The notes under the pieces were generated by a model, which saw only the letters and a list, made by a program, of their open reading frames with translations, ran no database searches and had not been told where the DNA came from. DNA of 52,797 bases from Chloroflexota bacterium (GTDB lineage: Bacteria; Chloroflexota; Limnocylindria; P2-11E), in assembly GCA_005887995.1 (NCBI GenBank), contig VBJD01000027.1, positions 1-52,797 of the forward strand, given 5' to 3'. The position numbers were made by a program, and so were the translations under genes. This document shows, piece by piece, positions 1 to 52,797 of this stretch (the first letter of the stretch is position 1; each line of letters begins with the position of its first letter).

Positions 1-1
1 C

Positions 2-997
2 CTCGGAGCAGATTTGCTGCGCCTTCCAGCACCGGGTGTGGAAGCGGCATCCCGATGGCGGGTTCACCGGTGACGGCACGTCGCCCGTGAGGATGATCCG
101 CTTGCGCTTCTGCTCGACGACCGGGTCCGGGATAGGGACGGCCGAGAGCAGCGCCTGGCTGTACGGGTGGAGCGGATGCTCGTAAAGGTCGATGCGGTCG
201 GCGAGCTCGACGATCTTGCCGAGATACATGACCGCGACCCGGTCACTGATGTGCCGCACGACAGACAGGTCGTGCGCGATGAACAGGTACGTGAGCTTGA
301 ACCGGTCCTGGAGCTCTTCGAGCAGGTTGATGATCTGGGCCTGGATGGACACGTCGAGGGCGGAGATCGGCTCGTCAGCGACGATGAAATCCGGCTCGAC
401 CGCGAGAGCGCGCGCGACTCCGATGCGCTGACGCTGGCCGCCGGAGAACTCGTGCGGGTAACGGTTGGTGAAGTACGGGTTGAGGCCGACGACCTTAAGG
501 AGCTCCTGCACGCGCTCGGTCTTCTCGCGACCGCGCGCGAGGTTATGCACCTCGATCGGCTCGCCGATGATGTTGCCCACGGTCATGCGCGGATTCAGCG
601 ACGCGTAAGGGTCCTGGAAGATCATCTGCATGCGGCGGCGCATCTTGCGCATCTGCTCGCCGGGCAGGCTCGTGAGCTCGGTCCCGTCGAATTTCACCGA
701 ACCCGCGGTCGGCTTGTAGAGCTGGAGGATCGCGCGTCCGGTCGTGGACTTGCCGCAGCCGGACTCGCCCACCAGACCGAGCGTCTCGCCCTTCTCGACG
801 AAGAAGTCGATCCCGTCGACGGCGCGCACAGCGCCGACCTGGCGCTGGAAGATGATTCCCTGCGTCAGCGGGAAGTGCATCTTCAGCGCGGAGACTTCGA
901 GGAGGTTGTTGCCGCTCCCCGCGGTGGCGGTGCTGCGTTGCCGTTCGATGAAACCGCCGGGGGTCGATGTGCTCGGCGGCGTCTGCGTCACGGTCAT
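2..997 (-). CDS. oppF: Oligopeptide ABC transporter ATP-binding protein (3' end outside window)
   Basis: Manual translation from ATG at 997: MTVTQTPP...[12 protein letters not shown]...VRAVDGIDF...[12 protein letters not shown] (Walker A), [28 protein letters not shown]-terminal [11 protein letters not shown]. Absent from the ORF track because it runs off the window. Confidence 0.93.
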
Positions 998-1001
998 CTC
1001 A

Positions 1002-2099
1002 TCACCCTCCCGGGCCCTCCGTCGTCGTCTCCGACGCGGCCTGCCCCTTGATCTCCTCGATGACGCGCACGTCGCCGACCTCGCGGCGCCAGTCGGTGTC
1101 GACGAGCCAGCCGCCGCCCGCCACGTTCTGCGTCCCCCAGCAGCGCGCCTCGTGATCGGGCTTCGCGTTGGGGATGTGCTGGAGCTCCGGCTCCTTCTCC
1201 CTGCAGATGTCGCGGCGGTACTGGCAGCGCGGCTCGAACTTGCAGCCGCCCGGCGGCGAGATGAGGTCCGGCGGCAGCCCCTCGATCGGAAGCAGCTTCG
1301 CCTTGCGCTGCTCGTCGAGGCGCGGGATCGAGCGCAGCAGGCCCCACGTGTAGGGCATCTTCGGGTTGGCGAAGAGCTCGCCGGTGTCGGCCTTCTCGAC
1401 GATGCGTCCGGCGTACATGACGTTGATGCGCTGGGTCATGCCCGCGACGACGCCGAGGTCGTGGGTGATGAGGATGAACGCGGTGCGGAACTCCTTCGCG
1501 AGGCTCTTCAGCAGCTCGAGGATCTGCGCCTGGATCGTCACGTCGAGCGCAGTCGTCGGCTCGTCGGCGAGAATCAGCTTCGGTTTGCAGGACAGCGCCA
1601 TCGCGATCATCACGCGCTGGCGCATACCACCCGAGAACTGGTGCGGATAGTCGTCGACGCGCTTCTTCGCGCTGGGGATGCCGACGAGCTCGAGCAGCTC
1701 GATGGTCTGCTTGCGCGCCTCGCTCTTGTCGAGCTTGAGGTGGAGCTCGAGCGCTTCAGATATTTGCCGGCTGATCGTGAGCACCGGGTTCAGGCTCGTC
1801 ATTGGATCCTGGAAGATCATCGCGATGTTGTTGCCGCGGATGCCGCGAACATCGTCGTCGTCCATCTTCAGGATGTCCTGGCCATCGAAGACGATCTGGC
1901 CGTTCACGATCTTGCCCGGCGGCTGGGGGATGAGCCGCATGAGCGACAGCGCGGTCACGGACTTGCCGCAGCCTGATTCGCCCACCAGGCCGAGGGTCTC
2001 GCCGGCGTCGAGGTGGAAGGTCACGCCGTCTACCGCGCGAACGACACCGTCGCGCGTGAAGAACTGCGTCTTAAGGTCGTTGACCTCAAGCAGCGCCAT
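1002..2099 (-). CDS. oppD: Oligopeptide ABC transporter ATP-binding protein
   Basis: GESGCGKS Walker [27 protein letters not shown], Cys-containing oligopeptide-ABC C-terminal domain. Confidence 0.95.
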
Positions 2100-2153
2100 G
2101 CGTGAAATTCACCCCCTCCCCTGACACGACCGGCGACAGTCTACGGGCTCTTT

Positions 2154-3000
2154 CTAGATCTTCATCCGCGGGTCGAGCGCGTCGCGCACCCCGTCCCCGA
2201 GGAATGTGAAGGCCAGCATCACGATGCGGATGCACAGCGCCGGCAGGAGCACCGGCCACGCGCTTGATGACCGGGGCAAGGATGTTCGGGAAGAGGTGCC
2301 GCGACATGATCCGCCGCGCCGGCGCACCGATCGCGCGCGCCGCCTCGACGAACTCGCGCTCCTTGAGCGCGAGCACCTGACCGCGCACGAGCCGAGCCAT
2401 GCCCACCCAGTTCACGATCGCGATGGCGACGAAGATGAGGAGCAACCCACCTTGCAGATCGCCGATCGCCGTGTTGCGGAGCGTCGCCATGATGATGAAG
2501 AGGAAGAGCAGGTCAGGGAAGGCGTAGATGACGTCGGTCAGGCGCATGAGGAGCTGATCCGTCCAGCCGCCGTAGTAGCCCGCGACCAGCCCGATCGTGA
2601 CGCCCATGAGGAAGATGATCGTGACCGGGACGAACCCCACGAGCATCGAGATCTGCGTCGACCAGATGAGTCGCGAGAGGATGTCGCGACCGAGCTGATC
2701 GCTGCCGAGCGGGTATGTCGAGAGCGTGTACTTCGAGCCCGTCCAGATCGGCTCCATGAGCGAATTCGGCGTGTCCTGCTTGAGCGGGTCCTTCAGCCAG
2801 CCCCACTGCGTCATGAACGGCACGATCGCCGCGAGTGCCATGAACGCGACGACGATGACCATGCCCAGTACCGCGGCCCTGTTGCGGACAAGCCGGTACC
2901 AAGCGTCTTGCCACAGCGAACGCTGCTTGCGGACGAGGACGTTGAGCTCGGCGGCGCGCTCGGCGGCGGTCTGCTGCCGGGGCGCGGTGACAGTCGCCAC
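2154..3000 (-). pseudogene. oppC: Oligopeptide ABC permease with internal deletion and frameshift at about 2265 (real lesion or assembly error)
   Basis: Frame from 3000 gives OppC up to EAARAIGA...RHLFPNILAPVI (codon ending 2266). The canonical C-terminus SAWPVLLPALCIRIVMLAFTFLGDGVRDALDPRMKI* lies in another frame (2264..2154). The usual EAxLSFLGLG..PPxSWG segment is missing. Confidence 0.85.
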
Positions 3001-3006
3001 TAGCTC

Positions 3007-3084
3007 ACCACGTTACTGGAGCCACCATTGGTGGCGACAGGCCGTTTGGGCAGACGACACGAAGTGTCGGATGACCACGTTACT
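3007..3084. repeat. 11-bp direct repeat ACCACGTTACT (3007-3017, 3074-3084) flanking a 56-bp insert with two hairpins
   Basis: Exact repeat seen. The insert contains GCCACCA-T-TGGTGGC and CGACAC-GAA-GTGTCG. Confidence 0.75.
3013..3078 (-). other. Intercistronic mini-ORF, 21 aa (VVIRHFVSSAQTACRHQWWLQ)
   Basis: GTG 1 nt after the oppB TAA and ends at the duplicated TAA. It is followed by GTG GTG AGC TAG, which overlaps the oppC GTG. Translation not demonstrated. Confidence 0.45.
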
Positions 3085-4009
3085 TGGAGACCTTGATGCG
3101 CGGATCCAAGAGGCCATACACGAGATCGACGGAGAGGTTGGCGATCGAGATGAGGAACGCGTACAGCAGGAACACGCCCATGATCAGCGGGTAGTCGCGG
3201 CCGAGGATGCTGCGCAGGAACTCCCGGCCCATCCCCGGCACGCTGAAGATGCCCTCGATGATGATCGAGCCGGTGATGAGCCCAGCCGTCGCCGGCCCGA
3301 CGATGGTGGCGATCGGGATCAGCGCGTTCTTCATCACGTGCGCGACGATCACGACCTGCTCGCGCAGGCCCTTCGCGCGCGCGGTCCGCACGTAGTCCTG
3401 ACGAATCGCCTCGAGCATCGACGCCCTGGTGATGCGCGTGAGGAAAGCCATTGGGCCGAGCGAGAGGATGACCGTCGGCAGCACCCAGTGCAGCGGCGTC
3501 GACCAGCCGACGAACGGCAGTAGGTGGAAGGTCACGCCGAAGAAGTAGATCGCGAAGATCGCGATGACGAACGAGGGGATCGTGGTGCCGACCGTCGCGA
3601 AGAACAGGCTGCCGTAGTCGACGGCGGTGTTCTGACGGAGCGCGGAAACCATGCCCAGCGGGAGTGACAACGCGAGCGCAAGGAGCAAGGCCTGCACACC
3701 GAGCTGCGCGGAGACCGGGAACTCCTCACCAATGATCTCCGACACGGCCCGTCCGCTGCGGAAGCTATTCCCGAAGTCGAAGCGCGCGACGTTCCCCAGG
3801 TAGAGCATGAACTGCTCGGGGACCGGCTTGTTCACGCCGTAAAGATTCTCGAGGCGTTCGATCGTGGCCGTCGGGAGCTGCTTATCGCCAACGGACTTCG
3901 CGTCGAACGGCGACCCCGGCGCCGCGTGCGCCAGGAAGAACACGATGACGGCGACGAAGAACATGGTCGGAATCAGCAGCAAGAGCCGTCGGATCGTGTA
4001 TTTCAGCAT
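3080..4009 (-). CDS. oppB: Oligopeptide ABC permease
   Basis: MLKYTIRRLL N-terminus, DFGNSF, EAA-loop DYVRTARAKGL, C-terminal DLVYGLLDPRIK. Confidence 0.95.
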   Translation of the reverse strand: MLKYTIRRLLLLIPTMFFVAVIVFFLAHAAPGSPFDAKSVGDKQLPTATIERLENLYGVNKPVPEQFMLYLGNVARFDFGNSFRSGRAVSEIIGEEFPVSAQLGVQALLLALALSLPLGMVSALRQNTAVDYGSLFFATVGTTIPSFVIAIFAIYFFGVTFHLLPFVGWSTPLHWVLPTVILSLGPMAFLTRITRASMLEAIRQDYVRTARAKGLREQVVIVAHVMKNALIPIATIVGPATAGLITGSIIIEGIFSVPGMGREFLRSILGRDYPLIMGVFLLYAFLISIANLSVDLVYGLLDPRIKVSK

Positions 4010-4090
4010 CGGAAGGTGGCGCTTACCTCCAAAGAGAGGCCCTTTTCGCGAGTGTATACCGCGATACGGTCGCGACTGTTCTAATGCGCT

Positions 4091-4116
4091 GAGGGCCGGC
4101 CTCGCGGCCGGCCCTC
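4091..4116. terminator. GC-rich stem-loop between oppA and oppB (terminator or mRNA-stabilising hairpin)
   Basis: GAGGGCCGGCC-TCGC-GGCCGGCCCTC, perfect 11-bp stem. The T-run is on the + side only, so on the opp (-) transcript it more likely stabilises oppA mRNA. Confidence 0.6.
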
Positions 4117-4149
4117 GTTTTCGCGCTTCGTCGGGTCATCCCGAACGAA

Positions 4150-5838
4150 TTACTTCTTCTTCGTGACGCCGATCGCGGTCAGGTTGAAGATGCCGTACTC
4201 GAAGTCCATCACCGTGTCGGTGATGCCCTTAAACCACGGCTTGCGGAGGTACTTGGTCGCCGAGTAGTACCACCAGGCTGCCGCCGCGTCGTTGCTCAGC
4301 TGACGCGAGGCGTCCTGATACGTCTTGTCACGGCTCTCAGGGTTCGGGTCGGCGTCCGCCTTGCGGACGGCCGCGTCGAACGTGGCGCTCTTGTACCCGA
4401 CGTGCGTGACCGTCGACGACGAGTGGAACACCGTCGTCAGCCAGTCTTGCTGGTCCGGGTAGTCCGCGCACCAACCGAGACGGAACATCAACGGGGTCGT
4501 CTCCGGCTTCTTCACGAGCGACGTGTACGTCGTCGCGTCCACCGGGTCCGGGGCGACCGTGACGCCGAGGTTGGTCTGCCACTGCTGCTGGAGCCACTCG
4601 ATCCGCGTCTTGTTCGCCGCGGAGGCCGCGTATGTGAACTTGAGGTTCTTCAGCGTGTCAGTGTTGGCGTACTTCGACTGCGCGAGCAGCTGCTTCGCTG
4701 CCGCCGGGTCGAACTTCTGCGCGGTGTCGTCCTTGTCGTATCCGGGCATGCCCGGCGGGATGAAGCCACCCTCGGTGGCCGCCTTGCCGATCTTCGCAAC
4801 GTCGTTGATGTACGCGAGGCGGTCGAACGACTTCGCAAATGCCATGCGGACCTTCTGGTCGTCGAACGGAGCCTTGGCGTTGTTGAAGCCGACGTAGATC
4901 GTGCACGAGCCGCCGACGTCGATGGTCTGCGCCTTCAGGTCCGCGTCACCTTCGACGGTGCGCAGCTGCTCAGCGCCGATACCGACCGCGTCGAGCTCGT
5001 TGTTCCGGTACGCAGCGAACGCAACAGCGGACTCATTGATCATGACCTTGGTCCACTTCTTGAGCTGCGTCTTCGTCCGGTAGTTGTCGTTGCGCTCGTA
5101 GACCATCTTCTCGTTGTGCTTCCACTCGGTCAGCTTGAAGGGACCATTGCCGATGAACGTCGCCGGCTCGGTCCACTTGTCGCCGCCCTTGGTGACGTCC
5201 GACTCACGGGAGGGGACGCCGACCCAGAGGGCCGCGATCGAGTTGAAGTACGGGGCCTTCTCGGTGAGCGTGAAGGAGATCTCCTTGTCACCGTTCACCT
5301 TCATGCCAAGCTTCGCCTTCGCGGCGTCGAGCTCGGCCTTCGTGGCCTTCTTCGGGTCCATCGTGTTCCAGGCCTCGCAGCCGACGATGATGTACGCGGT
5401 GAACGCGTACTCACCGGCGACCGCCGGGTCGCAGGTGCGCGTGAAGCCGAACTGGAAGTCCTTCGCCGTGACCGGCGAGCCGTCTGAGTACTTCAGGCCG
5501 TCACGCAGCGTGTACGTGTAGGTGAGCCCATCGCTCGAGAGCTTCGGGGCTTCCTTCGCTGCGCCCGGGACGGGCTTCAGCGTCTTGGGATCGAACGCCA
5601 TCAGGGCCTCGAAGACCATCATGGTCTGCGCGACCTCGTTGACGAACGACTCCTTCTGCGGGTCGATGGTGTCCGGCTCCGAGCCGGCATTCGTGGTGAC
5701 TTCGCCGTTGGGGTCAATGTCGCCAGCTGCCCCGGACGGCTGAGTGGTCGTGCCTGGTGCGCCCGTGCACGCCGCGGCGATGAGCCCGGCGATCACGAAC
5801 AGCGCCAGGAGTGACCAAAGACCGCTCCTGCGTCGCAT
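4150..5838 (-). CDS. oppA: Peptide ABC transporter substrate-binding lipoprotein (family 5)
   Basis: Lipobox IAAAC, EPDTIDP, YTYTLRDGLKYSDGSPVTAKDF, IGNGPFKL, GWCADYPD. Strong RBS AAGGAGG upstream. Confidence 0.95.
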   Translation of the reverse strand: MRRRSGLWSLLALFVIAGLIAAACTGAPGTTTQPSGAAGDIDPNGEVTTNAGSEPDTIDPQKESFVNEVAQTMMVFEALMAFDPKTLKPVPGAAKEAPKLSSDGLTYTYTLRDGLKYSDGSPVTAKDFQFGFTRTCDPAVAGEYAFTAYIIVGCEAWNTMDPKKATKAELDAAKAKLGMKVNGDKEISFTLTEKAPYFNSIAALWVGVPSRESDVTKGGDKWTEPATFIGNGPFKLTEWKHNEKMVYERNDNYRTKTQLKKWTKVMINESAVAFAAYRNNELDAVGIGAEQLRTVEGDADLKAQTIDVGGSCTIYVGFNNAKAPFDDQKVRMAFAKSFDRLAYINDVAKIGKAATEGGFIPPGMPGYDKDDTAQKFDPAAAKQLLAQSKYANTDTLKNLKFTYAASAANKTRIEWLQQQWQTNLGVTVAPDPVDATTYTSLVKKPETTPLMFRLGWCADYPDQQDWLTTVFHSSSTVTHVGYKSATFDAAVRKADADPNPESRDKTYQDASRQLSNDAAAAWWYYSATKYLRKPWFKGITDTVMDFEYGIFNLTAIGVTKKK

Positions 5839-5993
5839 GCACTGCCTCCTTGTTTAATTCGCGCGCGTAGCGCTAAGTCGGTAGAACGCGAGAGATGTGA
5901 GATCGGCGTGGCGCCTACGTGTACGAGCGGTCCCGCCTCCCTCCGCCAGCCACCACATGCGAGCCCGAGCGGGCAAGCAATGGAGACTGCGTC

Positions 5994-5999
5994 ATTTTA
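5994..5999 (-). promoter_or_regulatory. Candidate -10 box TAAAAT for oppA (about 150-nt leader)
   Basis: Near-consensus AT-rich hexamer in a GC-rich intergenic region. Confidence 0.4.
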
Positions 6000-6044
6000 G
6001 CCTGGTGCCTCGCTGGACCGATACCGGAAAGGGCGGGCCCGGGT

Positions 6045-7658
6045 TCAGGGCACCCCGAATCGCCACGCGGCGGCGTTCCAAGTGAGGGGCGCGTCCCGAG
6101 CCGGAGCCTGCATCCCCGCGAGCGAGCGAGCGGCCACGTCGACGCGCAGATGCTGATAGAGGGGAAGGCCCGGTAGGGCGTCGCTCCAGATCCGCTGCAG
6201 CTCTGCGTAGAGCGGCCGCTTCTCGTCGCGGTCCGGCGCCGCACGCGCCGCGAGCGCAAGCACGTCGAACCACGGGTCGACGAGGCCGATCCAGCGCTCG
6301 GTCGCGAGCGTCGCGTCCGCGGTGTCCTCGGATACGAGCACCATGTCGAAGTCTCCGGTCTTCACCAACGTCGCCACGTCGTCCGGGGGACGCACGCGCA
6401 CATCGACGGCGATGCCGACCGCCGCGAGATCGCCCGCGACGCGCCGCGCGACATCGACGCGTGCCGTCGAGCCCGACGCGACGACGAGCGTTGCGGTCAT
6501 GCGGTCGATGTCCCGTTCGAGGATGCCGAAGCGGCCCTTGCGGTAGCCGGCCTGCGCGAGCAGCGCCCGAGCCGCATCGCGGTCGGGGCGCGCCGCGGGC
6601 GCAGTCTCGGCCGCGGCCCACAGCGGCGGCACGAGATAGCTGCGCGGGATCCGGGCGCGCCCGCTGAAGATGTCATTGCTGATCGCCTGACGATCGATCG
6701 TGAGCTCGATGGCCTTGCGGACCTTCTGCTCGCTGAACCTTCCCTTCGTCCCGAATCGCAGGATGTCGATCGACTCGATGTCGCGATAGAGGACGTCGAG
6801 CCGGTTCGTATCGCCGAAGCGGTCGAGCGTGCGCGCGAGATCGGCTTCGACTGCCGGGGACGGGGCGACATCGACATCCCCTCGACGCAGCGCGTCCAGC
6901 ACCGCCGCGCGATCGGCGAAGAAGCGGATCTCAAGGCGACCGAGGGCCGGCGGGCCACCGACGTATCCAGGGAATGCCGCGAGCGTCACCCCATAGCCAC
7001 GCACCCACGCCGCGACGCTGAACGCGCCAGCGTGCACGGGCTCGCGCTCATACGCCTCACGCCTCGCGGCGTCGGCCGTCGCGAGGATGTGCCGCGGCAT
7101 CACCCGCGGCGCGAGCGGATAGCCGTCCCACCGTTCGCCGGCGCGATACGTGACGCGCACGACGAGGTCGTCGACGACGTCCATCGACTCGATGCGGTCG
7201 GCGATCCAGCGTGTCTCGGTCCCGACGGGCGCGGGCGCATCGAGGTCGTACGCGAAGCGAATGTCCCGCGCGGTGATCGGTTCGCCGTCCTGCCACCGCA
7301 GCCCCTCGCGAAGACGGAACGTCGCGACGAGCCGAACACCGGGAGCCGCCCGGTCGTCCGAGACGATCCGCAGTCCGCCGTTCTCGACCGAGGGCACCTC
7401 GCGCACGAGGCGCGGCACGTACTCGTCGTGCGCGTCACGCGCGACGAGCGGCTCGATGACCGCTCCCGCGATCACGCGCGCCGACGGATCGTCCGCGAAG
7501 ACCGATGCCGGCTCCCCCACGACGCCGATGACGACATCACGCCGCACCGGCGCCGGCGTGGCGCACGCGGCAAGACTGGCTGCCACAACGAGCAGTCCGA
7601 GACCAAATGCGAGCGACGAGCGATTCACTCGCGAGGAGCGAGCTCCTTGATTGAGCAA
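6045..7658 (-). CDS. Second family-5 ABC substrate-binding lipoprotein (start may be GTG about 30 nt downstream)
   Basis: Lipobox LAAC, FRLREGLRWQDGEPITARDIRF, family-5 C-terminus (YAELQRIWSDALPGLPLY). Confidence 0.85.
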   Translation of the reverse strand: MLNQGARSSRVNRSSLAFGLGLLVVAASLAACATPAPVRRDVVIGVVGEPASVFADDPSARVIAGAVIEPLVARDAHDEYVPRLVREVPSVENGGLRIVSDDRAAPGVRLVATFRLREGLRWQDGEPITARDIRFAYDLDAPAPVGTETRWIADRIESMDVVDDLVVRVTYRAGERWDGYPLAPRVMPRHILATADAARREAYEREPVHAGAFSVAAWVRGYGVTLAAFPGYVGGPPALGRLEIRFFADRAAVLDALRRGDVDVAPSPAVEADLARTLDRFGDTNRLDVLYRDIESIDILRFGTKGRFSEQKVRKAIELTIDRQAISNDIFSGRARIPRSYLVPPLWAAAETAPAARPDRDAARALLAQAGYRKGRFGILERDIDRMTATLVVASGSTARVDVARRVAGDLAAVGIAVDVRVRPPDDVATLVKTGDFDMVLVSEDTADATLATERWIGLVDPWFDVLALAARAAPDRDEKRPLYAELQRIWSDALPGLPLYQHLRVDVAARSLAGMQAPARDAPLTWNAAAWRFGVP

Positions 7659-7728
7659 AGCGGCATCGAGGCTACGCCGCTAGAGCAGGCGTAGCCGAGA
7701 TGCGAAGAACGGGAAGCGGAGCTCCTTG
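7640..7728. repeat. 10-bp direct repeat GAGCTCCTTG (7640-7649, 7719-7728) flanking a hairpin insert
   Basis: The insert contains GGCTACGCC-N9-GGCGTAGCC with outer GCATC/GATGC pairing. Adjacent 7610-7640 carries the CTCGCTCCTCGCG-N7-CGCTCGTCGCTCG motif also seen at 9824-9856. Confidence 0.65.
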
Positions 7729-8295
7729 CTAGCGGAGCAGGCCAGCTCGTTCCGGAGTCGCCGGCGGCGTTTCGTCGGCGAGGCTGCGCGGCGAGACGGC
7801 GGGATCGAGCAGGTCCGACGGCGTCGCGTAGCGGCCGATGCGGAACCAGCGGATGAACGACTGATCGTCGCCCATCGTGCCGACATGCATGTTTGGTGTG
7901 AGCACGTCCGTCGGGACCGCCTCGTCGGTGATCGCGGGCTTCGGCGCGACAGAGCCCGCGCCGACGAACGCGAACGCCGTCACCGCGGCAGCCAGGGCGA
8001 ACTCGTTCACGCGCGCGACGACGCGGCTGAAGCGGACGGGGGCTGGCACCGGCTCGGGCACGCGCATCGCAAGGCGGACCCGCGCCGGCGAGAGGGCGAC
8101 GGTCGCGTGGCGAAGGGGGGCGTACGCGCGATCGAGCGCCACCGACGTCGCGATGTAATCGCGGTACGCCGTCGCGCACCGCGCGCACGCCGAGGTATGC
8201 GACTCGATCTCGAGCCGCTCGCGCCGGTCGGCGGCACCTGCCAGCAACACGGCGATCCGTTCCTGGGTTTGCCTGCACGCCATGTGGTCCGTCAC
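7729..8295 (-). CDS. Zinc-finger (zf-HC2) anti-sigma factor with one TM helix
   Basis: C-x23-HxxxCxxC (MACRQ...ESHTSACARC). GTG start overlaps the sigma stop (GTGA). The track's 445-aa extension is spurious. Confidence 0.85.
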   Translation of the reverse strand: MTDHMACRQTQERIAVLLAGAADRRERLEIESHTSACARCATAYRDYIATSVALDRAYAPLRHATVALSPARVRLAMRVPEPVPAPVRFSRVVARVNEFALAAAVTAFAFVGAGSVAPKPAITDEAVPTDVLTPNMHVGTMGDDQSFIRWFRIGRYATPSDLLDPAVSPRSLADETPPATPERAGLLR

Positions 8296-8963
8296 TCCTG
8301 TGGCCCTCGCACGCGCTCGACGGCGGTGAGGGGTATCCGTCCAGGTGTAGCCATGCTCGCACCGAGCGGTTCGAAGCCGAGCTCTGGATGTGCCGCAAGA
8401 TGCGCTCGCAGGCGCCGCAGGGCGTAGTGGAGACGGGACTTGACCGTGCCGATCGGGCAATCGACGACCTGCGCGATCTCGGCGAGGTTGAGGCCATTCA
8501 GGTAGTGGAGTACGACGACGACCTTGTGCTTCGGGCCGAGCGTGTCGATCGCCGCGAGCACGACACGCCGGAGCTCCGCGAGCTCGGCGAGGCGCGACGG
8601 CGAGCGTTCCTCGCCCTGCACGATCTCTTCGGTCGCATCCTCGAGCGTCGAGATGACCAGTCCCTTGCGGGGACGGCGGTTGTAGGAGAGGTTGACGGCG
8701 ACGCGGTAGAGCCATGGACGCAGGCTGCCTTCGGGCTCGAGCCGCGCGAGCGCGCGATGCGCGCGGGCGAACGTGTCGACGACGATCTCCTCCGCGGCCG
8801 AGGGATCCTTCGTGATCGCGAGACCGAGACGGAAGATGCCGTCCTTGTAGCGGTAGAAGAGCGCGTCGAACGCGAGCATGTCGTGCTCGCGTGCCGCGTA
8901 CACGAGCTCGCGGTCGGTGCGAGCGTCGATCTCCGCGGCCTTCTTCGCGGCGCGGCCGGTCAC
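8292..8963 (-). CDS. ECF RNA polymerase sigma factor
   Basis: Region 2 (AEEIVVDTF...LRPWLYRVAVN) and region 4 (LNLAEIAQVVDCPIGTVKSRLHYA). Confidence 0.93.
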   Translation of the reverse strand: MTGRAAKKAAEIDARTDRELVYAAREHDMLAFDALFYRYKDGIFRLGLAITKDPSAAEEIVVDTFARAHRALARLEPEGSLRPWLYRVAVNLSYNRRPRKGLVISTLEDATEEIVQGEERSPSRLAELAELRRVVLAAIDTLGPKHKVVVVLHYLNGLNLAEIAQVVDCPIGTVKSRLHYALRRLRAHLAAHPELGFEPLGASMATPGRIPLTAVERVRGPQE

Positions 8964-9757
8964 TCGGCCTCCGGCAGGTAACGGCGGACCGCGCGGACAT
9001 TCCGCTCCGGACCGAGCACGGTTCGCTCGACGACGCCGCCGCTCTGCGGCGCATGGACGAATTCACGCTCGGCGGTCGCGATGGCGACGTGTGTCACGCG
9101 CTCATCACCGAAGAAGAGGAGATCACCGGCGCGTGGGGCACCCTCGACCGCGCGACCTTCCATGGCCTGCTGATCAGCGTCACGATCAAGCGCCACCCCA
9201 TTGAGACGGTACACCAGCTGCGTGAAGCCGGAGCAATCAAGCCCGTCTACGGTCGTACCGCCCCAGAGATACGGAACGCCGAGGAAACACTCCGCCGTTC
9301 GCATCAAGTCGCCAGGCCGCGGGAAGCGGTTCGGTAGCTGCGCGATGTCGACCGTGTCACGGAACGCGAGCCATCCGTCGGCGGACACGCGCATCCATTC
9401 ACCCTGCCGTTCCTGGATCGCGAGCGGCGAACCGACGGGAAGACGATCGATGACCGGCGCGCCGTCGGTCGGCGCGCTGCGCACATCCGCAGCGACGACG
9501 CCGACGATGCGCCGCTCGGGCGCGGCGACCTCATCGAGATGCTCGGACCAGATCCAACCGAAGTAATGATCGGGACCTTGCACGAAAAGCCATTCGTCCT
9601 CGCGGCCGAGGATGACGAGGCGCTCGCCGTAGTGCGCTTGATCGACGCGCTCGGACGCGGGATCCGGCTCGGCGTGCAGATCCGCGAACCCGCGGTTCAC
9701 GAGCGCATGCGGCGGCCGCACCATCGCGACCGCTAGACGCGCCGGAGCGGTCTTCAT
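8960..9757 (-). CDS. NlpC/P60 cysteine peptidase with SH3-like domains (YkfC / dipeptidyl-peptidase VI-like)
   Basis: GVPYLWGG...DCSG, RDADQQ, THVAI, FVHA. Two SH3b-like N-terminal segments and no signal peptide. Confidence 0.88.
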   Translation of the reverse strand: MKTAPARLAVAMVRPPHALVNRGFADLHAEPDPASERVDQAHYGERLVILGREDEWLFVQGPDHYFGWIWSEHLDEVAAPERRIVGVVAADVRSAPTDGAPVIDRLPVGSPLAIQERQGEWMRVSADGWLAFRDTVDIAQLPNRFPRPGDLMRTAECFLGVPYLWGGTTVDGLDCSGFTQLVYRLNGVALDRDADQQAMEGRAVEGAPRAGDLLFFGDERVTHVAIATAEREFVHAPQSGGVVERTVLGPERNVRAVRRYLPEAE

Positions 9758-9867
9758 CTGTCGCGCTCGCTTCGGCCAGCCTTCGGCGGCCTGCAGCTCG
9801 CCGCGCGCTCCGCTGCTGCAGGACTCGCTCCTCGCGGGGGACCCGCTCGTCGCTCGATCTCTTTCAT
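9754..9867 (-). mobile_element. MIRU-like intercistronic insert with 37-aa coupling mini-ORF and ATGAA duplication
   Basis: ATG overlaps the gcvPB TGA (ATGA) and TGA overlaps the NlpC ATG (ATGA). 38 codons, open. ATGAA at both ends. Contains CGCTCGCTTCG and CTCGCTCCTCGCG..CGCTCGTCGCTCG motifs. Confidence 0.7.
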
Positions 9868-11408
9868 GCGGGCCTGTATCGCAACACGGGTTTGCGCGCT
9901 GCGCCGACCTCGTCGAGGCGACGGAGCGGCGTCTTCGTCGGCGCCTCGTGCACAGCGGCGGGATCCTTCTCGATGCGTTCGGCGATGCGGATCATCGCCG
10001 CCGCGAACGCATCGAGCGTCTCCTTGGGTTCGGTCTCCGTCGGCTCGATCATCAGCGCCTCGGGAACGATGAGTGGGAAGTACACGGTCGGCGAGTGGAA
10101 GCCCTCGTCGAGCAGCGCCTTCGAGATGTCGAGCGCGCTCGAGCCCTGCTTCTTCTGCCTCGCCGCGGTGAGGACGAACTCATGCATGCACGGCCGGTCA
10201 TACGCGACGTCGTACTTGCCACGCAGCAGCGCGAGGAGATAGTTCGCGGCGAGCACCGCGTCGCGCCCGGTCTCGACCAGCCCTTCCTCGCCGAGCGTCT
10301 TCATATAGGTATATGCACGCGCGAGCACGCCGAAGTTCCCGAGGGTCTTGCCGATCTTCCCGATGGAGTCGCCGAGGCGCTCGGGCTCGCGATCCTCGCG
10401 CGCGGTGTCGTAGTGGTAGCTGCCATCGGCCTCCTTCACGATCCACGGCTTCGGCAGGAACGGCCGTAGGTGCGCCTTCACGCAGAGCGGGCCCGCCCCG
10501 GGGCCGCCCGCGCCGTGCGGGGTCGAGAACGTCTTGTGGACGTTGATGTGTACGCAGTCGAAGCCGAGGTCGCCGGGCCGCGCGATGCCGAGGAGCGCGT
10601 TCATGTTCGCGCCGTCGCCGTACACGAGCGCGCCTACCGCGTGCACCGCATCGCACACCTCGCGCACGCGCTCCTCGAAGAGGCCGATCGTGTTCGGGTT
10701 CGTGAGCATGAAGCCCGCGACGTCCGGACCGAGCGCGCTCTTCAGCGCCTCGAGGTCGACGTTGCCACGGGCGTCGCTCTTCACCGTCGTCACTTCGTAG
10801 CCGCACATCGCGGCCGACGCGGGGTTCGTGCCGTGCGCGGAGTCGGGCACGATGATGCGCCGCCGCGTCGCGGCGTCCCCGCGCTTCTGGTGATAGGCCT
10901 TGAACATCAGGAGCGCGGTGAACTCGGACTGCGCGCCGGCCTGGGGCTGCAGCGTCACGAAATCCATGCCTGTGACCTTCAGGAGCAGCTGCTCGAGCTC
11001 GTAGGCGAGCGCGAGCACGCCCTGCGTCGTGCGGTACGACTGGCGCGGGTGCAGGTCCGCGAAGAGCGCGGCCGCACGATCGTTGATCTTCGGGTTGTAC
11101 TTCATCGTGCACGAGCCGAGCGGATACATGCCCGCGTCGACCGAGTAGTTGAGCTGCGCGAGGTGTGTGTAGTGACGGACGACTTGTGGCTCGGTGAGCT
11201 CGGGCAGGCGCAGCGGCGTCTTGCGCGCGAACTTCTCCGGCACGTCGCCGGTCTTCTCCGCGCGCACGTGACGCCCGCTCCGTCCGGGTCGCGCGAGCTC
11301 GAAGAGGAGTGGCTCGAGCGCCGGTCCGTGCGTGTCCGCGCCGGAGTCGGGTATCGTCTGCGACGCTCGCTTCGCTCGCTGAACAGGGGCCCCAGTCACC
11401 GTGGTCAT
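9864..11408 (-). CDS. gcvPB: Glycine dehydrogenase (decarboxylating) subunit 2
   Basis: YPLGSCTMKYNP, PLP-site HINVHKTFSTPHGAGGPG, PTVYFPLIV..MIEPTETE. ATG 11408 overlaps the gcvPA stop. Confidence 0.95.
   Translation of the reverse strand: MTTVTGAPVQRAKRASQTIPDSGADTHGPALEPLLFELARPGRSGRHVRAEKTGDVPEKFARKTPLRLPELTEPQVVRHYTHLAQLNYSVDAGMYPLGSCTMKYNPKINDRAAALFADLHPRQSYRTTQGVLALAYELEQLLLKVTGMDFVTLQPQAGAQSEFTALLMFKAYHQKRGDAATRRRIIVPDSAHGTNPASAAMCGYEVTTVKSDARGNVDLEALKSALGPDVAGFMLTNPNTIGLFEERVREVCDAVHAVGALVYGDGANMNALLGIARPGDLGFDCVHINVHKTFSTPHGAGGPGAGPLCVKAHLRPFLPKPWIVKEADGSYHYDTAREDREPERLGDSIGKIGKTLGNFGVLARAYTYMKTLGEEGLVETGRDAVLAANYLLALLRGKYDVAYDRPCMHEFVLTAARQKKQGSSALDISKALLDEGFHSPTVYFPLIVPEALMIEPTETEPKETLDAFAAAMIRIAERIEKDPAAVHEAPTKTPLRRLDEVGAARKPVLRYRPA
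11363..11393. repeat. Repeat core ACGCTCGCTTCGCTCGCTGAACAGGGGCCCC inside the gcvPB 5' end
   Basis: Identical 31-mer at 22208-22238; 2-mismatch copy at about 50105-50135. Confidence 0.85.
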
Positions 11409-12766
11409 CGCGCGGCCACCGTTTGACGCGAGCCGGTGATCTCGGCGACAGCGTCGACGAGCGCATCCGCGTCCGCTTCGGTCGTGAGCTCGGTGCACTG
11501 GATCATGACGTCGTCGCGACCCCGCCGCTTTCCATCGACGTAGTGCGACGCGCTCGCCTCCACCTGGATGCCGCGCTCGAGGAGCGCAAGCCGGAGGTCC
11601 CAGCCACCCATCTCGGTCGCGAGTGTGAAGCGGTCGAAGAACGTCCCGTCGTTCGCGATCCGGCAACCCGGGATCGCCGCGAGCCGCTTCGCGAGGCTGT
11701 GCGCGCGCGCGACGCCTGCCCGCGCGGCCGCGCGAACTCCCTCGGGGCCCAGCAGCGAGAGATAGATCGCGGCGTGAATGGCGGAGAGCGCCTCGTTCGT
11801 GCAGATGTTGCTCGTCGCCTTCTCGCGGCGGATGTGCTGCTCGCGCGTCTGCAGTGTGTTCACGAAGCCGCGTGTCCCGTTCGCGTCCACGGTCTGGCCG
11901 GCGATGCGCCCGGGCATCTGCCGCACGAGCGCCTCGCGGCACGCGAAGATCCCGAGGTGCGGCCCGCCGTAGGACATCGGGATGCCGAGCGGTTGCCCCT
12001 CGCCGACCGCGATGTCCGCGCCGAGCGCGCCGGGCGGCTCGAGGAGCGCACACGCGTGCGGCTCAGTGACCTGCACGAGCAGCGCGCCTGCTGCATGTGC
12101 CGCGTCGGCGATCGGCCTCACGTCGACCAGCGACCCGAACGCATCGGGATGCTGAACGACGAGGCAGGCCGCGCCGTCCGCGTTACCCGCGAGATCCGCC
12201 GTTGGCACCTCGACGATGTCGAGCTCGGCGCCTCGTGCGTACGTGCGCACCGTGCGCCGGTACGTGAAGTCGACCTCGGTCGCGAGGACGACCTTCTTCC
12301 GTCCGCTGCTGAGGCGCACTGCCATGAGCGCGGCCTCGGCGGTCGCGGACGAGCCGTCGTACATGGAGGAGTTCACGACGTCCATCGCGAGGAGCTCCGC
12401 CATCAGCGACTGGTACTCGAAGACCGCCTGTAGCGTGCCCTGGCTCACCTCGGGCTGGTACGGCGTGTACGCGGTGAGGAACTCGCCGCGCAGCGCGAGC
12501 ACCGGGACCGCCGCTGGGATGTAGCGGCGCTGGATCGCGCCGCCGATGAAGAACGGGCCCGACCCGGCGGTCTTGTTCATCGCGGCGAGCTTTTCGAGGT
12601 GCGCCTGCACCTCCTGCTCGCTCATGCCCGGGCCGACGCCGAGCTGCTTGACGCGCGCGTCCTTCGGGATCGCGGTCAGGAGGTCGTCGACGCTTCGCAC
12701 GCCGATGCGATCGAGCATCGCGGCGCGGTCGGCATCGGTGTGCGGCGAGTACGGGTTGTCGGCCAC
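11405..12766 (-). CDS. gcvPA: Glycine dehydrogenase subunit 1
   Basis: EFLTAYTPYQPEVSQGTLQ, SMYDG, QTREQHIRREKATSNICTN. Confidence 0.95.
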   Translation of the reverse strand: MADNPYSPHTDADRAAMLDRIGVRSVDDLLTAIPKDARVKQLGVGPGMSEQEVQAHLEKLAAMNKTAGSGPFFIGGAIQRRYIPAAVPVLALRGEFLTAYTPYQPEVSQGTLQAVFEYQSLMAELLAMDVVNSSMYDGSSATAEAALMAVRLSSGRKKVVLATEVDFTYRRTVRTYARGAELDIVEVPTADLAGNADGAACLVVQHPDAFGSLVDVRPIADAAHAAGALLVQVTEPHACALLEPPGALGADIAVGEGQPLGIPMSYGGPHLGIFACREALVRQMPGRIAGQTVDANGTRGFVNTLQTREQHIRREKATSNICTNEALSAIHAAIYLSLLGPEGVRAAARAGVARAHSLAKRLAAIPGCRIANDGTFFDRFTLATEMGGWDLRLALLERGIQVEASASHYVDGKRRGRDDVMIQCTELTTEADADALVDAVAEITGSRQTVAAR

Positions 12767-12767
12767 G

Positions 12768-13169
12768 CTAGGACCCGCCTGAGCCGGCCGTCTCGCCGAT
12801 GTGGGCGCGGTAGTCGTCCGCGGAGAGGAGCTTCTGCAGCTCGCCCTTGTCGGCGAGCTTCACCTTGAGCATCCAGCCTTCCTCGTAGGGCTTCTGGTTC
12901 ACGAGCTCCGGCTTCTCGATGACCTTCATGTTCCGCTCGATGACCTCGCCGGAGATCGGACTGTAGATATCGGACGCGGCCTTCACCGACTCGACGACGC
13001 CGAGACTCGAGAACTGCCGGACCGTCGCGCCCTTCTCCGGAAGCTCGACGAAGACGACGTCACCGAGCTGTTCCTGGGCGAACGCGGTGATGCCGATCGT
13101 CGCGGTGTCGCCTTCGAGGCGCACCCACTCGTGCTCTTTGGAGTAGCGCAGGTCCTGCGGAACGGTCAC
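12768..13169 (-). CDS. gcvH: Glycine cleavage system H protein
   Basis: YSKEHEWV, lipoyl motif VESVKAASDIYSP. Confidence 0.96.
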   Translation of the reverse strand: MTVPQDLRYSKEHEWVRLEGDTATIGITAFAQEQLGDVVFVELPEKGATVRQFSSLGVVESVKAASDIYSPISGEVIERNMKVIEKPELVNQKPYEEGWMLKVKLADKGELQKLLSADDYRAHIGETAGSGGS

Positions 13170-13228
13170 TTCTCACTCCTCTTGTACGACGCGGTCGCTT
13201 CGCGACCGCCCTGTACGTGCAGGGTCAT
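13166..13228 (-). mobile_element. REP/MIRU-like hairpin insert with 20-aa coupling mini-ORF (MTLHVQGGREATASYKRSEK)
   Basis: ATG overlaps the gcvT TGA and TGA overlaps the gcvH GTG. Ends are AGAAATGACC and AGAAGTGACC. Hairpin GCGGTCGC-TTC-GCGACCGC flanked by GTAC. Confidence 0.65.
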
Positions 13229-14325
13229 TTCTTGACCCTGCTGTAAAAGGGCGTCTTCACTACCGTAGCGGGAACATCCTTTTCCCGGATGCGCACGGCG
13301 AGCGCGGTCCCCACCTTGGCTAACGCTACCGGGACGTAGGCAAGGGCGATGTTCTTCTCCACGGTCGGTCCGTAGGTCCCGCTCGTCACGATGCCGACCT
13401 CCCGGCCGCCGCTCGTGACCGGATAGCCGTGGCGTGCGACGCCGCCCTCGACCACGAGGCCGGCGATCCGACGGCTCGGCCCGTCTTCCTTCGCCTTCGC
13501 GACGACGTCGCGGCCGAGGAACTCCTTATCGAGCTTGCAGGTCCATGCGAGGCCGGCCTCGATCGGATTCGTCGTCTCGTCGATCTCGTTCCCGTAGAGC
13601 GAGAAGCGCGACTCCAGGCGCAGCGTGTCGCGCGCCCCGAGTCCGATGGGCAGCATGCCATCGGCTGTGCCCGCGTCGAGGAGCGCGTCCCAGACGGCTG
13701 ACGCGAACTCGTTGCGCAGGAACACCTCGAACCCGTCCTCGCCCGTGTACCCGGTGCGCGCGATCGTCGCGGTCTTGCCGGCGACCTTCGTCTCGGCGAC
13801 GCCGAACGGCATCACGTCATCGACGTTCATGTCCGCCACACGCGACAGGATCCGCGCGGCCCGGGGACCTTGCGGCGCGATGAGCGCCGTCATCGCCGAG
13901 CCATCGAAGAAGCGAACATCGCTCGGAAGATGGCGACGCACGTGCGCCGCGTCCTTGTCGATGTTCGCCGCGTTCACGACGACCATGTACCGCTGCGGCG
14001 CCAGGCGATACACGATGACGTCGTCGACGATCGTGCCGCGCTCGTTCGTCAGCAGGCCGTAGCGCGCCTGCCCGCTTTCGAGTCCCGCGATATCGCTCGA
14101 CACGAGCCGATCGAGCGCCGGGCCCGCGCCGGCGCCCTCGAGATAGAACTCGCCCATGTGCGAGAGATCGAAGAGGCCGGCCGCGTTGCGCACGGCGCGG
14201 TGCTCCGCGACGATGCCCGAGTACTGGATCGGCATCTCCCACCCCGCGAACGGCACCAATTTCGCGCCGAGCTCGCGGTGCTTCTCGAAGAGTGGGGTCC
14301 GCTTGAGCGCGGCCTCGGTGGTCAT
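13225..14325 (-). CDS. gcvT: Glycine cleavage system aminomethyltransferase T
   Basis: LKRTPL, FAGWEMP, FDLSHMGE, RTGYTGEDGFE, GLGARDTLRLE. Confidence 0.96.
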   Translation of the reverse strand: MTTEAALKRTPLFEKHRELGAKLVPFAGWEMPIQYSGIVAEHRAVRNAAGLFDLSHMGEFYLEGAGAGPALDRLVSSDIAGLESGQARYGLLTNERGTIVDDVIVYRLAPQRYMVVVNAANIDKDAAHVRRHLPSDVRFFDGSAMTALIAPQGPRAARILSRVADMNVDDVMPFGVAETKVAGKTATIARTGYTGEDGFEVFLRNEFASAVWDALLDAGTADGMLPIGLGARDTLRLESRFSLYGNEIDETTNPIEAGLAWTCKLDKEFLGRDVVAKAKEDGPSRRIAGLVVEGGVARHGYPVTSGGREVGIVTSGTYGPTVEKNIALAYVPVALAKVGTALAVRIREKDVPATVVKTPFYSRVKK

Positions 14326-14771
14326 GGGGCGCGCGCCACCTCGAGGGCACGGTCGAGGATCTCGCGGTACGTGTCGTAGCTGAGGAGCCGGCGCGCCTCG
14401 TCGACCCGGACCCAGCGCACGTGGTCGTACTCGTGATCGTGCTGCGACACGTCTCCGCCGCGCGCACGCATGAGGAAGAAGTGCACGAACTTGTGCACGC
14501 GCTCGCCGGGCACGGCGAACCAGTAATCGATCACGCCGATCGGCGCGACGATCTCGATCTCGAGCCCGGTCTCCTCGCGGACCTCGCGCGCCGCCGTCTC
14601 CTCGATGGTCTCACCGCGGTCAGGCGTGCCCTTGGGAAACACCCACGTCCGATCGCTCTCGCGTCCCGCGACCACGACCTCGAGCGAGTCACCACTTCCT
14701 CGCACGACGACTCCTCCCGCTGCACTTGCGTCGCGGACGCGCGCTGGCCGCCGAGCGCGTGTCGTCGGCAT
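14322..14771 (-). CDS. NUDIX hydrolase
   Basis: SAAGGVV, Nudix box PKG...GETIEETAAREVREETG. RBS GGGGAGG. Confidence 0.9.
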   Translation of the reverse strand: MPTTRARRPARVRDASAAGGVVVRGSGDSLEVVVAGRESDRTWVFPKGTPDRGETIEETAAREVREETGLEIEIVAPIGVIDYWFAVPGERVHKFVHFFLMRARGGDVSQHDHEYDHVRWVRVDEARRLLSYDTYREILDRALEVARAP

Positions 14772-14807
14772 GTGAGCCTCCCCGTCAGTTGCGACGACTG
14801 TAGGACA

Positions 14808-15005
14808 AGAGCGCGCCGCGACCCGCCGGCGCGCGAAGCGGAACTCCGCGACGAGCGTTTGCGCCCAGCCGGCCCGTGCTGCCGTCGTACGGCTCGGCTT
14901 CGCCTTCGCCGGCTGCTTGGCGTGTGGCCTTCGGCCACGCCGCAGTAGCCAACAGCGAGGAGCGGAGTGCCGCTGAGAAGCGCCCTGGCGGTCGCGTCGC
15001 GCTCT
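14808..15005. repeat. About 200-bp MITE-like palindromic element, copy 1
   Basis: Imperfect terminal inverted repeats AGAGCGCGCCGCGACCCGCC / GGCGGTCGCGTCGCGCTCT. Core 14828-14984 is nearly identical (reverse complement, one 9-nt indel) to 45774-45921. Confidence 0.85.
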
Positions 15006-15780
15006 AAAGCAGGCGCGTTGTGTTGATGACGAGGGCGAAGTTGCAGTGCAGGAACTCGGCGGCGCGGCGCGACAGCATCATGCGCGGGAGGAAGATCTCG
15101 AAGTACTCCATGATCGGCGCGACCTCGGTGTCAACGGAGAGCTCGAGCGTGATCAGCTTTTCCTTCCGGCTGACTTTGATCTCCGAGGCGGTCGCCGCGT
15201 AGTTCACTCGGTCGTGGATGTCGAACGCGGTCGTCTTGGGGTTGCGCACGCGACTGCGGTGCACGTCGCTCTTGTCGGCGATGATCACCGCCGCGGATAC
15301 CGCGCTCACCGGCAGGCCGCCCTCGGCCTCCTCGTGGTTCGCGATCGCACCCATGATCACCGCGATCTCCTCGATGTCGAACCCGAGGTCCTCGAGGATG
15401 TCCTTCGCGATGATCGCCCCCGTTTGCCCGTGCTTCTCGCGGGTGACGACGTTGCCGATGTCGTGGAGGTACGCGGCGACGGCGGCGACCTCGCAGCGGC
15501 GCGGCTCGTGGCCGAGCGATTTCAGGATGAATCGCGCCCCATCGGCAGCGGTGTTCGCGTGGCGCTCGCCGTGCTCGGTGTAACCGATCGCGCCAGTCTG
15601 GGCATTCGCTGAACGGATGAACGTACGCACACGCGTGTCCGCCTTCACGAGATCGAGCGTCGGTCCCTGACGCTTCGCCTCGGCAAGCGTCTTCGTCTTC
15701 GTCTCGGTGCGATGGACCTTCTTGAGCTCGTCGGGACGACCGGTGTCGTCGCGTCGCGGGGACGGCGCTGCCTCAGCCAT
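15004..15780 (-). CDS. HD-domain phosphohydrolase
   Basis: GYTEHGERH, AYLHDIGN, IANHEE, ADKSDVHRSRVR, IHDRVNYA. ATG 15780 preceded by TAGAGT-N7. Confidence 0.88.
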   Translation of the reverse strand: MAEAAPSPRRDDTGRPDELKKVHRTETKTKTLAEAKRQGPTLDLVKADTRVRTFIRSANAQTGAIGYTEHGERHANTAADGARFILKSLGHEPRRCEVAAVAAYLHDIGNVVTREKHGQTGAIIAKDILEDLGFDIEEIAVIMGAIANHEEAEGGLPVSAVSAAVIIADKSDVHRSRVRNPKTTAFDIHDRVNYAATASEIKVSRKEKLITLELSVDTEVAPIMEYFEIFLPRMMLSRRAAEFLHCNFALVINTTRLL

Positions 15781-15974
15781 CGACGCAACTCTAGGAGATA
15801 GCACCAAGGCAATTGCGTTGCGCAGACACCTCGCGCGCGAGGCGACCGCACGCACACTTCGCGCAGACGAGGACGTGGGAGCTGGCCCTTGATGGTCGGA
15901 CGCAGGGTCGAAGCGCGTTGCGGCTACTGGTCCGGCCAGCGAATCGACCGAGCAGATCTTCCAGGCGACACCGC

Positions 15975-17522
15975 TCAGCCCTCGGTGCGCAGCTCCTCGA
16001 GGTCGAGGTCGCGCTCGATGCGACGGAGGACCTCGTCGTCGATGACGCCGCGCTCGTGGAGATCGAACGCGGCGCGGCGTTCCGCTTCGATCGCCTCGCG
16101 GCGGATCTGCGTGTGCTCGAGCAGCTCCGTCTCGGCGGCTCCCGGCTCGGCGTTGTCGTGAAGGTCGGCGTGGCTGGTGCGGTGCTGGTACTGGGAGCGC
16201 AACGTGTCGATGAGCGGCACGTGCCCGGGCCGCTCGGTCGCGAGCTCATCGAGCCGGGCGAGCGCAGCCTCGGCGGTGAGGACGCGCGCGTGTGATTCCG
16301 CGTGACCGACGTCGCCATCAGCTGCGACGCCGAGCATGCGGATCATCGCCGGCAGCGTGAGCCCTTGACCGACGAGGGTCGCGAGGATCACGACGAACGT
16401 GACGAACAGGATGAGGTCGCGCTGCGGGAAGGACTCCGGCAGCGCGAGCGCGGCCGCGAGCGAGACGACGCCTCGGAGTCCGGACCATGCGACGACCGTG
16501 ACCGCCTGCCACGGCGGGTTCGGATCGCTCCGACCGATGGCCGGAATGAGGCGCGGACCGTACGTGAACGGGAACACCCACACGAAGCGCCCGAACACGA
16601 CCGCAGCCACGATCGCGACCGTCGCGGTGATCGTGTCCCCACCGAGGTGCACGTTACGCACGACTTCCGGCAGCTGCAGGCCGAGGAGCGCGAACACGAT
16701 CCCGTTGAGGAGGAAGAGCCAGATCTGCCAAACGCCCGCGCCTACGACGCGCGCGTCAGAGCTCGCGTGACGCATCGCGTGACGTGACCACACGCCCGCG
16801 ACCACAGTGGCGAGCACGCCGGACACACCGATCGACTCGGCGGGGAGGTACGCGGCGTACGGCGCGACGAGACCGATGGCCGTGAAGATCGCCACGTCCG
16901 CAACGTTCTCGGCGACCTTGTCGATGAGCCATCCGATGGCCATACCGACGAAGACGCCGCCGGCGAGAGCCCACACGAACGCGAGCGACGCGTCGAGAAG
17001 CGAAAAGACTCCAGCGGCGACAGCCGCGACCGCAAACCGATAGATCACGAGTGCGGTCGCGTCGTTCACGAGGCTCTCGCCCTCGAGGATCGTGACGATG
17101 CGGCGTGGCACGCCGAGCCGCTGGAAGATCGTCGTCGCGGCGACGGCGTCCGGCGGTGACACGATGCCGCCGAGCGCGAACGCGCCGGCCCATCCAAGGC
17201 CGGGAACGAGGGCGTGCGCGACGAGCGCCACCAGCGTCGCGGTGAAGAGCACGAGGCCGACCGCGAGCAACACGATCGGCCGGAGGTTCGCCTTGAACTC
17301 GCGAAGCGACGTGAAGTAGCCGCCGGCGAAGAGCAGCGGCGGCAAGAAGCCGAAGAACACGAGCTCCGGCGCGAGCGTGACTTGCGGGATCCCGGGCGCG
17401 AAGGTCAGGGCAAGGCCGCCGACCACCATCACGATCGGCGTCGACGCGCCGAGTCGCCGCGAGATCGCGGTGAGGACGATGACGATCGCGATGAGCAGGA
17501 GCGCGAGCTGGATCTGACTCAC
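15975..17522 (-). CDS. CPA1-family Na+/H+ antiporter (YjcE/NhaK-like)
   Basis: FLPPLLF, VSPPDAVA, LEGESLVNDAT, SGVLATV, GLRGVVSLAAAL, ERDLDLEE. GTG 17522 preceded by TACCCT-N7. Confidence 0.92.
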   Translation of the reverse strand: MSQIQLALLLIAIVIVLTAISRRLGASTPIVMVVGGLALTFAPGIPQVTLAPELVFFGFLPPLLFAGGYFTSLREFKANLRPIVLLAVGLVLFTATLVALVAHALVPGLGWAGAFALGGIVSPPDAVAATTIFQRLGVPRRIVTILEGESLVNDATALVIYRFAVAAVAAGVFSLLDASLAFVWALAGGVFVGMAIGWLIDKVAENVADVAIFTAIGLVAPYAAYLPAESIGVSGVLATVVAGVWSRHAMRHASSDARVVGAGVWQIWLFLLNGIVFALLGLQLPEVVRNVHLGGDTITATVAIVAAVVFGRFVWVFPFTYGPRLIPAIGRSDPNPPWQAVTVVAWSGLRGVVSLAAALALPESFPQRDLILFVTFVVILATLVGQGLTLPAMIRMLGVAADGDVGHAESHARVLTAEAALARLDELATERPGHVPLIDTLRSQYQHRTSHADLHDNAEPGAAETELLEHTQIRREAIEAERRAAFDLHERGVIDDEVLRRIERDLDLEELRTEG

Positions 17523-17539
17523 GGACGCGAGGGTACGAC

Positions 17540-17968
17540 CTAGCCCTGGCGCTCCTGCGCGTACGACTTCTGAAGCCGCTCTGCGACCTGCTGCAGCCAG
17601 CGCAGCTCGGTGAGGCCGGCGCGCGCGATGACCAGCCCGCGCGTGAACGCGAGCCACGGACGCAACGTCCCTGATACGAGGCCGAGCCAGGTCGCGCCGG
17701 TCGCGTCGACCTTCGGACCCTTCCCCTTCACGTCGGCGGGCTCCGCGTGGAGCTTGCCGTCGCCGGCCTGGAATTCGATCGCCTCGTTCGTGTCGGTGAA
17801 TCGAAGGAGAGCGCGAGCAGCGACGACGTCCTTCAGGTTCGCGAGCACGCGCTCGTCAGACGCCGCCGCTTCGAGGATGCGGAGCACCGCTTCGCGCGTG
17901 TTCACCGGGTTCGGCCCCGAGGATGCCGCGATGCGCGCGGCCTCGATCGCCTCTTCCAACGTGCTCAT
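17540..17968 (-). CDS. SCP2 sterol-carrier-like domain protein
   Basis: C-terminal pattern VDATGATWLGLVSGTLRPWLAFTRGLV resembles SCP2. Coupled to tsaD by ATGA. Confidence 0.65.
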   Translation of the reverse strand: MSTLEEAIEAARIAASSGPNPVNTREAVLRILEAAASDERVLANLKDVVAARALLRFTDTNEAIEFQAGDGKLHAEPADVKGKGPKVDATGATWLGLVSGTLRPWLAFTRGLVIARAGLTELRWLQQVAERLQKSYAQERQG

Positions 17969-18963
17969 GCGAGTTTCAGGTCACTGCGCACCGTCGTGGG
18001 GATCTCCGTTCCGCGGTGACGCAGCACGAAGAACGCCGCTGCGCCGATCATCGCGCCGTTATCCGTGCAGAGCCGCGGCGGCGGCACGACGAGCGGACGG
18101 CCGATGCGCTTCGCGATCTCCTCGCGGAGCGCGAGGTTCGCGGCGACGCCGCCGCCGAGGAGCACCGTGTCGACGGCATGCTCGGCCGCGGCGCGCGCGG
18201 TCTTCTCCGCGAGCGTCTCGGTGATCGCCTTCTGAAAGGACGCGGCGACGTCGTTCACAGGCACCTCGCCCTTCGCCTCGAGCGAGCGCACGAGACGTTG
18301 CACCGCGGTCTTCAGCCCCGAGAACGAGAAGTCGTAGCGATCGGACACGGTCGCGCGCGGCAGCGGGAACGCGTTCGGATCGCCGGACTTCGCGGCTTTT
18401 TCGATCAACGGCCCGCCGGGGAAACCGAGCCCGAGCAGTCGCGCGACCTTGTCGAACGCCTCGCCCGCAGCGTCGTCGATCGTGCGCCCGAGCGGCCGGA
18501 AGCGGCGATGCGCCTCCATGAGCACGAGATCGCTGTGCGCGCCGGAGACCACGAGGACGATCGCGGGGAGTTCGGGCTCGCGCGGCGCGACCACGCCCTC
18601 GTACAGCCAGTTCGCGTACACGTGGCCCTCGAGGTGGTTCACGCCGACGAAGGGCAGCCCGGCCGAGAGCGCGAGACCGCGCGCGTAGTTCGCGCCAACG
18701 AGGAGGCACCCGATGAGGCCGGGGCCGACCGTCGCGGCGACCGCGTCGACGCCACGCAACTCGACGCCCGCCTCGCGGAGCGCGGTCTGCGTGATCGCAT
18801 CGAGCGAGCGCAGGTGCTCGCGCGCCGCGACCTCGGGCACGATGCCACCGGTGTCCTGGTGCGCGAGCTGCGAGGCGACGACGTTCGAGATGATGTGGCG
18901 TCCGTCGTCAACGACCGCGACGCCGGTCTCGTCGCACGAGGTCTCGATCGCGAGGATCCGCAC
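17965..18963 (-). CDS. tsaD: tRNA N6-threonylcarbamoyltransferase
   Basis: ILAIETSCDETG, GGIVPEVAAREH, NHLEGH, DDAAGEAFDK, CTDNGAMI. Confidence 0.97.
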   Translation of the reverse strand: MRILAIETSCDETGVAVVDDGRHIISNVVASQLAHQDTGGIVPEVAAREHLRSLDAITQTALREAGVELRGVDAVAATVGPGLIGCLLVGANYARGLALSAGLPFVGVNHLEGHVYANWLYEGVVAPREPELPAIVLVVSGAHSDLVLMEAHRRFRPLGRTIDDAAGEAFDKVARLLGLGFPGGPLIEKAAKSGDPNAFPLPRATVSDRYDFSFSGLKTAVQRLVRSLEAKGEVPVNDVAASFQKAITETLAEKTARAAAEHAVDTVLLGGGVAANLALREEIAKRIGRPLVVPPPRLCTDNGAMIGAAAFFVLRHRGTEIPTTVRSDLKLA

Positions 18964-19476
18964 TTATTCCTCGAGCGCTGCTTGCAGCTTCGCGAGGCGA
19001 TCGCGGACGCTGCGATCGCGGAGACGCTCGGTCCACATGATGATCGCGTCCTCGTTGTTGTCGGAGTAGTAGCGGCGGCGAATACCCGCGGGCCGGAAGC
19101 CGTACTTCTCGTACAGCCGCTGCGCCGCGAGATTCGACGCCCGTACCTCGAGCGTGAGCCACTCGGCGCCCAACCTCTGCGCGCGTTCGAAGATCGAGAT
19201 CAGCATGCGCTCGCCGATCTTGCGCCGGCGATGCTCGGGGAGGACCGCGAACGTCGTGATGTGCGCCTCGTCGAGCGAGAGCCAGAGTCCCGCGTAGCCG
19301 ACGGTGCGGTCGCCCTCACGGGCAACGATGTAATGAGCGTTCTTGTTCTGCGTGAGCTCCTGCTTGAACGCGTTCGCCGGCCAGGGCACCGGAAACGACG
19401 CGTTCTCGACCGCCTGCACCGCCGGAATGTCCTCGACCGTCATGTCGTCGATCACGATCGGAAAGAGCGCTACCAC
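18964..19476 (-). CDS. rimI: Ribosomal-protein-alanine N-acetyltransferase
   Basis: EAHITTFAV, TLEVRASN..AQRLYEKYGF, RRRYYSDNNEDAIIM. Located between tsaB and tsaD. Confidence 0.93.
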   Translation of the reverse strand: MVALFPIVIDDMTVEDIPAVQAVENASFPVPWPANAFKQELTQNKNAHYIVAREGDRTVGYAGLWLSLDEAHITTFAVLPEHRRRKIGERMLISIFERAQRLGAEWLTLEVRASNLAAQRLYEKYGFRPAGIRRRYYSDNNEDAIIMWTERLRDRSVRDRLAKLQAALEE

Positions 19477-19679
19477 TTTGTTCGCCCTTCCCGCCGACGC
19501 CGCGTCCGTCGCCTCTCACTCGGAACGCCGCCACTGGGCCCTGCTGAATGAGAGTCGGTCCGAGTGGCGGCTCGCACTCCCGTGAGCCTCGTTCGAGGCG
19601 ACCGCCGCGTCGTCGTCGTAGGCGAACTCGCGTGCCGCGCTCGTTCGGTCGCTCCGATCGCCATGTCGATTGCGCTCAT
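19470..19679 (-). other. Structured intercistronic element with 69-aa bridging ORF between tsaB and rimI
   Basis: ATG overlaps the tsaB TGA and TAG overlaps the first rimI codons. Nested stems GTTCGCC/GGCGAAC, GTCGCCTC/GAGGCGAC, GCCGCCACT/AGTGGCGGC. Confidence 0.55.
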
Positions 19680-20416
19680 GATCTTTTTGGCAACCCGAGC
19701 GCGAGGTCATCGGTGGGTGCGGGCGAGAACGGCTGATCAAAAGTCATACGGATAGACGGCTGCTTCACGTAGATCGGCTCGATCTCGCCGAGCTTCGTTT
19801 GCGGTGCGGCCTCGAGCGCCCGCCACCCCAGCTCCGCGAGATAGCCGGCGCGACGCATCCGTGACGCGGGCGACGCGAAGAGCGCCTTCGGGCCGAGGAG
19901 GTCGCGCAACAGCTGCTCCGCCTCCTCATCGATCTCGCCGACGAAGAGCGTGTGCGTGCCGATCTGCCGGCACAGCTGCGGCAGCGTCGCAGCGATGTAC
20001 GGTGAGCGACGGAGCCATTTGCGGTTCCGCTCCTGATAGATCGCCGCGTACCACTCCGTGCGACCCGCCGGCAGCAGCGCGCAGGTCCGTTGCTTCGAGG
20101 GCGCGTGCGGGTACGCGAGCACGTCCAGCGTCGAGACGCCAACGAGCGCGGCGCCCGCGCCGCGCGCGATGCCCTGCGCCGCTGCGATAGCGACGCGCAG
20201 GCCGGTGAACGATCCTGGACCTGACGCGACGGCGACGCGGTCGATGTCGGCGGCGAGGGACAGTCTCGCATCGGTGAGCATGCGCTCGATCGTCGGGAAC
20301 AGCTCATCGCCGTGACGCCGCTGCGCGTGCCACGTCGTCTCGGCGAGCACCGCGCGCCCGTCGTAGAGCGCGACAGACGCCCACGCAGTCGAGGTGTCAA
20401 GCGCCAAGAGAGTCAT
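19676..20416 (-). CDS. tsaB: t6A biosynthesis protein TsaB
   Basis: LLALDTST, GPGSFTGLRVA, EPIYV. Confidence 0.95.
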   Translation of the reverse strand: MTLLALDTSTAWASVALYDGRAVLAETTWHAQRRHGDELFPTIERMLTDARLSLAADIDRVAVASGPGSFTGLRVAIAAAQGIARGAGAALVGVSTLDVLAYPHAPSKQRTCALLPAGRTEWYAAIYQERNRKWLRRSPYIAATLPQLCRQIGTHTLFVGEIDEEAEQLLRDLLGPKALFASPASRMRRAGYLAELGWRALEAAPQTKLGEIEPIYVKQPSIRMTFDQPFSPAPTDDLALGLPKRS

Positions 20417-20903
20417 GGAACCCCCGCAGCAGCTCGCGCGACCGCGCGCCCGTCGGCTCGAGCAGCACGCGCCGCTTCGTGTCCGCGATGTGCTCGAGAT
20501 GTACGTCGAGTCGATCCGTCGGCAGCGCGTCGCCGGCGCGATCCGGCCACTCGATCACCGTGATGCCACCGCCGTCGAGCGTCTCCTCCCAGCCGGTCGA
20601 GCCGAGGTCTTGGCCTTCGAGGCGATACAGGTCGAGATGGAAGAACGGCATGCGTCCACCGTAATGCTCGCGAAGGATGATGAAGGTCGGGCTCGCGACA
20701 TCGCCGGGGTCGAGTCCGAGTCCCGCGGCGACGCCCTTCGCGAGCACGGTCTTTCCCGCGCCGAGCTCGCCCCAGAGCGCGAGGACGTCGCCCGGACGCG
20801 CGAGGCGCGCGAGCCGCTCGCCGATCCGCTCGGTGTGCAAGCTCGAATGGCTGACTAGGTCAAGCCGCTCCTCGCTCGACTTTTTGGAATCGGCGGCGCT
20901 CAA
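20397..20903 (-). CDS. tsaE: t6A biosynthesis ATPase TsaE (start uncertain, TTG 20903)
   Basis: GELGAGKT, VASPTF, HLDLYRL, VIEWP. Confidence 0.92.
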   Translation of the reverse strand: MSAADSKKSSEERLDLVSHSSLHTERIGERLARLARPGDVLALWGELGAGKTVLAKGVAAGLGLDPGDVASPTFIILREHYGGRMPFFHLDLYRLEGQDLGSTGWEETLDGGGITVIEWPDRAGDALPTDRLDVHLEHIADTKRRVLLEPTGARSRELLRGFHDSLGA

Positions 20904-21150
20904 GGATGAGCCGGATGGTAAGGCCGAGGAACGAACCCAAGAGCGCCGCCCAGACGAACATCCAGATGTCGCGCGGCAGGAAGCAGAGTGCGTCGAGCGG
21001 CGTGCCGGTACCGCAGCCAAGCGAGAACACGAGCGGCACGATCCCGAGGAGACCGATCACGTTGCGCTGGCGCTCTAGACGCCGTCGGCGTGCCGCATAG
21101 TCGAGACGCCGCTTCTCCACGTCGCGGAGGCTGCGCTTCTTCTTCGCCAT
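20860..21150 (-). CDS. Small membrane protein, 2 TM helices
   Basis: Basic N-terminus, two hydrophobic helices with a CxxxxxxxxxC loop. Coupled to the upstream gene (TGATG). Confidence 0.65.
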   Translation of the reverse strand: MAKKKRSLRDVEKRRLDYAARRRRLERQRNVIGLLGIVPLVFSLGCGTGTPLDALCFLPRDIWMFVWAALLGSFLGLTIRLILERRRFQKVERGAA

Positions 21151-22169
21151 CAGACGGGTTCAAGAGTGCGGAGGTTGCCGGTCGGTACGGTGCCCACCGC
21201 TGTTTCGAGCGCGTTCGCGACGACCTCACTGGTGAAGGTCACTTCGTGCGCCGGCGACGCCGAACCCTCGATCGGCATGACCGCGCCCCAGTCCGGCGCG
21301 AGCGCGAGCGTCGGCGCGATCGTCGGCACGGCCATGACACCCGACGACGCGAAGACGAAGAGCCGCGCAGACGCTGCGTGTATCGCGGCGCGCGCGCCGA
21401 CGAGGGGCAAGAACGGCGAGAAGACTTCGGCCGGAAGCTGCGACGTTCCGAAGCCGAGAAGGCAGAGCACCGTCGGGGTGTCGGCGACGGGCGCCGCGCC
21501 GCGCGCGGAGACCTCATCGCCGAAGAGCGTTCGGAGGCCCGCCGCGGGCACCGCACCGGTGACGATCCCGGCGACGCCGCAGGCGTGCGCGCGCGCGATC
21601 GCCTCTGCCGCGCTTCGGCCGCCGCCGATGAGGATCCGGTCACGCAAGCGGACGTCGATACGCGACGGCGCGAGCTCGTCGGCGCGGCCGTCGACGGCGA
21701 GCGTGAGCTCCCCGACCGCATCGGGCCCGTACGCGACGACGCCCTGGATCGCCCATGCCGCGCCCTCGATGGTGATCGCCCAATCCGTCGACTCCATGAC
21801 GACGCCGTCCAGGGCCGCGCGGACCGACCAGCGATCGATCACCGGCGCGAACTCGAGATCACCGTTCGCACGCACGTGGACGATCCGGCCGTCGAACGGC
21901 GCGCTCAGGGCACGCGCGAACCGGCGCCCGGTGCGCGCGATGATCGCGCCCCGCTCGAGCTCCGCACCAGGTGGCACGCGCATCACCTGCGGGAGGTCGA
22001 CCGGCGCGACGCCGAGGCGGCGCGCGCCCAAAAGACGAACGGGCTCGCCAAACGTCGTCCCATTGGCCACGACCTCGCCGGCGCGGACCCGCTGACCGAC
22101 GGCGGCACGCTGCGACGCGCCGAGCGGCAGGGATTGCCTTACACGCTGATCGGCGAAGCGCCAACTCAT
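21150..22169 (-). CDS. Conserved hypothetical protein of the type usually adjacent to GlmL-like genes
   Basis: VGQRVRAGEVVA, APFDGRI (barrel-sandwich-hybrid-like), IQGVVAYG..VGEL, ILIGGG, GVAGIVTG, LLGFG. Family assignment from recall. Confidence 0.7.
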   Translation of the reverse strand: MSWRFADQRVRQSLPLGASQRAAVGQRVRAGEVVANGTTFGEPVRLLGARRLGVAPVDLPQVMRVPPGAELERGAIIARTGRRFARALSAPFDGRIVHVRANGDLEFAPVIDRWSVRAALDGVVMESTDWAITIEGAAWAIQGVVAYGPDAVGELTLAVDGRADELAPSRIDVRLRDRILIGGGRSAAEAIARAHACGVAGIVTGAVPAAGLRTLFGDEVSARGAAPVADTPTVLCLLGFGTSQLPAEVFSPFLPLVGARAAIHAASARLFVFASSGVMAVPTIAPTLALAPDWGAVMPIEGSASPAHEVTFTSEVVANALETAVGTVPTGNLRTLEPV

Positions 22170-22170
22170 C

Positions 22171-22272
22171 TCAACCGCTCGTTGTCACTCGCGAGGAGGA
22201 CTCGCTCACGCTCGCTTCGCTCGCTGAACAGGGGCCCCTCCCCCTGAGCCGCTCGTCGCTCGACTTTCTCAT
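22171..22272 (-). mobile_element. MIRU-like insert with 33-aa coupling mini-ORF (MRKSSDERLRGRGPCSASEASVSESSSRVTTSG) and ATGAG duplication
   Basis: ATG overlaps the GlmL-like TGA and the mini-ORF TGA lies 1 nt before the next ATG. ATGAG at both ends. Contains the 31-bp repeat core. Confidence 0.72.
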
Positions 22273-23687
22273 ACCAGTCCCTCGGACGAGAGCGCGGTGA
22301 GCGCGGAGTGCCAGCGGGCGAGTGCCGGAAGTCGCTCGGCGTCACGCTGCGGCAGATCGAGCGGTCGGCCGCGCACGTCGACGATGACGCCCAGTGCGAG
22401 CGCGTCGGCGCTCGCGGTCTCCGCCGAACCGCCGACCCGGAGATCGACGCGGCCCGTCGTCGGCATGAGCAGGAACGCTCCGCGCGTGATCCGTTGCTCG
22501 ATCGTGCCGGTCGCGTCGCTCACCGTCAGCGTCATCGCACGGCGTGGCCACAACGTCATCGCGATCGCGAGCGGCTCGATACGCCCCGCGATGTCGGCGC
22601 TGCCGCGCGACGCGATCGCGCCCGCGGCGATCAGCGCATCTGGCGCCTCGCGCGAGAGGCGTGTCGTGCCGCGCGTCTCGAGGGCGTCGATCGCGACGAT
22701 CGCGCATTGCGCGGCACGCGGGAAGCGCGCGATCCGGCCGGTGCACACGATCGCGCGCGCGGCGCGGAACGGCGCGACCGAGATCCCACTGCGCTCCGCG
22801 TCGCGCAGCGTGTGTGCGACGGCCTCGCGCGCGAGCGCCATCTCGAGCGCGAGCGTGAGCGTCGTTGCGGGCACCGCGTCGGGCCAGCGCGCGCGATTGA
22901 AGACGCGTTCGAGGAGCGCCGGCCCATCGACCGCGCGCGGCACCCAGCGACGGACGCGGTCGAGCCCGGCGCGCGCGACCACGCGGTCGGCATTCGTGCC
23001 AACGCCGAGATGCGAGTGGAGCGCGATGACCGCGCCAGTAGGTGTCGCGAGCGCGAGCGACGTGCTCGCGCCGCTCACGTCCAGCACAAGCGTGTCACGC
23101 ATATCCGCGGCCGCGACCGCACGCGCCGCGCTCTCGACCGCCTCGTCGCGCAAAACGATGTCACCGGCTGGCCGGCGCATCCCGCGAAGTCGAGCGACGA
23201 TCCCCTCCCTCGCGAGAGCGGCGGTCGGTCCGGGGATCGCCTCAAGGGCGAGCGGCGCGAGGCTCGGTGCGATGCGTGCTCGGGTGCGCTCGTCGGACGC
23301 GATGAGGACGACGGGCGGTTTTGGACGGCCGGCGGTGGCGGCCCGCAGCGCTTCGACGACATCGATGACGCCGTTCTGATCGCGGCTGCCCGCGACGATG
23401 AGCACCGCATCGGGATCGGCTTCGCGGATCGCGGTCGCGCGCTCGATGAACGACTCGCGCCCGTTCGCGGCGAGCGTGAGCACGATGTCGGCGCACGCGC
23501 CAAGGGCTGCCGCGCTCGCCGCCGCGCGATCAGCGTTCTCGCGGCCGACGACGAGCGCCAAGCGAAGCGGCGTGCCGGTCCAGACGCGAAGGTCAGCGGC
23601 GTCAGTACGTGGGCCGATGCGTTTCGCGGAACCCTCGTGCGCGACGTCGACCGTGGCGACGAGCCCGGTCGCGGTCGCGACGGTCAT
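22269..23687 (-). CDS. Divergent glutamate mutase L (GlmL)-like, actin/Hsp70-fold protein
   Basis: LVLDVSGASTS (phosphate-2-like), C-terminal GVIVDVRGRPL..ERLPALARW typical of the family. N-terminal phosphate-1 motif degenerate. Confidence 0.7.
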   Translation of the reverse strand: MTVATATGLVATVDVAHEGSAKRIGPRTDAADLRVWTGTPLRLALVVGRENADRAAASAAALGACADIVLTLAANGRESFIERATAIREADPDAVLIVAGSRDQNGVIDVVEALRAATAGRPKPPVVLIASDERTRARIAPSLAPLALEAIPGPTAALAREGIVARLRGMRRPAGDIVLRDEAVESAARAVAAADMRDTLVLDVSGASTSLALATPTGAVIALHSHLGVGTNADRVVARAGLDRVRRWVPRAVDGPALLERVFNRARWPDAVPATTLTLALEMALAREAVAHTLRDAERSGISVAPFRAARAIVCTGRIARFPRAAQCAIVAIDALETRGTTRLSREAPDALIAAGAIASRGSADIAGRIEPLAIAMTLWPRRAMTLTVSDATGTIEQRITRGAFLLMPTTGRVDLRVGGSAETASADALALGVIVDVRGRPLDLPQRDAERLPALARWHSALTALSSEGLV

Positions 23688-23702
23688 TTCAACTCGCTCG
23701 GC

Positions 23703-24395
23703 TCATGTGTTCGAGCGGATCGGCGAGCGACGCGCCTCTGCCACGAACGCGTCGAAGATGCGAGCCGCTGCCTTCCCCACTTCAGCCTTTCGCTCGGGAT
23801 GCCACTGAACGCCGATGACCCAGCGGTGCGTCGGCGACTCGAACGCTTCGACGAGTCCGTCGTGCAGCACCGTCGCCCGCAGCCCGGGCGCGAGACGATC
23901 GGGCGTCACCGCCTGGTGATGGCGCGAGTTCACGAGCATGTCGTCCGTGCCGGAGAACTCCGCGAGCCTCGATCCTGCGCGCGCGGCGAGACGGTGCGGG
24001 GTGACCTGCTCGTCCTTCGCCTGATGGCCCTTCACGTCCATGGCGAGCGTGCCGCCCATGGCGACGTTGACGAGCTGGAACCCGCGGCAGATCGCGAGCA
24101 CCGGGACGTCGGCATCGAGCGCGCGACGCGCGAGCAAGAGCTCGAGCTCGTCGCGCTCAGGGATGACGTTCTCGCACAGGTTGTCGCTGTCGACCTCGCC
24201 GTAGCGGTCCGGCGCGATGTCGCCGCCGCCCGAGCAGCAAACACCGTCGATGTCGGAGGGGATCGCGTCGCCCGGCTCGATCACGATGACGTCCGCGCCG
24301 GCGTCGCGCAGCGCGTCGATGTAGCGCTGGCGCGCCGCGAGGTTCGCCGGCGTGCGTACGGCCGAGACGGTGAGGGCGATCCGGGGCCGTGACAT
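23703..24395 (-). CDS. Peptidase C26 / gamma-glutamyl-GABA hydrolase family glutamine amidotransferase
   Basis: SGGGDI, VLAICRGFQ, VNSRHHQAV, GVQWHPE. ATG 24395 preceded by TAGCAT-N7. Confidence 0.92.
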   Translation of the reverse strand: MSRPRIALTVSAVRTPANLAARQRYIDALRDAGADVIVIEPGDAIPSDIDGVCCSGGGDIAPDRYGEVDSDNLCENVIPERDELELLLARRALDADVPVLAICRGFQLVNVAMGGTLAMDVKGHQAKDEQVTPHRLAARAGSRLAEFSGTDDMLVNSRHHQAVTPDRLAPGLRATVLHDGLVEAFESPTHRWVIGVQWHPERKAEVGKAAARIFDAFVAEARRSPIRSNT

Positions 24396-24405
24396 CACTT
24401 CAATG

Positions 24406-24825
24406 CTAGGCGTTGGAACGCTGGAGCAGCTCGACCAGTACGCCACCGCTCGCGCGCGGATGGAGGAACGCGACCAGGCCGTCAATACCGCGGCGAGGTG
24501 CGCGATCGACCAGCTCTACCCCGGACGCGACCAGACGCTCGAGGGCAGCGGCGAGGTCGTCGACCTCGAAGCAGAGGTGATGCATCGTCGCGCGTCCGCG
24601 GTCGGCGAGGAAGCGAGCGATGCCTGAGCTCGAATCGGTCGGCTCGAGCAGCTCGACGCGAGACTGGCCGCGCGTCGCGAAGACGACGCGGACACGCTGG
24701 TCCGCGACAAAGTGCTGTCGTCCGATCGTGTAGCCGAGCGTGTCGCGGTAGAACGGGATCGCCTCCGTGAGCGACGGCACGACGACGCCGATGTGGTGGA
24801 GCGGACCGGACTCGATGGTGCTCAA
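24406..24825 (-). CDS. mce: Methylmalonyl-CoA epimerase
   Basis: [34 protein letters not shown]. Coupled to the mutase. Confidence 0.92.
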
Positions 24826-26423
24826 GCGCGCCGCGCGTCGTGGACGCCGAAGACGCCGCGCAGATCCTCGCTGATCTCGCCGAGCGTCACGCCCGCGCGC
24901 GCGGCCGCGACGATGAGCGGCACGAGGTTCGCGGTGCCTCGCGCGGCCGTCACCAGGTCCTCTTGTGCCCGCTTGGCCGCGATGCCGTCCCGCTTCGCGC
25001 GGAACGCCCGCACCTCTTCGGCGCGCCGCCGCGCGAGCGCCTCATCGACGCGGAGCAGCTGGGGCGCCTGCTCGTCCCCCTCGGTGCGGTAGGCGTTCAC
25101 GCCGACGACGATCTGCTCCTTGCTCTCGACGGCACGCTGCTGGCGGTAGGCCGAATCTTCGATCTCCCGCATCTGGTAGCCGTTCTCGATCCCGCGGAGC
25201 GCACCACCGAGGGAATCGATCTTCGCGATCTCCTCGTGCACGCGGCGTTCGATGTCGGCGGTGAGGGACTCGACGGCATACGCGCCGCCCAGCGGATCGA
25301 TGGTGTCGGCGACGCCCGACTCCTCGGCGATGATCTGCTGCGTCCGCAGCGCGATGCGCGCCGACTCTTCGGTCGGGAGCGCGAGCGCCTCGTCGTACGC
25401 GTTCGTGTGCAGCGACTGCGTGCCGCCGAGCACCGCGGCGAGGCCTTCGATCGCGGTACGCACGATGTTGTTGAGCGGCTGCTGCGCGGTGAGCGTGCTG
25501 CCCATGGTCTGCGTGTGGAAGCGCAGCGTGAGCGAGCTCGGATCCTTCGCGCCGAAGCGGTCGCGCATGACCGCCGCCCAGACGCGGCGCGCCGCCCGGA
25601 ACTTCGCGACCTCTTCGATGAGCGTCGAGTGCGCCGCGAAGAAGAAGGAGAGCTGCGGCGCGAACCGGTCGACGGCGAGCCCGCGTGAGGCCGCGCTTTC
25701 GACGTACGCGATCGCGTCGGCGAACGTGAACGCGAGCTCCTGCACCGCGCTCGCACCGGCCTCGCGGATGTGGTAGCCGGAGATGGAGATCGGGTTCCAG
25801 CGCGGCAGCGTGTCCGCGGCGTAGGCGATGAGGTCGGTCGCGAGTCGCATCGACGGGCGCGGCGGATAGATGTATGTGCCGCGAGCGATGTACTCCTTGA
25901 GGATGTCGTTCTGCGTCGTACCGCCGATGCGTTCCGCCGGCACGCCCTGCTTCTGGGCGACCGCGACGTAGAGCGCGAGTAGGATGGGCGCGGTCGCGTT
26001 GATGGTCATCGACGTCGTCACGTCGGCGAGTGGGATACCGGTGAAGAGATGCTCCATGTCCTCGACGCTCGCGATGGAGACGCCGACCTTGCCGACCTCG
26101 CCGACGACTCGCGGGTCATCCGGGTCGTAGCCCATCTGCGTCGGGAGGTCGAACGCGACGGAGAGCCCGGTCTGTCCATGCGCGAGCAGCGAGCGGAACC
26201 GCGCGTTCGTATCCAGAGCGGTCCCGAACCCGGCGTACTGGCGCATCGTCCAAAGCCGACCGCGATACATCGTCGGCTGCACGCCGCGCGTGTACGGCGG
26301 CTCGCCTGGCAGACCCGCGGAGGTCGCGGCCTCGCGGTACGCGTCGTCGTCCTGGTACGTCGTCGGGAGCGGCGCGCCATACGTCGTGTGGAACTTCTTA
26401 CGTTCCTCGACGCGCTTCTTCAC
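24822..26423 (-). CDS. Methylmalonyl-CoA mutase, substrate-binding (large) subunit, no B12 domain
   Basis: [61 protein letters not shown]. Confidence 0.95.
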
Positions 26424-26452
26424 TATGCGATGGTAGGCCGGTCAACGCGGAG

Positions 26453-27295
26453 TCAGTTCTCGGTCGTCGTCCAGAGACGCCACTCGCCGCTCTCGAAGAT
26501 CAGATAGCAGATGTATCCGGTCACGCGCGCCCCGTTCTGATCCGCGACGTCCGCGGAGTAGCGCACCTCGACGGTCGCGAAGCCTTGGTCCGACTCGACA
26601 ACGGGACCGATCGCCTGACGTCGCATCGCGGTGATGCGCCGACCGGTCGCGGCGGACTGCGTCTGCCACGCATCGACGAACTGCGCCGCGGTGTAGTTGT
26701 CGTGCACCGCGAGGCTCGTGACCGCGTACAGGGCGAGCGGATCGTCGGCGATGAGCGCGTGCTCCATCCGATCGAGGACGCTGCCGAGCGGCCCGGAGTC
26801 CGGCGGCCTCGCCGCGATCGTGTAGCTCTTCCCGTCTGCGCTGAAGATGACGTCAGCCGCGTGCGCGTCCGGATCGATCGCACCGCGGAGGGAGACCGTC
26901 ACCTTGCGGGTTGAACTTGCGCCGGTCTCGGTGTAATCCATGGAGCCGCCGTACGAGACCTGCATCGGTGGGGAGAGCGACGAGATCGTCGCACGCACCT
27001 CGAAGCCGCCGCCGTACACGCCGTTCTCGAGATCGACGTGGAAGTGGCCGCGGTCGACGGCGTTGGCGGCGAGCTCGATAGCGAGGCTGTTGCCCGTCGC
27101 GGGATCGCGGAAGGTCACGACGCGCGAGCTCGCGGTTGGCGACGGGGTCAGGTTCGGCGTGCTCACCGGGACGAAGGACACCGGGGCGAGTGTCGCCGGC
27201 GCGGCGATCGAAGGCGTGGGCGTCGCGCCGCCGCGCGCGATATCGCCGCACGACACGAAGAGCAACGCGACGGCGACGAGCGGCCCCGGCTTCAA
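26453..27295 (-). CDS. Putative lipoprotein of unknown function
   Basis: TTG overlaps the acylase stop (TTGA). Signal with FVSC lipobox-like site, Pro/Thr linker, C-terminal alpha/beta domain ending FESGEWRL. Confidence 0.7.
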   Translation of the reverse strand: MKPGPLVAVALLFVSCGDIARGGATPTPSIAAPATLAPVSFVPVSTPNLTPSPTASSRVVTFRDPATGNSLAIELAANAVDRGHFHVDLENGVYGGGFEVRATISSLSPPMQVSYGGSMDYTETGASSTRKVTVSLRGAIDPDAHAADVIFSADGKSYTIAARPPDSGPLGSVLDRMEHALIADDPLALYAVTSLAVHDNYTAAQFVDAWQTQSAATGRRITAMRRQAIGPVVESDQGFATVEVRYSADVADQNGARVTGYICYLIFESGEWRLWTTTEN

Positions 27296-29667
27296 CGCGG
27301 TCGCAGCACGAGGCGCCCTTCGACCTGGCCGATGCGATCCCGCGCGAGGGCCATCGGCTTGGTCTGCCCGTTCGCCCACAGCTGCATCTGGTCGCCCCAG
27401 TGCCGCGAGAAGGGCTGACCGCTCTGGCCGGTCGGGATGATCGACACCGATGCGTCCACGTCCGCTAGATCAACGATCTGACGCTCCGAAGCGTGACTGC
27501 GCACGCTAAACGGGCGCAAAAGCGAGTACGCGCCGTTGTTCGGCGAGTAGCCGTCACCGGCACGGCGCACCGGGCCGATGGTGAAGATCAGGTCGAGCGG
27601 CTTCGCCGCGGAGAGCGGGTGCTCGAACGCGACTGTGTGGAGATCGCCCCAGCGCCACTTCCCCACGTCGGCGCCAAGCTTCGCGACGAGGTCCTTCCCA
27701 GCCGCATCCAGCGCCGCGCCGGCGATCGCGTCGCGGCCGGTGACCCCGGGATCGCCGAGCTCGACGAACCACTGGCTCGTCGTGGACGCGATGAGCTGAT
27801 AGAGCGCGAACGTCATGCGGCCGTTCGACGCGTAGTCGTCGTAAAGGGCTGGTCCGAGCTTGTCGGCGAACACGAGGCGCGACATCTGGCCGAGCCACGC
27901 CTCGTAGATCGCGGCGCCTGTCGAATCGACGCCCAGCGAGCCGTCCCACTTCTGCACGATGCCCTGCAGCTGTTGACCGAGGGCGGTCGTGGGCCGCGAC
28001 GCGACGATCGCGTCGCGGTACCGCTGCACCGGAAGCGAGGTGTAGTCGTTCTGCAGTCGGCTCATCGCCACGATGTCCGCGCCGCGCGTCTGGTCGAGCA
28101 CCGACCGCAGATACGCGTAGCGGAATCCGGGATCCCATTCGCCCATGTATCCGGCGTCCGTCGCCGACTTCACCGGACGGTTGTTCGCGCTGAGGATCAC
28201 GCCGTCGGTCGGATCGAGCACGAACGGATTCGCGTCCGCGGGGAGAAGGCCACGCCACTCATTCGCGCCGGTCCAACCGGCGAGCGGCATGCGACCGTCG
28301 CCGGGGCGATCCGGCAGTCGGCCGACGAGCAGGTAGCCGACATGCCCCGCCGTGTCCGCGTAGCACGCTGAGAGTGTGGCTCCGCTGAAATCGGCCGCGG
28401 CTCTGCGGAACTCCTCGAAGCTGCGCGCGCGGTTCATCCCGAGCACCGCGTCGAGGGTCTTCGTCGCATCGAGCGCGGTCCAGCGCAGCGCGAACTGCGC
28501 CTTCTGACCCTGCAGGACCGGCGTAAGGATCGGGCCGTGCCGCGTGATCGTGACGTCGAGCAGGAACGGCTCGGCCTTGCCTTTGATCTTGATCGTCTCG
28601 CGCACGAACGTCGCCGGCTCGAAGCGACCCTGGAATTCGAAGCGCCGCAGATCGGTCGGATCCTGGTGCTCGACGAAGAGATCCTCGGTGTCCGCCAACG
28701 CGTACGTGAAGCTCCAGGCGATGTGGTCGTTGTGACCGATGACGACACCGGGGACACCGGGGATCGAGAAGCCGATGAGCGAGAGGTCCGCTGCGCTAAG
28801 ACCGATCTCGTACCAGATCGACGGATTGCGCACCGGCAGGTGTGGATCGCCCGCGAGGAGGGGCTTGGCGCTCGTCGTCTTCGCGCCCGCGAGCGCCCAG
28901 CAGTTCGAGCCCAGGCCGTCGCCGGCACCGGCGAGCACGGAGCGCAGCGAGGCAAGCCCCGGCACGCTGCTCGGGCTCACATCCGCTGCCACCTCGTCCC
29001 AGGCCGCACGGTCGTACGCGACGCTCACTCCCGGGTCGGGCATGAGCGTGGGAAGCGCGTCGAGCCCCAGGTGCTCGGCGATGCCCGCCCGCAGCAGCTC
29101 CTGCGGGTAGTTGCCCGCTGCGTCGTAGAGCTGGAGCTTCGACAGTGCGACGGTGTCGAGCGGGGTCCACGGCTCGGGCTTGTATCCGAGGACGAGGAAT
29201 TCGACCGGCAGGCTCTCGCCGTGCTGCTCGAGGAACTTGTTGACGCCATCGGCGTAGGCCTCGATGAGCGCACGCGTCTCGCCCGTCATGACCGTGAGGT
29301 CGAGCGCGGCCGCACGTGCGAGCCCGATGGTGCGTAGGAGCTTGTCCGATTCGAGTCCCGGATCACCGAGCACCTCGGCCAGACGTCCGGTGGCGGCGCG
29401 CCGGTAGATGTCCATCTGCCAGAGGCGGTCCTGCGCCGTGACGTAGCCCTGAAGGAAGGCGAGGTCGTGCATGTCGTTCGCGAAGATGTGCGGCACTCCG
29501 AACCCATCGCGAAGCACCTCGGCACGCTCGTGCAGTCCGAGCAAACGCTCATCGCCATCGACCGTCGGCAGCGGTCGTAGGAACGCGAGGCCGAACGTCG
29601 TGAGGACCGTGCCGACGACGAGGAGCAGGATCGCGCCCCCGACGATGAGTCGGCGGTGCCGCCTCAC
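27292..29667 (-). CDS. Penicillin acylase family Ntn-hydrolase (peptidase S45), membrane-anchored
   Basis: RDGFGVPHI, QGYVTAQDRLWQMD, processing site GSNCW, LLAGDPHL, SANN, GQSG.PFSRHWGDQ. Confidence 0.93.
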   Translation of the reverse strand: MRRHRRLIVGGAILLLVVGTVLTTFGLAFLRPLPTVDGDERLLGLHERAEVLRDGFGVPHIFANDMHDLAFLQGYVTAQDRLWQMDIYRRAATGRLAEVLGDPGLESDKLLRTIGLARAAALDLTVMTGETRALIEAYADGVNKFLEQHGESLPVEFLVLGYKPEPWTPLDTVALSKLQLYDAAGNYPQELLRAGIAEHLGLDALPTLMPDPGVSVAYDRAAWDEVAADVSPSSVPGLASLRSVLAGAGDGLGSNCWALAGAKTTSAKPLLAGDPHLPVRNPSIWYEIGLSAADLSLIGFSIPGVPGVVIGHNDHIAWSFTYALADTEDLFVEHQDPTDLRRFEFQGRFEPATFVRETIKIKGKAEPFLLDVTITRHGPILTPVLQGQKAQFALRWTALDATKTLDAVLGMNRARSFEEFRRAAADFSGATLSACYADTAGHVGYLLVGRLPDRPGDGRMPLAGWTGANEWRGLLPADANPFVLDPTDGVILSANNRPVKSATDAGYMGEWDPGFRYAYLRSVLDQTRGADIVAMSRLQNDYTSLPVQRYRDAIVASRPTTALGQQLQGIVQKWDGSLGVDSTGAAIYEAWLGQMSRLVFADKLGPALYDDYASNGRMTFALYQLIASTTSQWFVELGDPGVTGRDAIAGAALDAAGKDLVAKLGADVGKWRWGDLHTVAFEHPLSAAKPLDLIFTIGPVRRAGDGYSPNNGAYSLLRPFSVRSHASERQIVDLADVDASVSIIPTGQSGQPFSRHWGDQMQLWANGQTKPMALARDRIGQVEGRLVLRPR

Positions 29668-29668
29668 G

Positions 29669-30166
29669 TCAGTCGACCTCGCTGAGCACGACGAGCAGGG
29701 CGCCGCCCTCGACCTTCGTGCCCGCGCGCGCCGCGAGCTTCGTCACGCGCGCACGCGCCGGCGCTCGGATCTCGTTCTCCATCTTCATCGCCTCGAGCGT
29801 CACGATGGGTGCGTCGCGATCGACGACGTCCCCTTCGCGCACGTGCACCGCGCGGAGCAGGCCGGGCATCGGCGCGCGCAGCTCGCGGCGCCCGCTCGCC
29901 TGCGCACGGGCATTCGGCGACATCGCGAGCGCGCGCTCGTCGATCGCGGATGCCGCGGTCTCTGTGCCGTCGACGAGCAGTCGCATCGGATCCCATGTGA
30001 GGACGGTCACCTCGTGAGTGCGGCCGTCGATGGCGATCCGCCACTGACGTCCGCGCACCACCTCGTCGGCCGTCGCGGCCACCGCTTCGCCGCCGATGAG
30101 GAAGCGGCCCGACGCGTCGACGTCGACGATGAAGTCGCGGTCCGCGACAGCCACCTCGTACCTCAT
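29669..30166 (-). CDS. Biotin carboxyl carrier protein
   Basis: APMPG, EAMKMENE. ATG 30166 overlaps the biotin carboxylase stop. Confidence 0.92.
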   Translation of the reverse strand: MRYEVAVADRDFIVDVDASGRFLIGGEAVAATADEVVRGRQWRIAIDGRTHEVTVLTWDPMRLLVDGTETAASAIDERALAMSPNARAQASGRRELRAPMPGLLRAVHVREGDVVDRDAPIVTLEAMKMENEIRAPARARVTKLAARAGTKVEGGALLVVLSEVD

Positions 30167-31656
30167 CGCAGCGCATCCTCTCGCGCGGCAAGCTGCCACG
30201 CGGTCGCGACGCCGTTGCCGTGCGCGACCTGTGGGCGCCGGCGGGCGAGCACAGCGGCGATCGCCGCCGCGGTCGCGGCGCTCGGCTCGAGCTCAGGCGA
30301 TGCGCGCCCGTCCCAGTGCGAGGCGACGTAGCCCGTGTCGTAGCGCCCCGCGAGGAAATCCGGATCGCGCAGGACGTGCGCGTGGAACGAGAGGCTTGTC
30401 AGCAGCCCGGCCACGATCGTCTCGTTCACTGCCCGGCGCGCGCGCGCGATCGCCTCCGCGCGGTCCCGCCCGGAGACGATGATCTTTGCGAGCAGCGGGT
30501 CGTACTCCGTCGGGATGCGCGCGCCTTCGAAGAGCGCGTGATCGACGCGCACGCCGGGTCCCGACGGCAATCGCAGGAGCTCGATCACGCCGCTGGACGG
30601 CACGAAGCCAGCGCGCGCATCTTCCGCGGTGACGCGTAGCTCGACGGCCGCGCCCCTCCGCGTGACGTCGCCCTGCGCGAACGGAACGCGCTCACCCGCG
30701 GCGACCTGGAACTGCAGCGCGACGAGATCGAGTCCGGTCACGGCTTCAGTCACCGGGTGTTCGACCTGAAGGCGCGTGTTCACCTCGAGGAAGTGGAAGG
30801 CACCCGTGCGATCGACGAGGAACTCCACGGTGCCGGCGTTGCGATACTGCGCCGCGCGGGCGATGCGCACCGCCGCGTCGCCGAGACGCGCGCGCAGCGC
30901 ATCGTCGACCGCCGGGCCCGGCGACTCCTCGATCATCTTCTGATGACGCCGCTGCACGGAGCAGTCGCGTTCGCCGAGCCAGACGACTGCCCCGTGCGCG
31001 TCGGCGAGGATCTGCATCTCGACGTGACGCGCGTTCTCGACGAGCCGCTCGACGAAGAGCGACGCGTCGCCGAACGCACCTGCCGCCTCGCCCGACGCGA
31101 GCCGCCACGCCGCATCGAGCTCCGCCTCATCGCGCACGACGCGCATACCCTTGCCACCGCCGCCACCCGCGGCCTTGAGCATCAGCGGGAAACCGATGCG
31201 GCGCGTGGCCTCGCGGGCGCCACTCAGATCGCGGAGCGGTTCGTTCGTGCCCTCGGCGATCGGGACGCCAGCCTCGGCGGCGAGTCGCCGCGCGCGGATC
31301 TTGTCGCCGAGCAGCCGCTGCACGTCGGCTGGCGGCCCCACGAAGGCCATTCCCGCCTCGGCGACCGCCTTCGCGAAGTTCGCGTTCTCTGAGAGAAATC
31401 CGTAGCCGGGATGCACCGCGTCGCAGGATGAGCGGCGCGCGACCTCGATGAGCTTGTCGATCGCAAGGTAGCTCTCGCGCGGCGCGGCGGGCCCGATGGG
31501 GTACGCCTCGTCGGCGAGACGTACGTGGAGCGCATCGCGGTCCGCATCGCTGTACACCGCCACGGCGGACATCCCGAGATCGCGGCAGGCACGGATGACG
31601 CGGACCGCGATCTCGCCGCGGTTCGCGACGAGGATCTTGCGGAAGGGGGCCGTCAG
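30163..31656 (-). CDS. Acyl-CoA carboxylase biotin carboxylase subunit (probable CTG start)
   Basis: FRKILVANRGEIA, HPGYGFLSEN, GGGGKGMR, RDCSVQRRHQK, EVNTRLQVEHPVTE. Confidence 0.92.
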   Translation of the reverse strand: MTAPFRKILVANRGEIAVRVIRACRDLGMSAVAVYSDADRDALHVRLADEAYPIGPAAPRESYLAIDKLIEVARRSSCDAVHPGYGFLSENANFAKAVAEAGMAFVGPPADVQRLLGDKIRARRLAAEAGVPIAEGTNEPLRDLSGAREATRRIGFPLMLKAAGGGGGKGMRVVRDEAELDAAWRLASGEAAGAFGDASLFVERLVENARHVEMQILADAHGAVVWLGERDCSVQRRHQKMIEESPGPAVDDALRARLGDAAVRIARAAQYRNAGTVEFLVDRTGAFHFLEVNTRLQVEHPVTEAVTGLDLVALQFQVAAGERVPFAQGDVTRRGAAVELRVTAEDARAGFVPSSGVIELLRLPSGPGVRVDHALFEGARIPTEYDPLLAKIIVSGRDRAEAIARARRAVNETIVAGLLTSLSFHAHVLRDPDFLAGRYDTGYVASHWDGRASPELEPSAATAAAIAAVLARRRPQVAHGNGVATAWQLAAREDALR

Positions 31657-31657
31657 C

Positions 31658-31999
31658 TCAGGACCGCTCGCCTGCGGCCCATCGCGGTGGCCGCGCGTAG
31701 GCGTCGTCCCAGCGGCCGTACTCGCCGTCGATCCATTCGGGGTCGGCGTCGAGGCACGCGCGCATTCGTTGGTAGAAGGCGTCCTGCTCCGGCGAGTTCG
31801 CGTTCTGCATGTACGTCTCGCGGCTCGTGAATCGCACGACAAGGCAGGCACATCCCTCTTCCCTGTCCTCCCACAGGATCTCGGAGCCGAGGTAGCCGAT
31901 CGCGCGCTTGCGATCGCGATCGTCCCACTCCTTGCCGAGCGCGAAGAAGTCGCGCAGCTTGTCCTTCCGGACCTTGAATCGCGCGATCGTCCCGTACAT
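31658..31999 (-). CDS. ABM-like dimeric alpha/beta-barrel protein
   Basis: MYGTIARFKV..., FTSRETYMQNANSPEQDAFY. RBS GGGAGGG. Confidence 0.7.
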   Translation of the reverse strand: MYGTIARFKVRKDKLRDFFALGKEWDDRDRKRAIGYLGSEILWEDREEGCACLVVRFTSRETYMQNANSPEQDAFYQRMRACLDADPEWIDGEYGRWDDAYARPPRWAAGERS

Positions 32000-32012
32000 C
32001 GCTGCCCTCCCT

Positions 32013-33554
<1,542 letters not shown>

Positions 33555-33602
33555 ATGCGCGTCGAGGATAGGCGCGGCGCGGCAGATGCATGCTTCCCCT
33601 CC

Positions 33603-36092
33603 GTGCGGCTTGCCGCCGATGCCGGCGTTCCCTCACTCGTGCGCGGACTCGAGCGCGTCTGGGAGAGCGCGCACGACGAGGCCGGCTGGGTCACGACCAC
33701 CGACCACAAGAAGATCGGCGCGCGCTACATCGCGACGGCGTTCGTGTTCTTCATCCTCGGTGGGATCGAGGCACTGGTGATGCGAGCGCAGCTCGCGCTG
33801 CCCGGGCAGGCGCTCGTCGACCCAGCGACCTACGACGGCCTCTTCACGATGCACGGGACGACGATGATCTTCCTCTTCGCGACGCCCATGCTCTCCGGGT
33901 TCGGCAACTACCTCGTCCCGCTCATGATCGGCGCGCGCGACATGGCGTTCCCACGTCTCAACGCCTTCGGTTACTGGGTCTTCGTGCTCGCCGGTCTACT
34001 CATGTACCTGAGCTTCCCGGCCTCATCGCTACCGCAGAACGGCTGGTTCGCGTACACGCCGCTCAGCGGTCCGGCCTACTCGCCTGAGAGCGGCATCGAC
34101 TTCTGGTCGCTCGGGCTGATCTTCCTGGGCATCGCGACGACGGTGGGCGGGATCAATTTCATCGTCACGATCGCGAAGCTGCGCGCCCCGGGCATGTCCG
34201 TGGATCGCATGCCGCTCTTCGTGTGGAACATCCTCGTCACCGCGATCGCGATGGTCTTCGCGATCCCCTCGCTCACCGTTGCCGCGGCCCTTCTCGAGCT
34301 CGATCGCTACATCGGCACGCACTTCTACGATCCCGCCGGCGGTGGCAATCCGCTGCTCTGGCAGCACCTCTTCTGGATCTTCGGCCATCCCGACGTCTAC
34401 ATCATCTTCATGCCCGCGGCGGGGATGGTGTCGTCGATCCTGCCGGTCTTCGTGCGGCGCCCGATCGTGGGCTATCCGGCGCTCGTGCTCGCGAGCGTCC
34501 TGACGATCGCGATCGGGTTCGGCGTGTGGGCGCATCACATGTTCGCGGTCGGTCTTCCCGTGCAGGCACTCGGGTTCTTCAGCGCGGCGAGCATGCTCAT
34601 CGCGATCCCGGCCGGGCTTCAGATGGCCGCGTGGATCGCGACGATCTGGGCCGGCCGGGCGCTGTGGTCCACCGCGTTCCTCTTCGCCGTGGGCTTCATC
34701 GTCCTCTTCCTCCTTGGCGGGCTCACCGGCGTGATGCTCGGTGCGCTGCCATTCGACTGGCAGGTGACGGACTCGTACTTTGTCGTGGCGCACTTCCATT
34801 ACGTGCTCTTTGGCGGGATGGTGTTCCCGCTCTTCGGCGCCTTCTACTACTGGTTCCCGAAGATGAGCGGACGGCTCCTCGACGAGCGCCTCGGCGTCGC
34901 CAACTTCGTGACGATGTTCGTCGGCTTCAACCTCGCGTTCTTCCCGATGCACATTGCCGGGATGCTCGGCATGCCGCGACGCGTGTACACGTACCCGGGC
35001 GGGAGCGCGCTCGACGCGCTGAATCTCCTCTCGACCGCGGGGTCGTTCCTCATCGCGGTGTCCGTGGTCATCTTCATCGCGAACTGGGCGTGGGCGAGCC
35101 GGCGCGGCCATGTCGCGGGCGCCGACCCGTGGGCGTCCAACACGCTCGAGTGGGCGACCGCGTCGCCGCCTCCCGTCTACAACTTCGATCGCATCCCGAT
35201 GGTCCGCTCGCGCGACCCCTTGTGGGACAAGCGGACGCCGCGGACAGCGAGCGAGCCGGCCGACCTCGCGACGTCGCGGCGCCAGACGTTCGGGACGTCT
35301 CCCATCGAAGCGCGCGCCGAGACCTATCTGCGCATGCCGATGGACTCGCTCGCGCCGGCGCTGGCCGCGGCGGCGCTCTTCGTGCTGTTCGCCGGTCTGC
35401 TCCTCAAGTTCCTCGTCGTCGTCGCGCTGGGTGCCGTGCTCGTCATCGCGGCGGTCGTCCTGTGGCTGTGGCCCACGCGCGAGGTCAGGGGCGCGCACCT
35501 GCCGATCGATGACGCGCCACGCGCGATCGAGCCCGGTCGCGCGCCAGGCTGGTGGGGAGTCGCTCTTCTCGTCGGCACCGACGCGACGATGTTCGTCGCG
35601 CTGCTTGCGAGCTACTTCTACCTCGGCTTCGCCGCGAATGCGTCTTGGCCCCCACCCGAGATCGAGCGCCCAAAGCTCCTGATGCCGCTCATCGGATCAG
35701 CGCTCCTGCTCGGGAGCAGCGCGCCGATCGCCTGGGCCGAACGGGCCATCGCGCGTGGCGACCGCACGCGTCTGCTCATCGGCCTCGTGGTGGGTTGGCT
35801 GATGAGCGCGGCCTTCCTCACCGTGCAGGGCTTCGAATACCTCCAGAAGACCTTCGCGCCACAGACGAACGCATATGGGTCGCTCTTCTTCACGATCACC
35901 TCGTTCCACGGGCTGCACGTCGTCTCCGCGCTCGTGCTCGTCGCCGTGCTCGTCGCACGCGGACTGCGGGGTCAGTTCAGCAGAGACCGGCACCTCGCTG
36001 TCCAGAACGTCGCTCTCTGGTGGCACTTCGTCGGCGGCGCATGGGTCGCGATCTTCGCGGCGCTGTACCTCTCCGCGCAGGTGCTGCGGTGA
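33603..36092 (+). CDS. ctaD: Heme-copper oxidase subunit I fused to subunit III (start approximate)
   Basis: TDHKKIG, TMHGTTM, GHPDVY, WAHHMF, AHFHYV, MPRR. C-terminal CoxIII part ([21 protein letters not shown]). Confidence 0.92.
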
Positions 36093-36403
36093 ACCGCGAT
36101 CGCCTCCTCTGGCTCTGCGTCGCCACGCCGATCACCGCGTGGGCCGCGCAGCTGCTCCTCGCGTACTTCCTCGCGTCGCTCGCGTGTTTCAAAGGCATCG
36201 CATTGCCGGTGGCATCGCATCTGGTGACCGTCGCTGCCTTGATCGCGACGGTCGGCGCACTGCTCGTCACGCGGCGCATCCGCAGCGATCTGGGGGCCGG
36301 CGGTGCGTTCCTCGCCTCAGTAAGCGCATTGGGCGCGGCCGTTCTCCTTGTTGGCATCGCGCTCGGCGAGCTCGCACTGCTGTTCGTTCGAGGCTGCGCG
36401 TGA
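36089..36403 (+). CDS. Small 3-TM membrane protein in the oxidase operon
   Basis: GTGA-coupled at both ends; hydrophobic. Confidence 0.7.
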   Translation: MNRDRLLWLCVATPITAWAAQLLLAYFLASLACFKGIALPVASHLVTVAALIATVGALLVTRRIRSDLGAGGAFLASVSALGAAVLLVGIALGELALLFVRGCA

Positions 36404-37290
36404 GCGGACTGGGCGGGGCGTCCTCGGTGGTCACGCCGTTCCTGGTGCTCACGTTCGCCCTCGCGGCGAGCGTCTGCGTCGTCGTCCTCGTCGCGCTCGC
36501 GCTCGCGCTTTCGCGCACGCCGACGATCGACCTCGCGAGCGATCTCGGGCTGCGACTGGTTCTCGTCGTCGGTGGCGCGGTCCCTGCGGCGATCGTCGCC
36601 CTGTATCTCGTCGCGTCGCTGCTCGCCGCGTCCGCGCTCGCCGCGCCGGCGGCCGCATCCGTGAGCGTCGACGTCATCGGCCATCAGTGGTGGTGGGAAT
36701 TCCGCTACGGCGACGTCGCGACCGCGAACGAACTGCACATCCCGGTCGGCGAGCGGATCGAGCTGCGCCTCATCTCCGCCGATGTCATCCACAGCTTCTG
36801 GGTCCCGGATCTCCAGGGGAAGACCGACGCACTTCCGAGTCAGACGAACCGTATGTGGCTCCTCGCGGAGAAGGCCGGCCGGTACGACGGCGTGTGCGCT
36901 GAGTTCTGCGGTGTGCAGCACGCGTGGATGCGCCTGGTGGTCGTCGCCGAGCCGCGCTCCGATTTCGACCGATGGCTGGCGCGCCAGGGCGAGCCGCGTC
37001 GTACGGGAAGCGGCGTGGCCGCGGAGGGAGAGCGAATCTTCGACATGCACGTGTGCGCGAGCTGCCACACGATCCGAGGCTCGGCGGCGAACGGGAAGGT
37101 CGGTCCGGATCTGACACATCTGGCATCGCGCTCGCTGCTCGGCGCAGGTGTGCTCCCGAACAACACCGGCACGCTCCGCGCGTGGCTCGCCGATCCCGCG
37201 CACTTCAAACCGGGCGTGTTGATGCCGAACGTATCGCTCAGCGACACCGAGCTCGACGCGCTCGTCGCGTACCTCGGATCGCTGGACTGA
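36400..37290 (+). CDS. ctaC: Cytochrome c oxidase subunit II with fused cytochrome c
   Basis: GHQWWWEF, DVIHSFW, CuA motif CAEFCGVQHAWM, heme c CASCH. Confidence 0.92.
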   Translation: MSGLGGASSVVTPFLVLTFALAASVCVVVLVALALALSRTPTIDLASDLGLRLVLVVGGAVPAAIVALYLVASLLAASALAAPAAASVSVDVIGHQWWWEFRYGDVATANELHIPVGERIELRLISADVIHSFWVPDLQGKTDALPSQTNRMWLLAEKAGRYDGVCAEFCGVQHAWMRLVVVAEPRSDFDRWLARQGEPRRTGSGVAAEGERIFDMHVCASCHTIRGSAANGKVGPDLTHLASRSLLGAGVLPNNTGTLRAWLADPAHFKPGVLMPNVSLSDTELDALVAYLGSLD

Positions 37291-37291
37291 C

Positions 37292-37786
37292 GTGGAGCGG
37301 CGCCGCTTCCTGTCCTATCTCACCGTCGGGCTCGCCGGCGTCGTGTCGAGCGTCCTCGCCCTCCCCGCGCTCGGTTATCTCATCGCGCCGCTCTTCGCGC
37401 GCGCGTCAGAGGAGTTCGTCGACGTGGGCGGCGTGTCCGACTTCCCGCGCGGGAGCGTGAAGGCGGTCAAGTTCAAGGATCCGCAGCCGCTGCCCTGGTC
37501 CGGACGCGCCGCGGATACCGCGATCTGGGTGCGCCGCGCACCGGCCGGAGGCGCGCCAGAGTTCCAGGTGTTCGCGGAGAACTGCACGCATCTCGGCTGT
37601 CCCGTCGACTGGCGCGCCGACTCGCGCCTGTTCATGTGCCCGTGCCACGGCGGCGTCTTTCACGAGGACGGCCGCGTCGCGTCTGGACCGCCGACGCAGC
37701 CGCTCTTCGAGAAGCAGTGGCGCGTCGAGGGCGAGCGTCTCCTCGTCCGCGGGCCGCTGCTCCCGACTCCGCGACTGCGGCAATGA
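37292..37786 (+). CDS. Rieske Fe-S subunit of a cytochrome bc complex
   Basis: Tat-like ERRRFL plus TM helix, CTHLGC, CPCHGGVF. Confidence 0.92.
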   Translation: MERRRFLSYLTVGLAGVVSSVLALPALGYLIAPLFARASEEFVDVGGVSDFPRGSVKAVKFKDPQPLPWSGRAADTAIWVRRAPAGGAPEFQVFAENCTHLGCPVDWRADSRLFMCPCHGGVFHEDGRVASGPPTQPLFEKQWRVEGERLLVRGPLLPTPRLRQ

Positions 37787-39174
37787 GGACGGTGTGGCGG
37801 TGGCTCGAGCTCCGGCTCGAGCTAAAAGACACGCTTCGGCCGCTGCTCGCGCATCCGATCCCGCGCGCGCTCGACGGCCGCGTCGGATGGTTCTACGTCC
37901 TCGGGATCTCCGTCCTCACGGCATTCGTGATCCAGGTGGTGAGCGGCGTCGCGCTCGCGATCACGTACGTCCCGTCGAGCGAGAGCGCCTACGACTCATT
38001 GAAATTCATCACCGACAGTGCGGCACTCGGCCGCTTCATCCGCGGCGTGCACTGGTTCGGCGCGTGCGCGATGGTGCTGCTCATCGTCGCGCACGTCACG
38101 CGCGTCTTTCTCATGGGCGCGTACAAGTTCCCGCGCGAGATCAACTGGCTCTCGGGCTCGTTGCTGTTCCTGGCGACGCTGCTCATGGCCTTCACGGGAC
38201 AGACACTGCGCTGGGATCAGGACGCGTTCTGGTCACTCGTGGTCGGCGCCGAGCAGGCGGCGCGGACGCCGCTCATCGGCGACCCGCTCACGCGGCTCAT
38301 CGTGGGCGGCTACGCGGTCAGCGGCGCGACGGTGAGTCGCGTGTTCGCGACGCATGTCTTCGTCGTCCCCGGCGCGATCGCACTGCTCGTCCTCCTCCAC
38401 GTGTACCTCGTCGTGAAGCGCGGCGTCTCCGAGCCGCCGCGCGCCGATGAGCCGGTCGACCGTGCGTACATGGAGCGCTACGAGGCGCTCGTCAAACGCG
38501 GACTGCCCTACTTCCCGTACGCGGCATGGCGCGACGCCGCCGCGGCGGCGATCGTCCTCGGCGTCGTCACCGTGCTGGCGCTCGTCGTCGGGCCACCGCA
38601 GCTCGGCGCGCCGCCGGACCCTTCGATCGTCGTCGCCGATCCTCGTCCGGACTGGTTCTTCATCGGCTACTTCACGATCCTCGCGCTCATGCCCAAGGGC
38701 GCCGAGGCGGTGCTCATCATCGGGATCCCCGCGATCATCATGGCCTTCCTCTTCCTGTTGCCGTTCGCCCGTCCATTCGGCCAGCGCCATCCGCTGCGGC
38801 GACCGCTCGCGCTCACGGCCGCCGTCGTGTTCATCGGCGGCTACACCGCGCTCACGTTCGCCGGCTATCAGGCGTACTGGGTGCCGCTCCGGCTCGAGGG
38901 CGCGTTGCTGCCCGCGTCGGTCACGGGTGGCCTCAGCGGAGCGCCTGCCGTGGGCGCGCGACTCTTCATCGATCGCAGCTGCTGGTCATGTCACATGATC
39001 GACGGCAGTGGTGGCCGCCGCGGTCCTGACCTCACGCACGTCGCGGCGCGGCTGAGTGAGGATCGGCTCATCACGCGCATCGCGAGCGGCGGCCCCGGGA
39101 TGCCCGACTACGCGGCGATCCTGAGCAAGGACGAACTCGCGAATTTGGTGGCGTTCCTAGAAACGCGGCGCTAG
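37783..39174 (+). CDS. Cytochrome b (with subunit IV region) fused to C-terminal cytochrome c
   Basis: IRGVHWFGA..AHVTRVF, YKFPREINW, FATHV..LLHV, Qo motif PDWF, CWSCH. ATG 37783 overlaps the Rieske stop. Confidence 0.92.
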   Translation: MRTVWRWLELRLELKDTLRPLLAHPIPRALDGRVGWFYVLGISVLTAFVIQVVSGVALAITYVPSSESAYDSLKFITDSAALGRFIRGVHWFGACAMVLLIVAHVTRVFLMGAYKFPREINWLSGSLLFLATLLMAFTGQTLRWDQDAFWSLVVGAEQAARTPLIGDPLTRLIVGGYAVSGATVSRVFATHVFVVPGAIALLVLLHVYLVVKRGVSEPPRADEPVDRAYMERYEALVKRGLPYFPYAAWRDAAAAAIVLGVVTVLALVVGPPQLGAPPDPSIVVADPRPDWFFIGYFTILALMPKGAEAVLIIGIPAIIMAFLFLLPFARPFGQRHPLRRPLALTAAVVFIGGYTALTFAGYQAYWVPLRLEGALLPASVTGGLSGAPAVGARLFIDRSCWSCHMIDGSGGRRGPDLTHVAARLSEDRLITRIASGGPGMPDYAAILSKDELANLVAFLETRR

Positions 39175-40061
39175 CTCTGCGGGCCGAAGATGATGAGCGC
39201 GCGCAGCGCGAGCAGTCCGAGGAGCGACAACACCGGCGCGGCGACTGGCGGCCAGCGTCGCGCGGCGTCGCTGCGCGACACCGCGAACGGCGCGAGCAAC
39301 CCGAGGATCACGAGGATCCAGAGGACGATCCAGATACCGAGCACCTTGCCGATCGTGCCCGCGATCCCGACCGAGACGACGAACAGCACGACCAGGATCG
39401 CCTCGAGGATCGCGAAGTTGCGGTCCGCCATCTCGAGGCGCACCGCGGTGCCGGCCTCGACCTCGCGCCAGCGAAGGAGCGCGAGCAGCAGCGCGGCCGA
39501 TCCGGTGAGACCGGAGGCGAGGAACAGCCCGCCGAGGACCCAGCCGGCGTCGGACCAGACCGCCTGATTCGAGACGGCGAGCAGGACGCCGGTGTAGCTG
39601 GCGATGAAGAGGCCGAAGAACGTTCCGATCGCGCCCCAGATGCTCCCGAGCGTGCCGCGCACAAATCCGGCGAACGGTGAGAGAGCGCGCGTGCCGCCCT
39701 CGGCGAGCGCGCCGAGGAACGAGACGAAGGAGAACAGGCCGTAGATGACGAGAGCCCAGGCCCCGAGCGACATCGGCGACCAGTACTTGAAGGCGAGTGC
39801 GCCTTCGCTCGTGTCGACGAGCATGTGCCAGAAGCGCAGCGGCTGACCCAGGTCGAGGGTGAGGAAGATCGGACACGGGATGAGCGCGATGAAGCTCACG
39901 ATGTACCCAAGGCGGGAGATGCGCTGATCCGCCGGCGCGCCGAAGATGCGGATGATCGTCGCGATCGCGTACGACCCACCGGAGATGCCGCCGAGCACGA
40001 AGTAGCCGAGGATCCACCATTCCCAGTTCGGCGGCGCGGCGAAGTGCTCGGAGGGTGGCAT
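39171..40061 (-). CDS. NrfD/PsrC-family membrane anchor
   Basis: WEWWILGYFVLGGISGG, DLGQPLRFWHM, SPMSLGAW, YTGVLL. Confidence 0.9.
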   Translation of the reverse strand: MPPSEHFAAPPNWEWWILGYFVLGGISGGSYAIATIIRIFGAPADQRISRLGYIVSFIALIPCPIFLTLDLGQPLRFWHMLVDTSEGALAFKYWSPMSLGAWALVIYGLFSFVSFLGALAEGGTRALSPFAGFVRGTLGSIWGAIGTFFGLFIASYTGVLLAVSNQAVWSDAGWVLGGLFLASGLTGSAALLLALLRWREVEAGTAVRLEMADRNFAILEAILVVLFVVSVGIAGTIGKVLGIWIVLWILVILGLLAPFAVSRSDAARRWPPVAAPVLSLLGLLALRALIIFGPQS

Positions 40062-40933
40062 CAGCGTGGTGTGCGGTCCGCGCCGCTCATGCGCGCGGAG
40101 CGGAAGGCGAGGATGCCGCCGACAAGACCGGCGACCGCGGTCACCGCGCCACCGAGGTAGCCGGGCAGGTTGTTGCGGCTCGGCAGCTTCGCGTTCTCGG
40201 CGTTCGGGAGGTTGTAGACCTCGGGCTTGTCCATGAGGAGGAAGAACGCGTTGAGGCCGCCGTACACCGATGTGTCGCGACCGTAGAGGTTGGCTTTCGT
40301 GTAACCGCCCTTCTGCAGCGCCGCGAGCCGCTGGTCGGCGCCCTTCTGCAGGTCATCGAGGTAGCCGAACTTGATCGACTCGGTCGGGCACGCCTTCGCG
40401 CACGCGGGCTGCATGCCGTTCTGCAGGCGGTCGTAGCAGAGCGTGCACTTCTGCGCGGTGCCGGTCTTCTCGTTGAAGCCGATGACGCCGTACGGGCAGG
40501 CGGAGATGCAATCGCGGCAGCCGTTGCACACGCTCTGCTGGATGAGCACCGTGTCGAACTCGGTGCGGACGATCGCGTTCGTCGGACACACCTCTAGACA
40601 CGACGCCTGCTGGCAGTGCTTGCAGACGTCGGACATCATCAGCCACGCCTGACCACCGGCGATCGGCGTCGGGATCACCGCAGCACCACCGGCGCCCTTG
40701 CCGTTGCCGTTCGTCGATGCGGTGCCGTCCGCGTTCGGCAACATCTCGACGAACTGCACGTGCCGCCAGTTCTGCGCGTCGAGCTGGCCGGTGTTGTCGT
40801 ACGAGTCGGCGGTGAACGAGGGCGGGTTGCCCTCGAGCTGATTCCACTCCTTGCATGCGACCTCGCAGGCCTTGCAGCCGATGCAGATCGACGTGTCAGT
40901 GAAGAACCCGACGGGGCGCGCCTCTATCGCCAT
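40061..40933 (-). CDS. fdnH: Formate dehydrogenase 4Fe-4S beta subunit
   Basis: CIGCKACEVAC, CKHC..CLEVCP, CNGCRDCISACP, KCTLC..ACAKACP. Confidence 0.9.
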   Translation of the reverse strand: MAIEARPVGFFTDTSICIGCKACEVACKEWNQLEGNPPSFTADSYDNTGQLDAQNWRHVQFVEMLPNADGTASTNGNGKGAGGAAVIPTPIAGGQAWLMMSDVCKHCQQASCLEVCPTNAIVRTEFDTVLIQQSVCNGCRDCISACPYGVIGFNEKTGTAQKCTLCYDRLQNGMQPACAKACPTESIKFGYLDDLQKGADQRLAALQKGGYTKANLYGRDTSVYGGLNAFFLLMDKPEVYNLPNAENAKLPSRNNLPGYLGGAVTAVAGLVGGILAFRSARMSGADRTPR

Positions 40934-40934
40934 C

Positions 40935-41729
40935 TCAGAACCCCGCCACGTTGCGCGTGATCTTCGTGTAGCCGCGCTCCGACGCGATGAGGTCGAGCGG
41001 CAGCGCGACGATCTCATCGACCATCGGCACCGCCTTCGGCTCCTTGCGTATGTCCACGGTCACGACGTACGCACGGCAGACATCGCACGCGTCGATCCGC
41101 AGGTGCGGAAGGCGCGACTCGTCCGCGAGGATCGGCTGGCGCGCGCCGCCCGTCTCGCGGCAGCTCACGCAGGTCATGCGCGGGTATGCCCAGCGCGTCG
41201 CGCAGCGCGAGCACTCGAGGAGCCGGCGGCCGGTGAGGAGCGCCTCACCGGTGTCGCTGTGGATCGCGACCTGAGGCAGGCCGCCGCATGAGGGACAGCG
41301 GCGCTCGTCGGACGCGTCGCCACGCAGACGCTCAGCGAGCGCCGGCACTGCCTCGAGCACCGGCGAGGTCGCGGCGCGCGCGAGGAACGTGTCCGTGTCG
41401 TCCTGCGTATCAGCCGCGAGCCAGCCGCGAACGATCGCCTCGAGGTCACCGTCGTGGAAGCGCACGAGGACGGCTTCGCGCAGGCTCTCCGTACCCGCGG
41501 CCATCGCCGCCTCCATCACGCCGGGCAGCGATGCGCGCACAACGAAGGCCGGCAACTCGTCGAAGGCCGGACGTTCCGCTCGCGCGCGCTCGTGCGCGTC
41601 TTCTTGCGCGTCCGCGAGCGCAGCGACGAGGCGGAGCGGTTCGGCCGCGTAGTCGAAACGGGAGGCGAGCTCGTTCGCGCGCGCCCTGCGCTCGGCGAAG
41701 ACGGAGGTGCGCTCGGCGACCGTGCTCAT
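40935..41729 (-). CDS. fdhE: Formate dehydrogenase accessory protein
   Basis: CPSCGGLP, CSRC..W, CVSC, CDVCRAY, LPLDLIASERGY. Confidence 0.9.
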   Translation of the reverse strand: MSTVAERTSVFAERRARANELASRFDYAAEPLRLVAALADAQEDAHERARAERPAFDELPAFVVRASLPGVMEAAMAAGTESLREAVLVRFHDGDLEAIVRGWLAADTQDDTDTFLARAATSPVLEAVPALAERLRGDASDERRCPSCGGLPQVAIHSDTGEALLTGRRLLECSRCATRWAYPRMTCVSCRETGGARQPILADESRLPHLRIDACDVCRAYVVTVDIRKEPKAVPMVDEIVALPLDLIASERGYTKITRNVAGF

Positions 41730-44700
41730 AGCTTCTCGATGTTCACGAGGAACGCCTTGAACTCCGGCGTCCTCGCCCCGACGTCTCCGACGAACGGCGT
41801 GAGCGCGTTCGCGAGCCAGTACTGCGACAGCTTCGGATTCTGCTCTGCCGACACTCCGACGAAGCCCCAGTGGATCGGGATGCCGATCGTGTACGTCTTC
41901 TTGTTGCCCGCGAGCGTCACCGGTCCGAGACGCTTGGTGACGAGCGCGGCGACCTCGAGCTTGCCGCGCATGCTCGAGACGCGCACGCGGTCGCCGTTCT
42001 TGATCCCCTTCTCCGCGGCGAGCTCCTCCGGCACCTCGACGAACGCCTGCGGCTGCAAGCCGACGAGCAGCGGCACGTGCTGCGTGACGTAGTGCTCGTG
42101 CTCGGTGAGGCGGTAGCTCGTCGCGACGTACGGGAACTGATCGGCCTTGCCGAACCGGTTCGGTCTTCCCGCCGCCTGGTCGTAGAGGAACGCGACCGGG
42201 TCGGCCGAGTTGGCCGGATGGAGCGGGTTATCGATCGGCGACTCGACGGGCTCGTAGTGCTCCGGGAACGGACCATCGCCCATCGAGTTCGAGAAGAGCC
42301 GACCGACGCCTTCGCCGTTCATGATGAACGGCAGCCACGCCGCGGGATCCTTCGGGTCCATAGTCGCCGGGTAGTCGGGCACGTCGCCCTGCCAGCGCGA
42401 GCCGTCCCACTGGATGCCGGGACGCTTCGCGTCCCATGGCTTGCCGTTGAGGTCGGCCGACGCGCGGTTGTACATGACGCGGCGGTTGAGCGGCCAGCTC
42501 CAGGCCCACTGCGGATAGAAGCCCATGCCCGTCGGGTCGTTCTTCTGCGGGTCGGCGATGCCGTTCCGCCGCTTGCTGAGATTCCCATCCTCGGTGTAGC
42601 TGCCGGTGTAGATCCAGTCCCCGGCGGTCGTCGTGCCATCTGACTTGAGGTTCGCGAAGGTCGCCATCTGTTTCCCGGTCGTCAGGTCCTTCCCGTTGAT
42701 CTCCTTCGCGATCTCGTCGAGCTCAGGCTTCTTCGGATCCTTGTAGTCGAGCGTGAGCGCCATCATCGGCTCGGGGAACTTTCCGCCTTGCTGCTTGTAG
42801 AGCGTCTTCACGCGGTCGTAGATGTCGGCGAGTGCCCAGTGGTCGTGGCGCGACTCGCCCTCCGGCGGTAGGACCTGCTCCTTCCACTGCATCCAGCGGC
42901 CGCTGTTCACGAACGAGCCGTCCTTCTCGATCCAGTGGGTCATCGGGAGGAGGAAGACCTCGGTGTTGATCTTCGCGGAGTCCATTCCCGGCGCGCGCCA
43001 GAACTCAGAGCTCGTCGTCGGGAGCGAGTCCATGATCACGAGCCACTTCAGGTTCGAGAGCGCCTGTAGCACCTGATTGCTGTCCGGACCGATCGAGGTC
43101 GCGGTCATACCGGAGAGGATGACCCCCTCCATTTTTCCCTTGAGCGCCTGGTCGTAGATCGACATCCACGACGAGTTCACCGCGGGCTTGGGGATGAAGT
43201 CGAACGCGTACTCGTTGCTCGCGGTCGCCGTGCTGCCGTACCAGCCCTTCAGCAGGCTCACCATGAAGTTCTTGTAGTTCGTGCCGAAGAAGTTCCACGA
43301 GTTCGGGTCGCTCTTCTTCGGCGCGCTCGCGGCGACGTACTCGTCGAGGTTCTTCTGACCCGGTGCGGGGATCCGCAGGTAGCCCGGGAGGATCTCCCAC
43401 GAGATCGCGTGGTCGGTGTTGCCCTGGATGTTCGCGTGGCCGCGCTCGGCATTCATGCCGCCGCCGGGCCGACCCATGTTCCCAAGCAGGAGCTGGAGCA
43501 ACGCGCCGGAGCGGATGAGCTGGCCGCCCGTCGTGTGATGCGTGAGGCCGACGGCATACACGATGGTCATGACCTTGTCCGGCCGCCCCATCTCGCCGAC
43601 CATCTTCGCGACCTCGAGGAAATCCGCTTTCGGGATCCCGCTGATGCTCTCGACCATCTCCGGCGTGTAGCGGCTGTAGTGCTTCTTGAGCAGCTGGAAG
43701 ACCGTTTGCGGGTCCTGCAGCGTCATGTCGCGCTTCGCCTTCGCCTGTGTCGTGCCAGTCGGTGCGCCGCCGAGCGGATCCCCCTCGGTCTGATACGCCC
43801 AGGTGTTGATCGCGTAGGTGCGCGCGTCCTTGTTGTACCCGCTGAACAGTCCGTCGGTGAACGTGAAGTCCTTGTTCACGATGAACGAGGCGTTCGTGTA
43901 GTTCTTCACGTACTCGTCGTGATACAGGTTGTTCTGCAGGACGTAGTTGATGAGGCCGCCGAAGTACGCGACATCGGTGCCCGTGCGGATGCGCAGGTAC
44001 TTGTCGGCGAGCGCGGATGTCCGCGTGTAGCGCGGGTCGGCGTGGATGATCTTCGCGCCGCCGCCGCTGCCCGGACCCTTCGTCGGATCGAGCTTCGCCT
44101 TGACGAACCATTGGAATCCGACCGGGTGGGCCTCGGCGGGGTTCGCGCCGTTGATGAGGATCATGTCGGCGTGCTTGATGTCACGCCAGTGATTCGTCAT
44201 TGCCCCTCGTCCGAATGTGGCGGCCAAACTGACCACCGTGGGACCGTGTCAGACCCGAGCTTGTTGCTCGATATGTACGACGCCCAAGGTCCGCATGACC
44301 TTGGTGGCGAAGTACCCCTCCTCGGACGAGAACGCCGCGCCGCCGGCGAAGGCAATGCCCTCCGTGCGGTTCACGGTGTTGCCGTTAGCGTCCTTCGCGA
44401 CGAAGGTGTTGTCGCGTGACGCCTTGATGTTCTGAGCGATCTTGTCGAGCATGAAGTCCCAGCTCTTCTCTTCCCACTTCGTCGAGCCGGGGGCGCGATA
44501 CATCGGCTTCCCGACTCGCCGCGCACTCGTCGCGAGCTGCATCGCCGTCGCGCCCTTCGGGCAGAGACGGCCCTCGTTCACCGGGCTGTCGGGGTCGCCC
44601 TCGATCTGGAGTAGCTGCGTCTTCCCGCCCGATTCCTTCGTGTAGGCGATGAGCGCGCAGCCGACCGCGCAATACGGGCAGAGGGAGTGGACTTCCTTCG

Positions 44701-44839
44701 CTCCAGCGATGCGGAAGTCCATCTGGATCTTCTTCGCCGCGCGGAGGTCGAAGCCAAGTGGGTTCTTGAACGGTACGAGAGCCAGGCCGGCAGACCCGGC
44801 ACCCACCTTCAGAAGCTGACGTCGCGTCAGTTCCGTCAT
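41726..44839 (-). CDS. fdnG: Selenocysteine-containing formate dehydrogenase alpha subunit, Tat-exported, 1037 aa
   Basis: Track ORFs 44249..44839 and 41726..44236 are in one frame joined by TGA: QQARV-U-HGPTVVSLAATFGRGAMTNHW, matching the FdnG/FdoG Sec motif. Tat TRRQLLK, CPYCAVGC..CPKG, RGHANIQG. Confidence 0.95.
44209..44254 (-). promoter_or_regulatory. Bacterial SECIS element
   Basis: Stem GGUGGUCA-GUU-UGGCCGCC (44237..44219) starts 11 nt after the UGA (44249-44251). Possible lower stem GUCUGA/UCGGAC. Confidence 0.85.
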
Positions 44840-44906
44840 CGGCTGGCCTCCGTTCTACTCCCACTACGTCCGGCGTCAAGCCGCGGACGCGCTACCGTTC
44901 CGAACG

Positions 44907-45203
44907 GTGAACGAGTTCTTCGCGGCGCTCGGACGCCGCTGGACCGAGGGGGCGGCCAAGCGCGGCGCGACGATCGCCGTGCCGGACCTCGATCCGGCGG
45001 TCGCCGAGGAGATCCTTCAGCTCGCGCGGGTCGTCGCGCACAGCAGAGAGCGCAGTTTCGCGCCCCTCGCATCCTTCACGGCGGGTGTAGCGGCCGAGCG
45101 TTTGCGCGCAGCGAAAGGTGCGGATGCGTCGACCGTCGCCGCGTATGTGCGCGAGGTCCGCGAGGCGCTCGAGCGCGACGGGTCAGGAGACGCGCGTGCC
45201 TGA
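44907..45203 (+). CDS. DUF6457-like small protein
   Basis: ILQLARVVAH..ERSFAPLASFTAG resembles the LDLARxxAH..RPAAPLTTF motif found in molybdenum cofactor contexts (recall). Confidence 0.65.
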   Translation: MNEFFAALGRRWTEGAAKRGATIAVPDLDPAVAEEILQLARVVAHSRERSFAPLASFTAGVAAERLRAAKGADASTVAAYVREVREALERDGSGDARA

Positions 45204-45663
45204 GACAGAGGCCGAGCTCCGGATCGGAGTGCGCTTCGCCTTGTCGGCCGATCCCGGCGAGCTTTTCGCCGACGCGCGCGCCGTCGAGGCCGCGGGCGCC
45301 GACGGCATTTGGGTCGACGCAAGCGACGGCGATCCGTACGTGCTGCTCGCCGCGTTCGCGGCGGTCACGTGGCGGGTGCGGCTCGTCGCGAAGGGCGCTC
45401 CATACGGATCTCCGTACGCGGTCGGACAGGAGACCTGTAGGCGTCTTGCGCGTGGTCGCTTCGTCGAAGCGGAAGAGCTGCAGGAGAACTGGATCCACGC
45501 GCAGTTCCCAAGTAGCCGCGACATCTGGCGCTCGATGCGCCGCGCCGCGCTCGACGCCGGCGCTACCGGCATCGTTCTTCCGAACGATCCTCGCCTCATC
45601 GATATTCTTCGCAACCCCGATGTGGACGATGACCGCTCGGACCTGAACATCGCGGTCGGCTAA
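45196..45663 (+). CDS. Short luciferase-like (LLM) family fragment protein
   Basis: ARAVEAAGADGIWV..DPYVLLAAFAAVTWRVRL is the LLM N-terminal signature; only about 155 aa. GTG start 45196 overlaps the upstream gene end. Confidence 0.6.
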   Translation: MPETEAELRIGVRFALSADPGELFADARAVEAAGADGIWVDASDGDPYVLLAAFAAVTWRVRLVAKGAPYGSPYAVGQETCRRLARGRFVEAEELQENWIHAQFPSSRDIWRSMRRAALDAGATGIVLPNDPRLIDILRNPDVDDDRSDLNIAVG

Positions 45664-45700
45664 GCGACGCGCATCACCGCGCGACGGGTCTGATCGCGCG

Positions 45701-45921
45701 CACCGCCGAGGCGCTTCTCGGCGGCCCTCCGCTCCTCGCTGTTGGCTACGCCGGCCGCGGCATCACCGCGCGAGGCGCTTCTCGGCGGCACTCCGCTCCT
45801 CGCTGTTGGCTACTGCGGCGTGGCCGAAGGCCACACGCCAAGCAGCCGGCGAAGGCGAAGCCGAGCCGTACGACGGCCGGCTGGGCGCAAACGCTCGTCG
45901 CGGACTGCCGCCTTGCGCGCC
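45701..45921. repeat. MITE-like palindromic element copy 2, with a partial tandem duplication (45701-45749)
   Basis: 45774-45921 matches the reverse complement of 14828-14984. Central hairpin GGCGTGGCC-GAA-GGCCACACGCC. Confidence 0.85.
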
Positions 45922-45964
45922 TCGCGCAGCGCCGCCGCAGAACGGCGCACCGACCACGACAGGT

Positions 45965-46903
45965 CTACGCCGCCAACTTTCCCGCGCGCAGTTGTTCGCG
46001 GACACGCGGCGATCCGGGGTAGGGCGCGAGGAAGAGCGTGAGCATCATTCCGTAGAACGGCAGATGGCCCAGGAGCTCGAGCCAGCCGAATAGCGGCAGC
46101 GTCATCGTGAAAAGCACCGCCCCTACGGCCATCGCGGGGCGCGTGAGCTGGCCGGACATGATGACCACCCCGATGACGAGCTCGACGAGCCCGGCGAGAT
46201 AGACGAATTGCGGATCGCTGACCTCGACCTGACGGAGCACGTTCAACTCCGGCCGTTGCTGAAGCAACGCGACGGAGAGCGCTGGATCGAGCAGCTTCTC
46301 GGTCAGCGCGTTGTACGCGATGCCGAAGCCCATCGCGATGCGCAGCACCACGAGCGCGAGCTGCGGGCCACGGTCGTGCTCGAGCGCGCGGCGTTGCCCA
46401 AAGAGCGCATCGACCGCGATGGGCCCGCGCCCCACGACGAAGAGGCAGATCGCGGCGCCGAGCAGATGCACCTGCTCGAGGATCGACTCGAGAGAGAACG
46501 GGACCATCGCGATCGCACCGAGGAGCGCGAGCCCGACGGCCGCCGGCCGTGTGACCGCTCCGAGGGCGAGCGCGGCGCCGATCGCGAACTCCGCGAGCCG
46601 CAGCCCCGCGCCTTCCGCGTCCGCGGTCACGCGCAGCGAAGGGACGAACAGCAAACCCTCGAGCGCCGCGGCCATCAGCGCGACCCCGACGAACACCCCG
46701 AGCGCGAGCGGACCGAAGCCCGCGTAACGCTCGAGCTGTTTCGCCCAACGTGGCTCGGGCGCGCGATGTTGCACGACGTACGCGAGCGCCACGGCCGCGA
46801 GTGCGAACGCGAACCCCGCGATCACGGGCGGTGAGACGAGCAACGCGTAGTCGGTGGGATAGCGAGACGGATCGATGAACCACTTCACGTGGTCGAGCCT
46901 CAA
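45965..46903 (-). CDS. DoxX-family membrane protein (duplicated domain)
   Basis: HVKWF N-terminus, two similar halves (E..IG..L..G..TRP), ELLGHLP. Confidence 0.75.
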   Translation of the reverse strand: MRLDHVKWFIDPSRYPTDYALLVSPPVIAGFAFALAAVALAYVVQHRAPEPRWAKQLERYAGFGPLALGVFVGVALMAAALEGLLFVPSLRVTADAEGAGLRLAEFAIGAALALGAVTRPAAVGLALLGAIAMVPFSLESILEQVHLLGAAICLFVVGRGPIAVDALFGQRRALEHDRGPQLALVVLRIAMGFGIAYNALTEKLLDPALSVALLQQRPELNVLRQVEVSDPQFVYLAGLVELVIGVVIMSGQLTRPAMAVGAVLFTMTLPLFGWLELLGHLPFYGMMLTLFLAPYPGSPRVREQLRAGKLAA

Positions 46904-47748
46904 TCGAGCCTCGCGCCGCGCACGCGCTCCGGCGCGCTGTACACATTGAAGCGCTCACCGCGCATGAAACCCACGAGCGTGAGGCCGAAGCGCACGGCGG
47001 TCGCGACGGCGAGCGTCGACGGCGCGCCGACCGCAACGAGGATCGGGATGCCGGCCGCGATCGCCTTCTGCACGACCTCGTACCCGGCGCGGCCGCTCAC
47101 CGCGAGGAGCGCACCCGAGATCGGCGCCGTTCCATCGAGCAGCGCGCGGCCGACCACCTTGTCGACAGCGTTGTGCCGGCCGATGTCCTCGCGGAGCGTT
47201 ATGAGCTCCCCGCTCGCGCTGAAGAGACCGGCCGCGTGGAGGCCGCCGGTGCGCTCGAAGAGGCGCTGCTGCTCGCGCAGCCGATCGGCGAGCGGTGGCA
47301 GCGTCTTCGCGTCGACGATCGGGCCGGGTCGCAGCGGTGCGTGGTCGTGCGCGAGATCGTCCATCGTCGTCGCGCCGCAAACGCCGCAAGCAGAGCTCGA
47401 AAGGAACGACCGCCGCGGCCGGCGCGCTGCGGTCGTGCGCAGATGCACGTCGACGGCGTTCGACTCGAGCAAGTCATCGCGCACGGCGATCTTGGCCTCG
47501 GTCTCGTGCGCCTCGGCCGAGATGCGCAGCGACGCGACGTCGCGGAGCGAGATGATGACGCGCTCGGCATGAAGGAGCCCGAGTGCGAGCTCGATGTCGT
47601 TCCCCGGTGTGCGCATGATGACCGAGAGCGGCTCGCCATCGAGCAGCAGCTGCAATGGCTCCTCGGCAGCGACCTCATCGCCGGTCGCGTGCCATTCGCC
47701 TGCGTCGTATCGACCGATGCGAACCGGACGCGACGAAGCTCGGGTCAT
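46900..47748 (-). CDS. fdhD: Formate dehydrogenase sulfurtransferase
   Basis: EEPL, MRTPG, SSACGVCG, TGGLHAA, EDIGRHNAVDK, VSGRAGYE. Confidence 0.96.
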   Translation of the reverse strand: MTRASSRPVRIGRYDAGEWHATGDEVAAEEPLQLLLDGEPLSVIMRTPGNDIELALGLLHAERVIISLRDVASLRISAEAHETEAKIAVRDDLLESNAVDVHLRTTAARRPRRSFLSSSACGVCGATTMDDLAHDHAPLRPGPIVDAKTLPPLADRLREQQRLFERTGGLHAAGLFSASGELITLREDIGRHNAVDKVVGRALLDGTAPISGALLAVSGRAGYEVVQKAIAAGIPILVAVGAPSTLAVATAVRFGLTLVGFMRGERFNVYSAPERVRGARLD

Positions 47749-47757
47749 ACGCCGATG

Positions 47758-48339
47758 TTAGGAGCGCATCTCCGCGAGGAACGCCTGGTAATCGGCTGGA
47801 GTGTCGAGATCCGCGAACTCTCGATGGTCGTAACCCTCCGCTCGCAGCTCGTCGTCGTCCACGTACCGCACGTCGAGTCGATCGAGGGCGAGCGTGAGGC
47901 GACGGCTGCCGGAGTCGAGAAACGCCGAGATCTTGGGCCGCGCCGAACGCCCATAGACCGCACAGGTCGGCTGGGCGATGCCACCAACGCGAGGGACGGC
48001 CGCCTCATGTCCGGTGCTGAGGCGAATGAGAAGCGCGGCGAGGCTGGGACTGACGCGAGGCATGTCGCACGCGAGCACGAACGCGCGATCATCCGTGCGC
48101 AGTGCTTTGAGGCCCGCCTCGATACCCGCCAGGGGCCCCGAGTTCGCGCGATCATCCGCGACGCTTCGCGCGTCGGCCGGTGCGGCTGCGCCGACGACGA
48201 TGGTCTCTCCGAAGAAGCGCCGCAGCCTCGCGAGCTGCCACTCCAACAAGGTCTTGTCGCCCACTGGGAGCTCGTGCTTGGGCTGGCCCATGCGCGTGGA
48301 GTGGCCGCCGGCGAGCAGGATGAGCGCGGGGCCGATCAC
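47758..48339 (-). CDS. mobA: Molybdenum cofactor guanylyltransferase
   Basis: LAGGHSTRMGQPK, GPLAGI, LACDMP. Confidence 0.92.
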   Translation of the reverse strand: MIGPALILLAGGHSTRMGQPKHELPVGDKTLLEWQLARLRRFFGETIVVGAAAPADARSVADDRANSGPLAGIEAGLKALRTDDRAFVLACDMPRVSPSLAALLIRLSTGHEAAVPRVGGIAQPTCAVYGRSARPKISAFLDSGSRRLTLALDRLDVRYVDDDELRAEGYDHREFADLDTPADYQAFLAEMRS

Positions 48340-49571
48340 GCCGGCGCGGGCATACCGCTTCGCATCCGCTCGAGCCGGTCGACGAATTCCTTCGCGAGCG
48401 CGAGTGACGACGTCGCGGCCGGCGACGGAGCGTTTCGCACATTGAGCACGCGTTCCGCGGTGTCGAACGCGAAATCGTCGACCAGCCGCCCTTCACGATC
48501 GATCGCCTGCGCGCGCACACCGGATGGGCCGGGTAGCAGATCGTTCGCAGTCAGCTCGGGAACGTAGCGCCGAAGCGCATCGAGGAAGAGACGCTTGCTC
48601 AGGTCCCGCGCGAGCTCCGCGAGACCGGTGCGCCAGTACTTTGCGGCGAGCGCGCGGAAGCCGCCATAGCCCACGGCCTCGGCGAGATCGCCGAGGTCGA
48701 CGTCGCGGCGCCGGTAGCCCTCGCGCGCGAAGGCGAGCACCGCGTTCGGTCCGCACCACACCGGTCCTTCGATGCGCCGCGTGAAGTGGATGCCGAGGAA
48801 CGGGAACCGCGAGTCAGGCACGGGGTAGACGAGCCCGCGGATCAGGCCTCGCCGTTCCGGTTTGAGCACCCAATAGTCGCCGCGGAACGGGATGATGCGC
48901 GGCTCCGGTGCCGCACCGGTCATTCGCGCGATCCGATCGGAGTGGAGCCCGGCGCAGGCGATGACATTTTCCGCACGCGCGGTGCCGCCGGTCGTCTGGA
49001 TCTCGACCTCGCTGCTCGTGACGCGCAGACCGATGACGCGTGCGCCGAGTCCGAACGTCACACCGGGCGTGTCGCGCGCGATCGCGAGCGCGACATCGCG
49101 GTAGTTCACGATCCCCGCCTCGGGCACCCAGATCGCGCGCAGCCCGCGCACCGCCGGCTCGATCTCGCGGATCTCCTGCGCGTCGACGAGGCGGAGACCG
49201 CGCAGGCCATTGGCGATACCGCGTTCGTACAGCGTCTGCAGCTCGGCGAGCTCACTCTCCTCGACCGCCACGACGAGCTTGCCGCAGATGTCGTGGGCGA
49301 TGTCCTGCTCGTTGCAGAACTCGAGCAGCAGGTGCCGGCCCGCGACGCACAGCCTCGCCTTCGCCGATCCCGGCGTGTAGTAGAGGCCGGAGTGGATGAC
49401 GCCGCTGTTGTGGCCCGTCTGGTGCGTCGCCTGCGTGCGCTCCTTGTCGATGACGAGGATGCGCCGCTCGCCGCGACGCGCGAGCTCGCGCGCGGTCGCG
49501 AGCCCGAGGATGCCCGCGCCGATGACCGCGACGTCGTAGCGCGTCGCGGCGTCCGCGTCAGCGGTAGGCAT
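48336..49571 (-). CDS. lhgO: L-2-hydroxyglutarate oxidase
   Basis: IGAGILG, HQTGHNSGVIHSGLYY, YPVPD..FPFLGIH, GVRAQA, NAPSPAATSS. Confidence 0.92.
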   Translation of the reverse strand: MPTADADAATRYDVAVIGAGILGLATARELARRGERRILVIDKERTQATHQTGHNSGVIHSGLYYTPGSAKARLCVAGRHLLLEFCNEQDIAHDICGKLVVAVEESELAELQTLYERGIANGLRGLRLVDAQEIREIEPAVRGLRAIWVPEAGIVNYRDVALAIARDTPGVTFGLGARVIGLRVTSSEVEIQTTGGTARAENVIACAGLHSDRIARMTGAAPEPRIIPFRGDYWVLKPERRGLIRGLVYPVPDSRFPFLGIHFTRRIEGPVWCGPNAVLAFAREGYRRRDVDLGDLAEAVGYGGFRALAAKYWRTGLAELARDLSKRLFLDALRRYVPELTANDLLPGPSGVRAQAIDREGRLVDDFAFDTAERVLNVRNAPSPAATSSLALAKEFVDRLERMRSGMPAPA

Positions 49572-50346
49572 CGGGAGCGTGGCGCCACGTCGCCCACGCG
49601 TCGGCATCGTGAGAGGTGAAGATCCGCGAGACGTCGCCGTTCGCGAGCGAGCGGATGAGCGCGAGCGACTCCTTCGCCGCGACCTGATCCATCGCCGGGA
49701 TCTCGCCGCGCTCGAGGTTCGCGCGCGTGAACGCCGCGTCGCCGGTCAGGACGACGCGACCGGTCTCCGCGAGATCGACGACGAGCGATTGATGTCCGGG
49801 CGCATGTCCCGGCGTCGGCACGACCTCGACGCCGCGTGCGACCTTCGAACGTCCCGCGACGGGAACGTACGTGAGCTCCGGGATATCCCAGTACACGCCC
49901 GGGAAGTTGGGTTTGCCCTTCGCGAAGGCGAGATGATCGGCCTGCGCGATGAACGTCGCCCTCGGGAACGCGCCGTTGTTGCCGGCATGATCGAAGTGGA
50001 GATGGCTGTTCACGACGATCGCGACGTCGTCGGGACGCACCCCGAGCGCGGCGAGGCGCGCGACGACCGCGTCCTCGTCCTTCATGACCACATTCAGGCC
50101 GCTCACGCTCGCTCCGCTCGCTGAACGGGGGCCCCTGCCCCCGGGTCCGAACGTCGCGTCCGGGCGTACCACGTGCACCGGATGTAGACCTGTGTCGAAG
50201 AGGATGTTTCCGTCCGGCGTGCGGAGCAGCGCGGACCATACCGGGGCCAGCACGCGCTCCTCGCGAGCCGCGCCGTCGAGCCAGGGGGCGAACGCGGAGC
50301 GCGCGATGTCGACGGCGCCCGTGCGGAACAGGAGAAGCTCGATCAC
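49558..50346 (-). CDS. N-acyl-homoserine-lactonase-like metallo-beta-lactamase fold protein, with in-frame repeat insert
   Basis: LFDTG, SHLHFDHAG, TPGHAPGHQS, LTGDA, SHD. Confidence 0.9.
   Translation of the reverse strand: MIELLLFRTGAVDIARSAFAPWLDGAAREERVLAPVWSALLRTPDGNILFDTGLHPVHVVRPDATFGPGGRGPRSASGASVSGLNVVMKDEDAVVARLAALGVRPDDVAIVVNSHLHFDHAGNNGAFPRATFIAQADHLAFAKGKPNFPGVYWDIPELTYVPVAGRSKVARGVEVVPTPGHAPGHQSLVVDLAETGRVVLTGDAAFTRANLERGEIPAMDQVAAKESLALIRSLANGDVSRIFTSHDADAWATWRHAPDAYR
50100..50142. repeat. Repeat core inserted in frame in the lactonase (GGRGPRSASGASVSG)
   Basis: GCTCACGCTCGCTCCGCTCGCTGAACGGGGGCCCCT versus 22204-22239 GCTCACGCTCGCTTCGCTCGCTGAACAGGGGCCCCT. Confidence 0.85.
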
Positions 50347-50383
50347 GGTTCGGGCTAATGATGACCGTCCGAGAGGAGAGGCA

Positions 50384-51049
50384 ATGACTGAGCTAGCGCA
50401 CGTGCACCTGCCGCGCGACGACGAGGAGGTCCGCCGCCCGGAGCTCGTCGAACACCGCGAGCTCTCGACCGAGCAGTGGGCGAATTTCGAGAACTACATG
50501 CGCGAGATCTTCACGGCGTTCGGCATGCGCACCGACACGCCGGGGACGCGCGACACGCCGAAGCGCTTCGTGCGCGCGCTCTACGACGCGACCGAGGGCT
50601 ACGAGGGCGACCCCAAGCTGCTCACCGCGTTCCCGACCGAGTGCAAGGGCGGAGCGAGTTGCGAGATCAACCAGATCGTCGAAGGGCCGATCCCGTTCTT
50701 CGCGCTGTGCGAGCACCACGCGTTCCCGTTCTTCGGCAACGCGTACGTCGGCTACATCGCGCACGAGGAGATCATCGGCATCAGCAAGCTCACGCGGCTC
50801 GTTCGCGTATGGGCGAAGCGCTTCACCGTGCAGGAGCGGATGGGCGACGAGATCGCCGACACGCTGCAGTCGCTCATCAAGGCGCATGGCGTGGCCGTGC
50901 ATCTCGAGGCGCACCATCTCTGCACCCAAATGCGCGGGGTTCGCGAGCTCCATCCGCGGACCCGTACCGCGGTGTGGCGCGGCGAGTACACAAAGAACGC
51001 GCACCTGCGTGACGAGTTCTTCCACCTGTCCGGCTCCCGCGCGACGTAG
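50384..51049 (+). CDS. folE: GTP cyclohydrolase I
   Basis: DTPKR, LCEHH, IGISKLTR, QER, HLCTQMRG. RBS GAGGAG. Confidence 0.92.
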   Translation: MTELAHVHLPRDDEEVRRPELVEHRELSTEQWANFENYMREIFTAFGMRTDTPGTRDTPKRFVRALYDATEGYEGDPKLLTAFPTECKGGASCEINQIVEGPIPFFALCEHHAFPFFGNAYVGYIAHEEIIGISKLTRLVRVWAKRFTVQERMGDEIADTLQSLIKAHGVAVHLEAHHLCTQMRGVRELHPRTRTAVWRGEYTKNAHLRDEFFHLSGSRAT

Positions 51050-51880
51050 GTGCTCGCGACGCTGCTCGAGCGCGACACCGGTGTCGCGCTCCCGATGTCA
51101 CGCGCGCTCGTCGAACGGTACGGCGGAGAGCTGCGCTTTCCGAAGCGCTCGCCGTGCGTGTTCGCGAACTTCGTGAGCAGCGTCGACGGCATCGTCTCGT
51201 ACGACGAGCCGGGGATCGAGCGCGCGCGCGAGGTGAGCGCGGGGCACGCCGCGGACCGCTTCATGCTCGCCTTGCTCCGCGCGGCGGCGGACGCGGTGAT
51301 CGTCGGCGCGGGCACGCTGCGCAAGGAGCCCGGCGTCTGGACCGCGGCGAGCGTCGCGCCCGATCTCGCCGACGACTTCGCGGACCTCCGTGCGCGGCTC
51401 CACCTGCGGCCGCATCCGACGACGATCCTCGTGACCTCGTCGGGCGAAGCCGACGCGTCGCTCCCGGTGTTTCGCGGGGAGGCGCCGGTGGTCATCGCGA
51501 CGACGCGCGAGGGCGCGCGCCGCGCCGGCTCGCTGCCGAACGCGCGTGCGGAGATCGTTGGCGACAGCGGGCCGCTCCGTCCGCGCGCGCTCATCGACCT
51601 CGCCGTGCGCGAGAGCGCCGGCGGACGGATCCTCACCGAGGGCGGGCCGACGCTCTTCGGTCAGTTCCTCCAGGACGGTGTGATCGACGAGCTCTTCCTC
51701 ACGATCGCGCCGCGTCTGGCTGGCCGATCACGCGACAAACGCCGGCTCGCGCTCGTCGAAGGCACCGCGTTCACGCCGAGCGGATCGCCGCGCGGAAAGC
51801 TCCTGTCGCTGAAGCTCGCGGACGAGTACCTCTTCGCGCGCTACGCGCTGCGCGACGGAGGCGCCCGCGGCGAGGGCTAG
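51050..51880 (+). CDS. RibD C-terminal / dihydrofolate-reductase-like protein
   Basis: ANFVSSVDG, LRAAADAVIVGAGT, LTEGGPTLFG, IDELFLTIAP. Confidence 0.88.
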   Translation: MLATLLERDTGVALPMSRALVERYGGELRFPKRSPCVFANFVSSVDGIVSYDEPGIERAREVSAGHAADRFMLALLRAAADAVIVGAGTLRKEPGVWTAASVAPDLADDFADLRARLHLRPHPTTILVTSSGEADASLPVFRGEAPVVIATTREGARRAGSLPNARAEIVGDSGPLRPRALIDLAVRESAGGRILTEGGPTLFGQFLQDGVIDELFLTIAPRLAGRSRDKRRLALVEGTAFTPSGSPRGKLLSLKLADEYLFARYALRDGGARGEG

Positions 51881-52797
51881 TCCTTCGCGCGGATCTCCAC
51901 GAAGCCGCTCTCGGTCACGCGCGTCTCGAAGCGCGGCTCGGGGAACGTCGCAGGTCCGGCGCGCACGCCGCCGTCCTTCACGCAGAACCGCGACCCGTGC
52001 CACGGACACTGGATCTCGCAGCGGGCGTTCCCCACCCACTTGCCCTCGTTGAGCGGACCGCCGGCGTGCGTGCACTTGTTGGCGATCGCGTAGATCGCGC
52101 CGTCGAGCTTCACGACGAAGACGGCCAAGTCCTTCGCCTTGCCGACGACGGGTTTGCGGTCGTCGAGGCCGCGAGCCGCGACGTCGAGCTTCGTCCACTT
52201 CCCCGGGTGCTCATTCCAGGCCTGACGGTTGACCTCGGTGCCGTACCCGTAGGGCAGCTCGCCGCCGAAGAACGCGCCGACGAGCATGATCGCCCAGCCG
52301 ATCCCTGACAGCCACATCGCAACGCCGCGCGCATCCGGGGCCGTGCCGCGCATGATGATCGACACGAGGAACAGGACGGACACGCTGAGCATGATCAGCG
52401 AGTGCAGCATCCCGGTCCGCTTCTCCTCGCCGAAGGTGTGCTGCCAGTCGGTGAAGCCGGACAGGATCGCGATCAGCGATGAGATGAAGGCGACGACGAG
52501 GACGAAGTCCGCCGCACGGGTGAGGGTGAGGTCGCCCGTCACGGCGACCGCGACGTCGAGCGCGACCGCGGCGGTGTACGCGCCGATGGTGATGTCCGTG
52601 ATCGCCGGATGGAGCGGATGCCCGAGCGGCCACGTGCCGTGAAGGAGCGTCTTGATCCAGCCGGTGCCGGGGATCTTGTAGAAACCGCCGACGATCGCCT
52701 CGAAGAACTTGGCGAATCCGTCGAGCCATTTCGCGTTCTTCGTCCAGATGTGGCCGGCGGTGTTCTTCGGGCTGCTCACAGGGTCGCATTTCAGCAC
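51877..52797 (-). CDS. DUF2231 membrane domain fused to Rieske 2Fe-2S domain (start at 52779 or outside the window)
   Basis: GHPLHPAITD, GFTDW, GMLH, GGEL; CTHAGGPL..CPWHGSRF. Confidence 0.85.
   Translation of the reverse strand: MLKCDPVSSPKNTAGHIWTKNAKWLDGFAKFFEAIVGGFYKIPGTGWIKTLLHGTWPLGHPLHPAITDITIGAYTAAVALDVAVAVTGDLTLTRAADFVLVVAFISSLIAILSGFTDWQHTFGEEKRTGMLHSLIMLSVSVLFLVSIIMRGTAPDARGVAMWLSGIGWAIMLVGAFFGGELPYGYGTEVNRQAWNEHPGKWTKLDVAARGLDDRKPVVGKAKDLAVFVVKLDGAIYAIANKCTHAGGPLNEGKWVGNARCEIQCPWHGSRFCVKDGGVRAGPATFPEPRFETRVTESGFVEIRAKD

What the first reader, a model, noticed from the sequence alone, without database searches (positions are those of the whole stretch)
9754..23706. Short inserts at stop/start junctions that keep translational coupling through their own mini-ORF (MIRU-like relay)
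Seen: several gaps inside co-directional operons are spanned end to end by an open mini-ORF that starts on the upstream stop and ends on or beside the downstream start. Cases: gcvPB>nlpC 9754..9867 (ATGA...ATGA, ATGAA at both ends); gcvT>gcvH 13166..13228 (TGACC at both ends); glmL-like>partner 22171..22272 (ATGAG at both ends); tsaB>rimI 19470..19679; C26>glmL-like 23689..23706 (MSRAS); also oppB>oppC 3013..3078 and a minimal ATG-AGA-TGA at 994..1002. Removing the insert plus one duplicated copy restores a plain ATGA overlap at the gcvPB/nlpC, gcvT/gcvH and glmL-like/partner junctions. Several share CGCTCGCTTCGCTCG or CGCTCGTCGCTCG motifs. Known: mycobacterial MIRUs have this architecture. 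Inference: a non-autonomous mobile repeat family targets, or survives only at, coupled junctions in this lineage and may tune subunit stoichiometry.
Basis: partly seen in the sequence, partly recalled or inferred. Interest (0 to 1): 0.8.

Follow-up and report, generated by a model that had tools for sequence, protein, structure and literature searches.

The report
MIRU-like repeats at gene junctions
An uncultured soil Chloroflexota lineage carries its own family of small hairpin repeats that have inserted again and again exactly where one gene's stop overlaps the next gene's start, often leaving a tiny open reading frame that bridges the two genes, as mycobacterial MIRUs do.

Summary
All seven mini-ORFs exist at the stated coordinates. 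Two of them (9754-9867, 22171-22272) are copies of a real, modular repeat family: a 32-nt "head" hairpin, interchangeable hairpin tails and a nested 39-nt module. Relatives have plain ATGA/GTGA/TGATG junctions at these sites, and the same junctions were hit independently in other species. The inserts are flanked by 4-15-nt duplications ending at the TGA. They run with the genes in 37 cases and against them in 11. They carry a bridging ORF far more often than other spacers (14 of 25 against 18 of 395). The head occurs in all 49 other sampled genomes of one Limnocylindria family and only as chance-level matches in the rest of the class. No HUH transposase or reverse transcriptase was found in 26 congeners. 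The gcvT>gcvH, opp and tsaB>rimI inserts have the same architecture but belong to other or single-copy sequences, and 994-1002 is trivial. The architecture is MIRU-like and the sequence is unrelated to anything found elsewhere. A translational relay is plausible but untested; the frame statistics are only weakly above a by-product model.

The parts
9754..9867 (-). Family element at gcvPB>NlpC/P60: head hairpin about 9824-9855, tail B about 9763-9804, bounded by ATGAA on both sides. The mini-ORF has 37 codons and runs from the upstream ATGA to the downstream ATGA.
   Evidence: Relatives: 18 of 24 readable loci have a plain ATGA/GTGA overlap (one of the 18 is the unpublished G032). A contig of soil run X2 spans it with 0 differences.
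22171..22272 (-). Family element at the glmL-like>partner junction: left half of the head about 22249-22263, nested 39-nt module about 22203-22246, right half of the head plus tail A about 22171-22207. ATGAG lies at 22272 and at 22169. The mini-ORF has 33 codons.
   Evidence: Relatives have GTGA, ATGA, TGATG or TAAGTG in all 7 of 11 loci that I could resolve, and TGATG in G009.
11358..11399 (-). Nested 39-nt module inserted in frame into the N-terminus of GcvPB. The true start is the ATG at 11408, which overlaps the gcvPA stop.
   Evidence: G003, G014 and G009 lack it, and the reading frame is kept.
7611..7690 (+). Family element (head 7611-7642 plus a tail) lying opposite to the flanking minus-strand genes, inside the 181-nt spacer 7548-7728.
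   Evidence: The G003 spacer is 115 nt and lacks it.
50100..50141 (-). Copy of the nested 39-nt module inside the predicted coding region 49558-50346.
   Evidence: Not compared with relatives.
23689..23706 (-). A 15-nt insert between two ATGA, carrying a 5-codon mini-ORF. It may be a remnant of a family element.
   Evidence: Relatives have a TTGA or GTGA overlap. A 23-nt deletion derivative lying in tandem with a full unit in G003 shows that such remnants arise.
13166..13228 (-). Single-copy hairpin insert at gcvT>gcvH, with TGACC at both ends and a 20-codon mini-ORF from ATGA to GTGA.
   Evidence: Fold z-score -3.5. G003 has ATGA and G009 has GTGA here, and G014 carries a head-family element at this same junction.
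19470..19679 (-). A 199-nt insert at tsaB>rimI with a 69-codon bridging ORF. Its part at about 19508-19606 has 3 other copies in the genome (a separate small family).
   Evidence: G003 and G014 have TGATG here, and no clear flanking duplication is seen.
3000..3078 (-). Single-copy insert of about 66 nt at oppB>oppC, flanked by an 11-nt direct repeat that contains the stop and the start. Two successive mini-ORFs (3078..3013 and 3011..3000) lead to the GTG at 3000.
   Evidence: z-score -3.2. G003 has its stop and start 2 nt apart.
994..1002 (-). A two-codon frame between a TGATG and an ATGA. It is an ordinary short spacer, not an insert.
   Evidence: G003 also has a short spacer here.

Best explanation
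The inserts at 9754-9867 and 22171-22272 are copies of a lineage-specific family of small structured repeats of 25-110 nt. Other junctions of this genome carry further copies. Each element has a 32-nt head hairpin, one of several hairpin tails and sometimes a 39-nt module nested in a hairpin loop.

Shown. The family is dispersed, with roughly 45 heads and 46 copies of the nested module in this 3.0-Mb genome bin. It is shared by a whole family of Limnocylindria. Copies have entered sites where stop and start overlap or abut, immediately after the TGA, together with a duplication of the 4-15 nt that end at that TGA. The upstream gene therefore keeps a stop and the downstream gene keeps a start. 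Copies mostly lie in the direction of transcription. Tandem units and internally deleted remnants occur. No transposase of the usual kinds accompanies them.

Inferred. The left copy of the duplication leaves an orphan start on the upstream stop, and the right copy leaves an orphan stop on the downstream start. Because the element has few stops, a mini-ORF often runs from one to the other. Ribosomes that finish the upstream gene could restart on it, unwind the hairpins, terminate at the next start and restart again, so that coupling survives the insertion. This is how MIRUs are thought to be tolerated. I put the structural account at about 0.85 and an actual relay at about 0.4. How the elements move is unknown; it probably depends on host replication or recombination.
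For: Family. The two window inserts are built of modules with many strong matches elsewhere in the genome, for example 62-nt matches at 95% identity. Of 1698 intergenic regions, 199 share sequence with another one, and the largest cluster holds 76. There are 29 heads with the standard 8-nt spacer, about 27 of them true by eye. Fourteen more have the 44-nt spacer produced by the nested module, and a few have the 80-nt spacer.

Context. Elements in co-directional spacers run with the genes in 37 cases and against them in 11 (p 2e-4). The upstream stop is a start-like NTGA in 25 of 37 family junctions, against 134 of 659 non-repeat spacers (p 3e-9). Bridging ORFs occur in 14 of 25 family spacers against 18 of 395 others.

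Empty sites. At sequence level, 14 junctions that are filled in some genome are overlapping or at most 2 nt apart in relatives, while 37% of all co-directional pairs are that tight. Inside this assembly, C174 differs from C199 by 84 nt plus a 5-nt direct repeat.

Recurrent hits. The gcvPB>NlpC/P60 junction carries six different inserts among 24 congener loci. Five of the six keep a bridging ORF, a two-ORF relay or an in-frame extension; I read these frames by eye from the sequences printed. The gcvT>gcvH junction is filled in the window and, by a head element, in G014. The pheS/pheT-like junction is filled in G000 and, in the opposite orientation, in G014.

Structure. In 34 elements from other genera, 98% of cells pair and 8 of 16 pairs show compensatory changes, a level reached by 0 of 500 shuffles. 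One pair is G-U in 31 of 34 sequences, and the tandem G.A mismatches likewise fit only the sense strand.

Distribution. The head is present in 49 of 49 other genomes of family f1. In families f3-f5 it appears only as 0-3 two-mismatch hits per genome. In 185,579 species genomes there are 42 exact matches, 38 of them in Chloroflexota/Limnocylindria bins.

Literature. The MIRU architecture was taken from review passages.
Against: The relay itself is untested. Only 15 of 37 same-orientation junctions meet my bridging criterion, although some misses come from mis-called starts such as 22169.

Frame preference is weak. The distance between the orphan start and the downstream start is 2 mod 3 in 13 of 25 cases (p 0.04). 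The mini-ORF stops at the element's end in 7 of 12 head-plus-tail-C elements (p 0.07).

The Shine-Dalgarno comparison gives only a trend. Downstream starts have a median of -3.8 kcal/mol and orphan starts -5.9 kcal/mol (n=15, p 0.10).

The elements do not fold better than shuffled sequence (z-scores 0.09 and -0.22).

Elements also lie in opposite, divergent and convergent contexts.

Three further junctions could be judged only from alignment coordinates. One of them (C212) seems to have a 10-44-nt spacer in three relatives, and another (C99) has about 0-1 nt in two relatives but 25-43 nt in two others.

Most of the 14 junctions were chosen because they had bridging ORFs, which favours an overlapping ancestral state. 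All context statistics rest on my own crude gene caller and on one 87%-complete genome bin.
Confidence: 0.7

Rival explanations
1. By-product. The elements are selfish or neutral. A mini-ORF appears automatically because the duplication that spans the junction leaves a spare start and a spare stop, and 69% G+C DNA has few stops. The downstream gene initiates on its own, and no relay is used or selected.
For: With ATGA on both sides, one spacing in three gives a bridging frame, and about half of 100-nt frames are open at this composition (my arithmetic from the composition). The observed excess over that model is small (9 of 15, p 0.03; 7 of 12, p 0.07). The head is read in all three frames in different copies, so no peptide is conserved. 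Twenty-two of 37 same-orientation junctions do not bridge, and these have the stronger Shine-Dalgarno sites (median -6.2 kcal/mol).
Against: Shuffling the spacer interior while keeping the ends and the length gives about 5 of 25 bridging cases against 14 observed. Reversing the interior gives 5 of 25. Five of six independent inserts at one junction keep the coupling, read by eye. The units of the tandem array in G003 are each ATGA-coupled. At the C198 junction the left copy of the duplication differs from the right copy and from relatives by one base, and that base creates the orphan ATG.
Confidence: 0.35
2. Cis-acting RNA hairpins. The elements are kept because, in the mRNA, they act as intercistronic stabilisers, processing sites or translation dampers, as REP/BIME and ERIC elements do. 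The ORF is incidental.
For: The hairpins covary and fit the sense strand only, through G-U and G.A pairs. Elements run with transcription in 37 of 48 cases. Sense strands fold better than antisense strands (-45 against -39 and -37.6 against -28 kcal/mol). The single-copy inserts are strong hairpins (z-scores -3.2 to -3.9).
Against: Folding energy is no better than that of shuffled sequence for the family elements. Rfam gives no match. Presence varies between close species at the same junction, which points to gain and loss rather than a conserved function. Covariation among copies can also reflect a structure needed for spread.
Confidence: 0.15
3. Classical non-autonomous transposon: a MITE, or a REPIN moved in trans by a transposase or a RAYT.
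For: Filled and empty sites exist with short direct repeats, four of them of 5 nt in this genome. The family is dispersed, with tandem and nested copies. G000 has one IS110-type and one TnpB-like gene.
Against: No terminal inverted repeats were found. The flanking duplications are of variable length: 4, 5, 5, 5, 5, about 7, about 9 and 15 nt in G000 (the 5-nt set includes the single-copy gcvT>gcvH insert), and 14 to about 50 nt in another genus. Y1/HUH and RVT_1 are absent from 26 of 26 congeners. DDE_Tnp_1 is absent from G000. The IS110 gene lies beside a tRNA fragment, not beside a family copy. Metagenome bins often lose mobile genes, so these absences are soft.
Confidence: 0.1
4. For the three non-family cases only (13166-13228, 3013-3078, 994-1002): ordinary spacers whose open frames arise by chance or from local duplication.
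For: They have no other copy in the genome. Non-repeat spacers of 40 nt or more bridge at the shuffled rate. The 994-1002 case also has a short spacer in G003.
Against: Relatives have ATGA or GTGA at gcvT>gcvH, and a 2-nt gap at opp. The window inserts are strong hairpins flanked by 5-nt and 11-nt duplications of the junction. This is the same architecture as in the family.
Confidence: 0.3

Closest known systems
Mycobacterial interspersed repetitive units (MIRUs; Supply et al. 1997, known to me only through passages of PMC12548453 and PMC3184786)
   Same: Units of tens of bases up to about 100 nt, with tens of copies. They lie between genes of operons and in the direction of the genes. Filled and empty sites exist, with short direct repeats. 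The ORF inside the unit overlaps the stop and start of the neighbouring genes with ATGA-type spacing. Tandem units occur. No transposase is known.
   Different: A different phylum, and no sign of shared sequence: the head pattern matched only Chloroflexota-type bins among 185,579 species genomes, although I made no direct alignment to a MIRU. Differences seen here are the mosaic of a common head with alternative tails, a nested 39-nt module, hairpins with tandem G.A mismatches, and flanking duplications of variable length (4-15 nt here, up to about 50 nt in another genus).
REP/BIME and REPIN elements of proteobacteria
   Same: Short structured repeats, mosaic combinations of modules, often inside transcribed intercistronic spacers, and able to affect the mRNA.
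   Different: No RAYT/Y1 gene was found (0 of 26 genomes). The copies lie flush with stop and start codons, with a junction duplication and a bridging frame, neither of which is a feature of REPs (recalled).
Rickettsia palindromic elements (RPE; recalled, no call)
   Same: The nested 39-nt module lies in frame inside coding regions. The GcvPB N-terminus is confirmed against three relatives, and 12 of 46 hits lie in predicted coding regions.
   Different: This applies to the nested module only. The head-tail elements avoid coding sequence. The 3 of 31 head hits that fall inside predicted genes lie 15, 37 and 376 nt from the gene's 3' end, and I take at least the first two for gene-call overrun.
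MITEs (for example Correia, RUP, MITEAba12)
   Same: Small, non-autonomous and dispersed, with filled and empty sites.
   Different: No terminal inverted repeats, no fixed duplication length, and no parent insertion sequence found.

Membership tests
MIRU-like intercistronic repeats (architecture) | Short unit (about 40-100 bp) repeated tens of times in the genome | tested here: met
   Units are 25-110 nt, with about 45 heads and 46 copies of the nested module.
MIRU-like intercistronic repeats (architecture) | Lies between co-directional genes and in their orientation | tested here: met
   Same orientation 37, opposite 11 (p 2e-4). There are also 14 divergent and 6 convergent contexts.
MIRU-like intercistronic repeats (architecture) | An ORF within the unit overlaps the stop of the upstream gene and the start of the downstream gene | tested here: met
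   14 of 25 family spacers of 40-130 nt, against 18 of 395 controls. It is not universal: 15 of 37 overall.
MIRU-like intercistronic repeats (architecture) | Filled and empty sites with short direct repeats | tested here: met
   The repeats are 4-15 nt and end at the TGA.
MIRU-like intercistronic repeats (architecture) | Tandem arrays of units | tested here: met
   Two units at C117; arrays in L129, L130, L131 and L133; a remnant plus a full unit in G003.
MIRU proper (descent) | Sequence related to the mycobacterial consensus and presence in Mycobacterium | tested here: not met
   The exact head pattern was found only in Chloroflexota-type bins, apart from 4 stretches in bins with other labels, among 185,579 species genomes. 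No direct alignment to a MIRU was made.
MIRU-like (function) | Downstream translation depends on translation of the mini-ORF | not testable with these tools
   Only indirect frame and Shine-Dalgarno trends are available.
REPIN/REP | A cognate RAYT (Y1/HUH) gene in the genome | tested here: not met
   PF01797 gave 0 hits in 26 genus genomes, 6 of them at least 90% complete.
MITE | Terminal inverted repeats | tested here: not met
   Neither window element has terminal inverted arms; one has a terminal direct repeat.
MITE | Target duplication of fixed length | tested here: not met
   4-15 nt in G000 and 14 to about 50 nt in genus g14.
Retro-element (SINE-like, target-primed) | A reverse transcriptase in the lineage | tested here: not met
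   PF00078 gave 0 hits in 26 genus genomes.

The most novel reading that the evidence does not exclude
A class of elements without a transposase that home to the RTGA stop/start overlap of translationally coupled genes and carry their own relay frame. The insertion would be silent at first, and its length and hairpins could later set how many ribosomes reach the downstream gene. Finding it in Chloroflexota, independently of MIRUs, would make 'coupling-preserving insertion' a general strategy of bacterial selfish DNA. It would also point to an unknown host-driven integration mechanism: a cut or template switch placed precisely after the TGA, with a variable second boundary.
Probability: 0.25. 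Interest if true: 0.8.

Novelty: new variant of a known kind. Interest (0 to 1): 0.62.

Why it matters
MIRUs have so far stood alone as repeats that insert at start codons and stay coupled to the gene. A second, unrelated family with the same hallmarks in a distant, uncultured soil lineage suggests convergent evolution of a way to insert into operons without breaking them. It offers many natural filled/empty pairs for testing how termination-reinitiation tolerates 25-200-nt structured spacers. It also poses a concrete mechanistic question: what places DNA exactly after the TGA of a gene junction when no transposase is present? On the practical side, the repeats break metagenome assemblies at these junctions. 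They also mislead gene callers: open frames run through them, and one module sits in frame in GcvPB.

Tried and rejected
- **nhmmer on short tails.** Searches started from single short tails found nothing for tails A, B and D, so I used blastn-short and patterns instead.
- **Loose two-block pattern.** The wide-spacer version was as noisy as its control (144 control hits against 242), so only the 8-, 44- and 80-nt spacer classes were used.
- **Built-in control.** It is uninformative because the pattern reads the same backwards.
- My pattern was one letter short and found nothing. It was corrected.
- **Rfam.** No match at gathering thresholds over the window, or at E<=1 over 22100-22330.
- **Stops in all three frames before the downstream start.** All three frames are closed in 6 of 36 family junctions against 20 of 575 controls. 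This is enriched but far from general.
- **Shine-Dalgarno comparison.** It gave a trend only.
- **Public runs.** Nineteen soil DNA runs hold at least half of the sampled words and one RNA run holds a fifth. When laid on the window, contigs mostly stop at the repeats, and the RNA contigs cover only gene interiors, for example 21778-22013. This gives no information on transcription across the inserts and no clean empty allele.
- **Self-comparison of the assembly.** It gave one usable filled/empty pair (C174/C199). C107/C133 is an unrelated indel.
- **IS110 gene.** Its link to the repeat cluster came through tRNA-like sequence, so the cluster of 76 holds at least 5 false members.
- **Three further junctions (C99, C212, C163).** I searched for them in five relatives, but the sequence-level comparison was not done. 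Only rough spacer estimates from alignment coordinates are given.
- **Tools and sources not used.** Supplements of papers were not consulted. Supply et al. 1997 was not read; its content comes from passages in two reviews.

Full report
**What is there.** The window is 69% G+C, and the genes between 1 and 27 kb lie on the minus strand. All seven mini-ORFs exist as described. The nearest named relatives are 'Candidatus Limnocylindria' and Chloroflexota genome bins, so the lineage is not actinobacterial. The genome (G000) has 231 contigs, 3.02 Mb and 86.7% completeness.

**A real, modular repeat family.**
- *Matches:* a short-word BLAST of the junction inserts against the genome shows that 22171-22272 and 9754-9867 are built of modules. 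These modules recur on many contigs, for example as 62-nt matches at 95% identity.
- *Modules:* by eye the elements have a common 32-nt head and one of several tails. In many copies a 39-nt module is nested in the head loop, or in a tail loop in either orientation.
- *Clustering:* I called genes with a codon log-odds model of my own (2958 genes, 89% coding). An all-against-all comparison of the 1698 intergenic regions found 199 that share sequence with another region. The largest cluster holds 76 regions, at least 5 of which joined falsely through tRNA-like sequence.
- *Head counts:* there are 29 heads with the standard 8-nt spacer, about 27 of them true. Fourteen more have the 44-nt spacer produced by the nested module, and a few have the 80-nt spacer.
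- *Window members:* 7548-7728 (opposite orientation), 9758-9863, 11268-11404 and 22032-22268.
- *Other cases:* the 19470-19679 insert belongs to a separate cluster of 5 regions. The 13166-13228 and 3013-3078 inserts have no partner.

**Context.**
- *Orientation:* relative to the element, the 76 regions are co-directional same-sense in 38 cases, co-directional antisense in 14, divergent in 14, convergent in 6 and at contig ends in 4. A second scoring of the 52 co-directional regions gave 37 same, 11 opposite and 4 unclear (p 2e-4).
- *Boundaries:* same-sense elements start 0-10 nt after the upstream stop and end just before the downstream start.
- *Upstream stop:* it is an NTGA whose NTG could serve as a start in 25 of 37 cases, against 134 of 659 non-repeat spacers of 40 nt or more (p 3e-9).
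- *Non-coupled contexts:* there the 3' end of the element usually abuts CTAG, in 9 of about 10 cases by eye.
- *Bridging ORFs:* I required a start within -4 to +10 of the upstream stop and a stop within -10 to +4 of the downstream start. Such ORFs occur in 14 of 25 family spacers of 40-130 nt and in 18 of 395 non-repeat spacers. Shuffled interiors give about 5 of 25, and reversed interiors give 5 of 25.
- *By orientation:* 15 of 37 same-sense elements bridge (13 of 20 with a spacer of 135 nt or less), against 1 of 11 antisense.

**Empty sites and recurrent hits.**
- *glmL-like>partner:* 7 of 11 congener loci could be resolved, and all are compact (GTGA twice, ATGA once, TGATG three times, TAAGTG once). 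G009 has TGATG.
- *gcvPB>NlpC/P60:* 18 of 24 readable congener loci have a plain ATGA or GTGA, one of them in the unpublished G032. Six carry other inserts. Reading the printed sequences by eye, four of the six have a bridging ORF or a two-ORF relay, one is an in-frame 12-codon extension and one does not bridge.
- *Three syntenic regions fetched:* G003, G014 and G009. The tsaB>rimI junction is TGATG in G003 and G014. The C26>glmL junction is TTGA or GTGA.
- *gcvT>gcvH:* this junction is ATGA or GTGA in two relatives, and G014 carries a head element there.
- *Window junctions that are plain:* the NlpC>next junction is a plain GTGA in the window but holds a head-plus-tail-B element in G003. The rimI>tsaD junction holds a tail-like hairpin in G009 only.
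- *Five more G000 junctions:* at C217, three relatives have GTGA or ATGA. G003 has a 23-nt internally deleted unit in tandem with a full unit, each ATGA-coupled.
- *C198:* TAATG, TGATG or an abutting TAG-ATG in four relatives, and an antisense element in G014.
- *C104, C194 and C124:* C104 has GTGA in 5 of 5 relatives. C194 has GTGA or ATGA in 4, and a different 35-nt insert in G002. C124 has ATGA or TTGA in 5 of 5.
- *Within the assembly:* C174 and C199 are two versions of one locus that differ by 84 nt plus a 5-nt direct repeat containing the start codon.
- *Overall:* 14 junctions examined at sequence level were overlapping or at most 2 nt apart when empty, while 37% of the 1980 co-directional pairs are that tight.
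- *Caveats:* most of these junctions were picked because they bridge. Three further junctions could be judged only from alignment coordinates. For C99 the spacer is about 0-1 nt in two relatives and 25-43 nt in two others, with the site filled in G014. For C163 it is about -13 to 17 nt, and for C212 about 10-44 nt.

**Flanking duplications.**
- *In G000:* the repeats flanking the inserts are 4, 5, 5, 5, 5, about 7, about 9 and 15 nt long (the 5-nt set includes the single-copy gcvT>gcvH insert). All of them end at the TGA or just after it.
- *In another genus of the family:* they reach 14, 18, 22 and about 45-50 nt. They then duplicate the C-terminus of the upstream gene, so the right-hand copy ends at the original stop/start overlap.
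- *What this means:* the variable length, the lack of terminal inverted repeats and the lack of the usual enzymes argue against a classical transposon or a REPIN. Y1/HUH and RVT_1 were found in 0 of 26 congeners, and DDE_Tnp_1 is absent from G000. One boundary is precise and the other variable, which would fit a nick or a template switch after the TGA. That is inference only.

**Structure.** I aligned 34 head-plus-tail-C elements from other genera and bins. The predicted head hairpin has C:G pairs separated by tandem G.A mismatches, and a second hairpin forms in the tail. Of all cells, 98% pair, and 8 of 16 pairs show compensatory changes, a level reached by 0 of 500 shuffles and by no slid control. 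The sequences were chosen with a pattern that partly constrains two of the pairs. A pair that is G-U in 31 of 34 sequences, together with the G.A pairs, fits the sense strand only. The folding energy of the two window elements is no better than that of shuffled sequence (z-scores 0.09 and -0.22). The single-copy inserts are strong hairpins (z-scores -3.2 to -3.9).

**Distribution.** The head pattern, allowing up to 2 mismatches, occurs in all 49 other sampled genomes of family f1 (five of them unpublished), with 2-41 hits each. In families f3-f5 it appears only as 0-3 two-mismatch hits per genome. An exact version matched 42 stretches in 185,579 species genomes. Thirty-eight lie in Chloroflexota/Limnocylindria bins and 4 in soil bins with other labels, which are probably mis-binned.

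**Does the relay work?** Nothing here shows it directly. In its favour are the excess of bridging frames, the coupling kept by different inserts at one junction, and the ATGA-coupled tandem units. A further point is the logic that a 4-5-nt duplication leaves the original ribosome-binding site with the orphan start and not with the displaced gene start. The measured trend agrees but is not significant: median -5.9 kcal/mol at orphan starts against -3.8 kcal/mol at downstream starts (n=15, p 0.10). Against it, the frame preference is weak (13 of 25 and 7 of 12), many copies do not bridge, and a by-product model explains a good part of the signal.

**Cases outside the family.** The gcvT>gcvH and opp inserts are single-copy hairpins flanked by 5-nt and 11-nt junction duplications. 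They are absent from relatives and show the same architecture with a different sequence. The tsaB>rimI insert has three other copies and no clear duplication. The 23689-23706 insert may be a remnant. The 994-1002 frame is an ordinary spacer.

**Comparison with what is known.** According to passages of two reviews, MIRUs are 40-100-bp units that insert at start codons so that their ORF is coupled to the gene at -4 spacing. They have tetranucleotide direct repeats and known filled and empty sites. Every architectural feature is met here, and descent from MIRUs is not. Full-text searches for MIRU-like elements in Chloroflexi and for repeats in Limnocylindria found nothing relevant.

**Limits.** The analysis rests on one incomplete genome bin, my own gene calls, relatives that are not independent of one another, and a non-random choice of junctions. 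There are no expression data across the inserts.

Noticed in passing
window 11358-11399 and 50100-50141; G000 genome-wide: The nested 39-nt module behaves as an element of its own. Twelve of its 46 profile hits lie inside predicted coding regions, in both orientations. In GcvPB it adds 13 in-frame codons that three relatives lack. This recalls the Rickettsia palindromic elements.
   Followed up: partly
window 14706-15003 and 45664-45964: A second, unrelated repeat family: 113-nt arms at 96% identity, 18 intergenic regions in its cluster, and 22 BLAST rows on about 14 contigs. Conserved, mutually complementary outer arms enclose a variable centre, which looks like a structured RNA or a MITE. 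It has no Rfam match.
   Followed up: partly
G000 non-repeat co-directional spacers of 15-40 nt: Short spacers outside any detected repeat also show an excess of bridging mini-ORFs: 52 of 268 against 28.6 +/- 3.6 after shuffling, with a maximum of 38. Some of them may be remnants of elements, like 23689-23706.
   Followed up: no
G000 C205 against C220, and contig ends generally: Two contigs carry the same locus with one or two nested copies of the 39-nt module. Many contigs end inside family elements, and contigs of public soil runs also stop there. The repeats fragment assemblies and vary within the population.
   Followed up: partly
G000 C217:6990-7095 and its orthologues: In most congeners examined, a further gene of about 1.2-1.4 kb lies between the two genes that flank this element. 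G000, G003, G014, G016 and G008 lack it. In G002 family elements sit on both sides of that gene.
   Followed up: partly
G000 C191:3411-3860 and C221:26224-26343: These are the only transposase-like hits found in the genome: an IS110-type gene next to a tRNA fragment, and a TnpB-like zinc-ribbon match. Neither lies beside a family repeat.
   Followed up: partly
loci L154, L159, L174, L186: Exact head matches occur on contigs of soil bins labelled Acidiferrales, Udaeobacter and Bathyarchaeia. These contigs are probably mis-binned Limnocylindria DNA, so the repeat could serve as a lineage marker.
   Followed up: no
loci L128 and L132 (genus g14): At one orthologous junction in two species, about 45 nt encoding the C-terminus of an upstream gene that looks like an acyl-CoA dehydrogenase (judged by eye, no search) is duplicated on both sides of the element. 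The two copies have since diverged, so this is an old insertion that both species share.
   Followed up: no
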